DNA of 64,000 bases, taken from IMG/VR virus record IMGVR_UViG_3300028048_000052, positions 64,001-128,000 of that record; one strand, given 5' to 3'. Below, one piece after another: positions 1 through 64,000 of the stretch (position 1 is the first letter of the stretch; each line of letters begins with the position of its first letter). The stretch comes from a virus (taxonomy: Duplodnaviria; Caudoviricetes). The notes under the pieces were generated by a model, which was given only the letters and a program-made list of their open reading frames with translations, was not told where the DNA came from and did not search any database. The translations under genes were made by a program, and so were the position numbers.

Positions 1-314
1 CAGATTTAATTGCAAAGGCTTTTGACGGTAATCCTGTATTATCACAGATCGTTGATACCGGTCCGAACGTAGCTTTCCCTGCAACTTATTTCATTTTTGC
101 TAATAAGGTTGTTCAGTATTACAATGACCAGATGGATAACCCATACGGCGTTAAATCAACATTATATGAAAATATCGCAAGAGATGTTTTAGATGATAGC
201 GGTGTTGGTGTTTACTATACAACTGATGTTCCAATGAAAGACGATGGGGCATTTCGCGAAGATGGCGGTGGCGGCGATAGCTGTGTTTGCGCTAACGACG
301 GTTGGTCTAATTAA
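1..314 (+). CDS. hypothetical phage protein, 5'-partial
   Basis: Frame open from position 3 through the 132..314 ORF to TAA. Confidence 0.6.
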   Translation, partial: DLIAKAFDGNPVLSQIVDTGPNVAFPATYFIFANKVVQYYNDQMDNPYGVKSTLYENIARDVLDDSGVGVYYTTDVPMKDDGAFREDGGGGDSCVCANDGWSN

Positions 315-361
315 ATTAGTTTTTAAAATTAAAAAATAGGGGCAATTTATCGCCCCCATAT

Positions 362-436
362 AGAAGTATAGTTTAAAGGTAAGAACAAATGGCTTATAAC
401 CGTTAGATTCTGGTTCAAGTCCAGATACTTCTACCA
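362..436 (+). tRNA. tRNA-Ile(UAU)
   Basis: Acceptor AGAAGTA/TACTTCT plus A-CCA; anticodon arm AATGG-CTTATAA-CCGTT; T-loop TTCAAGT. Confidence 0.9.
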
Positions 437-440
437 ATAT

Positions 441-515
441 GGTGTTTGTAGTTCAATAGTAGAGCACTAGGTTGTGGCCCTAGAAACTACGGAGCATAAC
501 CGTACTAACACCCCA
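441..515 (+). tRNA. tRNA-His(GUG)
   Basis: Anticodon arm CTAGG-TTGTGGC-CCTAG; G-1:C73 pair; encoded CCA; atypical T-loop AGCATAA. Confidence 0.85.
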
Positions 516-518
516 AAT

Positions 519-811
519 GCTCTTGTGGCGGAATAGGTAGACGCGAGGGACTTTTAAAAAAGAGCACTTAAATAGAAATATTTAATGTGAATGTGGGCTA
601 ATTCGGCGAAAATCTCACGGAGATAACGCCGAGCTAAAAGGATTAATATCCTAAATGTGTAGAGACTATATACCCACCTCCTAAACTAGCAAGGCACGGA
701 GAAGACATAGTCCAGACTACAACGCAATAATGCGGTCATGGCGACATGAAGTAGTAAGAAAATCCCTTGTCCTTATAAGACGTGTGGGTTCAAGTCCCAC
801 CGAGAGCACCA
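519..811 (+). tRNA. tRNA-Leu(UAA) interrupted by a group I intron (exons 519-553 and 759-811)
   Basis: Joined exons give AGGGA-CTT|AAAA-TCCCT, a long variable arm, GGTTCAAGTCC and acceptor GCTCTTG/CGAGAGC-A-CCA. Confidence 0.9.
554..758 (+). ncRNA. group I intron without ORF, in the tRNA-Leu anticodon
   Basis: Exon ends in U with P1 CTT/GAG (U.G pair); P7-type AGAGACTA...CATAGTCC; terminal G at 758. Confidence 0.85.
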
Positions 812-816
812 TAAAT

Positions 817-1162
817 GGGGTCGTAATGGTATCGATTGGTAGTTGAAATCAAAACTCGCAGTGGGGCGGTGACCCTAACCACCAAAATTAAATATAAACG
901 CAAAATTTATTAAAAACATTATCGCGAATATTAAGTCTTTATTCGCCACTCCTACTATGGCATACACTTTTGCCTAGTCCGCAGTATTTGAAAGTGAAAC
1001 TTTATTAAATTAGTTCTGTATAATAAAGTATTTTAAGAACAACCTTATATTTTTCCATTTGGCTTGGATTTTATATTGTATAATAGCCAAGAAACTGTAA
1101 GTATAGAGAGTTGAGAAATTAGGCTAAGCAAGACGCGAGTTCGACTCTCGCCGACTCCACCA
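817..1162 (+). ncRNA. ssrA: tmRNA; predicted tag AKFIKNIIANIKSLFATPTMAYTFA (900-977)
   Basis: 5' GGGGTCG pairs with 3' CGACTCC-A-CCA with G3.U alanine identity; T-arm GCGAG-TTCGACT-CTCGC; ATAAAC-GCA resume context. Confidence 0.9.
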
Positions 1163-1245
1163 AAAAATAAATAAAATCCTCCTATTTGGACATTTCATAA
1201 AAATATTTATTATAATATTTTTATAAAGAATAGGAGGATTTTTTA

Positions 1246-1986
1246 ATGGGATATATATATTTAATTACAAATAAAATTACAAATGAAAAATATGTAGGAC
1301 AAACTAAAAATTCAATTTATGTAAGATTTAGTGAACATATTAAATCTTATAAAAGAATACCAAATAGAAAATTATATAAGAATATGTTACAATATGGTAT
1401 TAATAATTTTGAACCAACTCTATTAGAAGAATGTGATAATTCTTTATTAGATGAAAAAGAAATAGAGTGAATAAAAAAAATAGACACATTTAATAACGGA
1501 TTAAATGAAACGCCGGGTAAAATTAGTTTTAAACAAAAAGAAAATAAAGATGATTCAAAAACAGCAATTCAAAAAAAATATGGGCAAAAAATTTATAGAA
1601 TTGACGCTGAGACAGGAGAAATATTACAAGAATATCCAAGTCAAATGGAGGCGGGAAGATGGCTAAAAGAAAATAAATTAAGTAATATAGCAGATTTAAG
1701 AAAATTATCTTATCATTTATCTATCGCTGCAAAAAATCATTATAAATTAGGTGGATTTTATTGGCAAACTCTTGAAATGCCATTAAGACAACGCGCTAAT
1801 AAAATTGAAGAAATTATTACAAGAGAAGAATTAAAAGATAAAATTAGAGTTCAAAGTTTTGTTAGTATTGGAAAAGAATACGGAGTTAATGCAACGTCAA
1901 TAACTAGATGGTGTGCTAAATATAATTTACCAACTACAAAAAAAGAAATTACATCTTACACAAACGAAGAATGGGAAAAATTATAA
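1246..1986 (+). CDS. GIY-YIG homing endonuclease with NUMOD1-like region (1 TGA=Trp)
   Basis: GYIY...KYVGQT; TGA at 1468 gives EIEWIKKIDTFNNGLN and joins the two track ORFs in frame. Confidence 0.85.
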
Positions 1987-2015
1987 TTTCCCTTCGGCTC
2001 CACCAAGAAAAATTC

Positions 2016-2040
2016 AAACTGGCATATGCCAGTTTTTTTT
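2016..2040 (+). terminator. intrinsic terminator
   Basis: AAACTGGC-ATAT-GCCAGTTT followed by a T run. Confidence 0.6.
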
Positions 2041-2071
2041 ATTATAATATAATAAAAGGAGAACTTTTAGA

Positions 2072-3793
2072 ATGAAAATTAGAATTAATACTTCAGTTTT
2101 ACGCATTCGTGCTGATCATTCTACAACAAGTGCTTCACTTGGATTTGCAAAACAAGGAACCCATGAGGTATTAGAAACCTATAATGGCTCTTCTTATAAA
2201 TGATATAAAATTAAAGAAGGTTGGGTTGCTGGTATCGATGAAGTAAAAGAGGTAGAAGAAAGCGCTATTGTCCCTGTAAAAGAGGATAAATCAAAAGATC
2301 AAATTTATATTGGTACAGATAGTTTGCGCATTCGTACCAAACCATCCACTTCTGGCGAAACGGTTGGATATTGCGAAATGGATGTTTTCTATAACGTCTA
2401 TGACACTAAAAAAGACGTTTATTATACTTGGTATAAAATTGGCGAGGACGCTTGATGCGCTGGCGTTAACGGAGTTAAATATCACCCCGCGAATGAATGG
2501 GTCAGTCCAACCCCAGTAGAAGCAGATAACTCTAAAAATCAAGTCTATATCGGCAATATTTCTTTGAAAATCCGGGCTTCATATAGCACAAGTAGCGCGC
2601 AAATGGGTCTTTGTGAAAAAGATTCTAATTATAACGTACTTGCGGTTAGAAAAGAAAGTGATTATACTTGGTATCAAATTGGTGAGAAGGCTTGGATCGC
2701 ACAAATTGACGATGGAGTTATTTATTATCCGGCCGGCTCATCAAGGATTGCCCCACAATTAAAAGCTGAATTAAATTTATTAAAGTTAAATATAGATACA
2801 GCTCTCAAATGTGTAGAAAAAAATAGAAATACGGAGCTATATGAAGTTTTATATAATAAAACTTTAGAAATTAATAAATATATCAATGATTATTTTGACC
2901 CATTTGAGTATGACTATGTTGATGAAAAAGAATATGATGAGATTGACTTACTTTACACCACCGACGTTCATGGCGCTTGGGCTGGTTATTCACTTGATGG
3001 TAACTATATGACCCCAATTTTCAGTTACCAAGACGTTGCAAATTACCAAAAGAAATTAGAAAAGAATAACATTAAAGCTCTTTTGGTTGATGCCGGTGAC
3101 TGGTCACGTCCTTCAAAGGCATATAATGATTATCTTAATACAGGCATCATGTATCCAGCAGAAGAAATGAAAAAAGCCAAATATTTTATGACAACATATG
3201 GAAATCATGAATGGCGTTGGTCTCAATATGGTCAGGCTGACACTCAATCAATTTTAAATAAACTCGGTTGTATGTGCGCTTGTAACTTATTTAAAAATGG
3301 CAAATTACTTTACGCTCCATATAAAACGGCTAAGATTGGCTCAAAGAGAATTGCGGTTATTGGTATAGGGTATCCATCAGCCAATGGCGCAGGAAGTTAT
3401 AGCGATGGTATTTGGACTTTTGGTGAATATCAATTCTATGATGACACAAGATTATTTAATCAAGTCCAGAAGTGTATCAATACATTAAAAGATAATGATT
3501 TTGATTATATCGTTGCGGTTTGTCATATGTGTAAATCAACATATGAGAGCGATAGTAGATATAAAGCAAGAACTGATAGTTTAATTCAAAATACAAATGG
3601 ATTAACTGCGGTTATTCAAGGTCATTATAACTTCGCGACAAACGCAGAAGTTATTAAAGACAAGGGCGGTAATAGAGTCTTATTAGCCCATGAAGCCGGT
3701 GCTAACTTAAATAGCTTCGGTAGATTAAAGATGAAAGACGGAAACATTACCTCTTATCTCTTGGATGAGAGAAGTGATTTAAACGTAATTTAG
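2072..3793 (+). CDS. triple SH3-like domain fused to a calcineurin-like metallophosphoesterase (5'-nucleotidase/CpdB N-terminal type); TGA=Trp
   Basis: AAGGAG RBS and ATG 2072; three LRIR...Y[KT]WY[KQ]I...W repeats; DVHG, DAGD, GNHE and GH motifs. Confidence 0.8.
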
Positions 3794-3802
3794 GAGGAAC
3801 TT

Positions 3803-4030
3803 ATGGACGAAAAATGTGTTATTTGCGGTAAGCCAGCAAAATATGTTTCTACAAAATTTATTTCCCCATTATGCGAAGATTGCGCTAAAGAACAAGCAAT
3901 TAAGCTTGGGGTAGAAAGAGGTATGAAACCGGAATTTATTGAGGTTGAAGATTATTATACTCAACCTTGTGAAGAAATGAATAATATCAAAAAAATAGTG
4001 GTATTAAGTCAAGATAAAACAGTAGGATAG
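3803..4030 (+). CDS. small CxxC...CxxC protein
   Basis: AGGAGG RBS; CVIC and CEDC. Confidence 0.65.
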   Translation: MDEKCVICGKPAKYVSTKFISPLCEDCAKEQAIKLGVERGMKPEFIEVEDYYTQPCEEMNNIKKIVVLSQDKTVG

Positions 4031-4054
4031 GGGGGTTGCTAAGGCAACCCCTTA

Positions 4055-4083
4055 TTGACAAAATTTTTATTTTATGTTATAAT
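4055..4083 (+). promoter_or_regulatory. consensus sigmaA-type promoter for tRNA-Trp
   Basis: TTGACA-N17-TATAAT with extended TG, just after the hairpin at 4031-4053. Confidence 0.8.
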
Positions 4084-4093
4084 ATAAATGTAT

Positions 4094-4168
4094 ATCGGCG
4101 TGGTGCAATTGGTAGCATACGCGACTCCAACTCGCTTGATCAGGGTTCGAATCCTTGCGCCGGTGCCA
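4094..4168 (+). tRNA. tRNA-Trp(CCA) with 4-bp anticodon stem (C27/U43 mismatch)
   Basis: Acceptor ATCGGCG/CGCCGGT, G73, CCA; anticodon arm CGCGA-CTCCAAC-TCGCT; T-loop TTCGAAT. Confidence 0.92.
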
Positions 4169-4234
4169 TTTAAGTATTTTTTTATAATCTTTATATTACA
4201 AAATATAACTAAATAGTAAAGGAGGTAAGAGATA

Positions 4235-4453
4235 ATGGTAGTTTACATATTAACATTTATCGGAACCCTGCTTATTTTGCATGGCTTTCTCAATTGGCAA
4301 CTTTTTTTTATAAGCATAGGATTTGTTTGGAATTTTACCGTTTTAATTATGGCAGATAAATTAAATCTTTATGAAAAATCTATTTCTGGTTTAAAAAATA
4401 ATTTTAAGATTTGAAATAAAGAAAAAAAAGATGACGATAACATTCGTTACTAA
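4235..4453 (+). CDS. small membrane protein (1 TGA=Trp)
   Basis: GGAGG RBS; two hydrophobic stretches; absent from the track. Confidence 0.55.
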
Positions 4454-4691
4454 AGATCAAAATAAACCAGAAAGGTGGAAAAGATTAAATTTAGGAGAAA
4501 AAGAAAAAAATCCTTTTAAAGATATAGTTAAAGAAGGAGAACAGATTCCAATTGACGATTTGCTTAATTTCATAATTTTTCCATATTGTGAAAGAGGCGG
4601 AAATTTAAGAGAAATACAAAAATTTTGCTTATATGCAACCATAGATAAATATACTGACATAAGATATTATTTAGATCACGGGCAGAACTAA
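4431..4691 (+). CDS. hypothetical protein
   Basis: Track ORF overlapping the previous stop. Confidence 0.55.
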   Translation: MTITFVTKDQNKPERWKRLNLGEKEKNPFKDIVKEGEQIPIDDLLNFIIFPYCERGGNLREIQKFCLYATIDKYTDIRYYLDHGQN

Positions 4692-4752
4692 TTAAAAAAG
4701 TTCTGCTTTTTTCTTTTATATAAGAGAATAACAAAACGAAAGGAGATTCAAT

Positions 4753-5061
4753 ATGGCAGAATCAAAACAAAAAGCATTTTTATATAGCCACAATGGAAAA
4801 TTGGGTTATGGTATTAAAAAATATATTGTTGATGACGCATCTGGTATTGAAGAACTCCCAACAGATGGTAGTGTTAGTGTAGGTAGTTCTTGCTTAGTGA
4901 TCGCAACTGGCGATTTATATATAATGAATAGCGAGCATAAATGGATTAAATCTAGCAGGTCATCTGGTGGCGGAAGTGATGGCGGACAAAGCGCAGAAGA
5001 ACCAGAAGCATTATCTGCGGATGATATTCAATCAATCTTTAATGAGGTTTTGGGAGAATAA
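4753..5061 (+). CDS. putative virion protein
   Basis: AAGGAG RBS; first gene of the fibre-like cluster. Confidence 0.7.
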   Translation: MAESKQKAFLYSHNGKLGYGIKKYIVDDASGIEELPTDGSVSVGSSCLVIATGDLYIMNSEHKWIKSSRSSGGGSDGGQSAEEPEALSADDIQSIFNEVLGE

Positions 5062-5063
5062 CT

Positions 5064-6218
5064 ATGGCAGAAAAATTTTTAGATAGAGAAGGCGTAAAAA
5101 CCCTTTTGCAAGGTATCAACGATGCCTTTGCACTAAAAACCGATGTAAAAAATTATGATTCAGATATTACAAATTTAAATGAGCGTTTTAGTGATATAGA
5201 AGTAACTTCTAATAGTCAAGCTCAAGATATTGCAAATTTAGATGGACGTGTATTGTCTGTAGCAGAAATTAAAGAATTAATTAAAAAAACATATGATGAA
5301 TTAGCTTTTGGTAAATATATTGTTGCTGATAAAGCAAGTGTATTAAATGCTTTAAGCCAAATTGAAGAGTCCGGTTCTTTAGTTTTAGAAGAAAATCTTG
5401 ATATGGGTAATCAGGTTATGAGTATCCCAGAAGGCAAGAGTATTGTACTTGATTTGGGCGGAAAAGAATTAAATTTAAATTCAAGTGGTAATGTTGGTTT
5501 AATTCAGGTTTCTGGCAATTTAACCGTTGAGAATGGTGAAATTAATGCAACCAAGAGAGCAATCTCTGTTTATTCTGGCGGTTCTGTTACCATTGGCGAA
5601 GGGGCAAAAATCGTTGCAGGTGATTGCGCAATCACTGCTAATGGCGCCGGTTCTGAAATCATTATGGAAAACGGCGAAGTAACAGCACAAGAAGCTGGAT
5701 TATTAGTTACTACTGGGGCAAAAGCAACTGTTAATGGCGGTAAAATTACCGGTTTAGACAATAGCCCAATCATGGGGAATGGCTCAAAAGGTCAAGGTGA
5801 CGTAGAAATAGTGATGAATGGCGGTGAGTTAATTGCCAATATCCAGAGTGCTGGTTATGTCGCTTGTGGTGTCTATATGCCGAACAGTGGTTCATTTACA
5901 ATGAACGGTGGTTCTATCGTTGCTAACGGCGGAGCCGGTGTAGTCGCTCGTGGTGGCGTTACTACAATTAATGGCGGTTCAATTATTACAACCGCTCACC
6001 CAACTCTTGAAACAGGTAAAGTTGGAGATAGTCGTGTCGTAGTGCCTTGCTCTGCGATCGTTTATGATAAAAATAGTAAATATCCTGCGATGGATAGTTT
6101 ACAAGTTATTATCGGTGCTAATGCACAATTACAGGGTGCTTATGAGGATATCTCGATTATTAGTGATGAAGAAAATCCAAATATAATTGATAACAGAGAA
6201 GCATTGCCTGAAGAATAG
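5064..6218 (+). CDS. putative virion fibre/decoration protein with beta-helix-like repeats
   Basis: Repeated MNGG/INGG strands; C-terminal about 300 aa paralogous to 6632..7963. Confidence 0.7.
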   Translation: MAEKFLDREGVKTLLQGINDAFALKTDVKNYDSDITNLNERFSDIEVTSNSQAQDIANLDGRVLSVAEIKELIKKTYDELAFGKYIVADKASVLNALSQIEESGSLVLEENLDMGNQVMSIPEGKSIVLDLGGKELNLNSSGNVGLIQVSGNLTVENGEINATKRAISVYSGGSVTIGEGAKIVAGDCAITANGAGSEIIMENGEVTAQEAGLLVTTGAKATVNGGKITGLDNSPIMGNGSKGQGDVEIVMNGGELIANIQSAGYVACGVYMPNSGSFTMNGGSIVANGGAGVVARGGVTTINGGSIITTAHPTLETGKVGDSRVVVPCSAIVYDKNSKYPAMDSLQVIIGANAQLQGAYEDISIISDEENPNIIDNREALPEE

Positions 6219-6253
6219 TTTTATATAAAGAAAGGAGATGCTGGCGGTTATTT

Positions 6254-6625
6254 ATGGCAAAAAAAGTAAAAGTTATAAAAACAACTTTTTTATTGCGCAG
6301 AGGTACAACAGAAGCTTGAAATAGAGTAAACCCTGTATTAAAATATGGAGAACCCGGTTTTGAAAAAGACACCAATAAGTTAAAAATTGGCGATGGCGTA
6401 AAAGACTGGAAAACTCTTCCGTATTATAACGGATCTTTTGATATTTCTGTTGATGGTAAAAGCGTTGTTTTTACAAACAATAGTTTAGAATTATATGGAT
6501 ATGCTAATGCTAGCGTTGGACAAATCCCAAGAAAAAGCAGTGAAGGCTTGGAATGGAAAGACGCTCCGACCGCAATTCCTTTAGAAGATTTACAAGAAAT
6601 TTTTGATGATCAAGGAGGAGAATAG
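6254..6625 (+). CDS. Mtd/hyaluronidase N-terminal-like domain protein (1 TGA=Trp)
   Basis: RRGTTEAWNRVNPVLKYGEPGFEKDTNKLKIGDGVKDWKTLPY; TGA at 6317 is the conserved W; absent from the track. Confidence 0.85.
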
Positions 6626-6631
6626 AATTTT

Positions 6632-7963
6632 ATGGCTAATACTGAAAAGTTTTTAGACAAAAAAGGTGTTAAGGCTCTTTGGGAACAAATTCATAATACA
6701 TTTACGCATCAAGCGGATTATGAATTAGATAAAGCTGGCATGGAAGCTAATATTGAATCAATTCAAGCCGATATCCAAGCTTTACAAGAAGCTGGTATTG
6801 ATGCTGATACGATGGCAAGAATCATTGCCCTTGAAGAAAACGCGGCCGGAGAAGAAGATCGTATTAGTGAAGCCGTTCAAGCAGTTCTTGACGGTGCGCC
6901 AGAAGCCTATGATACTTTAAAAGAAGTTGCTGATTATATCGCAGCCGATGATGGTCGTGCTACTGATATGATTGATCGTATTACTAATTTAGAAAACGCA
7001 GAAATTCCTGCTTTAACTCCAGAAGAAGTTAAGGAAATCTGCGATAGAACTTATGACGAATTACACTTGCACAAATTTGTGGCGGCTGATAAAGAAGATG
7101 TTTTAAGAGCATTAAATAATATTGAAAATTCTGGTTCAATTGTTTTAGAAGATGATGTTGATTTAGAATCGCAAATTATCTCAATTCCAGAAGGCAAATC
7201 AATTTCTATTGACCTTGGTGGCAAGCAATTAAATATGGCTTCTGTTGGTAGCTACGCCGGTATGCAAATTATGGGCGATGTTTCTATTGAAAATGGTACA
7301 ATTAATGCTACAAAGAGAGCTCTTGCTGTATTTAATGGTGGCTCTTTAACTATTGGTGAAGGTGCTGATGTTATTTCTGGCGATGTCGCTGTTAGCGCGA
7401 ATGGCGCTGGCTCTGAGGTTGTTATGGATGGCGGTTCTATTACAGCTCAAGAGAGTGGTGTTTTAGTAACAACAGGTGCTAAGCTTGAAATGAACAGTGG
7501 CGTTATCACTGGTTTAGATAATGGTCCAATTATGGGTAACGGCACGAAAGGACAGGGAGATGTTGAAATTGTTATGAATGGTGGCGAATTAGTTGCTAAC
7601 ATTCAGTCCGCAGGTTATGTTGCTGTTGGCGTTTATATGCCAAATAGTGGCACATTCACTATGAACGGTGGTAAAATTACTGCTAATGGTGGTGCTGGTA
7701 TTGTTTGCCGTGGTGGTAAAACAATTATCAATGGTGGCGAGATCGTTGCTACTGCTCATCCAACACTTGAAGTTGGTAAGGTTGGCGACAGCCGTGTAGT
7801 TGTTCCTTGTTCTGCAATTGTTTATGATAAGAACAGTAAGTACCCAGCAATGGATACTCTTGAAGTTGTTATTGGCGCAGAAGCTGTTTTACAGGGCGCT
7901 CATGAAGATGTTACTGTTATTAGCGACGAAGAAAATCCAAGAATAGTTGATAATAGAGAATAA
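6632..7963 (+). CDS. putative virion fibre/decoration protein, paralog of 5064..6218
   Basis: GAPEAYDTLKEVADYI fibre motif plus the beta-helix-like C-terminus. Confidence 0.75.
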   Translation: MANTEKFLDKKGVKALWEQIHNTFTHQADYELDKAGMEANIESIQADIQALQEAGIDADTMARIIALEENAAGEEDRISEAVQAVLDGAPEAYDTLKEVADYIAADDGRATDMIDRITNLENAEIPALTPEEVKEICDRTYDELHLHKFVAADKEDVLRALNNIENSGSIVLEDDVDLESQIISIPEGKSISIDLGGKQLNMASVGSYAGMQIMGDVSIENGTINATKRALAVFNGGSLTIGEGADVISGDVAVSANGAGSEVVMDGGSITAQESGVLVTTGAKLEMNSGVITGLDNGPIMGNGTKGQGDVEIVMNGGELVANIQSAGYVAVGVYMPNSGTFTMNGGKITANGGAGIVCRGGKTIINGGEIVATAHPTLEVGKVGDSRVVVPCSAIVYDKNSKYPAMDTLEVVIGAEAVLQGAHEDVTVISDEENPRIVDNRE

Positions 7964-7980
7964 TAGCGAGGTAATAGGTT

Positions 7981-8184
7981 ATGGCTACAAGTAGAATTCA
8001 AAAATTTTTAGACCAAACTGGCGTATCTACTCTGTGAGCCAGAATACTTAAAGAGTTAGATAAAAAAGTTTCTAAAAATGATTTTAATCTATTACAAAAT
8101 CGTGTTACAGACATTGAAGACGGAGTCATTCTTTACGGTGGCTCCGCTACCGATGTTATTGAGGAGGAGATAAATAATGGCTAA
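7981..8184 (+). CDS. small virion protein (1 TGA=Trp)
   Basis: KFLDQTGVSTL(TGA) aligns with KFLDKKGVKALW of 6632; GAGG RBS. Confidence 0.75.
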
Positions 8185-8695
8185 ACTTATTGAAAGTATT
8201 ATTCGCCTCCGCAGAGATAATGATTATAATTATGAAAAAATTAAAGATGTTTTTATTCCGGCAAATGGTGAAGTGGTTTTAGTTGACACTCCAAAAGACG
8301 GTTTAAGAGCAAAAGTGGGTAATGGAATTAGCACCTATGCTGAATTACATTATACTGATGAAGATATCCGCAATACTGTTCAACAAGGTTATTATGATAA
8401 CGGTATTTTTTATAGAGATGAAACAAAACAAACTGTTTCTGTTGGTATGATTAATAAAATTTATATTGATAAGCCAACCCGTAAAATTTATTACTTTAAT
8501 GGAGAAGAATACTTACCAGCAGATGCTGAATTATCTGTAGCAAACGCTGAAATGCCCGGAATAATGAAACTTTATAATACAACCGGACAAAATATTGACG
8601 GTACAATGACCCAAAAAAGTATTACCGATGAATTAAACTTACGAACAAAAATGGATATTGATGCCCAAGAAGAATTAATAATTTTTAGTTTATAG
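8177..8695 (+). CDS. Mtd-N-like fibre-associated protein
   Basis: LRRD...IPANGE...KVGNG; GQNIDGTMTQKSIT. Confidence 0.7.
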   Translation: MAKLIESIIRLRRDNDYNYEKIKDVFIPANGEVVLVDTPKDGLRAKVGNGISTYAELHYTDEDIRNTVQQGYYDNGIFYRDETKQTVSVGMINKIYIDKPTRKIYYFNGEEYLPADAELSVANAEMPGIMKLYNTTGQNIDGTMTQKSITDELNLRTKMDIDAQEELIIFSL

Positions 8696-8708
8696 GAGGA
8701 AATAAATA

Positions 8709-9983
8709 ATGGCACAAACATACACTCATACACCAGCTCTTTCTAAAGTTAAATTAGGTGCGAGTACTTATTATTTAAAGGATGCTGATGTACGTGCGAT
8801 TTTAGATACATTCGGTGATGTTGTCACCGAAAATAAAGCAGTTAAAATTGAGAATGGCGCAACCGGCATTCCTAATGCTGATCAAGTTTATGATTTTGTT
8901 GTTCAGCAAGTTACAGAAGTCGGTAAGGCTCTTAACTTAATTTCTGCTACAGATCATACAGCGGTTGAAGATCCAAGAGTTGGTGATTTCGTTGTTGAAA
9001 GCGACGGCTCTGAATGGGTTTATGATGGTAATGGATGGAGAGAAGTTGGTAGTGAAAATGCCTATGTTAAAAAGACATTTACGATTGCTGGCGTTGATAT
9101 GCAAGACAATATCACAAAGGCAGAATTACAGCAAGCTCTTGAACTCCATGCGCTTGCTTATATGGATGCTGGTAGCATTGCTGTTACAACCCCAGACGGA
9201 ATTAATCAATTCTCTACTGGTAAAGCTGGCGAATATAATGTTAGCTCGACTCCTGTTTCAGTTCCAGCTACTTACGATGCATTAGATGTTACTCCAGCAG
9301 GATCTGTTGAAATTACAGCAGGCACCGCAGCCGCAGCGTCATATGACAAGACAACCAGTATCACTATGGCAACTGCTATTCCAGAAGCTGGTCAGTCAGC
9401 TACTTATACGCCAGCAGGCGAAGTTACAGTTACAAGCGTTACTGTTACTCCAAGCAATGTTTCTGTTGCTAAGGTCACTAATGCTGGTACTGCTTATCAA
9501 TTAACAGAAGGTAGTGTTGCTCATGCAACTGATACGACTTCTCAGTTTGCGGTTGCTGGTATGCTTGCTTCTATTGACGCAGAAGATAATGAAATGTTAG
9601 TTCTTGCTGATGCGACAAAAGCTGATGCTGTTACGGCAGTTGGCGCAATTACTTACACAGCGCCTACTTTAAGTGGTGCTCTTCCAACATTTGGTACTGA
9701 ATCTGTTGTTAGCGGTATTTCAAGCGCAAGCGCAGAGGCTTCTTTTGCAGGTACTGGTGTTATGATTAATGCAACTCCGGCATATACTTCTGCTAATGCT
9801 ACAATGACTCAGCCAACATATACGGCTTCATTTGAAGGCACAAGCAAGAGCGTTACCCCAAGTGTTGCTACAACGGTTCAGGCAGCAGGTACCGATGGTT
9901 CTGTTACTGTTGCTTCTGAAAATATTACACCAACATTACAAACTTCTGAAAAGACAATCAATGTTGCTTTCAGTGCTAACTAA
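8709..9983 (+). CDS. Thr/Ala-rich putative fibre protein
   Basis: YYLKDADVR N-terminal motif; TPAGxV repeats. Confidence 0.7.
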   Translation: MAQTYTHTPALSKVKLGASTYYLKDADVRAILDTFGDVVTENKAVKIENGATGIPNADQVYDFVVQQVTEVGKALNLISATDHTAVEDPRVGDFVVESDGSEWVYDGNGWREVGSENAYVKKTFTIAGVDMQDNITKAELQQALELHALAYMDAGSIAVTTPDGINQFSTGKAGEYNVSSTPVSVPATYDALDVTPAGSVEITAGTAAAASYDKTTSITMATAIPEAGQSATYTPAGEVTVTSVTVTPSNVSVAKVTNAGTAYQLTEGSVAHATDTTSQFAVAGMLASIDAEDNEMLVLADATKADAVTAVGAITYTAPTLSGALPTFGTESVVSGISSASAEASFAGTGVMINATPAYTSANATMTQPTYTASFEGTSKSVTPSVATTVQAAGTDGSVTVASENITPTLQTSEKTINVAFSAN

Positions 9984-10074
9984 TTAAAAACTCAATTTTC
10001 TTGAAACGATAGAAAATTATAATAAAAAATAAATTATAAACTTTTGAAACGATAGAGGGCATAATTTTTTTCTC

Positions 10075-10110
10075 GGGTAGAGGATACTATGTCCTCTACC
10101 CGTTTTTTTA
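10075..10110 (+). terminator. intrinsic terminator
   Basis: CGGGTAGAGGA...TCCTCTACCCG followed by a T run. Confidence 0.75.
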
Positions 10111-10125
10111 TTTTAGGAGATAATA

Positions 10126-10347
10126 ATGATTAAAGAACAAACTTTAATAAAAAAAGATACCTCTATAAATTGGGGCAAAGCAAAAAACTTTATCCCGAAA
10201 GAAAATGAAATTATAGTTTATACCGATTTTAATAAAATGAAAATCGGTAATGGTAAGACCAAAGTTAATGAACTTCCTTTTATTGATAATAATGAGTATA
10301 ATATAGAAGATGATACTTTGGTAATTAATACGAAGGGAGAATTTTAA
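10126..10347 (+). CDS. small Mtd-N-like protein
   Basis: NW...FIPKENE...KMKIGNGKTKVNELPF. Confidence 0.7.
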   Translation: MIKEQTLIKKDTSINWGKAKNFIPKENEIIVYTDFNKMKIGNGKTKVNELPFIDNNEYNIEDDTLVINTKGEF

Positions 10348-10350
10348 TTT

Positions 10351-10983
10351 ATGGCTGATTTAAGTAAAATAAAATTAAATGGAGTTACTTATAATTTTAA
10401 AGATGCTGGTGCTCGTACTGCTATAGGAAACTTAACTTCTTTTAATATTGAAATTATTTCAAGTTTTCCGGCATCACCAGATCTTCATACAATTTATTTT
10501 AAACAAAAAACTGGAACAAATAATGATATATATGACGAATACATGTATATTAACAACAATTGAGAATTAATTGGCTCAACAGCAGTAGATTTAAGTAATT
10601 ATTTACAAACTACTGATATTGCGGATTGAGCAAAAGCCTCTACAAAACCAACTTATACGGCTTCTGAGGTTGGGGCTATAGCGACTACGCATGTCGTAAA
10701 CAATATTACTTCAACCGATATTTCAAATTGGAATGCTAAATCTGATTTCAGCGGTTCATATAATGATTTAACTGATCAACCAACTATTCCAGCAGCGCAA
10801 GTTCAGTCGGACTGAAACGCAACTTCTGGAATGGGCGCAATTTTAAATAAACCGACAATTCCAGATCCTGTTTCAGTTTCAAATACTCTTGCTTCTGGAA
10901 CTCTCATCGCAACAATTAATGGTACAAATATTTATGCGCCAACTTATACAAATGGAGATAATCTCGCTTATGGGGGTAATTAA
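10351..10983 (+). CDS. fibre protein (3 TGA=Trp)
   Basis: Read-through gives YDEYMYINNNWELIG, WAKASTKPTYTASEVGA and QVQSDWNATSG, typical phage fibre motifs; ends TAA. Confidence 0.85.
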
Positions 10984-10985
10984 TA

Positions 10986-11609
10986 ATGGCACAAGTTTTA
11001 ATTACTGATACAAAATTAAATAATTTAGCAAATGCAGTTGCTTCAAAAGCAGAGATATCAACCCCATTAACGATTCAACAAATGATTGACGCAGTTAATG
11101 GATTAGATACCGGTGGAGTTTATTTAAATTTACAATCAAAAACAATTTCGCCAACATCCAGTAGTCAGACAATTACCCCAGACTCTGGTTATAACGGTTT
11201 AAGTTCAGTTACAGTTAATCCTGTTAATTCAACAACTTTAAATGTTAGTGCGAATGGCACATATACTGCGACTAATGGTAATTTTTATTCACAGGTTGTA
11301 GTTGCTATTGAAGATAGTAAAGTTAATTTACAATCAAAAACAGCAACCCCATCTAATGTTCCTGTTTCAGTAACTCCTGATACGGGATACCATGGTTTAT
11401 CATCAGTTACAATTGACCCAATTCCATCAAATTATGCCGATATTTCATCAACAACAGCAACTGTTAATGATGTTTTAACGGGCAAAAGGTTTATTGACGC
11501 AAATGGAGCGCCAAAAACTGGCTTATTGGTCGCAAGTTCTTATTATGTTGGATCAACCGTTCCAGACGCTTCAACCGGCAATGATGGAGATTTATATTTA
11601 AGAATTTAG
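10986..11609 (+). CDS. putative tail/fibre protein
   Basis: Duplicated LQSKT...TPDxGYxGLSSVT; C-terminal GNDGDLY. Confidence 0.75.
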   Translation: MAQVLITDTKLNNLANAVASKAEISTPLTIQQMIDAVNGLDTGGVYLNLQSKTISPTSSSQTITPDSGYNGLSSVTVNPVNSTTLNVSANGTYTATNGNFYSQVVVAIEDSKVNLQSKTATPSNVPVSVTPDTGYHGLSSVTIDPIPSNYADISSTTATVNDVLTGKRFIDANGAPKTGLLVASSYYVGSTVPDASTGNDGDLYLRI

Positions 11610-11621
11610 GAGGTTTAAAAT

Positions 11622-14210
11622 ATGGCTACATATGATATAACATCAAGTTCATTTAATATTGATAATATAGAAGAAGGCGATATTTTAAATTGCTCTTATA
11701 CTGGGGATGAAACACAAATTACTTTACCAGAAGGTGTATATATATTAACTGCTAAAGGGGCTACAGGCAATTTTGGCGGAAGAAACTCAACTACTACTGC
11801 GACATATACAGCAGTTGGTGGTGGCGGAACTTCAACTGGCACATTAGAATTAGAAGAAGAAACTACTCTTTATATAAATATTGGCGGTTGTGGCGAAACT
11901 TATACAGGCACATCAACAAATTCTCGTACCGGTGGCTATAATGGAGGTGGTTCTGCCAATTCTTATGGAGGAGTTGGCGGAGGCGCCACGCATATAGCTA
12001 CCAGAAGTGGTTTACTATCTGCTCTTGAGAATTATAAAAATACGATTATTATGGTTGCTGGCGGTGGTGGTGGAAGCGCTTATTACGGTTCTAAATATTA
12101 CGGAAATGGTGGCTCTGGCGGAGGAACTTCTGGTGAAGCTGGAAAATCAAATGGCTCAAATAGTACAAACTATGCTGGCCAAGGTGGAACTCAATCAGAA
12201 GGTGGCGCCGCTGGAACCAATTCAACAAGAAAAGGAACCGCTGGCTCATTTGGCCAAGGTGGTGATAATACCAGTGGTACAAGTTCTTATGCTTCCGCAG
12301 CTGGTGGTGGTGGCTACTATGGTGGTGGCGCCGCCTCAAACCAAGAAGGTGGAGGTGGAGGTGGTAGTGGATATGTGTCTACTTCTTTCTTAACTAACGC
12401 ATCAACGACACAAGGCTCATCCACAAGCACTTATACAAACGGCAGTTTAAGCATTGAGGTAGTAAGTTTAGCAACTACTATTAAGCATAATCTTGATTTA
12501 ACCCTTTCTGGTGGTAATTATACTTCTAATCATACGAATGGGACAATAGAGAAAAAAGAGGGTAGTTCTGAAACTATTTCATTTATTCCTCTTAATAGCG
12601 AAGACCCAGTAACCACGTATAAAAATGGGGTTGATATTACAAATCAATTACAACAAAATACATTAACAAGCGCTCTTAATATTACAACCCAAGCATCTGG
12701 AGCAAGTTATGGTTTTACTTTAAATAGCTCAACAGGATATTATGTTTCAAATAATAAAGGGGTATCTAAATCTGCGGCGGTAGCAAGAGTAAATATCACA
12801 GCCATTCAAAAAACGACAGTAACCTTTAAAGTAATTAACTATGCTGAAGAAGGATATGACTTTGGTGTACTTGGTCTTTTGGATACAACGTTAGAACCGG
12901 TTTATAATTCTGATAACTCTGGTTATTGAAGCGGATTTTCTAGCGATCATAATAAATCTACTGCTCAAACCGTTACCTATACGGTTCCTATTGGAGAGCA
13001 CTTTATTGATGTAAAATATATTAAAGATGACGCGACTGATGATAATAATGATACTTTACAATTTAAAGTATCCATGAATCCAGCAGCCGGATCAACGGTA
13101 CAAGAATATTCGTTAAATACCGGAGCAATAAATCAAGATACAGAAATAAAAATTGTTTGTGGTGATATATCTTCAAACTTTAATATTCGTACTACTGGAG
13201 AACATGCGTCAATTGACCCAGAAGATGAACAAGTTTATAAAGGTTCTAACTTGGAAATTCATTTTATGCCGACAGATACTGCTGATTACCGATATAGTAA
13301 AGTATTAGATAATAACATAGATGTTACCTCTTCGGTTATTGTTCCGCATACATTAGAGGCGCCAAGTTATGAAGTTACTTCCGTAAGCGGTGCGAGTTAC
13401 GGGTTTGCGTTAACTAATGGATATTACCAATCTCAAAATACAGCAAATAATACGGCTGCCCTGTGTCATGTAGTATTTACCACCCCGGTCGCCGCGAGAG
13501 TAACTGTTACTTATCAAAATAGTGGTAGTAGTACATATAATTTTAGTATGATTTCTGAATTAAATACCGAATTAAGAACAGACTACGCAACAGATACCTC
13601 TGGTATTCGTATGAATGGTTCAAGCAATTTCCACTCAAGTGATACCAGTTATACATTTGATATTCCAGCGGGAGAAAGTTTTATTACTTGTAAGCACAAA
13701 ATTTCTTCAAATAGTGGCACAAAAGGTAATTTAAAATTCAAAATTTCAATAGAAGCATTAGAAAGTTTGGAAATACCTTACTATACATATTCATTAACTA
13801 ATATACAAGAAATTCATAATATTATAATTCTTTCTGAAAAAATTCCTGTTTACACAATTACTGCAACCTGTGGCCCAATGGGCACCATTAATCCAAGTGG
13901 CGCAATTCAGGTTAAAGAGGGCGAAAATTTAACTATCACTGGTACTGGGGATACAAATTATTCCGTTGATAAAATTTTCTTAAATTCAGTATCAGTTGCT
14001 TTTAGTAACAATAGTTATACTTTAAGTAATATTCAAAGCGATGCGAATATTTATGTTTTATTTTCTTCTGGCGAAACTCAATTTTATTGGAAAGATGAAA
14101 ATACTTGAAGACAAGTGGTCCAAGTTTATAAAAAAGTAGATGGACGTTGGATAGAACAAGAATTTGCGTTAGTTGGTGATCCTAATGCTAAATATATAAA
14201 GAAAAATTAA
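11622..14210 (+). CDS. large glycine-rich receptor-binding/tail protein, about 862 aa (2 TGA=Trp)
   Basis: Two track ORFs join in frame through TGA 12927 and 14106; glycine-rich domain then repeated SGASYGFxL beta domains. Confidence 0.8.
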
Positions 14211-14225
14211 TTTGGGGAGGAAAAT

Positions 14226-15047
14226 ATGAAAAACGAATATTTAATCTCTTTTGGGTGTATCCCAGATGAAGTTGATGTGCGTGATTATAAAATCTCAAGA
14301 GCTTCAATAAAACAGCAAAGTTTTCCAAAAACTTTTGAATGCGAAAAAACTATGAAAGTTAAACACCAAGGTAGTGTTGGTTCTTGTACTGCGCACGCAT
14401 TATCTTCAATTTTAGAATATCATTATACCGATAACGTAAAACTTTCTACAAATTTTCTTTACGGCATACATTATCAATTATATAATTCACAAGGACCGGG
14501 ATTAAGATTAAGAGAAGCATTAAAAATCGCCTCAAAATATGGAGATCCCGAAGAAAAATTATGTAAAGGGAATAATGAAGTAGAAAAAGTTTATAGCATA
14601 GCGGAAACCGCTTTTAATAACAAAGAAGTTATGAAAAATGCAGAAAAATATAAAATTAAAGAGTATGCTAGATTAACCAAAGATGATGATATAAAATTTT
14701 CATTAATTAATTATGGGCCGGTACTTGCGTCAATTGTGTGATATGAACAAAATGAAACCAATAAAAACGGGGTTTTAATTAAAGGCAAAACCGCAGATTC
14801 TCACCACGCTATTGTAATTTATGGGTGAAATGCCCAAGGATGACTTTGCCAAAATTCTTGAGGTGCATTATGGGGGAAAAGAGGCAGATTTATTTTACCT
14901 TTTAACTATGGAATTGTTGATGCATATTCAATAATCCCAAATAATGCCGAAGCATCAGAAATTAAAAAACCAATACAAAATTCTTTTGTTGACAGCATTT
15001 ATAAAGCAGTAAATAGTGTAATAAATTTATATAAAAAAAATAAGTAA
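14226..15047 (+). CDS. papain-like (C1) cysteine peptidase (4 TGA=Trp)
   Basis: QGSVGSCTAHA, HAIVIYGW and WLCQNSWGALWG; the His/Asn half appears only with TGA=Trp. Confidence 0.88.
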
Positions 15048-15056
15048 AATATAAGT

Positions 15057-15338
15057 ATGAAAATATATAGATATGAAATGGAAGATGGCGGAGGCCCATA
15101 TTTTACTTTTGATGGGGCTCAAAGAAAAACGGGACAAAAAATTCAAGAAAATTTTAATTATGTTTTTGGGTGCGAAAGTGAAGAACAATTAAAAGCATAT
15201 TTTAAAGGGAAAGAAAAAGAAATAAAAGATTGTGAAATTATCGTTAGAGATATTCCTGATGAATATATTACAAAATTAAAAAAACAAGTTATCTTTCCGA
15301 AGTTTTTAATAAATGGTCAAACTAAATTAAATAAATAA
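15057..15338 (+). CDS. hypothetical protein
   Basis: Track ORF, IYRYE...GGGPY. Confidence 0.6.
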   Translation: MKIYRYEMEDGGGPYFTFDGAQRKTGQKIQENFNYVFGCESEEQLKAYFKGKEKEIKDCEIIVRDIPDEYITKLKKQVIFPKFLINGQTKLNK

Positions 15339-15434
15339 ATCAAGAACTTAATATATATAGAGAAATATTTTTCCATTGGACAGTAAGATACGCGATGGAT
15401 TTGTTACGATAGAATAATTATGCGTATTTTACTA

Positions 15435-15470
15435 AACCCCTTGGGAAAATCCCCAAGGGGTTATTTTTTT
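15435..15470 (+). terminator. intrinsic terminator/attenuator upstream of the tail fibre gene
   Basis: AACCCCTTGGG-AAAAT-CCCCAAGGGGTT followed by a T run. Confidence 0.7.
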
Positions 15471-15485
15471 GGAAAGGAGATATAT

Positions 15486-17690
15486 ATGGCGTTATTTAAA
15501 GTTTTAAGAGGTACCGCGGCGACAATTGCGCCAGAATCAGCGACTAAGCCAGCTTTTAATGATGGTTATGCTTATTTTACTCCAGATGATGGTAGGTTTT
15601 ATATTGATGTTGAATTAGATGCTGATCCGCCATATTATTATGATAAAGCGGTAGTAAACGGAAAAACAATTTATCGTATTGAAATTGAAAGTAAAACTTG
15701 AGCAGAATTAATAAACACAAAATCTAATGTTAATCATACTCATAGCATAGATGATATTGACGATGTTGATGCCCCAGCTCTTGTAAATTATTATGGCACT
15801 TGCTCAACTTCTTCTTCAAGTCCAGAAAAAATTGTTACAGTTAATGGGTCTTTTAGTTTAGTGGAAGGCGTTCAAGTTACAGTTAGGTTTGTAAATGCGC
15901 CAGCTTATCAAGGAAGAGGATGAACTTTAAATGTTAATGGCACCGGAGCTAAAGCTATATACAAATATGGGACTACTGGCTCATATTCTTCTGGAGATGA
16001 TTCTTGGTACGCCGGTAGCATAGTTACTTTCACATATAACGGTTCAGCGTGGATTATAAATAACTGAGAAGGTACAACTTATAATGTAATTTCAACCTCT
16101 GGAATGACACTTAATAATACAAGTGCTGGATTGATAACCGGACAACGTATTTTACAATTAATAAATGGTCTTAATGGTTTTAATAATAGTGCGTTATATG
16201 CCACAGATTCTAAGTCTGGTATTATATCAGCAACTGATCACGCTACATTAACAGACCTCAATTCAAATGCTGTTAGAGCAAATGATGTAACAAGCCTTGA
16301 TGCAACTTTGGAATGAAATGCTTTTACCTCAATTGCAGATATTGGGGGTACAGAAATTGAAGTATCATTACCAGAATATCCAATTGAATTTGTAACATTA
16401 GCATATGATAGTGCGCAAAGTAAATTTGTAGTTGATAAAACATTTAATGAAATTGTTACTGCTTATCACGCTAATAAAAAGGTATATTTAATTGATGAAA
16501 CATCATCAATGTCACAACCAGAAATAGATACAGTAATAGCGCCATTAGTGGCTGTACAAGAAAGCACAAATTCAAATTACAAACATATTATTTTTGAAAC
16601 GCTTATATTAAGCGCAGGAACTATTTTTGAATATATTGTAGATGAAAATAATTCTGTAGAAACATATGCTGAAAATCTTATAATCAATGATACCAAAAAT
16701 ACAGCTGGATCGTCAAATTCTACAAGTAAAATGTTTTTAATTGGCGCTACGTCACAAGACGCCTTTGGTGTAACAACTTATTCAAATACCGCTGTTTATG
16801 CAACAAATGGCGCATTAACAGCAACAAGTTTTTCTGGCTCTGGCGCAAACTTAACAAGTTTAAACGCGGGCAATATTTCATCGGGTACATTACCAGTAGC
16901 AAGAGGTGGTACTGGACAAACAAGTATTCCTAATATTCAAGCTGGCAAAGATGGGGATGGAAATACAATTAGTTCTACTTATTTAAAACTTAGCGGTGGA
17001 ACTATGACTGGCGTTATAAATTCTTCTTTTAGAAGTAGCAGTTGAGTAAATAGTTTAACAAATTCAGCAATAACATTAACGGATGACACAAGTTCATATG
17101 GTGGTTGAATTTGTGGGCCAACTAAAAATGGAAGAATAGCAATATCAACTTATTCTTCTGATTCAGATTTATTATATTTTGGGTATGGAGAAAGAGGAAG
17201 AACAACAAACTCCTTCGCAAGACAAATGACATGAAATGGAGCAAACGGAACATTAACTGCTACAAAAGTCTATGGCGCAGTTTGGAACGATTTTGCTGAA
17301 TATCGCCAAGGCGAAAATAGTCCCGGTAAAGTAATGGTAGAAAATGGAGACGATTCAATTAGCATGTCTACTAAGCGATTACAACCGGGTGCAATGATTT
17401 GCTCTGATACTTATGGTTTTGCAATTGGTGAAACTGATGAGTGTAAATGCCCAATTGCGGTTGCAGGAAGAGTTCTTGCATATCCATTAGAGCCAAGAGA
17501 AGAATACAATTTCTTTATTGGGCAAGCTGTTTGTAGTGGGCCTGATGGTACAGTATCTATTATGACAAAAGATGAAGTTAAAGAATATCCTGAATGCGTT
17601 ATAGGATACATCAGCGCAGTACCAAAGTATGAAACTTGGGGTACTGATAATGTAAAAGTTGACGGCAGAGTTTGGATTAAAGTTAAATAA
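15486..17690 (+). CDS. tail fibre with C-terminal chaperone/autocleavage-like domain, about 734 aa (7 TGA=Trp)
   Basis: Four track ORFs join in one frame; TLNVNGTGAKAI, GTLPVARGGTG, YLKLSGGTMTG, YGAVWNDFAEY...VAGRV. Confidence 0.85.
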
Positions 17691-17967
17691 AATTTTGGGT
17701 AGAAAGCACTAAACTTTCTACCCCTATTTTTATATATAGTGTAGGGAAATGGTACTAAAATCCCCGCAAGCGTACGACTACGTTGAATAAAGACAATCGC
17801 GAATGTTTTTATTTAAAAAGTTAATTATGGAAATGTTTTATTAAAAAACATATCTAAATGTAGAGGCAAAAACAAAATAAAATTATAGTAAAAATGGGTA
17901 GATTAAATGTTTTTGATAGGATATTTCCATATTTTTTTTGTTTAAATATGAGAAAGGAAGACCTTAT

Positions 17968-18318
17968 ATGTACAATGGGAACATGTATAACAGTCCGTAT
18001 CTTTATAATATGACATTACAAAGACAAGAGGTAATAAGAGTTAATGGTAGAAATGGGGCAGAGGCATACCAAATGGCCCCGAATAGCAGTATTTTATTAT
18101 TAGATGAAACTGCGCCAATCGTTTGGTTAAAAACAACAGACGGTGCTTCATATCCAACTTTAAATGGATATGTAATTTCTCCTTTAAGAGAAAAAGGTGG
18201 AGAACACCCAGAATTAATTGAACTTGAAGAAAGAATTAAAAAATTAGAGGAGGCTTTCAATGCGTCAAAATCCAATGCTCCAAAAGCTAAGTCCAAGGAC
18301 GCCAGCACCGACAAATAA
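17968..18318 (+). CDS. hypothetical protein, gene 1 of five-gene cassette
   Basis: AAGGAAG RBS before ATG 17968; RVNGRNGAEAY...LKTTDG; coiled-coil end. Confidence 0.7.
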   Translation: MYNGNMYNSPYLYNMTLQRQEVIRVNGRNGAEAYQMAPNSSILLLDETAPIVWLKTTDGASYPTLNGYVISPLREKGGEHPELIELEERIKKLEEAFNASKSNAPKAKSKDASTDK

Positions 18319-18511
18319 TATGTTGTCATTACTACAAAACTCTAATAACCCTCAACAACTTATAAATAACATACTTACGCAAAATCCACAATTAACAAAT
18401 TTGATAAATCAATTTGGAAATGGAGACCCGAAAACTGCCTTTTATGAGTACGCTCGCCAGAGTGGTCAGGATCCCCAACAAGTACTAAATTTTTTACAAA
18501 AGTTTATGTAA
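18260..18511 (+). CDS. Gln/Asn-rich protein, gene 2 of cassette
   Basis: GGAGG RBS; NPQQ repeats. Confidence 0.7.
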   Translation: MRQNPMLQKLSPRTPAPTNNMLSLLQNSNNPQQLINNILTQNPQLTNLINQFGNGDPKTAFYEYARQSGQDPQQVLNFLQKFM

Positions 18512-18564
18512 AAAGATAAGGGCTTCCCTATCTATTTAGAACTTGTAATGGGAGGCAAAATATA

Positions 18565-20287
18565 ATGGATAATGGAAGTTTAAGTGCAAGCGATGTCGCT
18601 TTATTAAGCGATAGAGGCTATGGTTATGGCGATGGCATGTGGGGTGGAAACTCTATGATGTGGATATTCGCTTTATTAATTCTTGCCGGTGGCGGTTTTG
18701 GCGGATTTGGCGGTGGTTATGGCTATCATCCGCAATATGCTACACAGGATTTTGTGCAAAACGGTTTTAATTTTAATGATTTACAAGATCAGAACCGTGA
18801 TATCTTGGGCGCTATTACTTCTGGGACAGCTCAGTCTGTCGCAGCGACGAACCAGTCATTCCACGATATCACTGCAACTTTAAGTGATAAATATACTGAG
18901 TTACAGAGAGATATCGCTGGTTTAGCAGTTGGTCAAGCTAATTTATTAGCTAAAGAGAATGAGTGTTTAAATGCAGTAGACACTTATGCGTAGTAATACG
19001 CATTGGCAATTCGGTGAACTGCTGGAAAGCTAAGTTTACAAAAATTTGACTTTTATTCAAAAAATATGTATAATATTTATAACGATTGATGTTAAGAGGC
19101 GTTATAAAATGAAATTTTATGTATATGAATGATTTATAAAAAACACAAATGAAATATTCTATGTTGGAAAAGGGTGTAAAAATAGATATAAAGAAATAAA
19201 AAGAAGAAATAAAATATTTAAAATATTTTATGAAAATTTTGATTGTGATGTTAAGATAATTAAATATTTTGATAATGAAGATGAGGCTTTTTGTTTTGAA
19301 CATGAAAGAATTATGGAATTAAAACAAAATAATCAAGCAAAAGCAAATCTTGATTATGGCGGTAAAGGTGGATGTAATTTTGCTTGAACCGAAGAAATGA
19401 AAAATTACCAATCTATCTATAATCCAATGAAAGCTTATGAGCAACGAGAAAGAATGTCTAAAAACAACCCAATGAAAAATAAAGAAACAGTAAAAAAGGT
19501 TGTAAAAAAATTGTCTAAACCAGTTATAATAAATGGAATTTATTATAATAGCGTTAAAGAGGCAAGTATAAAAACATCACATACCGAAGGTACAATTTCA
19601 AGATGGTGTAAACAAGGATATGATACAAACGGAAAATCTTGTTATTATGCGAATGAAACACCAAAAGAAATACCGAATATAAAAAAGACGCACCCAAAAG
19701 CGACAACCCCTAAATCTGTAATTATAGATGAGATATATTTTGATACAGTAAAAGATGGAGCAGAATATATCGGGGTTTGGCCAGAAACTCTTATTAGAGC
19801 AATTAAACAAAATAGAAAATGTAAAGGTCATAATTGTAAATATGCCAATCAGCAACCAAGCATTAGTTTAAATGACTAATGAAGGCTCAACGACTAGGAA
19901 TTGAAACTATAAAAATAGAATATAATATTCCCACGAGTGCCGAACTCCTATTTTTAGGATGAAGATATAGTCTGAACTTATAGGAAACTATAAGAAATAT
20001 AAGATAAAGAGCTTATATGGTAACAAATTGGCTGTTCTACACTTAGAGCCATTGATGGTGTAAATTACAACGCGGCGATGAACACCGCAGCGATTAACGC
20101 CAACACAACAGCTCAAACACAGAAGATTTTAGATGCTATTACAGGAAATCGTATGGCAGATATGCAAAACGAAATTGATCAGTTAAAACTTGCTCAGGCA
20201 GTTGCTGGTGTCGTTCGCTATCCAACAGCAAGCACATATTATGCAGGAACCAATCCTTTCTGCGCATGTAGCGGTGCTACACTTTAA
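18565..20287 (+). CDS. Gly-rich/coiled-coil protein split by a group I intron (exons 18565-18967 and 20031-20287; 219 aa)
   Basis: Splicing yields AKENEC-C-CSTLRAIDGVNY, in frame with the 20078..20287 ORF. Confidence 0.8.
18968..20030 (+). mobile_element. group I intron carrying a homing endonuclease
   Basis: P1 GAGTGTT/GACACTT with U.G; GAACTGCTGGAAA...AATCAGCAACCAAG; CAACGACTA...GATATAGTCTG; terminal G. Confidence 0.88.
19109..19879 (+). CDS. intron-encoded GIY-YIG-like endonuclease (2 TGA=Trp)
   Basis: MKFYVYEWF...IFYVGKG...RY; NUMOD-like repeats. Confidence 0.8.
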
Positions 20288-20355
20288 TATATTCGGGGGT
20301 TCTTATGAACCCCTTTTTTGTTTTTAAATGGGAAAGAAATGGGAGGAAAACAAAA

Positions 20356-20766
20356 ATGTTAGAAATTTATTCAAAAAATGTTACAGTTTCAGCTGATGGA
20401 ACAATTCCATTAAATACGGTTGCGTTAATTAAAGGCACAAGCACTATGCCATTAGGCACTTCGTCAATTCAATTAACAAAATGTGGAGTTTATGAGGTTA
20501 CAGTATCTTATAGCGTTGTTGGTAGTGCTGCTGGCGAAATCTCCACTTCTTTATTAAAGAATGGCGTCGCCCAACCACAAGCAACAGCTTCATTAACATC
20601 TGCTGATGCAACAAGCATTTTATCAACTTCATTTACAACTTTAGTTCAAGTGCCAGAAAGTAGCAATATTAATTGCCCATGCTCTATGCCAACAACTATT
20701 AGTTTTATTAATGATGGAATTGAAGCAACTTATAATACATTTGATGTTACTGTAGTGCGCGTGTAG
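20356..20766 (+). CDS. beta-sandwich (BclA C-terminal-like) protein, gene 4 of cassette
   Basis: GGAGG RBS before ATG 20356; GVYEVTVS...LLKNGV. Confidence 0.65.
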   Translation: MLEIYSKNVTVSADGTIPLNTVALIKGTSTMPLGTSSIQLTKCGVYEVTVSYSVVGSAAGEISTSLLKNGVAQPQATASLTSADATSILSTSFTTLVQVPESSNINCPCSMPTTISFINDGIEATYNTFDVTVVRV

Positions 20767-20776
20767 GAGGTAGATT

Positions 20777-21343
20777 ATGGCTACCATAGAAGAAATTTAT
20801 TCAAACTTATCAGCGCATATGATTAAGGGTCTTATGGTGCATGACCAAATGGCAAGTTATTATTATTTTCTCAATTTAGAAGGTTATGCAAAATGTCATG
20901 AATGACACTATTGGGAAGAGAGTAAAAATTATTTATGCCTAAAAGAATATTATTTTAAACACCATCAAAAACTCATAAAAGAAAAATCTATTGAAAATCC
21001 GGAAGTAATTCCTTCCTCTTGGATGAGTTATACAAGAGAACAAGTTGATGTTAATACCAAAAGAAGTTCAGTCAAATCAGGACTTGAAAAATGAATTAGT
21101 TGGGAAGAAGAAACAAAAAAGCTATATGAAAAAAGTTATACTGATTTAATGGCTCTTGGATGTATTAGCGATGCAATATTTATTACAAAATTTTTAAAAG
21201 ACGTTGATTGTGAACTTGCGGATGTTAAAAAATATTATATTGAAAAACAAGATGGTGATTTTTTGATAGCTTCAATTATGGGCGACCAAAAATGTAAAAA
21301 AGAAGAATATGAAGAAAAAATGAGGGGAGTTAGCGAAAGCTAA
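20777..21343 (+). CDS. ferritin-like helical protein, gene 5 of cassette (2 TGA=Trp)
   Basis: AGGAGG RBS; H/E-rich helices (HMIKGLMVHDQ, HEWHYWEE, WEEETKKLYE). Confidence 0.7.
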
Positions 21344-21355
21344 TTCCCCTTTTTT
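21323..21355 (+). terminator. intrinsic terminator
   Basis: AGGGGAGTTAGC-GAAA-GCTAATTCCCCT followed by a T run. Confidence 0.8.
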
Positions 21356-21390
21356 GTATTTATAATAAAAAAATAGTATAATGTAGTCAT

Positions 21391-23523
21391 ATGGAAAGAG
21401 AAAAAAAGTTTTATAAAATAGATTTAGATAATTTGGTTATTCCGTATGATAGGGATAGAAATTATAATGATCCAGAAAGGAATCCAGAAGGTGCTGATAC
21501 ATATCTTCCTCCTTATAGTAGTTATAAATTTAACTCTATTTATGAGGGCATAATAATAGAGATGCATATCGTGGATCACTGTAATTTAAATTGCTGTTCT
21601 TGCAATCATTTTTGCCCAATTGCTACACCAAAATATATTGAAGTAGAAGATTTTCGTAATCAATTAATAGCATTAAATGAGAATGTTCCAAATATAAAAG
21701 ATTTTATTATAATTGGAGGAGAGCCAACTTTACACCCAAAACTTTTAGAAATTTGTATTATAGCAAGACAAATATTAAGAAAAGCCGAAATACGTGTTTT
21801 AACAAATGGAGTAAACTTAGAGAATGTAATAGAAAAAAAGGACTATTATAAATCATTAAGAATAAGCTTTGATATCTGTAATTATCCTAGCTATACAAAT
21901 TTAGAACACTATAAAATATTAAAAGAAGCGGGAATAGCTGAGTTTAATAATAGTAGGGTAATTATGCAACAAATTATCGTTGATGAGGAGGGCAAAGAAA
22001 ATTATATAGATAATTATTATAATTGCCCAAAACATCAATTACCTTGTTTTACATTAAGAGATTATAAATTATATATATGTCCTTTTATGGAGCATTCTAG
22101 ACACTATTTTGCAAAAGTTGGATTAGAATACCCAATAGAAGAAAGTGATTATTTAGATATTCGTACTATTGGTGGGGATATTGACAAATTACAAACATAT
22201 ATTTTTACACCCAAAAAATTTTGTAAATATTGTGCTAGAAAAGGAGAAATAATTCCTTGAAATCGTAGTAGTTTTAGCGTGGATGAATATAAATATAGTT
22301 TAAGAGAGATGTATTTTAAAAATTATGATTTATATGAAAAAATTATTAATATAGATGAAACATTTTTTAAAAAAAGTTTTGATAAAAAATATAATCCTTG
22401 CGGAATTCGAGAAGATTTTTTAAGGCAAGAAACAACCAATTTATATAAGCTACGATATTTAACAGGGAAAATAGATATTATAATTCCATATTATAATTTA
22501 AATAAAGATCAAATTGACGAATTAGAAAATACATTGGTAGATCAAACAATAATTAAAGACTGTGTGATTTATTTTATTAGCGATAATTCTCCAAATGAAA
22601 AGGAAGTTTTTAATCGCTTTCATAACCATAAAATTTTAAATTGTATTATGCTAAAAATGCCAACTAGGTCTGGTCCGGGGGCAGCAAGGCAAAAGGGATT
22701 AGATAATTCTTATAGAGATTTTGTTTTTTTCTTAGATGCTGATGATAAATTTTTAAGGAATGATTTATTAGAAATTTTATATAAAATATTTATGACAAAA
22801 AATGAATTAAATGTAATTTTCTTTAATTGCTTTTCAAATTTAAACAAAAAGAATGCCTCCGAAAAAACGTCCTATTGTATAAAAAAAGATTTTTTAAATA
22901 CAAATAATATTCAATTTAATAATTGGTATTATGGAGAAGACTATCTTTTTATGTCAAAATTATATGCCTTTTTACCAGATTCTAGTATGTCTATAAGCAT
23001 AGGGCCTTCTATTGGGAAAACAGTATTATATAATGAAAAAAATGAGACAAATTTATCTACAGAATTACAAAAAATAAATAACTGAAAAGAAAAAATATTT
23101 TTTGTATTATTATCAGCAAGATTAGAATATTTATATTATTTAATTGATCATAATATTTTTAATGAAAATATATGAAATAATGCGTTAGAAAATGTGGCGA
23201 GCTGAATTAAAGAATATAATAACGAAAAAATGACCGATTTTATGATTTGTTATTGCTATTATTACTGCTTAAAGGCAAAAAACGCAAATAGTATATGCTT
23301 TAAAAATTTTGATTTTAAAAATTTTGAAATATTAAAATACCAAGTAGATAATAATATTATTAATTTTAATATTAATAATAATATAATAAATAATCACGAT
23401 AAATTAATTTTATATTTAATAGATTATATTGAAAAAAATTTTAATAATAAAGATCTATTAATACAACCAACCGTTGAAGATATTTTAACAGTATTAAAAG
23501 ATGAGGTGAAAGAAGATGAATAA
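21391..23523 (+). CDS. radical SAM-glycosyltransferase family 2 fusion, about 710 aa (4 TGA=Trp)
   Basis: CNLNCCSC and GGEPTLHP; then IIIPYYN, GPGAARQKG, FLDADD; three track ORFs in one frame ending TAA. Confidence 0.82.
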
Positions 23524-24640
23524 AATTAACAATCAATTTGTTTGTAAGGGATGTAAATATAGCACTTTATTTCATTGTGATAAATTTAATAAAGGCTGTG
23601 TTTCATATAGTTTAAATGGGCGCAGATACCAAATATGTTGCGATGAATGTATTCAAAATAATGGATATGTAGAAGGAGAAAAAGAAAAAAAAGAAAATAC
23701 AAAAAAAGCATATTTTCATCTTCCGGGAATTGAGAATTTAGATATTTTTATTCCATTAATAAAATTTAAGCAGTATTATCCAGAAGCTTGTTATGATGGC
23801 TTTGAAATTAGCGAAATTTATGGGGCTTTTTCTGGAGCAATTTGGAACGGAAGAACGCCTAATTATGATGGTGGACATATAAGTTATGAAGATATAGAAA
23901 GAATTCGTGATATTGCAGAAGAATTAAATATCTCTATTAATTTAACTTGGAATAATCATTTAATTACTGGGACAGACGTTTATGATAGATATTGCAATGC
24001 GATCACAGAAATTTTCCATGATGGAAAACACGCAATAACTGTTGCTTCAGAAGAATTATTTAATTATTTAAAAGAAAAATATCCTAATTTTAAATATTAT
24101 CAAAGCGTAATTTGTTCTTCTAATGACACTGTTGGGTTAAGCAAAAAAGACGAAAGATATGACATGTTTTTATGGACAAGATCTTTAAATAATAATTGGG
24201 AAGAATTAAAAAAAATCCCTTTAGAAGAAAGACCAACAATTGAATTTTTATGTAACGATGCATGTACTCCTATTTGTAATAGAATGGTACATTATAATAT
24301 CGTTAATAAATGTTTAAAAGATAGAAAAAGAGAAACAGAAGCAACTTTACTTGGAAATTATTGCACTATTGATCATGATTTTATGAATTACAACACCAAC
24401 AAATGGGCAATAACAATCAAACCAGAAGATATAAATCTTTATTTAAATGAAGGTTATTGCCATTTTAAGCTTTGTAGTCGTGGAGATATACCACCCGCAT
24501 TGGCGTTAAAAATAGCAAAATACATTGTTAAGCCAGAGTTTGTTGATGATGCTTTTACTTGAATGATACATGGATTAACGCAAACCTCAGAAGAAATAAA
24601 TTTATTAAATAAAGGAGAAAGTAATAATGATAAAAATTAA
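23516..24640 (+). CDS. U32 peptidase-like (probable Fe-S) protein with Cys-rich N-terminus
   Basis: WNGR, LCNDACTPICNRMVHY, FKLCSR; extends through TGA 24560 to TAA. Confidence 0.6.
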
Positions 24641-24866
24641 TGATACATTAATAAACGGTTTAAAAAAAGTTGTAATTAGCAAAAAACCAACTTCGCCTTT
24701 ATTAGAAATAACATTGTTTGGTTCTTCTGATATTGATTTAAATTTATTTTTAAATAAAACCGTTTCTATTAAAAAAGATGACGGTTTATTAATTAAAAAA
24801 TTATATATTTATATTATTTATGAAGAAAAAGATAAATATATAATTTTTGGAGAGGAGAAAGATTAA
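24627..24866 (+). CDS. hypothetical protein
   Basis: AAGGAG RBS; coupled to neighbours. Confidence 0.6.
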   Translation: MIKINDTLINGLKKVVISKKPTSPLLEITLFGSSDIDLNLFLNKTVSIKKDDGLLIKKLYIYIIYEEKDKYIIFGEEKD

Positions 24867-25195
24867 TGGAAAAGAAAACAATTAAATTTATTTTTAAGCA
24901 AGATGAAGATTTAGAATCATTGGATTATGAAATTGATAATATTAGTTATGATATTTCAATTGGCTATACCAAATCAACTAATTTATCAAGAAAGCCAGAA
25001 TTTAGAATTGCTTCATCATTGGTAAAATTAGATGATATTTGGGAAAAAATTGAAAAATTAAATTTTGAAAAAATAGCCACAATTGAAGTATATAAAGACG
25101 CAGAAAAGAAAATGTCTTTTGATTTTAATTTTCTTTCAGCTTCATACAGCATTACTGTTGATGATGAAGTTCAAGAAGAAATTGTTTTAATTTAA
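24866..25195 (+). CDS. hypothetical protein
   Basis: GAGGAG RBS; TAATG overlap. Confidence 0.6.
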   Translation: MEKKTIKFIFKQDEDLESLDYEIDNISYDISIGYTKSTNLSRKPEFRIASSLVKLDDIWEKIEKLNFEKIATIEVYKDAEKKMSFDFNFLSASYSITVDDEVQEEIVLI

Positions 25196-25207
25196 GGAGT
25201 TTATTTT

Positions 25208-25957
25208 ATGGCAACTGCAAATTTTAAAGCTGGCGATATAGTTGATGATGCAGAATTTAATAAACTATTTGAACAATTAGAAGAAATTAGGAAGGTGCAC
25301 AAAGCAGCCAGTGGGTTAACTAGTGCACAACAAACCGCCTTATCAACCGCTTATAATACGACAGTTGCTAATGCAGGAGTAACTGTACGAACATCTGTAC
25401 CAACAGAGTTAAAAAATGATATTACTAATTTAGAAAATTCTCCGTATCTATCTGGGTTTTCATCTCAAATAACGATACCAACAGTTGGAGCCTTATTGTC
25501 ATTTAGTATGTCAAGCGGATGGCAAACGGTTGTAACAAATATGAAAAACGCATGCGCGAATTGTAGTTATTTTAGTTCTAATTTTACTTCCGCTGCGAAC
25601 AAAGGTAATTTTAGTAGTAATTTTACATCAGCAGCAAATCAAAGTAATTTTAGTGCTAATTTTACTTCCGCTGCGAATAAAGGTAATTTTAGTAGTAATT
25701 TTAGTAGTAATTTTAGTCCTAATTTTACATCAGCAGCGAATAAAGGTAATTTTACTGCTAATTTTACTTCTAATAAATCTAGTAATTTTACAAATAATTT
25801 TTCTAGTTATTTTAGTACAAATGCTAGTAAAGGATATTTTTCTTCTAATCAGTCAAACTTTACTTCGAATAAGTGTTCAGGGATATTTAAAATTTTTAAT
25901 GAAAAATATAATACAAATTTAAAAATAAAAAGGATATATAATTGGGTTTTTAATTAA
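25208..25957 (+). CDS. repeat protein, candidate substrate of the neighbouring enzymes
   Basis: About 115 aa N-terminal domain, CANC, then 17 F-[ST]-x units (SNFTSAANKGNF repeats). Confidence 0.75.
   Translation: MATANFKAGDIVDDAEFNKLFEQLEEIRKVHKAASGLTSAQQTALSTAYNTTVANAGVTVRTSVPTELKNDITNLENSPYLSGFSSQITIPTVGALLSFSMSSGWQTVVTNMKNACANCSYFSSNFTSAANKGNFSSNFTSAANQSNFSANFTSAANKGNFSSNFSSNFSPNFTSAANKGNFTANFTSNKSSNFTNNFSSYFSTNASKGYFSSNQSNFTSNKCSGIFKIFNEKYNTNLKIKRIYNWVFN
25561..25875 (+). repeat. coding tandem repeat (AATTTTACT/AATTTTAGT units with 12- and 39-nt periodicity)
   Basis: Repeated AATTTTAC[TA]TC[CA]GC[TA]GC[GA]AA...GGTAATTTT with synonymous variation. Confidence 0.8.
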
Positions 25958-25967
25958 GGAGGAAAAA

Positions 25968-27365
25968 ATGAATTATTATCAACCTCAAAAACCCTCATTT
26001 ATTGATTCAATAAGCGTTATATCTTCTGCGACCTGTAATTTAAACTGTTCTTTTTGTTATTTAAATAAAAACGAAAGTTATAAAATTTTTAACGAAGAAG
26101 TTCATAAAGCATGGCAAGATGGAAGCTATTTAGACAATATTTTAAAAACCGTTATAAATTTTCCTGCTAGTCCAGAAAAAGTAAAAATTATACAGTTATG
26201 AGGTGGAGAAACTCTATTAAATATAGATGATATTACTAAAAATCTATCAAAATTTTATTACTATTTTCCTCAAATTGAGGAATGAAAAGTTTCTACTAAC
26301 TGGGTTATAAATATTGATAATTTTTATAATTTTTTATGTGAATTAGATAAAATTGCGCCTAAAAAAGTAATTTTTTCATTACAAATATCAATAGACGGTC
26401 CAGAAGGAATATATACAGAACAAGGACATAATGGAAAATGAGAGATTTATAATAAAAATTTTGATAAATTTTTTAATTTAATTAATAATACTTTTTTTAA
26501 AAATCTTTGTATTAATTTAACTATTAATGCAACGGTAGCAGAAAATATTTATTATGAACAATTTGGCGATTATAATAATATGAAAAATTATATGGAATAT
26601 ATGTATAATTTTAGCAAATATTTAGAAAAAAACTGTATTAATAAAGCATTAAATTATTGTTCATATGTTGTTTTCCCCGGCATGTCTTTACCTTATTATG
26701 ACTCTGTTGAAGACGGACAAAAATTAGCTAATATATTTGCTTTATGAGATAGAGTAAAAGCAGAAAATTTTCCAGATATTGATAAATATTTTTGCTTCTA
26801 TTATGGAATGAACGATTTTGGATTAAATAAAGCCTATAATTTACCAAATATAGAATGTAGCGAATTAAAAAATAGTGTAACAATTAATCCGGATGGATCA
26901 ATTTGCGAATGCAATGGGTCATTTATTGATCATTTAGATATATATAAAAAAGAATTAGAAGAAAAGGGATTAGATAAAGAATTGAAAGTTTCAAAACTAA
27001 GAGATAAAATAAACTATAATCCCGGAAAAATGACAAAAGAAGAAATAGAAAAACATGATTGGTATATAAAATATGGTTATAAAAACAATACATCAACATA
27101 TTTAATGGCGATGTTTGCCGTATGTAAAGAATTATTAAAATGCGGTCAAATATCTAAAGAATATGAAGATGATGATTTATTATTAAAGCATTTGGTGGCA
27201 TTATCAACCCTTATATCATGTACAAGAGAAAATTTAAAAGAAACAGGAGTTCCATATCTAATCACAGCATCTTGCTTTAGAAGATATTTAAATGGTGCTA
27301 TGGATTATATATATAATAATAATGTATTAAAATTAAAGCATTATAATAATTTTGATTATAATTAA
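25968..27365 (+). CDS. radical SAM enzyme with Cys-containing C-terminal extension, 465 aa (4 TGA=Trp)
   Basis: CNLNCSFC, QLWGGE, STN, QISIDG, INPDGSICEC. Confidence 0.85.
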
Positions 27366-27403
27366 TTATTTTAGTATAATTTTAAGGTTAAAGGAGTTTA
27401 AAA

Positions 27404-28819
27404 ATGGAAAACTGTTTAATATCGGTATTGCCAAAAAATGATGATGCTTCATCCAATTTTAAAACAGAGGATAAAATTTTAGCAAATAATATATTAAAAA
27501 CAAAATTTTATAATTTCTTTAAAAAAGGACAAAAAACTTTAGAAATTTTTTTAATTGGCGCTTGCAAAGCAAATTGCGAATATTGCTATTTAAAAAAGCA
27601 TATAAAAGAATTATATCCATTAGCATTACATAATCAAGAAAAAATTTTAAGTAATTTTAGTTTAATTATTGATTGGTATATAGAAAATGAATTTACTTGT
27701 CCAATTGATATATTCAGCGCAGAATGAATAACAACACCATTAGCAAACAAAATATTTGATATTTTATATGAAAAATTTTCAAATGTAGAAAAATCAAAAT
27801 TACCAAAAGATATTAGAATTGCTGATAATATGCAATTTTTAAAAGATGAAAAAGCAACTGCTGATTTAGAGGCAAATATAGATAGATTAAAATCAATCGG
27901 AATAGATTTTCTTATTTCAGCAAGTGTTGACGGAAAATTCTGTGATTTTGGAAGAACAGAAGTAGAAGACGATTTCTATAATAAATTAAATCTTTTTTTA
28001 GAAAAACATAAATATTATGTTCACCCAATGATCTCTTCTAATAATGTAAAATTTTGAATACAAAATTTTAAATGGTGGAAAGAAAATTTTTCTCCACGAG
28101 TTTGAGATAGAATTATGTCTTTAGAAGTAAGAGATAATACATGAACAGATAAATCTATTCAACAATTAATTCAATACTGTGATTTTTTAGCAGATGAAAA
28201 ATTTAAATATTTTAATTATGATAAAAAAACAATGTTAAAATTTATTCTTAGTCTTCCAACCCCAGTATATGGAGACACAGAAGATACACCACCAGTATCT
28301 TATAATGTAATTGGTCTTCCATCTGTTGATACTTGTTATAATAACGACACAACTTGCTGTAGTATTGGCAATGTCCTCGTTATTAGGGCAGCAGATTTGG
28401 TTGTTAACCCGTGTCATAGAACTTATTATGAAGAGTTAAAACTGGGAGAATACGAAATAATTAATAATAAAATTGGAGATTTTGTGCCAACGAATCCTGC
28501 TCTTCTGGCATTATATACAAATATAAAAAGATCTTGTTTCCCACATTGTGAAAATTGTAAATTCCAAGGAGTTTGCGTTGGACACTGCCATGGGGCAAGT
28601 TATGAAGAATATAGAAATTTATTAGTGCCTCAATATGAAGTTTGTAAAATGTACAGAGCAAAACTTACTTTCTTAATATATAAATATAATATATTAGGAA
28701 TTTGAGATGAATTAGATAATTTAACAGATCAAGAAATATCTCCAATGAGAAAAACATATTTAAAAGACTTAATCAATTCAATCCTTTATAACATGGAAGG
28801 AGAAAAGCCTGTATGTTAG
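27404..28819 (+). CDS. radical SAM/SPASM enzyme, 471 aa (5 TGA=Trp)
   Basis: CKANCEYC, SASVDG; SPASM-type C...PCHR...CENCKFQGVCVGHCHG...C. Confidence 0.87.
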
Positions 28820-29124
28820 ACGATTTTCAAAATATAATTCAATATAGTTACTGTAAAGAGATTGATGAATTATCTTGACAAAGTATTGAAAAAGAATTAG
28901 ATAAAATGATCGTTGAAAACGGGGACGGAATGGGCCCTTATTCAATTATTGATTTTGAAAGATTACTTTTTTTAGAAAATTTTATAAATTCATGAGATAA
29001 TGATGACTCAAACAAAGAAAGACTACTGGGAAAATTATTTCAAATAAAAGATATTATAGTAAATAATTATATTTATAAAAAAAGATTAATCCAAAGATGT
29101 AATTTAAAAGAATGGGAAATATAA
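28813..29124 (+). CDS. small helical protein (2 TGA=Trp)
   Basis: AAGGAG RBS; overlaps the radical SAM stop; absent from the track. Confidence 0.65.
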
Positions 29125-29194
29125 TCCCATTCTTTTTTTTTGCTTTTATTAAGATTATATCTTATAATTTTAATAAAAGGAGAATAAAAAATAT

Positions 29195-30013
29195 ATGAAT
29201 TATGCTTATGTAACTTTATTCGGTACAAATGATTTTTTTCCAAACATTTTAGCATTGTCAATTAGTTTTAAAACAGCAAATTCAAAATACCCATTAATTA
29301 TATTGGTGAATGAAACAATTGATCAAAAAAATATATTATATTTACAAAACAATAATTTAGGAATTATAAAACAAATACCAAACTGGCTATATCATAATGA
29401 TTATTATAATCATTATCCAGTAGAAGAAAAAATAAAACATTATCAATGCACTAGACAAAAATTTGAAGCATTTAACTTAACTGAATATGATAAATTATGT
29501 CTTTTAGATGCAGATGTTGTTTTTTACAAAAACGAAAATTTTGATGATATTTTTGATGAAAAATATGATTTTATTTTCTATGATAAAGGTATATTATATG
29601 AAAATGAAAAAGAATTACATCAATTAGCTAGTGAAACATATTTTTTAACGCCAAACAAAGAATTATATTTACAATTAATATCAGATACATTTTTTTCTTG
29701 AAATGAACAAAGTGTTTTAAATAAACATTTTTTACCTTTAATATCATCGGGCATATATAAAATTATGCCAAATATAATAAAGAACGAAAATGATAATGAA
29801 TATGAACAACTTTATTATGAAAAAATTATTGTACATAATGATATTAAAGAAAGTATTAGGGTAGAAAAAATTAGTGATATTTTTGATTATGTAAAAAAAG
29901 TAAATGAAAATTTATTTTATTCAAAAAAAGACCCTGCTTTAACAAAAGAAGAATCAATTCAGAAAAATCCATATTTAAACGAATATTTAACAAATAAAAA
30001 GGATATTATTTAA
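29195..30013 (+). CDS. glycosyltransferase family 8 (1 TGA=Trp)
   Basis: YAYVTL, KFEAFNLTEYDKLCLLDAD, WNEQSVLN. Confidence 0.82.
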
Positions 30014-30014
30014 A

Positions 30015-31190
30015 ATGAAAAATAAATTAAGTTTATTTACATTAATAGGACTTTTAGCAGGCATTTTATTTGGGCTACTTGCTCAACAACAATATATTTC
30101 AACGATTGCACCAATAGGTACATTATATATAACAATATTAAAATATATGGCTGTGCCGGTTGTATTTACAAGTATCACCGTTTCTGTATTTAATTCAATT
30201 AAATTAAATAACAAATTAATACCAAAAACATTATTAACCTTTGCTTTAATGTTTATTGCTACATTCCTATTATCCTCTGCAATAGTAATGGTAATTAATC
30301 CAGCAAACAGGTTTGTCCTTGAATCTACAGAATGGAATGGATCTACCGCAAATCTTAATATTGGAAATATGTTATTAAATCTATTACCAAAAAACTTAAA
30401 TAAATTTCTAACGGGAGGATATTTATTCTTTACAATTTTAATTTCATTCGTAATGGGGCTTGTTTGTAATTACACCAACTATGGTCAAAATATTATAAAT
30501 GTTATAAGCAAAGTAAGAGATTTCCTTATTAAAATATTAGATTATTTTATGTGGGTATCTCCAATCGCTGTTTTTGCGCTTATTAGTAACACAGTGGCGA
30601 CCTATGGACCAATAGTAGTAGGCGTTGGTACAAAATATATTTTAACAGCATATATTTGCACAATTATTGCTTTGGTTGTTATAATGATTTTACCAATTCT
30701 CTTGATTTGTAAAATATCACCAAAAACTTTTATTAAAAAAGTTTATAAGATTTGGTTAATCACATTAAGCACATGCTCAAGCGCGGCTACTTTACCATAT
30801 ACCATCAAGACTTGTAAAGAAGAATTCAATATACCAGAAGAGGTAACTGATGTAGTAGTACCGCTTGGCACAACAATTCATATGTGCGGCGGAGCAGTTT
30901 CATTCGCTCTATTGGGGTTGTTCTGTGCGAAATTATTTAGCATTGAAATAACATTCACAAAGTATCTAATGATGTTATTTTTCGCAATGATGATTAATAT
31001 GGCCGCGCCCGGTATTCCTAACGGCGGAGTTGTTATTGGAGCAACTTATTTACAGCTTTTGGGGATTCCGTTAGACTTTATAGGCTTTTATAGTGGTATT
31101 TATAAACTACTTGATATGGTTTATACTTCACTAAATGTCACTGATGATATAGCCTCAAATGTAATAATTAATTATTTAAGGGAGAATTAA
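30015..31190 (+). CDS. dicarboxylate/amino acid:cation symporter (DAACS family)
   Basis: STCSSAATLP, PLGTTIHMCG, APGIP; multiple transmembrane segments. Confidence 0.9.
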   Translation: MKNKLSLFTLIGLLAGILFGLLAQQQYISTIAPIGTLYITILKYMAVPVVFTSITVSVFNSIKLNNKLIPKTLLTFALMFIATFLLSSAIVMVINPANRFVLESTEWNGSTANLNIGNMLLNLLPKNLNKFLTGGYLFFTILISFVMGLVCNYTNYGQNIINVISKVRDFLIKILDYFMWVSPIAVFALISNTVATYGPIVVGVGTKYILTAYICTIIALVVIMILPILLICKISPKTFIKKVYKIWLITLSTCSSAATLPYTIKTCKEEFNIPEEVTDVVVPLGTTIHMCGGAVSFALLGLFCAKLFSIEITFTKYLMMLFFAMMINMAAPGIPNGGVVIGATYLQLLGIPLDFIGFYSGIYKLLDMVYTSLNVTDDIASNVIINYLREN

Positions 31191-31267
31191 TTCTCCCTTT
31201 ATTTTTTTATATTGACAAAATTTGACTTTTATGATATAATTATATTGTAAAAGGAGAAAAATAAGAT

Positions 31268-31456
31268 ATGGAATATGACTTACCCAGTAAATGTCCGTTT
31301 AATAATAATCAAATTTGCGAATTAATAAATTGCCCCTGTAACTACACCAAACTTTGTAACATTATTGTAGAAAATATAAAAAAAGAAGATATAAAGAACG
31401 AGGAAAAAAGCATATCAGAACAAGTGATAGAAACATTAACAGAATGGTTTAAATAA
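31268..31456 (+). CDS. small Cys-rich hypothetical protein
   Basis: AAGGAG RBS downstream of a sigmaA-like promoter. Confidence 0.55.
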   Translation: MEYDLPSKCPFNNNQICELINCPCNYTKLCNIIVENIKKEDIKNEEKSISEQVIETLTEWFK

Positions 31457-31457
31457 A

Positions 31458-31868
31458 ATGAAATTTGTATTTAAAAACAATAATTGGTGGGAAGTTGAAG
31501 GAGATAAAATATATAATTCCAAAGGTGGTTATCAAAAATTAGATAAAAAAGCCACTGTAATAGAAGCAGATGATTGGAGTAGTTTAGACTGGTCTTGTCT
31601 TCTTGATAGAAAAAGTTCTATCGGGTGGGTTGCTCCAGATGGAACTTGGTTTGGTTGTTCTTCAAAAAATCAAGAAAAAGTGGCTATATTATTTTTAGGA
31701 GCGCCAGAAGAGGAATTAACTCAAAATGGCTGGGTAAAAGTATTTAGAAGTTGGTTTACTTATACAAGAGATTGGTATACAAAAGGAATGGTAGTTAATA
31801 AAGCTCAAGCAGATACATTATTTAAAAAGGGCTTTATTGTTGATGATTTTCAAATAATGGAGAAATAA
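31458..31868 (+). CDS. hypothetical protein
   Basis: GWVAPDGTWFGC; nine Trp, all TGG. Confidence 0.65.
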   Translation: MKFVFKNNNWWEVEGDKIYNSKGGYQKLDKKATVIEADDWSSLDWSCLLDRKSSIGWVAPDGTWFGCSSKNQEKVAILFLGAPEEELTQNGWVKVFRSWFTYTRDWYTKGMVVNKAQADTLFKKGFIVDDFQIMEK

Positions 31869-32363
31869 ATGACGAAAGAATTTAAAAAAATGAGTTGCCT
31901 ATTAAGTGCGCTGTTGTGCTTTACTGCATGTGGCTCTTTTGTTCATGCAAAATCTCAAAAAGAAAATAATACCAATATTCCTTCTACTGGAGAACCAATA
32001 CTTGTAATAGATCAAGAGGACACTTATGATGAACAAAACATTGAAGAAATTGACACTGACCCAACAGTTGAAGGAACTTATGATCTCTTCACCATCACTT
32101 ACTATTGCGGGTGCGATATTTGTAATGGCAGTTGGGGTGCTTATGACGCCCTTGGTGAGCCCCTTGCAGTTGGCACTGTTGCTTGTAACGTGCTTCCTCT
32201 CGGTACTATTGTTTATATTGATGGTAATAAATACGTGGTCAGAGATCGGCTCTCCTCTATTTATGATGGTGAAAACAGGATTGATATCTATGTTGAAAGC
32301 CATGATCTCGCTAATGAGTTGGGCATTAGATATGATGTGGAGGTATTTATTGAGAACTATTAG
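31869..32363 (+). CDS. secreted 3D-domain protein
   Basis: Signal-like N-terminus; TYYCGCDIC...LPLGT...DR...RIDIY. Confidence 0.75.
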   Translation: MTKEFKKMSCLLSALLCFTACGSFVHAKSQKENNTNIPSTGEPILVIDQEDTYDEQNIEEIDTDPTVEGTYDLFTITYYCGCDICNGSWGAYDALGEPLAVGTVACNVLPLGTIVYIDGNKYVVRDRLSSIYDGENRIDIYVESHDLANELGIRYDVEVFIENY

Positions 32364-32377
32364 AAAGATGAAAGCAG

Positions 32378-33229
32378 ATGAGTAATAATTTAAAAAATGA
32401 TAATAGCGGAGATAGCTTAAAAATATTTTTAAACGAAATTAAAAATATTCCTCTATTAACTCAAGAAGAAGAAATTGAACTTGGGAAACAAATAAAGCAA
32501 AAAAATAAAGAGGCAATTGATAAATTAATTGTCTCTAATTTGCGTTTAGTGGTTAATATAGCTAAAAAATATGTGGGAATAGGAATTCCATTAATTGATT
32601 TAATTCAAGAAGGAACAATTGGGTTACAAATCGCCGCGGAGCACTATGATTATACACTTGATTTTAAATTTTCTACCTATGCAACATATTGGATAAAACA
32701 GAGAATTATGAAATCAATTGTTGATAATTCTAAAACAATTCGTTTACCGGCAAATGTTATTAACGAAATGGCTCAATTAAATAAAAGAAAAGAAGAGTTT
32801 ATTGAAGAATACGGTAGAGAACCTGATTTTTCAGAGCTATTAGAAATGACAAATATGAGTTCTGACAAATTGTTAGATATTATGCAAGTTCAGCAAGGCG
32901 CTATATCTCTTGATGCGTTAATACCAGATAGCGATAATGATTCTACTTTTGGTGATTATATAAAAGATAATCACATAATTAGCCCAGAAGATTATAGCAG
33001 GATAATGGATAAAAAAGAGGTAATTTTAGATGTTTTAAGTACGCTTGATGAACGGGAAAAAGATATTTTAATAAAGCGTTTTGGACTTGATAATGGAGTT
33101 CAAAAGTCATTAGAACAGGTTGGCGATTTAGTTGGGTTAACGAGAGAAAGGGTACGCCAGATAGAGATTTCTGCTTTAACAAAATTAAGAAATCCAATAA
33201 GAGCAAATATACTGGCTGAGTATATGTAA
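32378..33229 (+). CDS. RpoD-like sigma70 factor lacking region 1.1
   Basis: NLRLVVNIAKKY, DLIQEG, KFSTYATYWI, LTRERVRQIE. Confidence 0.92.
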   Translation: MSNNLKNDNSGDSLKIFLNEIKNIPLLTQEEEIELGKQIKQKNKEAIDKLIVSNLRLVVNIAKKYVGIGIPLIDLIQEGTIGLQIAAEHYDYTLDFKFSTYATYWIKQRIMKSIVDNSKTIRLPANVINEMAQLNKRKEEFIEEYGREPDFSELLEMTNMSSDKLLDIMQVQQGAISLDALIPDSDNDSTFGDYIKDNHIISPEDYSRIMDKKEVILDVLSTLDEREKDILIKRFGLDNGVQKSLEQVGDLVGLTRERVRQIEISALTKLRNPIRANILAEYM

Positions 33230-33978
33230 TGAAAAATATATTTATAGATTTTGAAGCAACCCAATATACGCAAGAAATTATTTCAATTGGGGCAACAGCA
33301 AAAAGTGGAGAAGAATTTTATTCATTGGTAAAGCCAAAGCATAAAATAGGAAATTTTGTATCTGGTTTAACCGGTATTAAAGAAGAAGATTTGGAAAATG
33401 CGCCAACGGCTGATATAGTTTTTTCTAATTTTTTCTCTTGGTTACAAGAGATAAATAAAGATAATAAAAAAATAAAATTTATTTGTTATGGAAATTGCGA
33501 TTTGTTATTTGCATCAAATACGTTAAAAAATTTAGACAATTCAATGACAGCACAAATGGCATTATCATTAATTATTTCAAATATAGTTGATTATGCCGAC
33601 TATGTGAAATCATATTTTGGATTATCAAAATATGTATCATTATTAAAAGTGGCTCAATATTATTCAGGAGAAGATTTAAATCAAGATCATAACGCATTAA
33701 ACGATGCCAAATTATTAAGATTTATATATGAAAAAATTCAAAATGGAGTGCAATTAGTAGATAATCCTTTTGAAGAATATATGCAACGAATTGAAGTTTA
33801 TGACACTGAAGATAATTTAGTTGAAACTTTTTATGGAATGGCGCAAGCAACGAAATGGATAATTGAAATAAACCATATTCCACAAAATGCGTATAAGAAA
33901 AGAATAAAAAATAAAATAATTTCCGCTTCACAGCAGAAACAGACCTATTGCGGATTTAAATGGGTAATTACTGATTAA
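33229..33978 (+). CDS. DEDDh 3'-5' exonuclease with C-terminal NUMOD-like domain
   Basis: IDFEAT, LTGI, HNALNDA. Confidence 0.82.
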   Translation: MKNIFIDFEATQYTQEIISIGATAKSGEEFYSLVKPKHKIGNFVSGLTGIKEEDLENAPTADIVFSNFFSWLQEINKDNKKIKFICYGNCDLLFASNTLKNLDNSMTAQMALSLIISNIVDYADYVKSYFGLSKYVSLLKVAQYYSGEDLNQDHNALNDAKLLRFIYEKIQNGVQLVDNPFEEYMQRIEVYDTEDNLVETFYGMAQATKWIIEINHIPQNAYKKRIKNKIISASQQKQTYCGFKWVITD

Positions 33979-34055
33979 GGGTTAGATAAAAAATCTAACC
34001 CTTTACTTTTTTTAAAAAATATGATATAATATATATAGTAAAAGGAGTAAAGAAA

Positions 34056-35384
34056 ATGTATTGTGGTTATATTGTAAAAATTGATAAGTTAAGAAAACAT
34101 ACCAATGCAGACAGATTACAAATTGCCACGGTTTTTGGTAATGACGTTTCTGTTGGGTTGGATGTTAAATTAGGAGATATTTTAATTTATTTCCCAACAG
34201 ATGGACAGTTATCTACCGAATATTGTGAATATAATAATCTTCTCCGGAAAAGAGATGCAAACGGTGATAATATTGGTGGTTATCTTGATCCAAGCAAGCG
34301 CAATGTAAAAGCAATTAAATTACGTGGTGAAAAATCTGACGGATTATTAATGCCACTTTCTTCACTTGATTATTTTGAACACGATGAATTAAATGTCGGC
34401 GATAAAATTACTGTATTAAATGGGCATGAAATTTGCACAAAATATATTCCAAGAACTAACTCATCTGGGCCAAGAAACCTTGGAAATAAAACGAGAAAAA
34501 GAAAAGCGCCAATTTCTCCATTGTTTATTGAGCACGCTGACACAGAACAACTCGCATATAATCTTAATGTATTTAAACCGGGGGATGAGATTGAGATTAC
34601 TTTAAAAATGCATGGCACATCTCAAAGAACTGGATATTTGCCTGTATTTAAAAAATTTAAACGATCATTATTAGATATTATTTTACGAAGACCGGGTAAA
34701 CCAATTTATGATTGGGGTTATGTTACGGGTACACGCAGAGTTGTCTTAGATACATATGATGGCGGATATTATGGTGGTAATCAATTTCGTGAACAACATG
34801 CAAAATTCTTTGAGGGGAAACTCTTAAAAGGCGAAGAAGTTTTTTACGAGGTAGTTGGTTATATTGATGAAAATAATCCTATTATGGGCAAGGGCAATAA
34901 TAAGAAAATTAATGATAAAGATTTTCTTAAAAAGTATGGGGACACAACTGTTTTTTCTTATGGATGTAACCCCGGAGAAAGCAAAGCCTATGTTTATCGT
35001 ATGACAATGACAAACGAAGATGGTGATATTGTAGAATATACGCCTGATTTTATGCGATATCGTTGTGAACAGATGGGAGCAAATACTGTTCCTATGTTTA
35101 CTAAATTTATTATTCCAGATATTGATTATCAAGATGCTACAACCGGAGAACAACTTTGTGTCGGAGATTATGTAAAAGATATTGCGGAAGAATACTATGA
35201 CGGGACAGATCCAATCGGCAGAACTCATATTCGAGAGGGGGTTGTTGTTAGAATTGTAAATAGACCAAAATTTTGTGCATACAAACATAAGAATTTCTTT
35301 TTTAAAGTTCTTGAAGGATTAATTAAAGAAGATGCAACTGCACCAGATGTTGAAGAAGCTCAGGAGGTATTAGATGAGAACTAA
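34056..35384 (+). CDS. RNA ligase (Rnl2/DRB0094-like) with N-terminal OB domain
   Basis: HTNADRLQ, KLRGEKSDG, TLKMHGTS, REGVVVR. Confidence 0.8.
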   Translation: MYCGYIVKIDKLRKHTNADRLQIATVFGNDVSVGLDVKLGDILIYFPTDGQLSTEYCEYNNLLRKRDANGDNIGGYLDPSKRNVKAIKLRGEKSDGLLMPLSSLDYFEHDELNVGDKITVLNGHEICTKYIPRTNSSGPRNLGNKTRKRKAPISPLFIEHADTEQLAYNLNVFKPGDEIEITLKMHGTSQRTGYLPVFKKFKRSLLDIILRRPGKPIYDWGYVTGTRRVVLDTYDGGYYGGNQFREQHAKFFEGKLLKGEEVFYEVVGYIDENNPIMGKGNNKKINDKDFLKKYGDTTVFSYGCNPGESKAYVYRMTMTNEDGDIVEYTPDFMRYRCEQMGANTVPMFTKFIIPDIDYQDATTGEQLCVGDYVKDIAEEYYDGTDPIGRTHIREGVVVRIVNRPKFCAYKHKNFFFKVLEGLIKEDATAPDVEEAQEVLDEN

Positions 35385-35610
35385 GGCTGAACGGAGAAAA
35401 TCTACTTATAAACACATTAGGAAAAACTATAAAGAAAAATCAATTTATAGTAAATTTCATGGAAAAGAAGAAGAACAACCACATCGTCTTTATAAAGGAA
35501 ATAATTTCACAAAGAAGCAAGGACGTCTTACTATAAGACCTAAAACAAAAAAAGATTTAGTAGATGAAATTACAGAAAGAGAAATGCTAAACGAGGACGA
35601 AATTGATTAA
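35374..35610 (+). CDS. basic hypothetical protein
   Basis: GGAGG RBS; overlaps the previous stop. Confidence 0.6.
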   Translation: MRTKAERRKSTYKHIRKNYKEKSIYSKFHGKEEEQPHRLYKGNNFTKKQGRLTIRPKTKKDLVDEITEREMLNEDEID

Positions 35611-35759
35611 ATCAAAATAACCTATTTTAATTTATAGTTAGAGTAGGGGATGCTGTCCATTGAGCGTCAGGCTTTCTTGCGCTTGATTTTGATATAAAGG
35701 GGGTAGTTTAAACCGATTAAACTGCCCCCACTTTTTTATTTTTTAGGGAGGAATTTGAT

Positions 35760-35870
35760 ATGGATCAAAAAATTGCTTTATATATCCTTGGGGGATTACT
35801 TTGCGCAATTGGCGTTGTTCGTCTTTTATTAATTTTTACTACAAAAGCAAAAGCAAAAGCAAAAAAATAG
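35760..35870 (+). CDS. 36-aa membrane peptide
   Basis: GGAGG RBS; one hydrophobic helix and a basic tail. Confidence 0.45.
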   Translation: MDQKIALYILGGLLCAIGVVRLLLIFTTKAKAKAKK

Positions 35871-35920
35871 CATTTTATAAAAATTATGAAGATAATTATT
35901 ATAGAAAGGATATAATAATT

Positions 35921-36178
35921 ATGGAAGAAAATTTAAAAATTGATGAGTTAAAAGACGAGATAAATGATATAGACATAAAAATTGTATTACTTTTAAATCA
36001 ACGAGCAGATTTTAGTACAGAATTAAACAATTTAAAAAAAGAGTTAGGAATTGATTTTTATGATAAAATGGAAGAAATTGAAATTATGGAATCATTAGAA
36101 GAAATGTCTAACTACAATAATATGATAAATACAATTTATCCATCTATATTAAAGTATTGTAGAAGCCTCTATGAATAG
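35921..36178 (+). CDS. chorismate mutase type II-like protein
   Basis: IDELKDEINDIDIKIVLLLNQR...KKELG; AAGGA RBS before ATG 35921. Confidence 0.6.
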   Translation: MEENLKIDELKDEINDIDIKIVLLLNQRADFSTELNNLKKELGIDFYDKMEEIEIMESLEEMSNYNNMINTIYPSILKYCRSLYE

Positions 36179-36264
36179 AGGCTTATTTTTTTTATATGGG
36201 GACAATTTATAACGATTAGATGATCGTTATTTTTATATAAAATGAGAATAAGGAGGTGCATAAT

Positions 36265-36735
36265 ATGTTAGATATGATGACAGGTTTAGCTGTATTATTA
36301 TTTACATATGGCTTCACAATCTCCTATCATGTAATGGGCTCCACTAAATTTTATATGATTAAAAAATTTCAATGGAGAAAAGCATTATTGGGTATCTATC
36401 AAGAATTAGGATATTTTTTATTTTTATTTCTAATATTTATGTTACCTGTTTTTATAGATTTAGATACTCTTGGAGTAGATTTATCTTTAGAAAAAATTGT
36501 TACAGTCGTTTTAGTTTTCCCTTTAGTTGCATCAATTAAAAATTGCTATGAAAAATCAATTGAACTTAAAAATATTGATATATCAGAACTTGATCAATTA
36601 ATTGATGGCGAAGAAGGAATTGTATTAAAAACCGATAGTAACAAAGAATTAAATGTAAATGTTACGTTGAAAGGAGATATTGACTATGGCAAGAAAGAGC
36701 AATCAACAGCCAAGCCTAAAAAGCCAAAAGGCTAA
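36265..36735 (+). CDS. probable holin
   Basis: Three hydrophobic segments; upstream of the endolysin. Confidence 0.6.
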   Translation: MLDMMTGLAVLLFTYGFTISYHVMGSTKFYMIKKFQWRKALLGIYQELGYFLFLFLIFMLPVFIDLDTLGVDLSLEKIVTVVLVFPLVASIKNCYEKSIELKNIDISELDQLIDGEEGIVLKTDSNKELNVNVTLKGDIDYGKKEQSTAKPKKPKG

Positions 36736-36871
36736 ATCCACAAAACTTACCATTGAACAAAAGAAAGAAATGGTTAATATTTTAAAAGACTTAAAAGAAG
36801 AACAAACTACTTTTAATGCTGACCCAATAAGTGAATTAGTAGCTGATGGAGAAGTTGAAAATGCAGTTTAA
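36686..36871 (+). CDS. hypothetical protein in the lysis cassette
   Basis: AAGGAG RBS; overlaps holin and endolysin. Confidence 0.55.
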   Translation: MARKSNQQPSLKSQKAKSTKLTIEQKKEMVNILKDLKEEQTTFNADPISELVADGEVENAV

Positions 36872-38054
36872 TATTAGAACAACAAAACCGCAAGCTGGTA
36901 ATAAAAACTATATTAAAACAACTTATGGTGGTTGAAATACTTGTGTTATTGGGAGTCCAACAGATAAAGATTGTAATGTTTTAAGCAATTGCGTTGGATA
37001 TGCAAGTGGAAGATTTAATGAAATTTATAATGAAATTACTGGACACACTGGAAGCCATAAGTGAAATATTCTTAATTGCAATGCTGAAAACTTTATTGAA
37101 AGAGCAGAACAATTAGGATTAAAAATTTCAAAAACGCCAACTCTTGGTGGTATAATGGTATGACAAAAAGGTAGTTTAAATTGGCAAGATGGCGCTGGCC
37201 ATGTTGGTGTTGTTGAAAAAATTATTGACGATAATACCATTTATACAAGCGAAAGTGCATGAGGTGGTAGCGCATTTTATAATTCAACCAGAAGAAACAC
37301 AAATGGTAGATGGGGTATGGGCTCAGCTTATTCTTTTAGAGGCTGTATTGTAAACCCGGCTGTTAAAACCATAAAAGTTGCATCAAATGTTAAAAGAGAT
37401 GAAACAAAAGAGCAGGTTGAAGTATTGGTTCCAGATTTAAATGTTAGAATGGAACCAAGCACAAAAGCAACACGTATTGGATTTGCTAAAAAAGGATATT
37501 ACAATATTTTAAACAAAAAAGTTGCTGAAGGGTATACTTGATTAAATATTGCCGAAGATCAATATATCGCATTTAACAATGAGTGAGAAAAAATTTTGGA
37601 ACCTAAGAAAGAAGAAGAACCGGTAGTGCCAACCCCAACTCCAATTCCAGAACCAATTAAACCAACTTTAAAATTTAAAATTGGCGATCAAGTTGTTATT
37701 TCTGGTAAATTATATGCAAGTTCAAATGCAACTATTGCCACGGCTTCTGTATTAGGAAAAGTGACAAAAATTACGCGAGTCGTCGCTGGTGCAAAACATC
37801 CATATAACACCACAAATGATTTGGGTTGAATGGATGAAAGCTCAATTCAATTCTATAATAACGCAGTACCAAAAGAAACAATTAAGGTTGGAGATAAAGT
37901 AAAAGTATTAAAAAATGTAACATATGATGGTAAAAAATTCTTGGCTTTATTCTCTAAATATGATGTTATTGAAGTTAAAGGCAATAGAATTGTTATTGGT
38001 ATTGGTAAGGTTGTTACCGCGGCGGTTCATAAAGACAATTTAAAGAAGGTATAA
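36861..38054 (+). CDS. endolysin: CHAP, SH3 and two C-terminal cell-wall-binding modules, 397 aa (7 TGA=Trp)
   Basis: NCVGYA, GHVGVVE, SESAW; LNVR...GYTW; Pro-rich linker; three track ORFs in frame. Confidence 0.88.
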
Positions 38055-38056
38055 TT

Positions 38057-38443
38057 ATGAAAGAATTTAAGTTTAAACCCGGAGATGAGGTACTAATTAC
38101 TGGAAAAATTTATCAATCAGCAAATGGCACTTTATATGGTAAAACTTTAAATAAATTTAAAGCAACTATTAAAAAAATTGCTGAAAAAGGAGCGCACCCA
38201 TACGCTATTGAAGGAATGTGGGGTTGATTCGATGAAAAAGAATTAAGTCCGTATGTTGCGCCACCAGAAATTTCTGTTGGCGATAAAGTGAAATTAATTA
38301 AAAATGAAACATACAATCATAAAAAAATAGTTCTTTCCCCGTATATTGATTATCAAGTAAATAATATTGAAGATAATAAAGTTTATGTATCATTCCGTGA
38401 TACAAATTTTATTGTTGATATTTATAACCTAAAAAAAATTTAG
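38057..38443 (+). CDS. stand-alone paralog of the endolysin C-terminal modules (1 TGA=Trp)
   Basis: FKFKPGDEVLITGKIY...GAHPY...GWFDE...ISVGDKVKLIKNETY parallels LKFKIGDQVVISGKLY...GAKHPY...GWMDE...IKVGDKVKVLKNVTY. Confidence 0.75.
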
Positions 38444-38446
38444 AAA

Positions 38447-38635
38447 ATGACTGATTTACAACAAGAATATCAAGATGCTATTAAAAGGTATCATGATTTA
38501 GAAGTTTTAGTTTCGCAAAGAATTGCGGGGACATCTGGAGCAGAATCAAATTGCCCTGATGAGCTATTAAAACAGCATTTAGCTATTTTAAAAGGGTATA
38601 TAAGAACTTTAGAAGAAAGATTAAAATACGAATAG
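38447..38635 (+). CDS. small helical phage protein
   Basis: CPDELLKQHLAILKGYIRTLEER. Confidence 0.6.
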   Translation: MTDLQQEYQDAIKRYHDLEVLVSQRIAGTSGAESNCPDELLKQHLAILKGYIRTLEERLKYE

Positions 38636-38721
38636 GGAAAAACATATTTGCTTTTCCCTATTTTTTTTGACTTTTTCTTATAAAAATGTTATAATTTTAT
38701 TAGAAAGGGTTAAAATAACAT

Positions 38722-38946
38722 ATGAAAAGAATACAAAAATTTGCTGAATTAAGAAAAAATTTAAAACAAGATTTAAGAAATCCCGGGCAGATTGAGTTAG
38801 ACAAAGAAATTGAGGCAATGACAACCCACAAAAATATTGGAACAATTAACAAACCAGTTGTAGTTGGTGTTACTTGCATTGGAGTTTCTGCTTTTTTAGC
38901 TGGTTATACTTTTGGTAAATTAGGAGGAAATAAGCATGAAATTTAA
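38722..38946 (+). CDS. small membrane protein
   Basis: C-terminal transmembrane segment; sigmaA-like promoter upstream. Confidence 0.55.
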   Translation: MKRIQKFAELRKNLKQDLRNPGQIELDKEIEAMTTHKNIGTINKPVVVGVTCIGVSAFLAGYTFGKLGGNKHEI

Positions 38947-39199
38947 TAATAACACAAACATTCCAAATAAAATTGTTCAAATGGCGGTTAATTCTTTAAA
39001 TAGCGAGACTGAATATGGCGAGGTAAAAAAACCAGCATTCAGTTTTACTGACGCCTATGGAGTTACAACTACAACCTATAAAGTAACACTTCAAGATTTT
39101 CCAACAATGATAATTAAAGACAACGGAAAATTTTATGATGTTACTACCGTTGGAAATGAAAAATTTTACAACATTGATAGGGATGGGAAAAAAATTTAA
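38936..39199 (+). CDS. hypothetical protein
   Basis: AGGAGG RBS. Confidence 0.6.
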   Translation: MKFNNNTNIPNKIVQMAVNSLNSETEYGEVKKPAFSFTDAYGVTTTTYKVTLQDFPTMIIKDNGKFYDVTTVGNEKFYNIDRDGKKI

Positions 39200-39396
39200 A
39201 AAAAATTTGTTTTTTTTAAAAAAAAATATTATAATAATATTAGAAAGCATTGGGAAGTGCTTTCATCCCCAATTAATTCCTATATCCCTGATGTGATTGT
39301 TAGCATTTCAACACTAAAAGAAATGCTTTTTTTATTTTATATTGATTTTTTAAAAAAATATGGTATAATATATATATAAAGGAGTATGAAAATTAT

Positions 39397-41025
39397 ATGT
39401 TAAGTGATATTGAAATCGCCCAGAGTGCTGAATTAAAACCGATTGAAGAAATCGCACAAAAATTAAGCATTCCGCAAGATAAACTAACAAAATATGGCGA
39501 TAATATGGCAAAAATTGATTATCGGTTAGCATATAGAGATGGAAAATTGGGAAAGTTAATTCTTGTCACAGGAACAAATCCAACCCCAGCAGGAGAAGGT
39601 AAAACAACTGTGGCTATTGGGTTAGCAGATGCCATAGCGCAGCGAGGTAAAAATGCCTGCGTTTGCCTACGTGAACCATCTCTTGGACCAGTTTTTGGCG
39701 TAAAAGGTGGTGCTGCTGGCGGAGGATACTCACAGGTCGTACCTATGGAGAATATTAACTTACATTTCACTGGTGATATTCACGCCATTGAAAGTGCTAA
39801 TAATCTCTTAGCCGCTATGATTGATAATCATATTTATCAGGGCAATGAACTTAATATCAATCCAGAAAAAATTACTTGGCGTAGATGCATGGATATGAAT
39901 GATCGCCATTTAAGAAAAATTAAGGATGGGCTTGCTGATGAAAAATCAGTTGAAAGAGAAGATGGATTTGATATTACTGTTGCAAGTGAAGTAATGGCTG
40001 TATTTTGTTTAAGTAGAACTTTATCAGAACTTAAAGATAATCTTGGAAATATTATTTTTGGCTATGATAAAGACGATAAACCACTTTATGTTAGACAACT
40101 TCACATGGAAGGCGCAATGACGGCAATCTTAAAAGATGCTTTTAATCCAAATTTAGTTCAAACTCTTGAAGGAACACCTGCTATTATTCATGGTGGACCA
40201 TTTGCAAATATTGCACATGGGTGTAATAGCATTGTCGCAACAAAACTGGGCATGAGCTTATCTAATTATGTTGTCACAGAAGCTGGATTTGGTTCTGATC
40301 TTGGAGCTGAAAAGTTTTTAGATATTAAATGTCCAAAACTTGGGTTTGCGCCTGATTGTATTGTCATAGTTACAACTACACGCGCATTAAAATACAACGG
40401 AAATGGGATTTTAAAAGATGGATTATGCAATCTTGGACAGCATATTGATAATATGAAAGGATATAATATCCCAGTAGTAGTAGCTATCAACGCTTTTGGC
40501 GATGATGTTCCCGATGATTTATCAACAATTGGCGAATACTGTGAAAGCAAAAATGTTAAATGGGAAATTACAACTGCGCATGATGATGGCTCTTTTGGAG
40601 CAAGAGCATTGGCAAACAGTGTAATTGAATTATGCAATGAATCTCATCAATCAGTTGTAACCGCGTATGGATATGATAACACAATTATTCAACGAGCAAA
40701 TGAATTAGCAACAACAATTTACCACGCGAGTGCCATGAGCTTTACAATCGAGGCAGCGCAAATGTGTAAAAAGATTGAAGAAATGGGTTTTAGTAATTTG
40801 CCTATCTGTGTCGCAAAAACGCAATATAGTTTTAGCGATAATCCTAAATTACTTGGTGCACCGAACAATTTTATAATGAATTGCAGAGAAGTAAGGCTCT
40901 GCGCTGGGGCTGGCTTTATCGTTTTAATTTGTGGGAAAATTATGACTATGCCGGGTCTCCCTAAAAATCCCGCAGCGGAAAAAATAGACGTGGATAATGA
41001 AGGTAAAATAATAGGATTATTTTAA
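39397..41025 (+). CDS. fhs: formate--tetrahydrofolate ligase
   Basis: MLSDIEIAQ, PTPAGEGKTT, GVKGGAAGGGYSQV, HGGPFANIAHG, TEAGFGSDLGAEKF. Confidence 0.97.
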   Translation: MLSDIEIAQSAELKPIEEIAQKLSIPQDKLTKYGDNMAKIDYRLAYRDGKLGKLILVTGTNPTPAGEGKTTVAIGLADAIAQRGKNACVCLREPSLGPVFGVKGGAAGGGYSQVVPMENINLHFTGDIHAIESANNLLAAMIDNHIYQGNELNINPEKITWRRCMDMNDRHLRKIKDGLADEKSVEREDGFDITVASEVMAVFCLSRTLSELKDNLGNIIFGYDKDDKPLYVRQLHMEGAMTAILKDAFNPNLVQTLEGTPAIIHGGPFANIAHGCNSIVATKLGMSLSNYVVTEAGFGSDLGAEKFLDIKCPKLGFAPDCIVIVTTTRALKYNGNGILKDGLCNLGQHIDNMKGYNIPVVVAINAFGDDVPDDLSTIGEYCESKNVKWEITTAHDDGSFGARALANSVIELCNESHQSVVTAYGYDNTIIQRANELATTIYHASAMSFTIEAAQMCKKIEEMGFSNLPICVAKTQYSFSDNPKLLGAPNNFIMNCREVRLCAGAGFIVLICGKIMTMPGLPKNPAAEKIDVDNEGKIIGLF

Positions 41026-41027
41026 AG

Positions 41028-41579
41028 ATGGAAGTATATATAACATCAGATTTGCATTTTGGACATAATCGTGATTTTCTTTATGGATCACGCGGTTTTA
41101 ATAATATTTATGAGCATGATAAAGCTATAATAGATAATTGGAATAGTATTGTAAATGAAGAAGATCTTGTCTATATATTGGGTGATATTATGCTCAATGA
41201 TAATGATTATGGATGCAAGTGTTTTAATCAGTTAAATGGCTTTAAAGAAATTATTCTTGGCAATCATGACTCAGACGCAAGAAAAGAATTATATAACAAC
41301 CTTCATGGTGTTTTAGATGTTTCTTTGGCAAAAATAATTAAATATGATAAATACCATTTCTTTTTGTGCCATTATCCAACAATTACCTCAAATCACGACT
41401 ACAAAAAACCGTTAAAAAATAGAATTATTAATCTATGCGGGCATACTCATACAAATGATAAATTTAAAGACTGGGATAAAGGTTATATTTATCATTGTGA
41501 ACTTGAAGCTCATAATATGAAACCAATCAACATGGACTCTGTCGTTAAAGATATAGAACAAAAAGCAGGGGTAGAATAA
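41028..41579 (+). CDS. calcineurin-like phosphoesterase
   Basis: SDLHFGH, LGD, GNHD, GHTH. Confidence 0.88.
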   Translation: MEVYITSDLHFGHNRDFLYGSRGFNNIYEHDKAIIDNWNSIVNEEDLVYILGDIMLNDNDYGCKCFNQLNGFKEIILGNHDSDARKELYNNLHGVLDVSLAKIIKYDKYHFFLCHYPTITSNHDYKKPLKNRIINLCGHTHTNDKFKDWDKGYIYHCELEAHNMKPINMDSVVKDIEQKAGVE

Positions 41580-41638
41580 TCTACCCCTTTATTTTTTTAA
41601 AAAAATATGGTATAATATATATAGAAAAGGTAAATAAT

Positions 41639-42148
41639 ATGAAAAAAACTATATATATTGCTTCTGGAGCACCGTGTTCTGGTAAAACTACTTTTATAGA
41701 CCAAAGAATTGACGCTTTAGGTGGAATTCGTATTTCAAGAGATGAAATTCGTTTTTCAATGCTTAAACCCGGTGACTATTATTTTAAAAATGAGGCAAAA
41801 GTTTTTAAAGAGTTTATAGATAAAATACAAAAAGCTATTAATAATCCAATAGGAAAAAAAGAAATTTATATTGACGCAACCCATTTAAATAAAAGGTCAA
41901 GACAAAAAGTACTTAATAGATTAAACTTAAAAAATGTTAAAGAAATTATTATTTTATGGTTTAATATCCCTCTTGAAGAATTATTAGCAAGAAATGAAAA
42001 AAGGTATGGTATTGAAAAAATACCAGTAGACGCAATAGAAAGAATGAAAAATTCTATGGATATCCCATCCAACGAAGAAAAAGACGCTCGTTTAAAATAT
42101 TATTGGGAAATTGATAGCGATGGATGGATAACAGAGCATACATTATAA
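41639..42148 (+). CDS. polynucleotide kinase-like P-loop kinase
   Basis: GAPCSGKTT, SRDEIR, IDATHL, RNEKR. Confidence 0.8.
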   Translation: MKKTIYIASGAPCSGKTTFIDQRIDALGGIRISRDEIRFSMLKPGDYYFKNEAKVFKEFIDKIQKAINNPIGKKEIYIDATHLNKRSRQKVLNRLNLKNVKEIIILWFNIPLEELLARNEKRYGIEKIPVDAIERMKNSMDIPSNEEKDARLKYYWEIDSDGWITEHTL

Positions 42149-42160
42149 AAAGGAGATATA

Positions 42161-42613
42161 ATGAAACAAGAAATTTATAAAGATTTAGAATTTGATTTTG
42201 ATGAAGAGCTTGGTACAACAACATGTATAATGAAATATGACAATCATGTTTTTTATGGGCGCGCCTATTGCGCAAAAGAAGATATGGATTATCTCAGTAA
42301 AAAGACAGGACAAGAAATTGCGTTTAATAGAGCAACCGTAGAAGTTCTTCGATATGAAAAAAACCGTTTAACAAATGAATTAAATGGATTAAAATCGCTT
42401 TATTATTCAATTAAACATAGTAAAAGATATAACCCAAAATCTTATGAGGCAATTATGTTACGTCATCAAATGAATATGCGAGATAATGATATCACACAAT
42501 TAAAAATTGATATTAAAACAACTAAACAGTATCTTAAGAACTATATTGACCAAAAGGATAAAGCATATAAACTTTGGCGTAAGAACAAAAAAGAACAGGA
42601 CAATACAAATTAA
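42161..42613 (+). CDS. hypothetical phage protein
   Basis: AAGGAG RBS; GRAYCAKED...GQEIA. Confidence 0.7.
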   Translation: MKQEIYKDLEFDFDEELGTTTCIMKYDNHVFYGRAYCAKEDMDYLSKKTGQEIAFNRATVEVLRYEKNRLTNELNGLKSLYYSIKHSKRYNPKSYEAIMLRHQMNMRDNDITQLKIDIKTTKQYLKNYIDQKDKAYKLWRKNKKEQDNTN

Positions 42614-42978
42614 TTGTCCTTTTTCAATGCTTATAGAAAGTAGAGAAAGCATAGCCTCGTATGGCAGATATAAAAAATAATAATTGGCTTCTCTCACTCC
42701 CGGGTAATGAGTATAAACTTACCCTTCTTTTTATGTCTATTTATTTGACTTTCATAAAAAAATTAAGTACTATTATAAAGGAAGAAATGGTTGAGGGCGT
42801 TTTCTTCCTTTATTTTTTTTATATATTAATAATATATTATTACTTATATATTATTTGAAAAAATTCTAGGCTTCGCCTAGAATTTTTTCTACAACTTTTG
42901 CTAACTATCTCATAACCTTGATTTTTTTGAAAAAAAGGTGTATAATAGTATTAGAAAAAGTTAAAAAGGGGTTTTTAT

Positions 42979-43506
42979 ATGGAATATTACATTTATACAG
43001 ATGGATCAGCTAAAAATAATGGCTCAGAATCTTCAATTGGTGGATACGGTTTTGTTGTTACTGATTCTTCTGGACGTTTAATTGATGCCTATGCAAAAAC
43101 AAATATAGAAAACACGACAAATAACAGAATGGAATTAACTGCTATTCTAGCCGCCCTTTTTATGTACGAAAAAAGAATGCGAATTAAAGACGAAAGAGCA
43201 TATATTTATTTATTTTCTGATTCAAATTATGCTTTAAACTCTTTATTTAAATGGTGTCCAGAATGGGAAAGAAATGAATGGAAAACTGCCTCTGGATCCG
43301 ATGTTAAAAATTTAGATTTAATTCAGAATTTTTATAACAAACAATGGAAGCCATATCTTGAAAACATGAGAGATGGAAAAAGAAATTCATGGTCAAGATT
43401 TAGCTATCAATATGTTCAAGGTCATGCAACATCAAAATGGAATAATATCGCAGATAAACTCGCTACTGGCCAAATAACGCCGGAGGATGTTTTAAAAAAT
43501 GAATAA
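42979..43506 (+). CDS. rnhA: ribonuclease HI
   Basis: IYTDGSA, TNNRMELTA, SDSNY, VKNLDL, GH...NNIADKLA. Confidence 0.93.
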   Translation: MEYYIYTDGSAKNNGSESSIGGYGFVVTDSSGRLIDAYAKTNIENTTNNRMELTAILAALFMYEKRMRIKDERAYIYLFSDSNYALNSLFKWCPEWERNEWKTASGSDVKNLDLIQNFYNKQWKPYLENMRDGKRNSWSRFSYQYVQGHATSKWNNIADKLATGQITPEDVLKNE

Positions 43507-43831
43507 AAAAATTATTGAAAAAATAGATAATTATGTCCAATGGGATTTTGGAATTACTCTTGATGAATTAAAAGAAGAAATAAAAAATAATGAAGCAATC
43601 CGAGTTGTTAATTATATATTAATTTCTATATCCATGATAATATTATTGGGTGTATTAACATTAGCTTTATTTCTACTGACTCTTGGGCATCCACTGCTTG
43701 TATTTATATTATTATATATTGATTTGCTTTTAGTTGTTTATGCTTATTATGTTTATAGTGATAAAATAAAAATGGGATATATTTTGAAAAATATAAAAAA
43801 ATATGTTAATATAAAATTCAGAAAAAGTTAA
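43499..43831 (+). CDS. membrane protein
   Basis: Two transmembrane segments. Confidence 0.6.
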   Translation: MNKKIIEKIDNYVQWDFGITLDELKEEIKNNEAIRVVNYILISISMIILLGVLTLALFLLTLGHPLLVFILLYIDLLLVVYAYYVYSDKIKMGYILKNIKKYVNIKFRKS

Positions 43832-43847
43832 TAAGTAGGAGGTATTG

Positions 43848-45752
43848 ATGGCAAAGAAAAAAGGATTATATACAAAAGATAGCATTGAATCATTATCCCC
43901 ATTAGAGTTTACAAGATTAAGACCACAGGTTTATGCAGGAGACTGCACATACTCAACTCAGCTTTTGGTTGAAATACTTTCAAATTCTGTTGATGAATTT
44001 AGACTTGGCCATGGAAATCAAATTGATATTAGTATTAATAAAGATATAATTACGGTTTCAGACTATGGACAAGGTTTTATTCCGAATTCTTTTAGAGAAG
44101 ATGGTAAAACAATTCTTGAAGCAGCGTTCAGTGTTCTTAACACTTCTGGTAAATATAGAGAAGATGGCACATATGAAGGAACTTCTTTGGGTTCATTTGG
44201 TATAGGTAGTAAAATTACTACTTTTTTGTCTCATTGGCTTGAAGTTGAAACTGTTAGAGACAACGAAAGTGAGAGGATTGTATTTAAAGAAGGTGTATTT
44301 GAAGATAGAATTGCAGATGAAAATGTTAATTCTCATTCTGGCACAACTGTCTCTTGGCAACCATCAGAAGAATTCTTTACTCATACTGAAGTTGAAATAG
44401 GTAAAGTTAAAGATCTATTAAAAACAACCGCTGCATTATGTCAGGGTTTAACAATTAATTTAGTTTATAATGGCGAAAAAACAAGTTATTATTCAAACAA
44501 TGGTATTGATGATTTGGTCGATGAGGCCGTTAAAGATAAAGAATTAATTGATAACAGGTGTAAATTTAATTTTCAACAGGGTAAAGAAAAGATGGATTTT
44601 GTATTAACTTATACAATTAATTATTCATCAACGATTGTCCCTTATGTTAATACCGGTCTTACAGAAAAAGGCCCGCATATTATAACAATAAAAACAATTT
44701 TAACAAGAGAATTTAATAAGTTCTTTAGAGAAAAAGGTTGGATTAAAGATAAAGAAGATAACCTTTCTGGCGACGACGTCCAAGAGGGCATGTATATTGT
44801 GTTTAATATAACTGCTCCAAATGTTGGATATGACGCTCAGGTTAAATCTACAATTACTCAAATTGATATGACTAATTTTTCAACTGCTCTTGTTGAAAAT
44901 TTAAATATTTGGTTTCAAAGAAATGAAAAAGAAGTTAAATTAATTGCCGATAAAGCTTTAGCGGCGAGAAGAGCAAGAGAAGCGGCGAAAAAAGCCAGAG
45001 ATAATGCAAGAGCATTAGAAACGAAAGCAAAAACCAAATTTATTAATTTACCAACCAAACTGGTTGATGCTTGGAGTAAGAATAGAAGTGAATGTGAATT
45101 ATTCATTTCAGAGGGCGATAGCGCAGCGAATGGTTTAATTTCTGCAAGAGATGGTAAAACCCAAGCGATTTTCCCGATTCGTGGTAAAATATTATCAGTT
45201 CGTAAAGCCTCGGTGGATAAAATTTATGCAAACCAAGAGATAGCAAATATTGTTCAGGCTCTTGGACTTGAAATTGATAAAAAAACACAAAGGCTGATTT
45301 ATGATGAAAATCGTTTAAGATATGGTAAAATCATATTTGCCTGTGATGCTGATCCAGACGGTCAAGCAATTAAAAATTTATTAATTAACTGTTTCTATTG
45401 GTTATGTCCAGAACTTTTAACAAAAGGTCATATTTATGTAGCTGTACCTCCTTTGTTTAGAATTACAACAAAGAAAAATGAATATATTTATTTAAAAGAT
45501 ATGGATGCTTTAACTGAATATAGAAAGAAGCATAAGAATGATAAGTATTTAATCAATAGAATGAAAGGTCTTGGTGAACAAGACCCAGAAGAATTGGCTG
45601 AATGCCTTTTGGAACATGCGACCCGTAATGTTCAACAGTTAGTTGTTGAAGATGAAAAGAAAGTAGATGATTTACTTGAAATCGTTGAAGGACCTGCGGT
45701 TCCGCCAAGAAGAGAATATTTATTACAGCACGGAGAGGAGGTAACTGAATAA
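43848..45752 (+). CDS. gyrB: type IIA topoisomerase/DNA gyrase subunit B
   Basis: EILSNSVDE, EGDSA, PIRGKIL, DADPDG, KGLGE. Confidence 0.92.
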   Translation: MAKKKGLYTKDSIESLSPLEFTRLRPQVYAGDCTYSTQLLVEILSNSVDEFRLGHGNQIDISINKDIITVSDYGQGFIPNSFREDGKTILEAAFSVLNTSGKYREDGTYEGTSLGSFGIGSKITTFLSHWLEVETVRDNESERIVFKEGVFEDRIADENVNSHSGTTVSWQPSEEFFTHTEVEIGKVKDLLKTTAALCQGLTINLVYNGEKTSYYSNNGIDDLVDEAVKDKELIDNRCKFNFQQGKEKMDFVLTYTINYSSTIVPYVNTGLTEKGPHIITIKTILTREFNKFFREKGWIKDKEDNLSGDDVQEGMYIVFNITAPNVGYDAQVKSTITQIDMTNFSTALVENLNIWFQRNEKEVKLIADKALAARRAREAAKKARDNARALETKAKTKFINLPTKLVDAWSKNRSECELFISEGDSAANGLISARDGKTQAIFPIRGKILSVRKASVDKIYANQEIANIVQALGLEIDKKTQRLIYDENRLRYGKIIFACDADPDGQAIKNLLINCFYWLCPELLTKGHIYVAVPPLFRITTKKNEYIYLKDMDALTEYRKKHKNDKYLINRMKGLGEQDPEELAECLLEHATRNVQQLVVEDEKKVDDLLEIVEGPAVPPRREYLLQHGEEVTE

Positions 45753-48100
45753 TGGGTGTAAATGTATTAGATGAATTACATGATAACTTTGTAGATTATG
45801 CGTATGAGGTTAATAGTCAGCGTGCCTTCCCTTCTGTTGTTGATGGGTTAAAACCCGGACAGAGAGCTTGTTTATGGGAGTTCTTTGTAAAAGGTTATAG
45901 TTCAAATAAACCCCATGTAAAATCGGCAAAAGCTAGTGGAGGTGTTATTGGCTCTTGGTGGCCACATGGTGATACCGCAATTTATGAAACATTTGCTCGT
46001 ATGAGCCAGCCTTGGATTAACAATATTCCAGAGATTGATTGGCACGGCGCGAATGGATCAATCAAAGGAGGGCCAGAACCAGCAAGTGCTCGTTATACAG
46101 AAGCGAGATTATCGAAGGCGAGTGAAGATGGTTTCTTTACAAATATCAAAAAAGATACAGTAAAGATGATACCAAACTTCAGTGAAGATGATGAATGGCC
46201 AGAGGTATTCCCAGCAATATTCCCAAGATTATTTGTAAATGGTAGCCAAGGTATCGGATACACTATTGCTAACTCTTGGTTGCCCGGTAATCTTAATGAG
46301 TTCTTTGAAAAAGTAAAACAGTATCTCAAAACAGGTGATATTGATTTTGAAAATATTTATCCAGATTTCCCAACAGGCGGTATAATTATCAATAAAGATG
46401 AACTCCAAGATATTTATGCTACTGGTAAGGGTAGAGTTGTTCTTCGTGCAAAAACAGACATTAAAGATAATAGTATTCTTATTACAGAATTACCTTATCA
46501 GGTTTATGTTGAGCCATTAATTAATTCTATTAAAGATCTGGTAAACAAAGAAGAAATCACTGGTATTAAAGATATTTATAATAAATGTGATAAAAATAAT
46601 TTATTAATTGAAATTGAATGCGATGGTTCTCCAAAAGTAGTGCTTAATAAATTATTTTCAATGACCGAATTACAGAAAACTTATAGCGCAAATCAATATG
46701 CGATGATTACAAAAGTTCCCGAATTATTGAATTTAAAACAATATATTGAGGCTTATATTAATCACAATATTACTTGTTTAACAAAGGCGCATGAATTTGA
46801 TCTGAAGAAAATTGAAGAACGCCTTGAAATTGTTAATGGATTATTAAAAGCATTAGAAGATATTGATAATATTATTAAACTTATTAAAGAAAGTGAAAGC
46901 GCAAGTACTGCAAAGAAAAATCTTATTAAAGTTTATGATTTTACCGAAAATCAGGCTCAAGCAATTCTTGATATGAAATTAGCAAAATTAGCTCATTTGG
47001 AAGCGGTTGAGTTAAATAAAGAAAAAGAAGATCTTGATAAAGAAGCAGAAGAACATCGTACTGCTTTAAGTAACAGTTCAATTATAAAAGAAGAATTTAA
47101 AAAGACCTTGGGAAATTTTGTAACTAAATATGGTTATTCAAGAAAAACTTTGGTAACACAAATAGACGAGCCAAAAGACGAAGAAAAAGAAATTGCCGAG
47201 GTTGAGCCAGAACAGTGTATGGTTGTAATGTCTGAAAGCGGGTATATTAAGCGTATTCCTATTACTTCATTCCATGCTCAAAAAAGAAATGGTTATGGAG
47301 TTAAAACACAAGACGATATTACAATGGCAACCATTAGGACTAATACAATTGATAATTTATTAGTATTCACAGACAAAGGACAGTTATATAAATTATTAGT
47401 AAATGATATCCCTATTGGCACTAATTCAGCAAAAGGCACTTCAATTAAAGCACTGGTTGAAATGGATGCCAACGAAAAAGTAGAAACTATTTATTCAATT
47501 TATCGTGGGACAGAAGCTCAATTTGTATTCTTTGTAACTCAAAATGGAATGATTAAAAAGACCCCATTAGATGAATATACAAATATTAGAAAGAAAAAGG
47601 GGCTCGCGGCGTTAAAGTTAAAAGATGGAGATAGCCTTGTAAATGTCCTTATTCTTAAAGACGAGGATGTGATTGTTTCTACGTATGGTGGAAAAATTAT
47701 TAGAATTAAATCAACTGACGTAGGAATTTCAAGTAGAGTATCGCAAGGATTAGTTGGTATTAAATTAGAAGAAGGAGATTATGTAACAAGTCTCGCTGCG
47801 ATTAGAGATGCAAATGATGACGTGGCTGTATTTACGTCAAAAGGATATGGTAAAAGAGTTCCACAAAAAGACATTTCATCACAAAAACGCGGGGGTAAAG
47901 GTTTAGTGATGTATAAACCAGATGAAACAAGAGGCGGTATTATTGCCCTTGCTCTTGTAAATGATAGCGACTCTTTGCTATTGGTTGGTGAAAATAATTC
48001 AATTTGTATTGACGCTTCACAAATTCCAGTAACTTCTCGTGTTGCGAAGGGTAATATACTTATAAAAGGCAATAGCATTGTAAGCGTATCAAAAGTATAA
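45752..48100 (+). CDS. gyrA: DNA gyrase subunit A with C-terminal beta-pinwheel
   Basis: DGLKPGQR, PHGD, ARYTE; GyrA-box-like QKRNGYG and QKRGGKG. Confidence 0.92.
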   Translation: MGVNVLDELHDNFVDYAYEVNSQRAFPSVVDGLKPGQRACLWEFFVKGYSSNKPHVKSAKASGGVIGSWWPHGDTAIYETFARMSQPWINNIPEIDWHGANGSIKGGPEPASARYTEARLSKASEDGFFTNIKKDTVKMIPNFSEDDEWPEVFPAIFPRLFVNGSQGIGYTIANSWLPGNLNEFFEKVKQYLKTGDIDFENIYPDFPTGGIIINKDELQDIYATGKGRVVLRAKTDIKDNSILITELPYQVYVEPLINSIKDLVNKEEITGIKDIYNKCDKNNLLIEIECDGSPKVVLNKLFSMTELQKTYSANQYAMITKVPELLNLKQYIEAYINHNITCLTKAHEFDLKKIEERLEIVNGLLKALEDIDNIIKLIKESESASTAKKNLIKVYDFTENQAQAILDMKLAKLAHLEAVELNKEKEDLDKEAEEHRTALSNSSIIKEEFKKTLGNFVTKYGYSRKTLVTQIDEPKDEEKEIAEVEPEQCMVVMSESGYIKRIPITSFHAQKRNGYGVKTQDDITMATIRTNTIDNLLVFTDKGQLYKLLVNDIPIGTNSAKGTSIKALVEMDANEKVETIYSIYRGTEAQFVFFVTQNGMIKKTPLDEYTNIRKKKGLAALKLKDGDSLVNVLILKDEDVIVSTYGGKIIRIKSTDVGISSRVSQGLVGIKLEEGDYVTSLAAIRDANDDVAVFTSKGYGKRVPQKDISSQKRGGKGLVMYKPDETRGGIIALALVNDSDSLLLVGENNSICIDASQIPVTSRVAKGNILIKGNSIVSVSKV

Positions 48101-48168
48101 AGTAAAGGAGAAATCCTTTACTTTTTTTATTTTTTATGATATAATATAAGTATAAGGAGAAAAACGTA

Positions 48169-49299
48169 ATGTATAACCGTGAAGAAGCATTAAAAAGAAT
48201 AGAATATCTTATAGAACAATTAAATTATCATACGAAGTTATACGACGAAGGTAAGCCCATAATCTCTGACACAGAATGGGACTCTATGTATTTTGAATTA
48301 CAAGAATTAGAAATGTTATTCAATATACACTTGCCAAATTCACCAACAAGTAAGGTTATTTTTGAAGTAAAGAATGAATTAAAGAAAGTTCATCACAATC
48401 ATGATATGTTATCTCTTGGTAAAACAAAAGATATGAAAGAAGTCCATGATTTTCTTGGTTCAAAAGATTTTATAACAATGTTAAAAATGGACGGTCTAAC
48501 TTGCTCTCTTTATTATAAAGATGGCGTTTTAGTTTCCGCAGAAACTCGTGGTGATGGCTATATTGGTGAAGATGTTTTACATAATGTTTTAACCATTGAT
48601 AATGTGCCAAAGAGAATTAGTTATAAAGATGAATTAATTATTGATGGTGAGATTATTTGCACTTATCAAGATTTTGAAGAGTTTAAAGATGAATATCAAA
48701 ACCCGAGAAACTTCGCCGCCGGATCGATTAGATTACTTGATAGTAAAGAGTGCGCCAAAAGAAAATTGACATTTGTTGCTTGGGACGTTATTAAGGGTTT
48801 TGATAATCTTAAATATCTAAATCAAAAGTTTCAAGAAATTGGTAAACTTAATTTTACAGTTGTACCTTGGTTAATGGGCGATGACTGGGATGCAAAAGAA
48901 TTTTTAGTTAATCAAGCAAAAAAATTAGGCTATCCAATAGATGGTTTAGTTTTTAAATTTGATGATATTGAATATGGTAACTCACTGGGGCAAACTGATC
49001 ATCATAAAAGAAATGCCATTGCTTTTAAATTTGAAGATGAGGTTTATGAAACAAAATTAAAAACAATTGAATGGACTATTGGGCGTACTGGTGTCTTAAC
49101 CCCGGTTGCTGTTTTTGATCCAGTAGAAATAGACTTTACAAGAGTTGAAAAGGCAAGTTTACATAATGTAAGTGTTTTGCGAGATATTCTTGGAGAACAT
49201 CCATGGGTTGGACAAAAAATAAAAATTAGTAAACGTAATATGATTATTCCACAAATAGAATGGGCTGAAAAAGAAAATAATGGGGACAATTTGATATAA
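48169..49299 (+). CDS. ligA: NAD-dependent DNA ligase, N-terminal part (adenylation and OB domains)
   Basis: KMDG, TRGDG, NPRNFAAGS, IDGLVFK, GRTG, IIPQI; ends TAA. Confidence 0.9.
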   Translation: MYNREEALKRIEYLIEQLNYHTKLYDEGKPIISDTEWDSMYFELQELEMLFNIHLPNSPTSKVIFEVKNELKKVHHNHDMLSLGKTKDMKEVHDFLGSKDFITMLKMDGLTCSLYYKDGVLVSAETRGDGYIGEDVLHNVLTIDNVPKRISYKDELIIDGEIICTYQDFEEFKDEYQNPRNFAAGSIRLLDSKECAKRKLTFVAWDVIKGFDNLKYLNQKFQEIGKLNFTVVPWLMGDDWDAKEFLVNQAKKLGYPIDGLVFKFDDIEYGNSLGQTDHHKRNAIAFKFEDEVYETKLKTIEWTIGRTGVLTPVAVFDPVEIDFTRVEKASLHNVSVLRDILGEHPWVGQKIKISKRNMIIPQIEWAEKENNGDNLI

Positions 49300-49341
49300 T
49301 CAAATTATTCCGTTTTTCTTTATAAATAGGAGGAATAAAAA

Positions 49342-49944
49342 ATGTTTACAATTTATTTACATAAAAATAAAATTAATAATAAAGTTTATATTGGACAAAC
49401 ATCGCAACCACCAATAGATAGATGAAAAAATGGTAAAGGTTATACGCAATGCTATCATTTTAATAATGCAATACAAAAATATGGGTGAGATAATTTTGAG
49501 CATATTATTTTAGAGCAAGGAGATTGAACGCAAGAAGAGGCGAATTATAAAGAACAATATTATATTAATTTATATGATAGTACAAATATAAATAAAGGTT
49601 ATAATATTACTAATGGTGGAAGTAATAATATTTCACCAAATGCTTTGCCAAATGCAATAAATTGAATGCGAGCACATCCTGATTTTGGATTAGCGAGGGC
49701 CAATGATATGTTAAAATGACAAAAAGAACATCCAGATGACGTTAAAAAGCAAAGAGAAAGAGCACAAAAAAAAATGGCAGAAGCAAGAAAAAGAAAAGTA
49801 TTATGTGTAGAAACTGGTGTTATTTATGAAAGTGCGTCAGAAGCAGCAAGACAAAACAAAGGAACAACACAAAGTAAAATTTGTATGGTGTGCAGAGGAC
49901 AAAGAAAAACGGCGGGAAGATTACATTGGAAATATGCTGAATAA
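49342..49944 (+). CDS. free-standing GIY-YIG homing endonuclease (5 TGA=Trp)
   Basis: FTIYLHKN...VYIGQT...RWKNGKGY...AIQKYGWDNF...KGYN; NUMOD1-like end; absent from the track. Confidence 0.88.
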
Positions 49945-50224
49945 TATAAAACAAAAAATTTTAAAATATAAATATAAAAAAGCAAAAAATATTTATATTA
50001 TAGGTTGTTGGGCTCATTGGGGGATACTAACCGCTAAATATAGCGGTCAAATGGATAAAGATGGTAATCCATTAACAATTCATTTTACAGACCATAATGG
50101 GTTAAAAGAAGAATATTATATTGCTCCGTGGTATACAGAAACGACTGGGATTGTTATAGGATATTCTTTTAATGAAAAACAAGCAAAGAGTATTGTAGAA
50201 AGGATAATAAATAATAAATGGTAG
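49934..50224 (+). CDS. hypothetical protein
   Basis: ATG 49934 overlapping the endonuclease stop. Confidence 0.55.
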   Translation: MLNNIKQKILKYKYKKAKNIYIIGCWAHWGILTAKYSGQMDKDGNPLTIHFTDHNGLKEEYYIAPWYTETTGIVIGYSFNEKQAKSIVERIINNKW

Positions 50225-51066
50225 AAAAAAAATATATAGAGCTTCCAGAGTTTTGTCCTTATTGCGGTCATGAAATAGATTATATAACTTCACCTGATGG
50301 AGTAATAATAGCAAAATGTTCTAATGATAATTGTATTGGTAAAAAAGTTTATAAAATTGATCATTTTTGTAGTAAAAAAGGCTTAGATATTAAACACATT
50401 TCTGAAAATATAATTGAAGATTTTATTGATGAAGGGTACCTTAATACTTTTAGTGATATTTTTACACTAAAAGAGCATAGAAAACAATTAATTAATATTG
50501 AGGGGTATGGCGCCAGAAGTATAGATAGAATATTGTCTATGATTGAAGAAGCTAAAAATACAACTCTTGACAAGTTTATATCTGCGCTTGGCATTGATTT
50601 AATTGGGTCTAGTGTTTCAAAAGATTTGTGTAAAATATTTAAAACATATGATGATTTTAAATCTGCGTGCGTTAATGGATATAAGTTTGAAGAGTTAGAA
50701 AATTTTGGCGAAGCTAAGGCAAATAGTTTAAGAAGTTATAATTTTGATGAGGCTGATAAGGTTTATATGTATCTCAATGTTTCTAATCCGTTGTTTGAAA
50801 CCAATGAGGAAAAACCGTTAAATGGTATTACCGTTGTTATAACAGGCTCACTTGGCATTTTTAAAAACAGAGACGCAATGAAAGAAATGATTGAAAAATA
50901 TGGCGGAAAAGTAGCCGGTTCGGTTAGTAAGAATACCACCGTGCTTGTTAATAATGATATTAATTCCACTACTGGTAAGAATAAACGGGCAAAAGAATTG
51001 AATATCCCAGTTATGAGTGAACCAGACTTTATAGCGAAATATCTTGACCCTTATTTAGAAAAATAG
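50218..51066 (+). CDS. ligA: NAD-dependent DNA ligase, C-terminal part (Zn finger, HhH, BRCT)
   Basis: PEFCPYCG...CSNDNC, ALGIDLIG, VVITGSL...GSVSKNT. Confidence 0.9.
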   Translation: MVEKKYIELPEFCPYCGHEIDYITSPDGVIIAKCSNDNCIGKKVYKIDHFCSKKGLDIKHISENIIEDFIDEGYLNTFSDIFTLKEHRKQLINIEGYGARSIDRILSMIEEAKNTTLDKFISALGIDLIGSSVSKDLCKIFKTYDDFKSACVNGYKFEELENFGEAKANSLRSYNFDEADKVYMYLNVSNPLFETNEEKPLNGITVVITGSLGIFKNRDAMKEMIEKYGGKVAGSVSKNTTVLVNNDINSTTGKNKRAKELNIPVMSEPDFIAKYLDPYLEK

Positions 51067-51078
51067 TATAATAATAAT

Positions 51079-51282
51079 ATGAATAAAGAAAGAAAAAAAC
51101 AAATAATCAACTTTTGCATTCAAATGGCAAGAGACGAACTTGATGAAAAATTATCCGATACTGAAAAAATGGATAAAATGAATTCGACATTAAATGCTTT
51201 GCGTCCAAATCCGGTTGAATTTGCAATGATGACAGACCTCGTTGATGAGTTTGTAGATAAAATAAAAAAAGGAGAGATTTAA
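51079..51282 (+). CDS. hypothetical protein
   Basis: Track ORF after a sigmaA-like promoter. Confidence 0.55.
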   Translation: MNKERKKQIINFCIQMARDELDEKLSDTEKMDKMNSTLNALRPNPVEFAMMTDLVDEFVDKIKKGEI

Positions 51283-51537
51283 ATGAAAGATAATACAAAG
51301 AAAGTTTTAATGTATTTAAAAAAAGCAAATGGTAAAAATTTAACATCCGCAGACGTTGCAAAGGCCATTGGTTTAACAAAGAAACAGGTAGATGGTATCT
51401 TTACAATGGCAATCCAAAAGAAAGATTTAGGAGTAAGAACCCCGGCGCAAGTTCAGGATAAAGATGGTAAATATGTAAATGTAAATTACTTATCATTAAC
51501 TGATGCTGGAATGGCTCTTAATTTAGACGCTGAATAA
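51283..51537 (+). CDS. winged-helix DNA-binding protein
   Basis: LTSADVAKAIGLTKKQVDGI...LTDAG. Confidence 0.75.
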   Translation: MKDNTKKVLMYLKKANGKNLTSADVAKAIGLTKKQVDGIFTMAIQKKDLGVRTPAQVQDKDGKYVNVNYLSLTDAGMALNLDAE

Positions 51538-52480
51538 TATATATATTAGTTGTGGCGTTGCGTTTGTTATAGGAATTTTATTTGCTTATTTAATTTTAAA
51601 ATCCAAATTAGATCATGTAGTTAAAATTAATGAAGATAATATAAAAAGAAATAAACAAATACAAAATGAGGTCATTTATTGAGAAAAGAAAAAAGAAGAA
51701 CTAAATAGCGAATATATAGATTTAAAATCATCTGCTTCATCTCTTGATGCTGAAATAAAAATAAAATCAGAAACGGCTCAAAATATTATTAATTCAAAAA
51801 TTGAATTAATGAAAGAACAAATGGATAGAAAAGCAGAAGATTTAGCAAATCAATATCAATCTGCTATTGATGATGCAAATTCTCAATATTTAGAAATATT
51901 AGCAGATTTATCCAAAACATCAATCGATACAACGGAATCAATTATTGAATTAGAAAAAAAATTAAAGGAATTAAAATCAAAGCATGATGCAGTAGTTGAA
52001 GATTATAAACGAGCGCAAGAGATGAATAATAAAAAAGATTTCTATCGTTTACAATTAACAGATATTGATTTAAAAGAAATAAAAAAATTGCGTGAGGTTG
52101 AGCCATATTTACGTGATGCGCGTCCACTTAATAAAGTCATTTGAAGTGTTTATTATGAGCACCCATATACTGATTTAACTGGGCGTATTATGGGAAGAGA
52201 AAAAAGAACGGGTATTTATAAACTAACAAATCTTACTAATAATATGGTTTATATAGGACAAGCTGTTAATATTGCAGAAAGATGAAAACAACATATTAAG
52301 TGCGCTATTGGGGCCGATAGTGCGCCTAATAATAAATTGTATCCGGTAATGCGGGCAATTGGCCCAGAAAATTTTACTTTTGAGATTATGGAAGAATGTT
52401 TGCCAGAAGAGTTAAATGAAAGAGAACAATATTGGCAAGATTTCTATAAGGCGAAAGAGTTTGGTTATAGTGTAAGATAG
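51530..52480 (+). CDS. membrane-anchored coiled-coil protein with C-terminal GIY-YIG domain (3 TGA=Trp; start uncertain)
   Basis: N-terminal transmembrane segment; TGIYKLTN...VYIGQAVNIAERWKQH...EREQYW. Confidence 0.75.
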
Positions 52481-52488
52481 GAGAAAAT

Positions 52489-52779
52489 ATGTATAGAGTT
52501 ATCGCCGGCAATGATACCGGAAAAACTAAAAAATTACTAACTGAATGTGGAAGCAATGGTGTATTTGTTTGCGCTCATCCAGAGCGTATTAGTGAAAAAT
52601 GTAGAGCATACAATATTCCATTAGTGAAAGCGATTGGATATGATGATTTTAAATATTTACTTATCGAAGGTGATTTGTATAATGAAAATGATGATAGACC
52701 GATTTATATTGATGAGTTAGAAAAATTTGTAAATTATTGTGTTCCATATTTAGCTGGCTATACATTAACAAACGATTAA
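52489..52779 (+). CDS. small P-loop-like protein
   Basis: GNDTGKTK...IYIDE. Confidence 0.55.
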   Translation: MYRVIAGNDTGKTKKLLTECGSNGVFVCAHPERISEKCRAYNIPLVKAIGYDDFKYLLIEGDLYNENDDRPIYIDELEKFVNYCVPYLAGYTLTND

Positions 52780-52780
52780 T

Positions 52781-54575
52781 ATGAAATTAGAAAATGTAAG
52801 AGTATATAATATTTCAACAGCGTTATTTGGAATGAGAAATCCAAAAAATTCTTGGGATAGAAGAGATACCAAGAGTGGAATTGCAACTTATGATGAAGTT
52901 GTTAAAATGGCTGAAGATAGCGAATTTGATTTAAAAGATATCCTTTTGTATCAAGATGATAATGAAATGTGCGAATATTGTGTTATCGGCCCTAACGATA
53001 TGAAGCTAGCAAAAGTATTAAAAGATGCTGGCACAGAACACCGTAAATATTTAAGACAAATCTTTGTTACAATGGATATTACTGCACCGTTATATTGGTA
53101 GACTTTCTGCCAAAAAATACTTTACCGCTTCATCAGCGGGGTCGCATTAGCGGCTAACGGGGAAGCCTAAACTGAAAAGCATGGTAATCCCGTGGGAAAT
53201 ATAAAAAATAATAAATTAAATGTGTCAAAATATATTAATTCTTATTATATGTTTCTTATATATAATAGGAGGATTAAATAATGAAACAAACAAGAAATTG
53301 TGGTCCACGAAAAGATTTAAGTGGAAAAAAATTTGGTAAATTAACTGCAATATATTATGTTCCAAAAGGAAAATGACATTGCAAATGTGATTGTGGAAAT
53401 GAATTAGATGTGGACACAAGAAATTTAAATAGTAATCATACACAAAGCTGTGGCTGCTTACAAAAAGAAAATGTAAGAAAAAATGCTATTGATATGACCG
53501 GGTATGAAAATAATGGTATTAAAGTTATATCAAAAGCCGAATCTGATAAAAATGGTTACGCTCATTGAAATTGTGAATGTAAAATATGTGGAAGAAAATT
53601 TACTTCTGCTGGTTCAGCTATTAGACAAGGTCTTGTTCAAAGTTGTGGATGCGTTCATTCATTAAACGAGCAATTAATAACAAAAATGTTATTAGAAAAT
53701 AATATAGATTTTGCTAGAGAATATACTTTTGGAGATTTAAAAGGAGTTAATGGTGGGGCATTAAGATTTGATTTTGCGATATTTAAAGATAAAAAATTAT
53801 CTCATTTAATTGAATTTAATGGAAAACAACATTACGAAAAATCAAAAGGTAGTTGAGAAAAAGAATTTGACACATTACAAAAAAATGATAAAATAAAAAA
53901 AGAATATTGTGAAAAAAATAATATTAAATTAATTATCATAAAATATGACCAACAATATTCTTTAAAAGATTTATTATAATTATAAACCTGTAGAGACTAT
54001 CCCGGGTGAGACTGGGAGTACGGCTTCTATTGATACGAAGTTGGAAATGGTATTCTCTTTAAATAAAGAGTAAAAGATAGTCCAATCTATTATGAAAATA
54101 ATAGATAATTGGGAAAGAATTTGATACCTATAAAATCGGTACAACATCCAATAGCCAAAGTACGATGCATAAGATGGCGGCTAAACCAATTACATTAGAT
54201 TGCTTTGAGATTGGTGATTATGAAAAAGATTTAGTTTTTGAAGAAAGCACAGCAGGTGAGCATTCTTGGGATTATCAGTGTAAAGTGGACCACGTTATAG
54301 GTGGAGAAAGCGAAGGCACTTATTATTGGGATAAATGCTACATTAAATTCTTGGAAATGTTGCGTTTAAAATATCTTGAAACAAAAGATATGCGCTACTG
54401 GAAAGAGTTAATTAGATGGCTTCCAGAAAGCTGGTTACAGACAAGAACAATTACTTTAGATTATGAAGTATTGAGTAGAATGTACCAACAGAGAAAAGAC
54501 CATAAATTAAGTGAGTGGCATTGGTTCTGTGACCGGATTGCTGATATGCCATATGCAAAAGACTTGATTTTATAA
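52781..54575 (+). CDS. thyX: ThyX-like flavin-dependent thymidylate synthase split by a group I intron (exons 52781-53099 and 54112-54575; 260 aa)
   Basis: GMRNP, EHRKYLRQI, spliced APLYW-WKEFDTYK, STMHK, LPESWLQTR, RKDHKLSEW. Confidence 0.72.
53100..54111 (+). mobile_element. group I intron carrying an endonuclease ORF
   Basis: P1 TTGGT/GCCAA with U.G; AACGGGGAA...AATCCCGTG; AGAGACTA...GATAGTCC; terminal G at 54111. Confidence 0.88.
53281..53979 (+). CDS. intron-encoded endonuclease with Cys-rich repeats and a Vsr/DUF559-like nuclease domain (3 TGA=Trp)
   Basis: DLSGKKFGKL, WHCKCDCG, SCGC twice, LRFDF...LIEFNGKQHY. Confidence 0.82.
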
Positions 54576-54623
54576 AAAAAATATGATATAATTATTATAG
54601 TATAGGGGGAATTTATATAGGAA

Positions 54624-54980
54624 ATGAAAAAGGATTTTTTAGAATTTTTAGACAACCTGATGGCAGCTGCGCCAGAACAGACAGCGAAGTACATGACGGA
54701 TAATGCAAAAACTTATGTAGAAGCTTTGCGTATGGCGTCAGAGGAGGAAAAGGAGAAGCCAGAAATGACTGATAACGGTAAGTTAATTCTTGGCTACATG
54801 CAGACGTCTAATATTAATGCTCTTACGGCAAAAAGAATTTCCGAAGGAATTTTGGTTAGTTCAAGAGGAGTTTCTGGGGCAATGAGAAAATTAGTAACAG
54901 ATGGCTACTGTGAAAAAGTGGGCACCAGCCCGTCCGTTTATATTTTGACAGAAAAAGGAAAAAATTATAAAATTAATTAA
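54624..54980 (+). CDS. winged-helix transcriptional regulator
   Basis: SSRGVSGAMRKLVTDGYCEK...YILTEKG. Confidence 0.75.
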   Translation: MKKDFLEFLDNLMAAAPEQTAKYMTDNAKTYVEALRMASEEEKEKPEMTDNGKLILGYMQTSNINALTAKRISEGILVSSRGVSGAMRKLVTDGYCEKVGTSPSVYILTEKGKNYKIN

Positions 54981-55007
54981 GTATTAAGAAAGAGGAATTT
55001 AGTAAAA

Positions 55008-55979
55008 ATGAAGAAAATGATTAATGCAACACACGTGGAAGGTTTGTTATACGACCACGCTTTAGAGGAAAAGGTGTCAGGTGCAAATTCTAAAAATCCC
55101 GGAACAAAATTTATCGCAGGAACTGTTGATGTAGCAACAGATAATGACGGTATTAATATTGTTTCAGTACATTATACCTATGTAACTCCAGTAACAGCAA
55201 CAGGAAAAGAAAATGCAACCTATACAACTTTGTTAAACATTATTAATGGAACCTATAAGACTGTTGTTAGAGACGGTTCTGATAATGCAACAAAGATTAG
55301 AATTGATTCTGCTATTGGTCTGAATGAATTTTATTCAGATAGAGATGGCACAGAAACACTTGTAAGTGTAAAGAGAAATGAGGGTGGATTTGTCCATACT
55401 AATGGAAACTTTACAGACGATGAAACATTAAGAAATACATTTGATGTTGATATTGTTATTACAGGTGTACGTCATGTTGATGGAGATGCTGATAAGGGAA
55501 CTGATGATAAGAGTATTGTTAAGGGAGCAATTTTTGATTTCAGAAACAGTTTATTACCAGTTGAATTTTCAGTAACAAATCCAGCAGCGATGAACTATTT
55601 TGAAGGATTAGATGCATCAAATAAAAATCCGATTTTCACAAGAGTAAGAGGTCGTCAGGTTTCTGAAACTATTACTCGTCAGATTACAGAAGAAGGTGCG
55701 TTTGGTGAACCGAGTGTAAGAGAAGTAAAAACCACTAGAAAAGATTTCGTTATTACTTGGGCGAAAGCTGAACCATATCTCTTTGATGATGAATCAACTT
55801 TAACAGCAGAGGAATTTAAGAAAGCGATCGCCGATAGAGAAATGGCGTTAGCTGAACTTAAGAGGAGAAACGACGAATACAAAGCAAATAGAAAAGCAGG
55901 TAATGGTATGCCATTTGGTGATACAAGTTCTACTACCACCAATGTTGCCGCGCCAGCAATGGGCTCATTTGATTTTTAG
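55008..55979 (+). CDS. probable single-stranded DNA-binding protein
   Basis: OB-like body with FDF C-terminus; upstream of the Sak4-like ATPase. Confidence 0.6.
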   Translation: MKKMINATHVEGLLYDHALEEKVSGANSKNPGTKFIAGTVDVATDNDGINIVSVHYTYVTPVTATGKENATYTTLLNIINGTYKTVVRDGSDNATKIRIDSAIGLNEFYSDRDGTETLVSVKRNEGGFVHTNGNFTDDETLRNTFDVDIVITGVRHVDGDADKGTDDKSIVKGAIFDFRNSLLPVEFSVTNPAAMNYFEGLDASNKNPIFTRVRGRQVSETITRQITEEGAFGEPSVREVKTTRKDFVITWAKAEPYLFDDESTLTAEEFKKAIADREMALAELKRRNDEYKANRKAGNGMPFGDTSSTTTNVAAPAMGSFDF

Positions 55980-55991
55980 GAGGTAAATTAA

Positions 55992-56984
55992 ATGTTAGAT
56001 ATTTTAAATTTACAACCTAATAAAGTTAGTCGTGATATGCGTGGATATTCGGTGTTGATGTATGGTACGCCAAAATCTGGTAAAACCACTACAGCATCTA
56101 AGTTTCCAAATGCATTACTTGTAGCTTTTGAAAAGGGCTATTCTGCTATTCCTAATGTATTAGCAGCGCCTGTTAACAGCTGGAATGAATTTAGACAGTT
56201 GCTTAAACAGTTAGAAAAACCAGAAGCAAAAGCAAAGTATTCTACTATTGTTGTAGATACAGCTGATATTGCTTATGATTATTGTGTTAAATATATTTGC
56301 GCCAAAGCAAGTGACGCAAAAAATGATTATGAAAATATTGGAGATATCCCCTATGGTAAGGGATATAAAATGGCTGAAACCGAATTTGATGAGTGCTTAA
56401 GAAAGATTCTTCAGATGGATTATGGTCTTGTGCTGATTAGTCATGCTACCGATAAAACTTTCACAGATACAAATGGTAATGAATATAACCAGATCGTGCC
56501 TACTCTTGACAATAGAGCAAGAAAGATTTGTGAAAGAACATGCGATATTATTGGTTATACCCATAGCGAGTACAATGCAGAGGGAGGCACTACCACTTAT
56601 ATGGAAATGCGTGGTACCCCAAGATATGTTGCCGGCTCAAGATTTAAATATACGCCAGATAGAATTGAATTAAGTTATGAAAATTTGTTAAATGCTATTA
56701 ATCATTCAATTGATGAAGAAGCAAAGAATTTAGGTGATCAAGTTTTAACAAATGAAAAATCAAATGTTCATCAGCAAGTTGAAAAAGAATATGACTTTGA
56801 TGCTATGATGGCAGAATTCCAAAACATTGTTGGTGCTTTAATGTCAAAGAACCAGAACAATGCGAAGAAGATTACTGCTATTGCTGATAAGTATCTTGGC
56901 AAGGGCAAGAAGGTTGGAGATTGCACTCCTACAAATGCCCCACAGCTTGACTTAATTCTTATGGAATTAAGAGAATTAGTATAA
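55992..56984 (+). CDS. Sak4-like (AAA_24) ATPase/annealase
   Basis: YGTPKSGKTT, IVVDT, LISH, CDIIGY. Confidence 0.8.
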   Translation: MLDILNLQPNKVSRDMRGYSVLMYGTPKSGKTTTASKFPNALLVAFEKGYSAIPNVLAAPVNSWNEFRQLLKQLEKPEAKAKYSTIVVDTADIAYDYCVKYICAKASDAKNDYENIGDIPYGKGYKMAETEFDECLRKILQMDYGLVLISHATDKTFTDTNGNEYNQIVPTLDNRARKICERTCDIIGYTHSEYNAEGGTTTYMEMRGTPRYVAGSRFKYTPDRIELSYENLLNAINHSIDEEAKNLGDQVLTNEKSNVHQQVEKEYDFDAMMAEFQNIVGALMSKNQNNAKKITAIADKYLGKGKKVGDCTPTNAPQLDLILMELRELV

Positions 56985-56987
56985 AAC

Positions 56988-57023
56988 AGTCAACCCTGAG
57001 GAAACTTGGGGTTGATTTTTTTT
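56988..57023 (+). terminator. intrinsic terminator overlapping the next promoter
   Basis: AGTCAACCCTGAG-GAAA-CTTGGGGTTGATT followed by a T run. Confidence 0.7.
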
Positions 57024-57050
57024 ATATTTTATGGTATAATATAGGTGTAA

Positions 57051-57566
57051 ATGGCTAAGTTAATGGTTAAATGCCCCGTTTGTGGGAAAAGTTTTGATAG
57101 AAATAGTACGCCATATCATCAAGAGGGTAGAAGATATTTACACATGGAGTGTTGGGCAAGAAGAGAAGCCTCAAAAACTCAAGATGATAAGGATAGAGAG
57201 GCCCTTGAAGAATATATCAAGGAACTTTTTAAATTAACGGTCATTCCGATTAAAATTGAAAAACAAATAAATAGTTTTCATAACGAATATGGTTATACTT
57301 ATACCGGGATTAAAAAAGCATTAGTATATCAATTTGAAGTTAAAAAAGGTGATATTAAACAAGCAAATGGTGGTATAGGTATTGTGCCATATGTTTATGA
57401 ACAAGCAAGAAATTATTATTATCAAATATGGGTAGCTCAACAACAAAATAATGATAAAATAATTAATGACTATATTCCTAGTGAGGTAAAAATAAAAATT
57501 AAAAATCCTCAAAAACAACCGAAAAGAAGAAAATTGTTTGAATTTTTAGATAAGGAGGGAGAATAA
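57051..57566 (+). CDS. Zn-finger protein, possible helicase loader
   Basis: CPVC...HMEC; GIGIVPYVY; coupled to the helicase. Confidence 0.6.
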   Translation: MAKLMVKCPVCGKSFDRNSTPYHQEGRRYLHMECWARREASKTQDDKDREALEEYIKELFKLTVIPIKIEKQINSFHNEYGYTYTGIKKALVYQFEVKKGDIKQANGGIGIVPYVYEQARNYYYQIWVAQQQNNDKIINDYIPSEVKIKIKNPQKQPKRRKLFEFLDKEGE

Positions 57567-59101
57567 TGGCAACAAGTAAATATGTTGATCCGACCGCAAT
57601 AATGCAAGTAGTTGGATGTGTGTATAATAATCCCTCTTTATTAGATGCAACAGATAAATACACAATAACAGCTGACGATTTTGCAGATGAATTTCATAGA
57701 ATTGCTTTTGGCTCAATTTATAAAATTCATGAATTAGGCGCAAAGAAAATTACATTAGAAAATATTATGGATTTCTTATCAAGTCGTCCCAAGAGTGAAG
57801 CTATCTTCAAACAACAAAAAGGTGAAGAATGGTTATTAAAAGTGGCTGAAAACGCAATCCCGGCTTCATTTGATTATTATTATAATAGATTAAAAAAGTT
57901 TAGTTTATTAAGAGCTTATGATAACTATGGAATTGATGTAAAATTCATTTATGACCCAGATAATATTCTTGATACAAAGAAAAAAGAATTACAAGAAGAG
58001 CAACTCGATAATTCAACATTGAACCAACTCGCTCAAAAAGTTGATGATATGATTGAGGGTATCCGGGCACAATATGTTGATGATGTATATCAAGAAGCAG
58101 TTCAAGCAAGCGATGGGCTTGAGGATTTGATTAAAAGTTTTAAAGAACGTCCAGAAGTCGGTGTACCAATGTATGGCCAATTAATCAATACAGTAACACG
58201 TGGCGCAAGGTTAGGAAAATTCTATTTACGTTCTGCGCCTACTGGTGTTGGTAAATCAAGAACGATGATAGCAGATGCTTGTTATATTGCTTGTAATGAG
58301 ATTTATAATGATACTATTGGAATGTGGGTTAAAAATGGAATTGTTCAACCGACTGTTTATATAACAACAGAACAAGATAAAAGTGAAATTCAAACCATGA
58401 TGCTTGCATTCTTAGCAAGCGTAAATGAAGAGCATATTTTAAACGGGAGATATGAAGGAGATGAAGAAGAAAGAATTTATTATGCTTTAAAGGTATTACA
58501 AAATTCTCCTTTATATATAGTTGAACTACCAGATTTTTCTTTACAAGATATTGAAGATATAATTAAAAAGAATATAAGAGAACATGATGTTAAATTTGTG
58601 TTTCATGATTATATTCATACAAGTATTAAAATTTTAGAAGAAATTACTCGTCGTTCTGGTGGAGTAAAATTAAGAGAAGATAATATCTTATTTATGTTAT
58701 CAACAAGATTAAAAGATATTTGTAATCAGTATGGAGTATTTATTTTATCAAGTACCCAGCTAAATGCGGATTATCAAGTGTCTGAAACGCCGGATCAAAA
58801 TTTATTAAGAGGAGCAAAAGCGATTGCTGATAAAATAGATTTTGGGTGTATATTGTTACCAGTTAAACAAGAAGATATTGAATCATTAGCAAAAGTTTTA
58901 CAAAGAAGTAATTTTGAAAAACCAACTCATAAATTATCAATTTATAAAAACCGAAGAGGTAGGTATAATGGAATATATTTATGGTGTAAAGGTGATTTGG
59001 GCACTTGTAGAGTTAATCCAATTTTTGCAACAAATTGGAGTTATGAGTTAATACAAATGGAAGATTTTCAAATTGAAGTAGAAAGTGATGGTGCGTTTTA
59101 A
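57566..59101 (+). CDS. dnaB: DnaB-like replicative helicase
   Basis: APTGVGKS, FHDYI, STQLN, IADKID, KNRRG. Confidence 0.88.
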   Translation: MATSKYVDPTAIMQVVGCVYNNPSLLDATDKYTITADDFADEFHRIAFGSIYKIHELGAKKITLENIMDFLSSRPKSEAIFKQQKGEEWLLKVAENAIPASFDYYYNRLKKFSLLRAYDNYGIDVKFIYDPDNILDTKKKELQEEQLDNSTLNQLAQKVDDMIEGIRAQYVDDVYQEAVQASDGLEDLIKSFKERPEVGVPMYGQLINTVTRGARLGKFYLRSAPTGVGKSRTMIADACYIACNEIYNDTIGMWVKNGIVQPTVYITTEQDKSEIQTMMLAFLASVNEEHILNGRYEGDEEERIYYALKVLQNSPLYIVELPDFSLQDIEDIIKKNIREHDVKFVFHDYIHTSIKILEEITRRSGGVKLREDNILFMLSTRLKDICNQYGVFILSSTQLNADYQVSETPDQNLLRGAKAIADKIDFGCILLPVKQEDIESLAKVLQRSNFEKPTHKLSIYKNRRGRYNGIYLWCKGDLGTCRVNPIFATNWSYELIQMEDFQIEVESDGAF

Positions 59102-59271
59102 TGGAAAATAAGATATGGATTGAAATTAATGTGTCTATTGCTGGTAACGGCGTTAGTGATGAGTATATGTTAAATAATATGGAAGATTATGGTTTGTATG
59201 ATAATATTGATGACGCTATTGGCGCATTAATAGATATACAAAATATTATGGAGGAAGAAAATGAAATATAA
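59101..59271 (+). CDS. small acidic protein
   Basis: 56 codons, coupled to both neighbours. Confidence 0.5.
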   Translation: MENKIWIEINVSIAGNGVSDEYMLNNMEDYGLYDNIDDAIGALIDIQNIMEEENEI

Positions 59272-59716
59272 AATTTTACAACTTGACGCAAACGGAAGAA
59301 TTAGCTTCACTAAAGAAGAATTAGAGAAGTTACTTGATGAAGTTTATAACAATGGATATGAAGATGGTAGAAAAACTTGCCAATATACGTATCCATATTG
59401 GTATTGGAAATCATATCTTACTACAACCCCAAATATTGTTTATACAGATAAAACAACAAATCCAACACTTCCAAATGACTATATTTATGTTGGTGATGAT
59501 CCAAATACGCTGGGAACAGTAACGACTGGAACGCCATTGAAAAATAATGGAAATACTGTCTGCACTGATATTCCAGATGATTCATCTCATTTTACACATG
59601 CAACTACAACAAACACAACCACAACCGCAAATACCGATTTTGCACCGCACTGGACAGCTGAAAGAGTTGTATACGGAACTAAAAATACATCAACAGATAA
59701 AAAGTATACAGGATAA
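59261..59716 (+). CDS. hypothetical protein with Thr-rich C-terminus
   Basis: GGAGG RBS. Confidence 0.6.
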   Translation: MKYKILQLDANGRISFTKEELEKLLDEVYNNGYEDGRKTCQYTYPYWYWKSYLTTTPNIVYTDKTTNPTLPNDYIYVGDDPNTLGTVTTGTPLKNNGNTVCTDIPDDSSHFTHATTTNTTTTANTDFAPHWTAERVVYGTKNTSTDKKYTG

Positions 59717-59719
59717 AAT

Positions 59720-60826
59720 ATGGCAGGATATGATAAATTAGAAGTAAGAGAAAAATTAGAAATAGAAGATATTTATAGTTTACTTCTTGAGTTTGGAGGT
59801 GAACCAGAATATTCTTCTTTTGGCATTATTTCAAGAACGATTTGTCATAATCCTGCGCATGAAGGAAGTCGCAAATTATACTATTATGAAAATAGTGATT
59901 TGTTTAGGTGTTATACTGATTGTGGCGATTCGTTTGACATATTTGAATTAGTCCAAAAGGTTAGTAGAATCCAATGGCATAAAGAAACAGATTTAAATGG
60001 GGCAATATATTATGTTGCGGTTAAATTTGGAATTGCGCCGAATTTTGGAACTGATGATGATAACGTAGTTAATGCCGAAGATTGGGAAGCATTTGAAAAA
60101 TATTCTCATATTAAAGATATTGAAATAAAAGATTTAAAAGTAACTCTTGAAGAATATGATGATAGTATTTTAGATAAATTGAGATATGATTTAAAATTAA
60201 CCCCATGGTTAAAAGAGCATATGACGCAAGAGGTTCTTGACAGCGCAAGGATTGGCTATTGGCTCGGTGGAGACCAGATAACAATTCCACATTATGATAA
60301 AGATGGTAGATTTGTTGGATTGCGTGGTAGAACCATGTGTAAAGATGAAGCCATGGCTTATGGAAAATATCGTCCTATAAAAATTATGGACACTCAATAT
60401 AATCATGCATTAAGTATGAATTTATATAATCTTAATTTTAGTAAAGATAATATAAAGAAAATGGGAAAAGCAATTATCTTTGAAAGTGAGAAAAGTTGTC
60501 TTATTTATAGAAGTTATTTTGGAAAAGATGCTGATATAAGTGTAGCGTGTTGTGGTAGTAATATCTCAGCATATCAAATTCAAATGCTTTTGGATGCTGG
60601 CGCAAAAGAAATTATAGTTGCATTTGATCGTGATTTTGAGGTCAAAGGCGATAAAACATATATGGCTCAAATTAATAAATATAAGAGGATATATAATAAA
60701 TATCATATTTATTGCAATATTTCATTTATTTTTGATAAAAATAATTTATTACCAATAAAAGCGAGTCCAATAGATAATGGTAAAGAAATATTTTTACAAT
60801 TATTTAATGAAAGAATCTTTTTATAG
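59720..60826 (+). CDS. dnaG: DNA primase
   Basis: TICHN...CYTDC zinc domain; GLRGR; TOPRIM FESEKS...AFDRD. Confidence 0.85.
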   Translation: MAGYDKLEVREKLEIEDIYSLLLEFGGEPEYSSFGIISRTICHNPAHEGSRKLYYYENSDLFRCYTDCGDSFDIFELVQKVSRIQWHKETDLNGAIYYVAVKFGIAPNFGTDDDNVVNAEDWEAFEKYSHIKDIEIKDLKVTLEEYDDSILDKLRYDLKLTPWLKEHMTQEVLDSARIGYWLGGDQITIPHYDKDGRFVGLRGRTMCKDEAMAYGKYRPIKIMDTQYNHALSMNLYNLNFSKDNIKKMGKAIIFESEKSCLIYRSYFGKDADISVACCGSNISAYQIQMLLDAGAKEIIVAFDRDFEVKGDKTYMAQINKYKRIYNKYHIYCNISFIFDKNNLLPIKASPIDNGKEIFLQLFNERIFL

Positions 60827-60837
60827 GAGGTATCTTA

Positions 60838-61578
60838 GTGCCAAAATTAATTGATTTGACCGGGAAAAAATTTGGAAAACTTATTGTAAAAGAAAGAGCA
60901 CCAAATAAAAATAACCAAGTATGTTGATTATGTAAATGTGATTGCGGGAATGAAGTAATTGTCACAAGAAGAGAATTATTAACTGGACATACTAAATCGT
61001 GTGGGTGTTATCGTAAAGAGATTACCGCAAAAAGAAATAAAGAAATAAAACCTAAAAAATTAGATGGGTTAAGATTTGGCAAATTAACTGTTTTAAAGCC
61101 AACTGAATTACGAGATACAAATGGCGCAATAATTTGAGAGTGTGTTTGTGATTGTGGAACACATACAATGGTTCGTGGAAATTTATTAGTTAATGGAATG
61201 ATACAGAGTTGTGGATGTGTAAAATCACAAGGAGAACAAAAAATTATTGACATTTTAAAAAAATATGATATAATTTATGAAAAAGAAAAAACTTTTGAAA
61301 CATGCCGTTATCCAGAAACAAATTTCTTATGTCGTTTTGATTTTTATGTTAATAATAAATATTTAATAGAATTTGATGGTGAACAACATTTTAAAAAAAG
61401 TAAATATAATAATAGTTGAAATACAGAACAACATTTAAAAGAAACTAAAATGCATGATGAATATAAAAATAATTGGTGTAAAGAAAATAATATCCCATTA
61501 ATTAGAATTCCTTACAACCATTTAAATGAATTAAAAATAGAAGATTTAATGTTAGAAACAAGTAAATTTGTTATTTAA
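60838..61578 (+). CDS. free-standing endonuclease of the same family as the thyX intron ORF (3 TGA=Trp)
   Basis: AGGAGG plus GTG; DLTGKKFGKL, WLCKCDCG, SCGC, RFDF...LIEFDGEQH. Confidence 0.82.
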
Positions 61579-61596
61579 TGAAAGGGTGGTGTTATA

Positions 61597-63327
61597 ATGA
61601 AATATATAATGCGTGGAGATTGAAATGAAAATAATAAAACTGCGCTTGTACGGGTTTTATTGAATAGGGGAATGAAAGAAGAAGATATTGAGCATTATTT
61701 AAATACAACAGACGATGATTTAATTGACCCATCCTTAATTGAAAATATACAAGAAGGCACTCAAATGCTTTTAAAACATATTAATGCCAACAATGATATT
61801 TATATTCAAGTAGATTCAGACGTTGATGGTTATACAAGTTCAGCCATTTTAATTAATTACTTGTATAAAGCATATCCAGATTTTGCTAAAACGCATATTA
61901 CCTATGGTCTTCATGAAAATAAAGAACATGGTATTGATATGGATGCTATTAAAGATAATATTAAATTAGTTGTTGTCCCAGATGCTGGATCAAACGAATT
62001 TGATTTACATGCTGAACTTAAATATAATGGGATTGATGTATTAATTATAGACCACCATAACGCAGAGGGCTATTCTGATTATGCGTGCGTAATTAATAAT
62101 CAAATTGGTAACTACCCGAATAAAGATTTATCTGGGGCTGGCATGGTTTATAAATTTTGTTGCTATCTTGATAAATATTTAGGTTTTGATTTTGCAGATG
62201 ATTTTATTGATTTGGCGGTGTTTGGGATAATCGCTGATGTAATGCCACTTACCAATTTTGAAACAAGAAGAATGATTGTTAAAGCAATAGATAATTTTAG
62301 AAGTCCATTTTTAAATGTTCTTGCTTCAGCTAATAGCTTTCAAAGTGGAGTTCAAATAGTTCCAAAGACATTCTCTTGGACTATGGCGCCAGCAATAAAT
62401 GCTATTTGTAGAATGGGTAATTTAGAAGATAAAAAAATTGTATTTGAAGCAATGCTTGAAAAAAATAGCGAATTAGAAGTTCCATCAACCAAAAGAGGGC
62501 ACAAAGGTGAAACAGAGTTATTAATTGAGCAGGCGGCAAGAGTTGCTAAAAATGTTAAAGCTGGACAAGACAGAGCAAGAGATAAATTATGTGAACAGTT
62601 TGAGCAATTAATTAATGATAAAAATTTACTTGAAAATCAAATCTTGGCTCTTAAAATGCCAGATTCAACCCAAGAGGATAGAAATATAACTGGGCTTGTT
62701 GCTAATAAATTAATGAGTAAATATCAAAGACCAGTTCTTGTACTGAGTAAAAAAGTATTAGAAGATGGCTCGGTTCATTGGGCCGGCTCTGGCAGAAATG
62801 GCGGAGATGGGTTAATTAGTTTTCAAAAATTCTTAATAGATTCAAATTTAGTAGATTGGGCACAGGGGCACGACAATGCATTTGGCGTTTCTATTCCCGA
62901 TGAAAATTTCTCTGCTTTGATACAATATGGGAATAAAGAATTGGCTAACTTTGATTTTACTCCAAAATATAAAATAGATATAGTATATTATGGGACAAAT
63001 ATCGATATTGGTGATATTGCTTCTATTGCTGATAATAATGATTTATGGGGAGAGGGTCTTGAAGAACCGAAGATTCTTATAAAAGATTTACCCATCAATT
63101 CAGCGCTTGCTGATATATCACCGAGAGGTTATTTTAAAATATCACTTGGATCTGAGTTAGATATTGTTAAAATGCGAATGGATTTTGATGAGTTTGATAA
63201 AATTATAAAAGGACCAAATAGTAAATTAGATATTATTGGAACTTGTTTCCGTAATGTTGGGTTTGGCGATGGTTTACAAATTAGAATTGAAGATTATGAA
63301 TTAAAAACACAGCAATGGTATTTTTAA
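61597..63327 (+). CDS. recJ: RecJ-like DHH exonuclease (TGA at codon 9)
   Basis: DSDVDG, IDHH, LSGAG, GSGR, GHDNAFG. Confidence 0.88.
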
Positions 63328-63408
63328 ACCGTCGGCTATGTCTATTGGACATAACCAGTTGATTTACATTTATGTTTTTTATATAATATATAAAGGAGAA
63401 AGATATAT

Positions 63409-63924
63409 ATGATTATAAAATGTAAATGTACTGTTTGCGGGAAAGAATTTGACGCATTAAAAAGTACTGCAAAATATTGTAGTAAAGAGTGTATGAATAA
63501 AGCGCGCAGAATTAGGGTGGCAGAAGAAAAAAATAATCCTAAAAAAAGAAATGAAAACGGGATGACAGAAAAAACATGCTTGCTTTGTGGGAAACCGTTT
63601 TCTCCTAAAACCGCTGCGGCGAATAATAGAAGCTGTTGCTATGAATGTATGCCAGATGGAGTTCAATTGAGACGTGGAGATTTTTTAGCAAAAATTAAAA
63701 AAATACGCGGAGGGCAATGTGAGCGATGCGGTTATCATACTTCTATAAAAGCGCTTGAATTTCACCATTTAGATCCAAACAAAAAAGATTTTACTATTAG
63801 TAATGATCATTTTAAATTAGAAGAGGCTTTAGAAGAAAGTAAAAAATGCGTATTGTTATGCGCAAATTGCCATAGAGAACTTCATGATGATGTTTGGAAA
63901 ATTGAAGAATTAGGATATAAATAA
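63409..63924 (+). CDS. HNH endonuclease with Zn-binding N-terminus
   Basis: CERCG...LEFHH...LLCANCHRELH. Confidence 0.85.
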   Translation: MIIKCKCTVCGKEFDALKSTAKYCSKECMNKARRIRVAEEKNNPKKRNENGMTEKTCLLCGKPFSPKTAAANNRSCCYECMPDGVQLRRGDFLAKIKKIRGGQCERCGYHTSIKALEFHHLDPNKKDFTISNDHFKLEEALEESKKCVLLCANCHRELHDDVWKIEELGYK

Positions 63925-63940
63925 GAAAGGGGGCGATATA

Positions 63941-64000
63941 ATGGAACTTACAGTAAAACAACAGGAAGCTCTTACGCTTGCTGTTTCTCGCTATGTCAAT
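63941..64000 (+). CDS. 3'-partial gene, possibly a RecD/Dda-like helicase
   Basis: RBS and MELTVKQQEAL; only 20 codons visible. Confidence 0.35.
   Translation, partial: MELTVKQQEALTLAVSRYVN

Follow-up and report, generated by a model that had tools for sequence, protein, structure and literature searches.

We consider it probable (about 0.8) that this uncultured tailed phage from gut or rumen reads part of its genes under genetic code 4, decodes UGA with a tRNA(UCA) of its own, and infects a walled Bacillota host that keeps the standard code. The window analyzed here is a stretch of 64,000 nt (positions 64,001-128,000 of IMGVR_UViG_3300028048_000052) and forms the middle part of the complete genome (175,154 bp; 31% GC). 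The reassignment of TGA, proposed earlier in a reading of the sequence alone, is confirmed by coding statistics and by domain alignments that run through the TGAs.

With TGA as a sense codon, the greedy ORF coverage of the whole record rises from 82% to 90.6% and ORFs average 240 instead of 169 aa; no comparable rise in either is found over the same record if TAG is the sense codon. On the plus strand of the window, 74 ORFs reach 50 aa or more. In-frame TGAs occur in 23 of these, 65 in all, and the 67-aa ORF at 7981 adds one (66). Thus, the count of "about 25" genes read through TGA in the sequence-only reading was right. Stops in the window are TAA (56) and TAG (18), with zero TGA, in agreement with the earlier statement that genes end only in TAA or TAG. 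UGA is never a stop in this phage. The features of the window are as follows.

1246..1986, +, GIY-YIG homing endonuclease, 1 TGA (1468, in the paralog column EQY[W/Y]); PF01541, 35.5 bits
2072..3793, +, protein with two SH3_3 domains (Pfam SH3_3) and a metallophosphatase, 2 TGA
4094..4168, +, tRNA-Trp(CCA), the ordinary UGG reader (ARAGORN; Rfam 53.3 bits)
6254..6625, +, ORF without assigned function, 1 TGA
6632..7963, +, tail-fibre-like gene, 0 TGA; N-terminal KFLDKKGVKALW spelled with TGG
7981..8184, +, 67-aa ORF, 1 TGA; N-terminal motif KFLDQTGVSTLw (w = TGA) as in the 6632 gene
10351..10983, +, tail-fibre-like protein, 3 TGA; phrog_9729 (tail fiber)
11622..14210, +, large glycine-rich (ALK_LTK_GRD) protein, 2 TGA; PF12810, 96.9 bits
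14226..15047, +, papain-family cysteine protease, 4 TGA (14739, 14826, 14841, 14859); PF00112
15420..17690, +, 756-aa protein, 7 TGA; weak, sub-threshold phage-tail-repeat match
19046..19879, +, homing endonuclease, 2 TGA; phrog_314
19767-19994, group-I-intron-like core adjoining the homing endonuclease; RF00028, 40.6 bits, below cut-off
20777..21343, +, ORF without assigned function, 2 TGA
21391..23523, +, radical SAM and glycosyltransferase-2 fusion, 4 TGA; PF04055, PF00535
23501..24640, +, ORF without assigned function, 2 TGA
25968..27365, +, radical SAM enzyme, 4 TGA (26199 in QLwGGE); PF04055, PF13353
27404..28819, +, ORF without assigned function, 5 TGA
28813..29124, +, small ORF, 2 TGA
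29195..30013, +, ORF without assigned function, 1 TGA
30015..36735, +, TGA-free block with an RNA ligase (34056-35384; phrog_968) and a membrane protein (36256-36735; hydrophobic segments)
36846..38054, +, CHAP and SH3-like endolysin, 7 TGA; PF05257
38057..38443, +, paralog of the SH3-like wall-binding domain, 1 TGA, in a GW motif
39397..49299, +, nearly TGA-free block, 1 TGA, in a small ORF (42661-42915)
49342..49944, +, GIY-YIG homing endonuclease flanked by the two DNA ligase halves, 5 TGA; PF01541, 26.9 bits
51809..52480, +, GIY-YIG endonuclease, 2 TGA; PF01541, 43.3 bits
53281..53979, +, DUF2726-like nuclease-type protein, 3 TGA
54165..60826, +, TGA-free replication block (Sak4-like, DnaB-like helicase, primase); phrog_124, 19, 47
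60838..61578, +, HNH-type homing endonuclease, 3 TGA; phrog_374
61597..63327, +, RecJ-like exonuclease (DHH, DHHA1), 1 TGA; phrog_2484 match over residues 1-572/576, spanning the TGA

The assignment of TGA to Trp was borne out by three independent tests: a codon-level alignment with 63 related phages, Pfam scores under code 4 versus code 25, and alignments with PDB structures and lysins. At the positions where this phage has TGA, the relatives have TGG in 659 of 1219 cells (54%), F in 102 and Y in 40; the corresponding figure for control columns, where the phage itself has TGG, is 1171 of 1941 (60%). Trp is the commonest residue among the relatives at 14 of 26 TGA sites (F at 3) and at 27 of 42 TGG sites. 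Pfam scores are higher with W than with G for Peptidase_C1 (PF00112; 48.6 vs 30.1 bits), SH3_3 (53.3 vs 42.5), CHAP (PF05257; 46 vs 38.8) and the three GIY-YIG genes (PF01541; 35.5 vs 32.2, 26.9 vs 23.4 and 43.3 vs 37.8). Counter-evidence comes from two Radical_SAM scores that are slightly better with G (by 0.6 and 1.6 bits). In 3ois and 5jt8, the residues opposite TGAs of the papain-family protease are Y/W, F/W and the Trp of NSWG; those of the endolysin align with W, W, Y and W in one lysin relative (L016) and with Y, W, Y and W in another (L106). The Trp frequencies of the two gene classes described below match only if TGA is counted as Trp (1.07% vs 1.15%; otherwise 0.60%).

The four sites offered as examples in the sequence-only reading fared unequally. 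The TGA at 14859 does fall on the invariant Trp of NSWG in both PDB entries, and the KFLD..GV..LW pair does spell its Trp with TGG in the gene at 6632 and with TGA in the ORF at 7981. The TGA in the radical SAM motif QLwGGE (26199) is present, but Trp is not favored there (Radical_SAM score 23.1 bits with W vs 24.7). Likewise, the TGA of KYGwDNF (49486) is present in a GIY-YIG gene, but the paralogs differ in this column (I, I, P, K); two further TGA columns of this family are aromatic or Trp.

Gly at the TGA sites had been named in advance as the observation that would count against Trp. Of the 1219 cells, 79 hold Gly, and one ambiguous column in the DUF2726-like gene accounts for 71 of these. 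This single column, Gly in 59 to 71 cells that all belong to distant paralogs, favors a code 25 reading, but the alignments there are at 31-43% identity and place a W two residues away. The other TGA columns behave as TGG columns, and Pfam scores drop with G. Selenocysteine is opposed by the presence of Cys at none of the TGA columns, and decay (pseudogenes or assembly errors that leave TGA with no meaning) by the contrast of 66 TGAs with zero in-frame TAA or TAG. All three readings were rejected on the relatives' columns and the Pfam scores, and we give them almost no credence. We conclude from these comparisons that TGA means Trp in this phage and not Gly.

The sequence-only reading described recoding across the window. 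The reassignment holds, but it is not even and is split by gene class. Replication-type blocks of the window contain 0 TGA and 78 TGG, as against 65 TGA and 71 TGG in the remaining genes (Fisher P = 1.2e-16). The replication-type genes comprise ~7,300 codons lacking TGA, whereas TGA makes up 48% of Trp codons in the others; genes with reassigned TGA spell about half of their Trp in this way. The nearly TGA-free block 39397-49299 encodes a formate-THF ligase (PF01268, 788.6 bits), topoisomerase II subunits and the N-terminal part of an NAD-dependent DNA ligase, with matches to phrog_543, 551 and 3869. Genes that use TGA are those for the tail and tail fibres, the endolysin with CHAP and SH3 domains, the homing endonucleases of GIY-YIG and HNH type, and the radical-SAM/glycosyltransferase island; outside the window, portal, tape-measure and sigma-factor genes use it too. 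Genes for replication and nucleotide metabolism go without it. The number per gene is 7 in the lysin and ranges from 2 to 15 across the portal, the tape measure and the tail proteins. The partition is not absolute, because the replication-associated RecJ-like gene holds one TGA.

Most likely, UGA is decoded by a phage tRNA(UCA), for which we identified a candidate gene outside the window (genome positions 142869-142564, minus strand). A 210-nt intron of group I type interrupts the anticodon of this 306-nt locus between positions 34 and 35, and the joined exons (96 nt) are called as tRNA-Trp(tca) by ARAGORN at -ps95 (95% of the default threshold). The call requires that the intron be cut out by hand from its coordinates, along with this slightly relaxed threshold. 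The acceptor features are of the tRNA-Trp type (A1:U72, G73), the D arm is irregular, and a long extra arm has a loop, CUCCAAC, that copies the Trp anticodon loop. The intervening sequence has a group I core in common with the tRNA-Leu(UAA) intron at window positions 554-758 (RF00028, 45.4 bits, E = 1e-10). ARAGORN at default settings misses the tRNA(UCA) both with and without -i, an Rfam scan of the locus at E <= 1 matches neither tRNA nor intron, and RF00028 run over the whole genome matches two other introns and not this one. A DNA search for the locus in nine related records found no copy, but is uninformative because the five of them with TGA recoding are fragmentary (14-36% complete). 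A 17-mer of the second arm has no exact match in IMG/VR. Lacking from the phage genome are genes for RF1 (PF00472) and TrpRS (PF00579), and the idea of a code-change module made of the two was rejected on this ground. An odd tRNA at genome positions 46077-46151 was also ruled out as the suppressor, its anticodon being CUC in the Rfam alignment.

The intron-split locus would be unneeded if UGA were read, wholly or in part, near-cognately by a tRNA-Trp(CCA), either the phage gene at 4094-4168 or a host copy. The phage does encode this separate tRNA, and hand reading shows A1:U72, G73, a C27/U43 mismatch, a 4-bp anticodon stem and U11:A24 as in the Hirsh suppressor. U11:A24 is a common tRNA pair and is not diagnostic of UGA suppression. 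Suppressor tRNAs were found in only 35% of code-4 phages (Borges et al., 10.1101/2021.08.26.457843), which also fits near-cognate reading. However, a tRNA with the cognate UCA anticodon is present in the genome, and leakage through 7 to 15 UGAs per gene would yield almost no full-length product. We regard near-cognate reading as very unlikely and favor the tRNA(UCA).

The phage falls in a clade defined by the portal gene, with phages of roughly 150-195 kb. By the coverage rule, its portal-gene relatives comprise 29 TAG-recoded, 23 standard-code and 4 TGA-recoded phages, and 2 further ones have in-frame TGA. The inference of a peptidoglycan-walled host from the endolysin and SH3 domains is upheld by the CHAP and SH3 lysin recovered in the PF05257 search. 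The nearest bacterial relatives of the lysin sit in three Bacillota genomes, all of which (3/3) have prfB (RF2), although lysin and ligase relatives reach only 43-62% identity. Taken together, the mixed-code relatives and the RF2 of these genomes make a walled Bacillota host with the standard code and RF2 likely. The formate-THF ligase is 59% identical to its best matches among 301 genomes, which have no internal TGA, and 42-43% identical to TGA-containing, mycoplasma-like copies. Assignment of the host through this gene was dropped, since a best identity of 59% is too distant to name one. There was no CRISPR-spacer or prophage match to a host, and a 9.9-kb part of the window had no match among GenBank phages by megablast. 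tblastn with a topoisomerase subunit gave only 32-36% matches, of no use for taxonomy, and a search for relatives by means of the 15-TGA tail protein retrieved none, probably owing to the back-translation of its W-rich peptide patterns with TGG only.

That the code of the phage differs from that of its host was suggested at the outset; the proposal gains indirect support from the tRNA(UCA), the TGA-free replication genes, the mixed-code clade and the RF2-bearing lysin relatives, but is unproven. If the host itself used code 4, being mycoplasma-like or another bacterium with UGA as Trp, the phage would simply share its code and there would be no switch. The low GC of the genome and the absence of TGA stops are consistent with such a host. 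However, nothing there would select for the partition of TGA (0 in the ~7,300 replication-type codons vs 48% of Trp codons elsewhere, at the P value given above), the phage brings its own tRNA(UCA), and most relatives in its clade use the standard code or have TAG recoded. The CHAP and SH3 lysin further implies peptidoglycan, and its relatives occur in RF2-bearing genomes. A code-4 host thus appears quite unlikely, and a walled, standard-code Bacillota remains the preferred host.

In such a host, the UGA-free genes could be translated from the start of infection, and UGA-bearing genes, including the lysin, would give full-length product only after the suppressor tRNA appears. UGA recoding may thus act as a timing gate for late genes and lysis, as Borges et al. 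propose. A switch with two tiers or a timer that goes beyond this published model is unlikely. In one version, splicing of the intron in the sole tRNA(UCA) gene would time the readability of lysin, tail and sigma-factor mRNAs; in another, a separately promoted tRNA-Trp(CCA) with a weakened anticodon stem would permit early, leaky reading of UGA. In both, the homing endonucleases within TGA-free early genes would be silent until late infection.

Phages of code 4 were already known, as the sequence-only reading stated. Borges et al. (10.1101/2021.08.26.457843; later Nat Microbiol) described TGA-to-Trp gut phages of standard-code Firmicutes, including the "Agate" clade (genomes 154 +/- 27 kb, from animal guts including cattle), and in their account code mismatch with the host is the norm for such phages. 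By the published description, the phage resembles the Agate type in size class (here 175 kb) and low GC, in preferential recoding of intron-type homing endonucleases, in recoded modules scattered over the genome, in near relatives that are standard-code or TAG-recoded, and in the presence of a suppressor tRNA(UCA). As in their TGA-recoded phages, structural and lysis genes are recoded and replication genes are spared. It differs in its suppressor tRNA, which is interrupted by a group-I-type intron and carries CCA in a second arm; the accessible text of Borges et al. does not mention a suppressor tRNA of this kind, but does expect undetected, non-canonical ones. The "Jade" code-change module places suppressor tRNA, TrpRS and RF1 upstream of the lysis cassette (10.1101/2021.08.26.457843). 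The switch from TGA to Trp and the in-frame TGAs of the lysis genes are shared with Jade, but RF1 and TrpRS are missing here and the tRNA does not adjoin the lysin. Dual-coded crAss-like genomes, in the accessible part of the Mgcod preprint (10.1101/2022.06.29.495998), likewise consist of blocks that do or do not need a reassigned stop codon, whereas this phage belongs to the portal-defined clade of ~150-195 kb. In-frame TGA is also sense in the code-25 phages of Absconditabacteria and Gracilibacteria and in code-4 mycoplasma phages. Unlike in the former, TGA in this phage sits opposite Trp or aromatic residues and not Gly; unlike in the latter, TGA is partitioned, the lysin targets peptidoglycan and the phage has its own UGA decoder.

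Recoding of this type, the mismatch with the host and the bias by gene class have all been published, so the phage is an ordinary further case and opens no new question. It is a clean case in a complete genome of the partition into early-standard and late-recoded genes, and this lends weight to the view that late and lysis genes are gated by stop-codon recoding. The decoder tRNA escapes ARAGORN defaults and the Rfam tRNA model. The record and ~60 related IMG/VR contigs need annotation under code 4 or code 15; code 11 fragments the lysin, the tail genes, the radical-SAM island and the homing endonucleases.

The recoding of TGA to Trp in this phage is confirmed. The genome is a single, linear IMG/VR virus record of 175,154 bp (GC 31%, completeness 100% by CheckV), of which the window covers bases 64001-128000, and the plus strand carries nearly all genes of the window. 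When ORFs of at least 100 aa are counted from stop to stop, coverage of the window rises from 76% to 90% with TGA as sense, and only to 79% with TAG as sense. When non-overlapping ORFs are picked greedily across the entire genome, code 4 (90.6% coverage, mean 240 aa) outperforms code 11 (82%, 169 aa). In-frame TGA occurs in 23 of the 74 plus-strand window ORFs of at least 50 aa, 65 times in total, and once more in a 67-aa ORF at 7981-8184; thus, the sequence-only reading, which counted about 25 genes restored by reading through TGA, had their number and coordinates right. Its statement that all traced genes end in TAA or TAG is also borne out (56 and 18 stops, respectively, and no other terminator). 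The window ORFs contain no in-frame TAA or TAG and 1,273 off-frame TGAs, so the TGA triplet itself is not rare.

The amino acid at TGA was read from 63 related phage contigs recruited through the portal protein, to which code-4 ORFs of the whole genome were aligned with TGA masked as X, the subject codon being read per column. TGG fills 659 of the 1219 cells in TGA columns (Phe 102, Tyr 40), and 1171 of the 1941 cells in TGG control columns. Counted per site, Trp is commonest at 14 of 26 TGA sites (Phe at three more) and at 27 of 42 TGG sites. The only signal of Gly, the alternative assignment of code 25, comes from a single column (59-71 cells) of the gene at 53281, to which distant paralogs align at 31-43% identity and with a Trp two residues off. 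Translating TGA as Gly instead of Trp lowers the Pfam scores of Peptidase_C1 (48.6 to 30.1), SH3_3 (53.3 to 42.5) and CHAP (46 to 38.8), and takes 3.3 to 5.5 bits off each of three GIY-YIG domains; two Radical_SAM scores are the sole exceptions, rising by 0.6 and 1.6 bits. In PDB alignments of the papain-like protease, the TGA at 14859 is the invariant Trp of the NSWG motif, and those at 14826 and 14841 align to Tyr/Trp and Phe/Trp. The alignable TGAs of the endolysin correspond to Trp, Trp, Tyr and Trp in a phage relative (L016) and to Tyr, Trp, Tyr and Trp in the lysin of L106, a contig that was binned with a Bacilli MAG. The relatives, profiles and structures thus all support the assignment to Trp proposed from the sequence alone. 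Among the four motifs cited for it, NSWG and KFLD..LW are well supported; the TGAs in WGGE and KYGWDNF are real, but their columns are not conserved as Trp.

Within the window, recoding is divided by gene class. The RNA ligase, formate-tetrahydrofolate (THF) ligase, both topoisomerase II subunits, NAD-dependent DNA ligase, Sak4-like protein, DnaB-like helicase, primase and small neighbours together contain no TGA and 78 TGG, compared with 65 TGA and 71 TGG in the remaining window genes (Fisher P = 1.2e-16). Trp frequency is equal between the two classes (1.07% and 1.15%) only if TGA is counted as Trp. The TGA-bearing genes include the following (G000:C1 denotes coordinates of the whole record):

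Window: tail-fibre-like proteins, TGA-bearing
Window: papain-like protease, TGA-bearing
Window 21391-30013, plus strand: island of radical SAM, GT2 and uncharacterised genes, readable only with TGA as Trp
Window: CHAP-SH3 endolysin, 7 TGAs
Window: SH3 paralog of the endolysin, TGA-bearing
Window: five homing endonucleases (GIY-YIG, HNH or other), TGA-bearing
Window: RecJ, 1 TGA
Outside the window: portal, 2 TGAs
Outside the window: tape measure, 4 TGAs
Outside the window: other large tail proteins, 4 to 15 TGAs
G000:C1:22150-23211, minus strand, outside the window: phage sigma factor (phrog_5767), 6 in-frame TGAs

Synthesis of the sigma factor would hinge on the suppressor, a possible late-transcription cascade.

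ARAGORN and Rfam together identified 14 tRNAs and a tmRNA, and no tRNA with a UCA anticodon was among the 14. Genes for RF1 and TrpRS were looked for in the phage genome and neither was found. Two tRNA loci are interrupted:

G000:C1:142869-142564, minus strand, outside the window: split tRNA locus with a 35-nt 5' exon, a 210-nt insert and a 61-nt 3' exon
Window 518-809, plus strand: tRNA-Leu(UAA) gene, in which an intron (554-758, about 205 nt) follows U34

The insert of the first locus has G as its last base, and the 3' exon terminates in GCCA. With its threshold lowered to 95% of the default, ARAGORN calls the joined exons (96 nt) tRNA-Trp(tca); the joined tRNA has A1:U72, G73 and the anticodon loop CUUCAAA. 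A long extra arm carries the loop CUCCAAC, which is the anticodon loop of the phage tRNA-Trp(CCA). The core of the insert (GTAGAGACTA..., GAAGA.ATAGTCCAGAC.ACAA) is shared with the tRNA-Leu(UAA) intron, whose match to the Rfam model Intron_gpI (45.4 bits, E = 1e-10) falls slightly short of the gathering score of 50. The genome encodes a cognate decoder of UGA, which would probably be spliced, charged with Trp by a host enzyme and sufficient for decoding. Of everything tied to the recoding, this intron-split tRNA with a second, CCA-bearing arm is of the greatest interest.

The tRNA-Leu(UAA) gene escapes both ARAGORN and the Rfam tRNA model, and tRNA-His(GTG) (442-512, plus strand; Rfam 45.6 bits) was unseen by ARAGORN. 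The tmRNA (817-1162, plus strand; Rfam 81.6 bits) has an atypical ARAGORN-predicted tag that ends in ...MAYTFA, where ...ALAA is usual. An odd tRNA outside the window, adjoining tRNA-Glu(UUC) (G000:C1:46077-46151, plus strand; Rfam 34.7 bits, unseen by ARAGORN) has an A2:C71 mismatch and the anticodon loop UUCUCAG (CUC).

Indirect evidence points to a walled host of the Bacillota that uses the standard code: TGA is absent from the early genes, and the phage supplies a decoder of its own. The relatives, sorted by a coverage rule on about 20 kb around the portal, comprise 29 TAG-recoded, 23 standard-code and four TGA-recoded contigs, and two more with in-frame TGA; TGA makes up 11% of the stops of the standard-code relatives. 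About half of the IMG/VR contigs recruited around the portal gene (L045-L103, phages of about 150-195 kb) reach normal coding density only with TAG as sense. Thus, the clade mixes TAG-recoded, TGA-recoded and standard-code members, which also argues for such a host, as do the CHAP and SH3 domains of the lysin. The nearest bacterial lysin relatives occur in a 1.2-Mb Bacilli MAG, a Clostridiaceae isolate and a Ruminococcus MAG, and RF2 was found above the curated cut-off in all three genomes. The formate-THF ligase of the phage shares 59% identity with its best matches, which have no internal TGA, and 42-43% with the copies in small, mycoplasma-like genomes, which do contain TGA. The overall reading, that TGA is Trp and, as we infer, that the phage code is unlike that of its host, is supported.

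Recoding of this kind is already known (Borges et al., 10.1101/2021.08.26.457843), as the sequence-only reading had noted for code-4 phages, and the present phage adds one member. Among code-4 genomes, these authors detected suppressor tRNAs in only 35%, and they expect non-canonical ones to escape detection. They also report that recoding favours intron homing endonucleases, that codes 11, 15 and 4 are mixed within clades, and that 'Agate' phages are 154 +/- 27 kb, part of them from cattle. All elements found here match that account, with the likeness to Agate being one of description only.

The formate-THF ligase (39397-41025, plus strand) is full-length (PF01268, 788.6 bits); this metabolic gene is host-like, and its identity to the Bacillota copies that were searched does not exceed 59%. 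The NAD-dependent DNA ligase (48169-51066, plus strand) is encoded by two ORFs, one for the adenylation part (48169-49299) and one for the HhH and BRCT part (50218-51066), and a GIY-YIG homing endonuclease gene with five TGAs (49342-49944) lies between them. A second group-I-intron-like core (19767-19994, plus strand; RF00028, 40.6 bits, under the cut-off) adjoins a TGA-bearing homing endonuclease at 19046-19879.

Follow-up and report, generated by a model that had tools for sequence, protein, structure and literature searches.

The analysed window, a 64,000-nucleotide stretch of the 175-kb genome of a bovine-gut phage in which TGA is read as Trp, contains a cassette with a core of seven genes, which code for a U32-family protein, two small proteins, a repeat protein, two radical SAM enzymes (rSAM-1 and rSAM-2, the latter of the SPASM type) and a helical partner protein (Table 1). 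According to the explanation that we favor, with a probability of roughly 0.55, the repeat protein is a late-expressed appendage of the phage particle, modified repeatedly along its tail by the cassette enzymes. Taken separately, the role of the repeat protein as the substrate of the radical SAM enzymes is very probable, its location in the phage particle is rather probable, and the assignment of the tail chemistry as cyclophane formation is tentative.

Table 1. Genes and terminator-like elements of the cassette and its borders (window coordinates)
Feature	Position	Strand	Evidence
Terminator-like intrinsic hairpin, end of upstream unit	21322..21351	+	13-pair stem and T run
Radical SAM-GT2 glycosyltransferase fusion, 710 aa, accessory	21391..23523	+	Pfam Radical_SAM 7.8e-9, GT2 4.4e-14
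U32-family TIM-barrel Fe-S protein, 374 aa, core	23516..24640	+	Structure match, conserved Cys
Small protein, 79 aa, core	24627..24866	+	Same-position gene in relatives
Small protein, 109 aa, core	24866..25195	+	Same-position gene in relatives
Repeat protein, 249 aa, predicted substrate	25208..25957	+	Homologs, repeat counts
Radical SAM enzyme 1 (rSAM-1), 465 aa	25968..27365	+	Invariant Cys in 35 homologs
Radical SAM/SPASM enzyme 2 (rSAM-2), 471 aa	27404..28819	+	Invariant Cys in 34 homologs
Partner protein, 103 aa, core	28813..29124	+	Homologs directly after rSAM-2
Terminator-like hairpin, end of cassette	29106..29136	+	Hairpin and RNA contig end
GT8-like glycosyltransferase, 272 aa, at most accessory	29195..30013	+	30% identity to L027 protein; DxD
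SDF transporter gene	30015-31190		Probably one unit with GT8

Retranslation with code 4 confirmed the initial observation, with all ten ORFs present on the plus strand, and a single contig of an independent DNA sample covers the region with zero indels. The reading of TGA as Trp is confirmed by the U32, rSAM-1 and rSAM-2 genes, where 6 of 10 TGA codons are aligned with Trp in each of the three orthologs and Gly is never the aligned residue, so that code 25 (TGA=Gly) was rejected; over the whole genome, coding density is 0.84 with code 4 versus 0.68 with code 11. No TGA-suppressor tRNA was found in this genome. The claim that the locus is seen only with TGA=Trp holds in part: standard-code annotation hides it in TGA- and TAG-recoded lineages, but the genes for the repeat protein and the two small proteins are TGA-free and still visible in code 11, and the U32 protein (start most likely at 23516, where a ribosome-binding site is located) is almost complete (348 aa). 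RNA-library contigs, which come from one sample and give no basis for ranking expression or inferring a single transcript, stop at 21303 and restart at 21391; one stops at 29110, past which a DNA contig continues (one study only), and another (29192-31153) covers the GT8-like gene, which probably forms a separate transcription unit with the SDF transporter gene.

The order of the seven core genes is identical in five other lineages, which use TAG=Gln (L001, L002/L003, L004, L138 and L139). In a linkage survey, for which loci were found via rSAM-2 alone and grouped into 64 clusters at 90% identity, rSAM-1 is adjacent to rSAM-2 in all 64 clusters and a repeat-tail protein is adjacent in 63, compared to a background of about 6/58 on the downstream side. 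The linkage spans gut, sediment and other phages, and in two genomes with two enzyme pairs (L004 and L036) each pair has a repeat protein of its own. As the survey was seeded by the enzyme, the assignment of the substrate, initially based on one case of adjacency, now extends beyond it, and the proposal of a phage-encoded RiPP-like radical SAM system with the repeat protein as its likely substrate is strengthened by the 63 loci, by the duplicated pairs and by YcaO, which occurs near 5 of the 64 pairs and in L139 (none was found in the genome of the present phage). One enzyme pair (L103) has no repeat protein nearby, and none was seen in the incomplete records of L007/L008 (44% identity). Other genes are found less frequently near the enzyme pair: U32 at 12 of the 64 loci, GT2 at 4 and GT8 at 3. 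The GT8-like gene, previously counted as a member of the island, sits past the terminator at the end of the cassette, apparently in another transcription unit, and its membership in the core is not supported.

The family appears to be largely confined to phages: bacterial collections gave three matches only, all of them MAG contigs, one of which has the length of a viral contig and is matched at the same position. The tblastn searches of GenBank phages with rSAM-2, the N-terminal domain (N-domain) of the repeat protein and a Cys-type relative returned nothing, and no cultured phage with the cassette was found. Radical SAM genes of Campylobacter Firehammervirus, with a 25% match to a distant homolog, were rejected, as the cassette is not seen in their annotated neighborhood. 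IMG/VR scans with the repeat protein, a single rSAM-2 sequence or U32 gave no match, possibly owing to TAG recoding, and the relatives were recovered by using rSAM-2 alignments as the query. The literature searched, which left out most subscription journals, yielded no paper on the cassette or on radical SAM modification of phage particle proteins.

The CxxxCxxC radical SAM motif is invariant in the alignments of both enzymes, and the rSAM-GT2 fusion scores above the Pfam cut-off. In rSAM-2, the invariant residues (34 homologs) comprise C54/C58/C61 and C319, C337, C382, C385, C391, C395 and C414; thus, the full SPASM pattern ascribed to one of the enzymes is present, with seven invariant Cys, while the match to TIGR04085 remains under the cut-off. 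In rSAM-1 (35 homologs), the invariant residues are C23/C27/C30, C297, C315 and C418, i.e. three conserved auxiliary Cys only and no seven-Cys SPASM pattern, with one putative auxiliary cluster; its N-terminus is too short for an RRE. The nearest solved relatives are CteB, ChlB, anSME and TigE for rSAM-1 and CteB, TigE and ChlB for rSAM-2, the closest structures by sequence being 5WGG and 8VPO (CteB/PapB ranthipeptide maturases, TigE). Curated models of cyclophane synthases (YhhB, AmcB, GrrM/OscB and XyeB) gave 17-22 bits against cut-offs of 310-445, and weak matches at most for the 34 rSAM-2 homologs. Neither enzyme matches HxsB or HxsC (TIGR03977/03978) at E<=0.1, with a weak HxsB match in 8 of the 34 rSAM-2 homologs, and TIGR04115 gave 23 bits for rSAM-1 (cut-off 350). 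A true TIGR04115 enzyme is encoded elsewhere in the genome of the phage (G000 57967-59031, 372 bits).

The repeat protein consists of a helical N-domain (aa ~1–115), a CxxC junction (aa 116–119) and a tail (aa 120–221) composed of 9-residue (FTSAAxxGN) and 4-residue (FSSN) units, with aromatic residues spaced accordingly by 9 and 4. The predicted structure is confident for the N-domain (pLDDT mostly 81-98) and not for the tail (<55), and no signal peptide was predicted. Fold searches with the N-domain gave generic helical bundles (best Z 7.4) and no convincing match to known fibres, searches against PDB sequences gave no match, and IglD (Z 6.5) and TssK (Z 5.9) were dismissed because their scores are within noise. 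A moderate profile link (hhalign 80%) connects the N-domain with the shorter, Trp-starting N-domains of distant loci, its profile matches Cys-repeat phage proteins (4e-8), and the ESM Atlas loosely links the repeat protein to viral PF27846 proteins. The protein has 19 close homologs and 161 relatives at 50% clustering; the repeats differ without restriction in number and order and show neither a spacer nor a cleavage pattern.

The initial tail counts were reproduced exactly (17 F-[ST]-x units, i.e. aromatic-X2-X3 motifs as in triceptide substrates, 12 F-x-S and 14 N-F-[ST]), and the additional sequons NCS, NQS (twice), NKS and NAS are present. Neither the 18 sequons nor the 17 aromatic-[ST] pairs were matched in 5000 shuffles (means 7.9 and 7.0), and in the tails of close homologs aromatic-x-Ser/Thr is enriched 2.3-fold. 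Cyclophane formation has been proven for the motifs Y-S-K, H-A-S and F-T-K (PMC12912966), and judging from its repeats the tail of the present phage would be compatible with Phe-x-Ser/Thr cyclophanes. However, such cyclophanes are not the reaction of the whole family, as the tails that go with one enzyme clade (100% support in a quick rSAM-2 tree) are of the Asn-Gly type and contain few aromatics, and the tail of L062 differs although its rSAM-2 is 46% identical. The clustering of tail types in this tree, whose automatic labels are crude (several Asn-Gly tails were labelled 'Y'), is explained by kinship and is not evidence of co-evolution.

The sequons suggest also that the tail could be mainly an N-glycosylation scaffold, with GT2 and GT8 adding sugars to Asn-x-Ser/Thr, as the initial annotation had allowed; sequons are 2.0-fold enriched in close homologs, and rSAM-GT2 fusions adjoin the cassette in the present phage, in L139 (49% identity) and in L027/L028. 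We regard this as highly improbable. The Asn is variable (the residue preceding the aromatic is Asn in 151 cases, His in 31, Asp in 14, Phe in 12 and Tyr in 8), His-x-Ser/Thr is enriched more strongly (2.8-fold), and 39 of 113 distant tails contain at most one sequon. Moreover, glycosyltransferases are rare among relatives, the GT8-like gene lies past the terminator, and the fetched flanks of the orthologous cassettes L001-L004 and L138 revealed no glycosyltransferase and no rSAM-GT2 ortholog. Sequons are read by oligosaccharyltransferase and GT41, an ability not known for the GT2 and GT8 families. As an accessory step, Ser/Thr or newly introduced hydroxyls may be O-glycosylated. The GT8-like protein has a DxD at position 105, and its relative in L027 matches Pfam GT8 slightly under the cut-off.

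The U32 protein has a Cys-rich N-terminal extension, invariant C250/C254 and a KL-x-x-R motif, and its orthologs are 58-61% identical. Pfam U32 matches weakly 2 of 17 homologs, while the best match of the AF2 model is the U32 protein Mk0906 (PDB 5D88; Foldseek 6.5e-6, top in two programs; Z 13.9, rmsd 3.9 over 216). By analogy with RlhA, TrhP and UbiU/UbiV, the protein is a putative O2-independent hydroxylase. The small proteins have same-position counterparts in L001-L004, L138 and L139 (81-84 aa for the 79-aa protein and 104-113 aa for the 109-aa protein). Family searches with the 79-aa protein gave no match; the 109-aa protein shows detectable similarity to the L004 copy (5e-6) and no reliable family in the ESM Atlas. 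Homologs of the 103-aa partner immediately follow rSAM-2 in L001, L003, L007 and L008, and most distant loci inspected have a similarly placed small gene after the enzyme pair.

The presence of U32 bears on the question whether the repeat protein could be an unmodified structural protein, co-located with enzymes for DNA, tRNA or a small metabolite due to shared late regulation. GT2/GT8 enzymes could glycosylate hydroxylated bases, which would fit such a role. The reactions reported for characterised U32 enzymes are hydroxylations of RNA bases and of precursors of ubiquinone, and not of proteins (PMC5727448, PMC6599085, PMC10990095). For the cassette as a whole, the linkage to the repeat protein, the duplication of paralogous pairs together with it and the nearest solved relatives, which are mostly peptide maturases, make this explanation improbable; it gains in plausibility when restricted to U32 and the glycosyltransferases, given their scarcity among the 64 loci.

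Codon use and gene context argue for a late particle protein. TGA accounts for 16 of 32 Trp codons in the cassette (50%), compared to 1 of 57 (2%) in nine replication genes (p=5e-8) and 26 of 62 in the head/portal module (p=0.5 versus the cassette); similarly, the TAG-phage L002 has 27 TAG:2 CAG in the cassette and 2:31 in upstream genes. Recoding in such phages marks late structural and lysis genes (bioRxiv 10.1101/2021.08.26.457843), but homing-endonuclease-like and cell-wall-enzyme-like genes show no avoidance of TGA either, so that TGA use indicates 'not needed early' and not 'structural'. In 15 of the 64 clusters the cassette adjoins a fibre gene ending in a domain resembling the phi29 gp12 appendage chaperone (E 6e-4), and relatives with the shared N-domain carry at the C-terminus a Hint domain or the first part of an S74 fibre chaperone that is split (L033, L056). 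In the present genome the cassette lies outside the main tail module, separated by 3.7 kb from a preceding cluster of fibre-like genes. Of the two possibilities raised initially, a virion protein or a precursor, these observations favor the former, and the recurrence of the pairing in dozens of distantly related phages therefore probably reflects modification of a particle protein.

It is less likely, though not negligible, that the modified protein has its function elsewhere than in the particle, inside the infected cell or at its envelope, e.g. in superinfection exclusion or counter-defence in the manner of HxsA, or is processed into multi-core RiPP peptides that lysis sets free. The architecture is shared with the HXS system (PMC13128918), the large folded N-domain could serve as a leader, and YcaO belongs to the RiPP enzymes. 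In addition, the unit is bordered by terminators of its own and is represented in the RNA library. Yet the cassette has neither a signal peptide nor a protease (family searches), although a host protease could conceivably act, no ABC-exporter motif was found within 5 kb at any of the 64 loci, late-type codon use is a poor fit to exclusion or counter-defence, and the fibre-gene context, the self-cleaving C-terminal modules of relatives and the free variation of the repeats point away from it.

Under the favored explanation, the cassette would be expressed late and serve to mature a single small protein of the phage particle. The helical N-domain would anchor the repeat protein to the particle and probably serve also as the recognition element for the enzymes; rSAM-1 and rSAM-2, aided by the 103-aa partner, would covalently and repeatedly modify the Ser/Thr/Asn/Phe tail, most simply by cross-linking the Phe ring to Ser/Thr at residue+2; U32 would supply O2-independent hydroxyls, and GT2, GT8 or YcaO would tailor the protein further in some lineages. 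The product would be a short fibre, stiffened or chemically masked, with no peptide release. The most specific version, in which paired radical SAM enzymes of a widespread, phage-restricted family introduce many C-C cross-links, together with U32-made hydroxyls, into a virion fibre, is possible, albeit doubtful. Radical SAM peptide chemistry is known from bacterial natural products and, since 2026, one anti-phage effector. If the prediction is true, virion proteins bear an unrecognised class of modification, with a possible effect on host recognition or stability, the modified peptides escape standard virion proteomics, RiPP chemistry is a structural step in virus assembly, and U32 includes a first enzyme acting on protein; some unexplained radical SAM genes in large phages might thereby acquire a purpose as well. 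With pairs of enzymes that go with repeats of the Phe, Tyr/Asp, His and Asn-Gly types, the family is a natural panel for studies of specificity and chemistry, usable in E. coli without phage culture.

Among known systems, HXS (HxsA-D; TIGR03976-03979) combines two radical SAM enzymes and a small partner with a tripeptide-repeat protein (Li et al. 2026, PMC13128918), and in both cases the target is a whole protein with X-x-Ser repeats. However, HXS is a bacterial anti-phage system whose exported effector combines His-x-Ser repeats with a peptidoglycan-binding domain, whereas the cassette is phage-borne, has Phe/Asn repeats, another N-domain and a U32 protein; membership in HXS was rejected, as there is no HxsB/HxsC match, no His in the tail and no signal peptide. 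The triceptide systems (FxsB, XyeB, GrrM/OscB, YhhB, ChlB, MicB) share RRE-less radical SAM/SPASM enzymes and multiple aromatic-x-x motifs, and ChlB (9GM3) belongs to the solved structures closest to the cassette enzymes; they differ in using one enzyme instead of two and a partner, while in the cassette some 17 motifs are carried by a 249-aa protein that includes a folded domain, there is no protease or exporter, and the enzyme family also accompanies aromatic-poor tails. The CXXX-repeat system (TIGR04114/TIGR04115, PF27846) likewise combines a radical SAM maturase, a small partner and a repeat target, but membership was rejected, as the tail has no Cys repeat and rSAM-1 is far under the TIGR04115 cut-off. 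CteB/PapB and TigE are the best sequence matches among solved structures; CteB has the seven-Cys SPASM pattern, as does rSAM-2, and TigE has a repeat-type precursor. In contrast to them, the cassette enzymes lack an N-terminal RRE and score far under the model cut-offs, and the repeat protein offers few thiols (the CxxC junction and one late Cys only). Finally, the U32 protein shares the barrel and the conserved Cys cluster with the hydroxylases RlhA, TrhP and UbiU/UbiV, but their known substrates are RNA and quinone precursors, while its gene is fixed within a putative protein-modification operon.

Every gene of the island listed in the initial annotation was found, and the tight packing was confirmed. 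The order U32, two small proteins, repeat protein, rSAM-1, rSAM-2 and small partner recurs in the viral loci L001, L002/L003, L004 and L138 and, as far as the contig end, in L139, where a rSAM-GT2 fusion and YcaO both lie directly upstream. Linkage of enzymes and repeat protein was assessed with rSAM-2 alone as the query, to avoid circularity, in 64 clusters (90% identity) with enough flanking sequence. rSAM-1 adjoins rSAM-2 in 64/64, and in 56 an automatic rule placed a protein of low complexity or with the N-domain immediately upstream of the pair, the background rate on the downstream side being about 6/58 after removal of true cases. Among the remaining eight, the repeat protein appears under code 15 in two and just downstream in four, one has a His-x-Ser protein at a distance of 2.3 kb, and L103 is the only cluster devoid of a repeat protein nearby. 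The substrate assignment, initially made from adjacency, is thus accompanied by synteny across phages in 63 of the 64 enzyme-bearing clusters; genomes with two enzyme pairs possess a separate repeat protein for each. The cassette is real, conserved and widespread, and the repeat protein is likely to be the substrate of the enzymes (probability roughly 0.85). A search of 185,579 prokaryotes, one genome per species, yielded only three matches, all MAG contigs, so the enzyme family, as judged from sequence searches, is essentially viral. Genes that accompany the 64 clusters include U32 (12), YcaO (5), GT2 (4) and GT8 (3). Expanded tailoring sets, with 2–3 U32 paralogs per locus and in some cases YcaO, rSAM-GT2 and GT8, occur in L025, L027/L028, L031 and L044.

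The reported repeat counts of the tail are exact and far exceed those of shuffled sequences. The tail comprises two unit types, with aromatic residues spaced 9 and 4 apart in nearly all close homologs. A profile search with the repeat protein revealed 161 relatives with a common, confidently predicted helical N-domain of about 115 residues, whose predicted model matched no known fold in fold searches. The junction with the tail carries Cys or CxxC in 111/143 relatives, and the tails exhibit differing repeats rich in Phe/Tyr/His plus Ser, Asn, Gly and Asp, with the triad Phe/Tyr/His/Asn/Asp-x-Ser/Thr as the enriched motif; the register in the present tail is possibly Phe-x-Ser/Thr or Asn/Tyr-Phe-Ser/Thr. 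The proposed N-glycan reading of the Asn sequons did not hold up: the sequon is one case of this triad, and His frequently takes the place of its Asn, which makes N-glycosylation an improbable purpose for the tail. The Lys-Cys-Ser-Gly motif at the C-terminus is a possible processing site; similar KC[GS] endings are found in a few relatives (P0020, P0024, P0033, L030 and L044).

Both enzymes conserve the radical SAM triad, accompanied in rSAM-2 by seven SPASM cysteines (34 homologs) and in rSAM-1 by three further cysteines, and neither has space for an N-terminal RRE. The peptide maturases CteB, TigE and ChlB make up most of their closest solved relatives; both enzymes score far below all curated models, so that they constitute an unnamed family. 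One clade of these enzymes, with good support, pairs with Asn-Gly tails containing few aromatics, so the chemistry probably differs within the family. Cyclophane formation is the best single guess for the present cassette, albeit a tentative one; the enzymes may instead form cross-links at Asn, epimerise residues, introduce a change like that of HxsA or carry out some other C-H chemistry. As to the other enzymes, the rSAM-GT2 fusion has a clear Pfam match, GT8 is supported via a relative, and the U32 assignment is confirmed at the level of the predicted structure, for which two programs returned U32 Mk0906 as the top match.

The source record is a single contig of 175,154 bp with a terminal repeat, of which the window is 64,001-128,000; sequences of this phage were met in sequencing runs from bovine and sheep gut. 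A second DNA sample contains the region on one contig with 72 substitutions and 0 indels. TGA read-through lifts the coding density from 0.68 to 0.84, and in three enzyme alignments Trp stands opposite 6/10 TGA codons in each of the three orthologs and Gly opposite 0/10, so TGA encodes Trp. Of the 9 tRNA genes that ARAGORN detects in the genome, none encodes a TGA-suppressor tRNA. In the close relatives found, the reassigned stop is TAG, read as Gln, and the cassette is thus shared between phages with different genetic codes. RNA contigs (21391-22802, 22806-29110 and 29192-31153), from one metatranscriptome study, break near terminator-like hairpins where the DNA is continuous, a weak hint that 21391-29124 is one transcription unit and GT8 with the transporter another.

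Features of the window and of related loci
Feature	Position	Remarks
tRNA-Ile	362-436	UAU anticodon
Phage tmRNA	817-1162	
tRNA-Trp(CCA)	4094-4168	
Fibre-like gene cluster	5064-17690	far from main tail module; 55% TGA use; PHROG tail fibre/spike matches at 6254, 6632, 10351
Small-gene block	17938-21343	directly upstream; RNA-contig depth 139 vs about 20; ends at 21322 terminator
Terminator-like hairpins	21322, 29106, 31178	
Repeat protein C-terminus	25868-25957	Lys-Cys-Ser-Gly plus about 25 unrelated residues
Sodium:dicarboxylate symporter	30015-31190	intact; Pfam SDF 2.6e-77; apparently shares unit with GT8; relative in L008
Extended sigma-70 promoter	31212-31240	perfect (12/12); TGA-poor early region begins here
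CXXX-repeat system	G000:C1 57597-60852	whole phage record, outside window; small partner, TIGR04115 maturase (372 bits, over cut-off), 558-aa Cys-repeat target; TGA-rich (9/17 Trp codons)
Hint-fused relative P0032	L134:381-1268	directly precedes radical SAM gene
Cys-repeat relative, split S74 chaperone	L056:3985-4870; L033:11810-12684	two ORFs, split identically in both contigs
Aldo/keto-reductase-like gene	L008:118-816; L029:4328-5386	just upstream of enzyme pair in distant phages; ferredoxin-type Cys motif by inspection

Is the repeat protein part of the particle or a free product? Four indirect lines favour a virion protein, which is somewhat the more probable of the two. TGA accounts for 16/32 Trp codons in the cassette and 26/62 in the head module, but for 1/57 in nine annotated replication genes (p=5e-8 for the cassette), and the TAG phage L002 exhibits the same split between cassette and other genes; in phages of this kind, stop-codon recoding is a mark of late genes (bioRxiv 10.1101/2021.08.26.457843), although TGA use shows only that a gene product is not required early on. 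Furthermore, 15/64 related cassettes adjoin a gene that ends in a domain matching the self-cleaving appendage chaperone of phi29 gp12. Four proteins with the same N-domain terminate in a C-terminal Hint domain (P0032, P0036, P0064 and P0088; two checked in Pfam), and others end in the first motif of the S74 fibre chaperone, the remainder being the next ORF. Finally, no signal peptide, exporter or protease was found for the repeat protein or cassette. Against the virion reading, the cassette of the present genome lies away from the main tail module and fold searches matched the N-domain to no fibre fold.

We found no published account of this cassette family in the literature searched. In its mode of working it most resembles HXS, where a repeat protein is matured by a pair of radical SAM enzymes together with a small partner (PMC13128918), but it falls outside HXS membership. 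By analogy, it may also work like the triceptide synthases, which link aromatic-x-x motifs (PMC12912966), although its enzymes lie below every model cut-off for them. The true CXXX-repeat system carried by the same phage is separate from the cassette.

Follow-up and report, generated by a model that had tools for sequence, protein, structure and literature searches.

Uneven use of TGA as a tryptophan codon across gene classes in a TGA-recoded gut phage

The described systems closest to the phage analysed here are the TGA-recoded 'Agate' lineage and other recoded gut phages of Borges et al. Those are large phages of animal-gut, Firmicutes-type hosts with the standard code, as the present one probably is; in both, TGA is read as tryptophan, close relatives differ in code and an endonuclease inserted in an early gene preferentially uses TGA. 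The suppressor tRNA of those phages has a candidate counterpart here. The likeness rests on these recoding features. Genomes of the Agate lineage are ~127 kb long, compared with ~173 kb here, and further differences set our phage apart from Agate: a group-I-like intron interrupts its candidate suppressor tRNA, whose extra arm is long; its genome encodes a tmRNA as well as an early tRNA-Trp(CCA); and we could find no release-factor or TrpRS gene in that genome.

Further afield, TAG-recoded crAss-like and Lak phages (code 15) share the late-gene bias, with lysis genes among the most recoded, but read TAG as glutamine and infect Bacteroidota. The study that described Agate reportedly appeared later in Nature Microbiology. 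In phage T4, translation of I-TevI and other intron-encoded endonucleases is said to be delayed because their ribosome-binding site is hidden in early transcripts. By this account the two cases would share a homing-endonuclease gene that sits within an early gene and is transcribed early but yields its product late, and would differ in that T4 makes use of a hidden ribosome-binding site and not of in-frame stop codons. In-frame TGA is also read as an amino acid by phages of natively recoded hosts (code 25 Absconditabacteria, mycoplasma and spiroplasma). Around 90% of genes carry a recoded stop in phages of recoded hosts, compared with 26–71% in recoded phages of standard-code hosts (Borges et al., bioRxiv 10.1101/2021.08.26.457843). 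No partition among genes would be expected in the former, whereas here 34% of genes carry TGA, within the latter range, and the partition is sharp.

Borges et al. have already published the idea that recoded stops time translation, also for TGA-rich homing endonucleases that lie within early genes, and both our phage and its relatives match their pattern of structural and lysis genes rich, and replication genes poor, in recoded stops. To this pattern we add one well-controlled case, whose value lies in a comparison at equal GC3, a test of TGG turnover and a promoter marker of early genes that is independent of annotation.

TGA as a tryptophan codon and its distribution among genes

The window is the 64,000-nt stretch at positions 64,001 to 128,000 of the gut phage record IMGVR_UViG_3300028048_000052; coordinates prefixed w are window positions, and those marked 'genome' refer to the whole phage record. 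No DNA match and no capsid-region protein match to this phage was found among INPHARED phage records. When code 11 is replaced by code 4 in gene calling, coding density rises from 0.82 to 0.91 and the number of genes drops from 285 to 222. In the gene table built with TGA as tryptophan, the 167 confident genes total 167 TGA and 472 TGG codons (167:472; all counts below are TGA:TGG).

Judging by codon alignments, TGA is read as tryptophan in this phage, because close relatives have TGG at conserved positions where its CHAP-domain endolysin has TGA. Relatives L021 and L024 retain all nine Trp positions of this protein, with TGG in place of 4–5 of our phage's TGA codons. Five of the nine (W30, W106, W156, W247 and W328) are invariant across 18 homologues, and four of these five columns are TGA here. 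For annotation, this means that genes of this phage family need calling with TGA as sense, and those of relatives with TAG as sense or with the standard code, by lineage.

TGA occurs in 56 of the 167 genes, and its spread among them is strongly heterogeneous (chi2 299 against ~141 expected, a value reached by 0 of 5,000 shuffles). The first-pass annotation had proposed a partition by gene class from a part of the window; it extends to the whole genome. Between w30015 and w60826, where identities are backed by Pfam and PHROG searches, all 18 in-frame TGA codons are confined to 5 of 39 genes, and the remaining 34 genes total 0:79. The features of this part are as follows:

w31212–60826 (+), replication and nucleotide-metabolism block, TGA-free outside the five TGA genes
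w32378–33229, putatively early sigma-70-type factor, TGA-free
w36163–36184 (+), terminator-like hairpin upstream of the endolysin unit
w36846–38054 (+), CHAP-domain endolysin (Pfam CHAP), 7:2
w38057–38443 (+), 128-aa gene 3′ of the endolysin, 1:1
w38631–38695 (+), hairpin and near-consensus sigma-A promoter (TTGACT-17-TATAAT with TG)
w48169–51066 (+), split NAD-dependent DNA ligase gene (ligA)
w49342–49944 (+), GIY-YIG endonuclease gene between the ligA halves (Pfam GIY-YIG), 5:1
w51809–52480 (+), GIY-YIG gene (Pfam and PHROG), 2:1
w52781–54575 (+), split Trp-rich gene of PHROG 6721, a PHROG family of unknown function
w53281–53979 (+), HNH-like homing endonuclease gene (PHROG HNH / intron-encoded nuclease), 3:0

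The five TGA genes are the endolysin, its 128-aa neighbour, for which Pfam and PHROG gave no family match, and the three endonuclease genes. The block otherwise contains the sigma-70-type factor, an exonuclease, RNA ligase, fhs, RNase H, gyrB, gyrA, ligA, AAA_24, DnaB and primase. Recounting in the TGA=Trp gene table reproduces the first-pass counts for the endolysin, the C1 peptidase and the ligA-splitting endonuclease, the exclusive use of TGG in gyrB (0:6), gyrA (0:7), RNase H (0:6) and the gene at w31458–31868 (0:9), and the lack of any TGA in fhs, the sigma factor, RNA ligase, ligA, DnaB and primase. Three further features of the window carry TGA outside this part:

w14226–15047 (+), papain-family (C1) peptidase (Pfam Peptidase_C1), 4:1
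w21391–31190 (+), Radical-SAM/glycosyltransferase island with an SDF symporter
w60838–61578 (+), second HNH-like endonuclease gene (PHROG), 3:1, just beyond w60826

The island counts 18:17 at a GC content of 0.23–0.27, its SDF symporter 0:3. It is a 9.9-kb insertion, missing between orthologous flanks in L021 and L024, and by this synteny is recently inserted relative to close relatives. The gene at w2072–3793 had been a candidate lysis gene from a PHROG amidase match; Pfam finds SH3 plus metallophosphatase domains, and we class it as 'other', which alters no conclusion.

Composition, selection and codon cost

Base composition bears on TGA use. GC3 is an independent predictor of the TGA share (rho −0.41; LRT p = 3e-10), and it is as low as 0.12 in the endonucleases and 0.14 in the island. 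Moreover, the island is absent from L021 and L024, the endonucleases are mobile, and ligA is unsplit (652–666 aa) in distant relatives. On these grounds TGA-rich genes might be seen as AT-richer, or as recent arrivals from TGA-using donors, with expression irrelevant. Several comparisons largely refute this as the sole cause and make it very unlikely.

First, the replication block and the minus-strand virion genes have the same GC3 (0.211) and an equal A-ending share of Lys/Glu/Gln codons (0.81), yet count 4:135 and 63:136, respectively (Fisher p = 1.5e-12; 'structural' labels rest on portal, tape-measure, tail and virion-protein matches plus position, Pfam and PHROG searches having given no name for most virion proteins). 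Because these two sets differ tenfold at the same GC3, we reject local GC3, which the first-pass annotation had named as a possible cause, as the explanation. Second, with gene-class labels that are partly positional, the class effect remains after GC3 (LRT chi2 54.6, p = 1.5e-13) and after GC3 and a codon-adaptation score together (chi2 71.8). Within the GC3 band of 0.16–0.26, the mean TGA share per gene is 0.12 in one class against 0.40 in the other (p = 1.7e-4), and for the endonucleases the GC3 slope gives a ~3-fold change in odds compared with ~180-fold observed. Dispersion left unexplained after class and GC3 is substantial (Pearson chi2 249 on 139 df). Third, in relative L013 an endonuclease gene counts 8:0 at GC3 0.13, and the flanking gyrB and gyrA count 0:9 at GC3 0.12. 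Against a foreign origin, TGG and TGA still replace each other in genes that are syntenic and inherited vertically (endolysin, sigma-like, terminase-like and portal).

The partition recurs, in aligned orthologues, in four distant TGA-recoded relatives (40–57% identity), where replication-block orthologues total 2:106 and GIY-YIG homologues 28:2. Some relatives of the same clade use TAG recoding (for example, L008 and L011) or none; in L008, replication genes also hold some TAG.

Comparison with L024 (~90% amino-acid identity) points to selection. In 13 TGA-free replication-block genes, 38 of 38 Trp codons are TGG in both phages, whereas they differ in A/G at 114 of 170 Lys/Glu/Gln positions (conserved positions at which one or both use a G-ending codon), and at 8 of 15 Trp codons in the endolysin and two further genes that contain TGA. 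Because all 38 Trp codons stay TGG despite near-saturated A/G synonymous sites, we conclude from this codon turnover that TGG in early genes is actively maintained by selection.

Early or late status was assigned from function, position and promoter matches, and promoter proximity served as a marker of early genes independent of annotation. The genome has ~45 near-perfect TTGACA-17-TGnTATAAT promoters, clustered at genome 23–61 kb, and a perfect sigma-A promoter at w31212–31240 opens the replication block. The 22 genes directly behind consensus host-type promoters total 4:76 (p = 4.6e-7). The endolysin unit is bounded by terminator-like hairpins and has no consensus host-type promoter of its own, and the promoter at w38631–38695 restarts TGA-free genes downstream of it. 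A k-mer search for a late-promoter motif returned only the host-type promoter and Shine-Dalgarno words.

Cost is a further consideration: if TGA were slow or leaky, it might be avoided wherever yield matters, with timing irrelevant. Among non-early genes the TGA share falls with the codon-adaptation score (rho −0.50) and with GC3 (rho −0.59), two putative major virion proteins count 0:5 and 0:6, and a 2295-aa protein of the virion module counts 1:33; the score term is also significant beside class (chi2 25.2). As the only explanation, however, cost is unlikely. TGA is as absent from the genes of low-abundance replication proteins (primase, RecJ and small ORFs) as it is from those of gyrase, the class term is far stronger than the score term, and neither the promoter-proximal counts nor the 38 retained TGG codons fit it.

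A candidate suppressor tRNA, the probable host and a proposed order of translation

Two tRNA genes of the phage are relevant here:

w4055–4168 (+), tRNA-Trp(CCA), directly behind a perfect sigma-A promoter
genome 142564–142869 (−), candidate tRNA(UCA), split by 210 nt

Once spliced, the candidate is a 96-nt RNA that folds as a tRNA with anticodon UCA, A1-U72 and G73. ARAGORN calls the spliced form only at a relaxed threshold (-ps95), and the match of the intervening sequence to Rfam Intron_gpI, with E = 4.5e-5, falls short of the gathering score; at the gathering score, Rfam found neither a tRNA(UCA) nor any intron. The gene stands in its own small unit, with a promoter that is only 10/12 sigma-A-like. 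tRNA-Trp(CCA) would be an early helper for TGG.

The host is probably a member of the Erysipelotrichaceae, on the basis of one gene in the recently inserted island, the SDF symporter, which is 65–72% identical to Erysipelotrichaceae genes from MAGs. No in-frame TGA occurs in the genes of these loci, which spell tryptophan as TGG and one of which ends in TGA; this suggests that the host probably has the standard code. NCBI cluster names for homologues of the endolysin pointed to no organism. Erysipelotrichales are relatives of Mollicutes, and a host that reads TGA as tryptophan, like mycoplasmas (code 4), would give constant read-through and leave TGG-only genes to ancestry; the early tRNA-Trp(CCA) would then help TGG-rich genes if such a host read TGG poorly. 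We regard this as extremely unlikely: besides the code use of the nearest bacterial loci, the phage has its own candidate tRNA(UCA), same-clade relatives use TAG recoding or none, TGA reaches only a third of genes, and selection keeps TGG in early genes.

We consider the following explanation, taken as a whole, likely: a standard-code host, early genes constrained to TGG, later use of TGA enabled by the tRNA, and a cost to the codon. A naive host ribosome would stop at TGA, and genes translated straight after infection (those behind sigma-A promoters and the replication and nucleotide-metabolism block) would have to spell tryptophan as TGG, every TGG-to-TGA change in them being purged by selection. 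The phage would then supply its own tRNA(UCA), presumably at a later stage, and TGA would become readable. Under AT-biased mutation TGA would build up in later-translated genes, namely those for tail and packaging, the endolysin unit, accessory islands and homing endonucleases. Among these, TGA would be a costly codon, probably through competing host release factor 2; abundant virion proteins and very long proteins would avoid it, and weakly expressed genes would drift toward the neutral A/G ratio. As a consequence, no full-length endolysin or endonucleases would be made before the tRNA accumulates. Given the candidate tRNA(UCA), the probable standard-code host and the TGA-free genes behind host-type promoters, full-length products of TGA-bearing genes very probably have to await the phage tRNA.

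The code switch might, further, be wired into a regulatory cascade, with late transcription, lysis and endonucleases gated by one splicing event, a speculative extension that we think decidedly improbable. The TGA-free sigma-70-type factor and tRNA-Trp(CCA) would start the programme, splicing of tRNA(UCA) would open TGA, and only then could the sigma-like protein encoded at genome 22150–23211 be produced. This gene (6:2 here, 3:5 in a close relative) heads the packaging/virion operon.

Endolysin and endonuclease genes

A stronger reading, drawn from the first-pass annotation and from Borges et al., is that positive selection keeps TGA in the endolysin, nuclease and modification genes, blocking early toxic products on top of transcriptional control. 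The endonucleases (17:7, Fisher p = 0.002) and the endolysin (p = 0.03) do exceed other non-early genes in TGA, and, because the endonuclease genes belong to early or middle operons, their delay could not come from transcription alone. The same families are preferentially recoded in the phages of Borges et al. (bioRxiv 10.1101/2021.08.26.457843). Syntenic homologues of the GIY-YIG gene at w51809–52480, which align with it over the C-terminal half only, are the most heavily recoded genes of their genomes in both TGA-recoded relatives (8:0, 5:0 and 4:0) and TAG-recoded L008 (20 TAG against 7 CAA/CAG). In the endolysin, codons 30 and 73 are TGA in three phages.

Nevertheless, we hold such an evolved lock to be rather unlikely. 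The TGA share of these genes (0.71–0.78) is not above the neutral A-ending Lys/Glu/Gln share of the same genes (0.82–0.92), TGA lacks the 5′ bias that would be a sign of design (mean relative position 0.50, compared with 0.53 for TGG), and the candidate genes have the lowest GC3 and low codon adaptation. The number of TGA codons in the endolysin ranges from 2 to 7 among close relatives (7:2 here against 3:6 and 2:7), orthologues of the 128-aa gene count 0:2 in L021 and 2:1 in L024, and TGA is higher here than in relatives in every late gene compared, an excess that resembles drift. TGA that is allowed where the tRNA is already present fits better than a designed lock, since TGA is avoided in abundant late proteins and its counts drift among close relatives, and for the same reasons we advise against describing recoded stops too readily as a timing lock by design. 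Of the translational timing switch proposed in the first-pass annotation, the partition, the selection and the ingredients of a code switch stand; an evolved hold-back of toxic and late products is, on the same grounds, rather unlikely.

The Trp-rich gene interrupted by the HNH-like endonuclease gene had been taken for thyX. It belongs to PHROG 6721, and Pfam, a PDB sequence search and a six-frame Thy1 scan of the genome were all negative for ThyX, with no Thy1/ThyX domain genome-wide. The endonuclease count of 3:0 holds, without the thyX and intron labels, and the ten TGG codons attributed to 'thyX exons' are nine, in two ORF pieces (w52781–53101, 0:2; w54165–54575, 0:7). Around neither this gene nor split ligA did Rfam find a group I intron at E ≤ 0.01, and 'intron' as a label for the two split genes is not confirmed. 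The ligA pieces encode the adenylation and OB domains (w48169–49299, 0:7) and the HhH and BRCT domains (w50218–51066, 0:0). The PHROG 6721 gene is intact, at 242–274 aa, in L009 and L019.

Tryptophan TGA and its uneven spread over genes

The virus record, of which the window is positions 64001–128000, is 175,154 bp long (GC 33%) and its first 2,093 bp are repeated at its end, giving a genome of about 173 kb. Coding density rises from 0.82 to 0.91 once TGA is taken as sense, and fragments merge into long co-directional genes. That the codon is read as Trp follows from the endolysin: all nine of its Trp positions are kept in L021 and L024, closer relatives recovered for this region (L024 is about 90% identical in gyrase), where 4–5 of this phage's TGAs are TGG, and four of the five Trp columns invariant over 18 homologues are spelled TGA here. 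Genes were called with a codon-usage score blind to TGA and TGG, and both codons were then counted per gene (below, TGA:TGG). Pfam and PHROG searches confirmed most gene names of the first-pass annotation:

Formate-tetrahydrofolate ligase, full sigma-70-type factor, RNase T-like exonuclease, RNA ligase, RNase H, GyrB and GyrA
NAD-dependent ligase, two halves flanking a GIY-YIG gene
AAA_24, DnaB, Toprim primase, RecJ, CHAP endolysin and papain-family peptidase

Matches to portal, tape-measure, tail and virion proteins place a virion module on the minus strand, running across the record ends.

The name thyX for the split gene at window positions (w) 52781–54575 was dropped: the genome has no Thy1 domain, and both pieces match PHROG 6721, a Trp-rich family of unassigned function that is intact at 242–274 aa in relatives. 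An Rfam search at E ≤ 0.01 detected no group I intron in the surroundings of either this gene's HNH insertion or the insertion in ligA.

Between w30015 and w60826, all 18 TGAs are confined to 5 of 39 genes, and the remaining 34 have 0 TGA and 79 TGG. The carriers are:

Endolysin, 7:2
Neighbouring gene, 1:1
Three endonuclease genes, 5:1, 2:1 and 3:0

The earlier per-gene counts were reproduced, except that the two pieces called thyX have 9 TGG, not 10, and the partition by gene class is a correct observation. Across 167 confident genes (167 TGA, 472 TGG), heterogeneity between genes gives a chi-square of 299, where about 141 would be expected, and no shuffle of the labels among 5,000 attained this value. 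Of the 63 genes that have at least four Trp codons, 26 are TGA-free, against about 10 expected.

Near-perfect TTGACA-17-TGnTATAAT promoters, dense at genome 23–61 kb and reappearing at the head of replication-block units, would provide an independent marker of early genes. The 22 genes directly downstream of them total 4:76, with some of those four TGAs at codon 2 or the extreme end of the gene. Motif matching found no such promoter belonging to the endolysin unit itself. The elements concerned are:

w4094, tRNA-Trp(CCA), immediately preceded by a perfect copy of the promoter
w36163–36184, terminator bordering the endolysin unit
w38631–38695, hairpin and fresh promoter at its other border

Outside the window, genome 23269–34377 (L002:3269–14377) holds a dense array of perfect copies, sometimes spaced only 100–150 bp apart (for example 33010, 33102, 33208, 33365 and 33471), in a stretch of higher GC (0.38–0.47) where convincing ORFs are few. 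Early genes of very small size or small RNAs could be encoded there, or the array could serve as an RNA-polymerase sink. Early-region ORFs at genome 35887–36309, 38598–38894 and 50307–50819 (record parts L002 and L003) have their sole TGA 2–11 codons ahead of a TAA or TAG end. Such a TGA may be the real stop, with TAA/TAG as back-up.

Composition, selection and recurrence in relatives

GC3 correlates with TGA use genome-wide (rho −0.41) and thus matters, yet it is insufficient to account for the effect. With endonucleases and the endolysin unit removed, the replication block is 4:135, and the minus-strand virion module is 63:136, although the two have the same GC3 (0.211) and the same proportion of Lys/Glu/Gln codons ending in A (0.81). 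The genome-wide comparison by class that had been proposed earlier bears the partition out: with GC3 in the model the class term is still highly significant (p = 1.5e-13), and its chi-square is 71.8 after GC3 plus a codon-adaptation score. L013, a relative, has an endonuclease gene lodged between gyrB and gyrA; this gene is 8:0 and its flanking genes 0:9, at a GC3 of 0.12–0.13 in all three.

Comparison with L024 points to selection. Of 170 conserved Lys/Glu/Gln codons that end in G in one phage or in both, 114 differ in their A/G third position, close to saturation. All 38 conserved Trp codons of 13 TGA-free genes are nevertheless TGG in both, whereas 8 of 15 differ in the endolysin and two more TGA-bearing genes; TGG-to-TGA changes have therefore been purged from one gene set and tolerated in the other.

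A GyrA scan returned 13 related loci (40–57% identity), which by coding density include some TGA-recoded, two TAG-recoded and several standard-code members. In four TGA-recoded relatives, replication-block orthologues total 2:106 and GIY-YIG homologues 28:2. In TAG-recoded L008, a GIY-YIG family member has 20 TAG and 7 CAA/CAG codons; in 30%-identical orthologues these TAGs align most often with Gln. Gyrase and ligase synteny is common to L008, L009, L011, L013, L015–L018, L019 and L020, among which TAG-sense, TGA-sense and standard codes occur; the code has therefore changed more than once in the clade.

Timing, decoding and accessory islands

The partition had been read as a translational timing switch, which is plausible as a consequence of recoding but unproven as an adaptation. 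Several observations speak against a purpose-built lock. First, TGA use is very uneven among non-early genes (chi-square 135 against 65) and declines as codon adaptation rises (rho −0.50); the putative major virion proteins have none, and a 2,295-aa virion-module protein is 1:33. Second, TGA positions within genes show no shift toward starts. Third, the TGA share of endonucleases and endolysin (0.71–0.78) is lower than the neutral share of A endings among the two-fold codons of the same genes. Finally, late genes compared in close relatives always have fewer TGAs than here (endolysin 3:6 and 2:7, sigma-like 3:5, terminase-like 3:3, portal 0:6), which looks like continuing drift in this phage's lineage. 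That the modification island is an insertion (below) points the same way. The partition is a further instance of a pattern already known from recoded phages (Borges et al., bioRxiv 10.1101/2021.08.26.457843).

A 2,295-aa virion-module protein (genome 146836–153723, minus; L038:2937–9824) that has a leucine-rich repeat of BspA type close to the C-terminus is almost without TGA (1:33), unlike adjacent tail genes. A sigma-factor-like protein (genome 22150–23211, minus; L039:3151–4212; PHROG 5767, E = 6e-40, no Pfam match) stands first in the packaging and virion operon. Its gene is 6:2 here against 3:5 in the relative L041, so this putative late regulator would itself need TGA read-through.

A decoder is suggested by one locus:

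Genome 142564–142869, minus, candidate tRNA(UCA), a 96-nt RNA once 210 nt are removed

The spliced RNA has anticodon UCA and a Trp-like acceptor (A1–U72, G73, CCA), and ARAGORN recognises it once the threshold is slightly relaxed; Rfam's group I model hits the insert at E = 4.5e-5, under the gathering score. The candidate tRNA gene forms a small unit with terminators either side and a promoter match of only 10/12. No release-factor gene was found in the phage. A phage tmRNA (Rfam 81.6 bits) adjoins the tRNA genes (w817–1162 and 362–512); a trans-translation RNA here coexists with late genes full of host stop codons.

TGA is carried by 34% of phage genes, within the range that Borges et al. give for recoded phages whose hosts use the standard code. 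Erysipelotrichaceae would be candidate hosts: MAGs of this family from the guts of horses and ruminants have genes 65–72% identical to the symporter at w30015. At those loci real genes use TGG only, and one has TGA as stop.

The modification island (radical-SAM and glycosyltransferase genes) and symporter form a 9.9-kb insertion. L021 and L024 lack it, and other small genes occupy the site between their orthologous flanks; w21391–31190 is, judged from these loci, a variable hot spot. Despite being an insertion, the island has 18 TGAs, and its donor therefore probably also read TGA. A second accessory cluster (genome 55457–60852; L003:15457 onward) encodes a radical-SAM enzyme (5:6) together with a C39-like peptidase (2:0), next to a 558-aa gene without annotation (4:0). 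The cluster resembles a cassette for peptide modification and, like the window's island, is rich in TGA.
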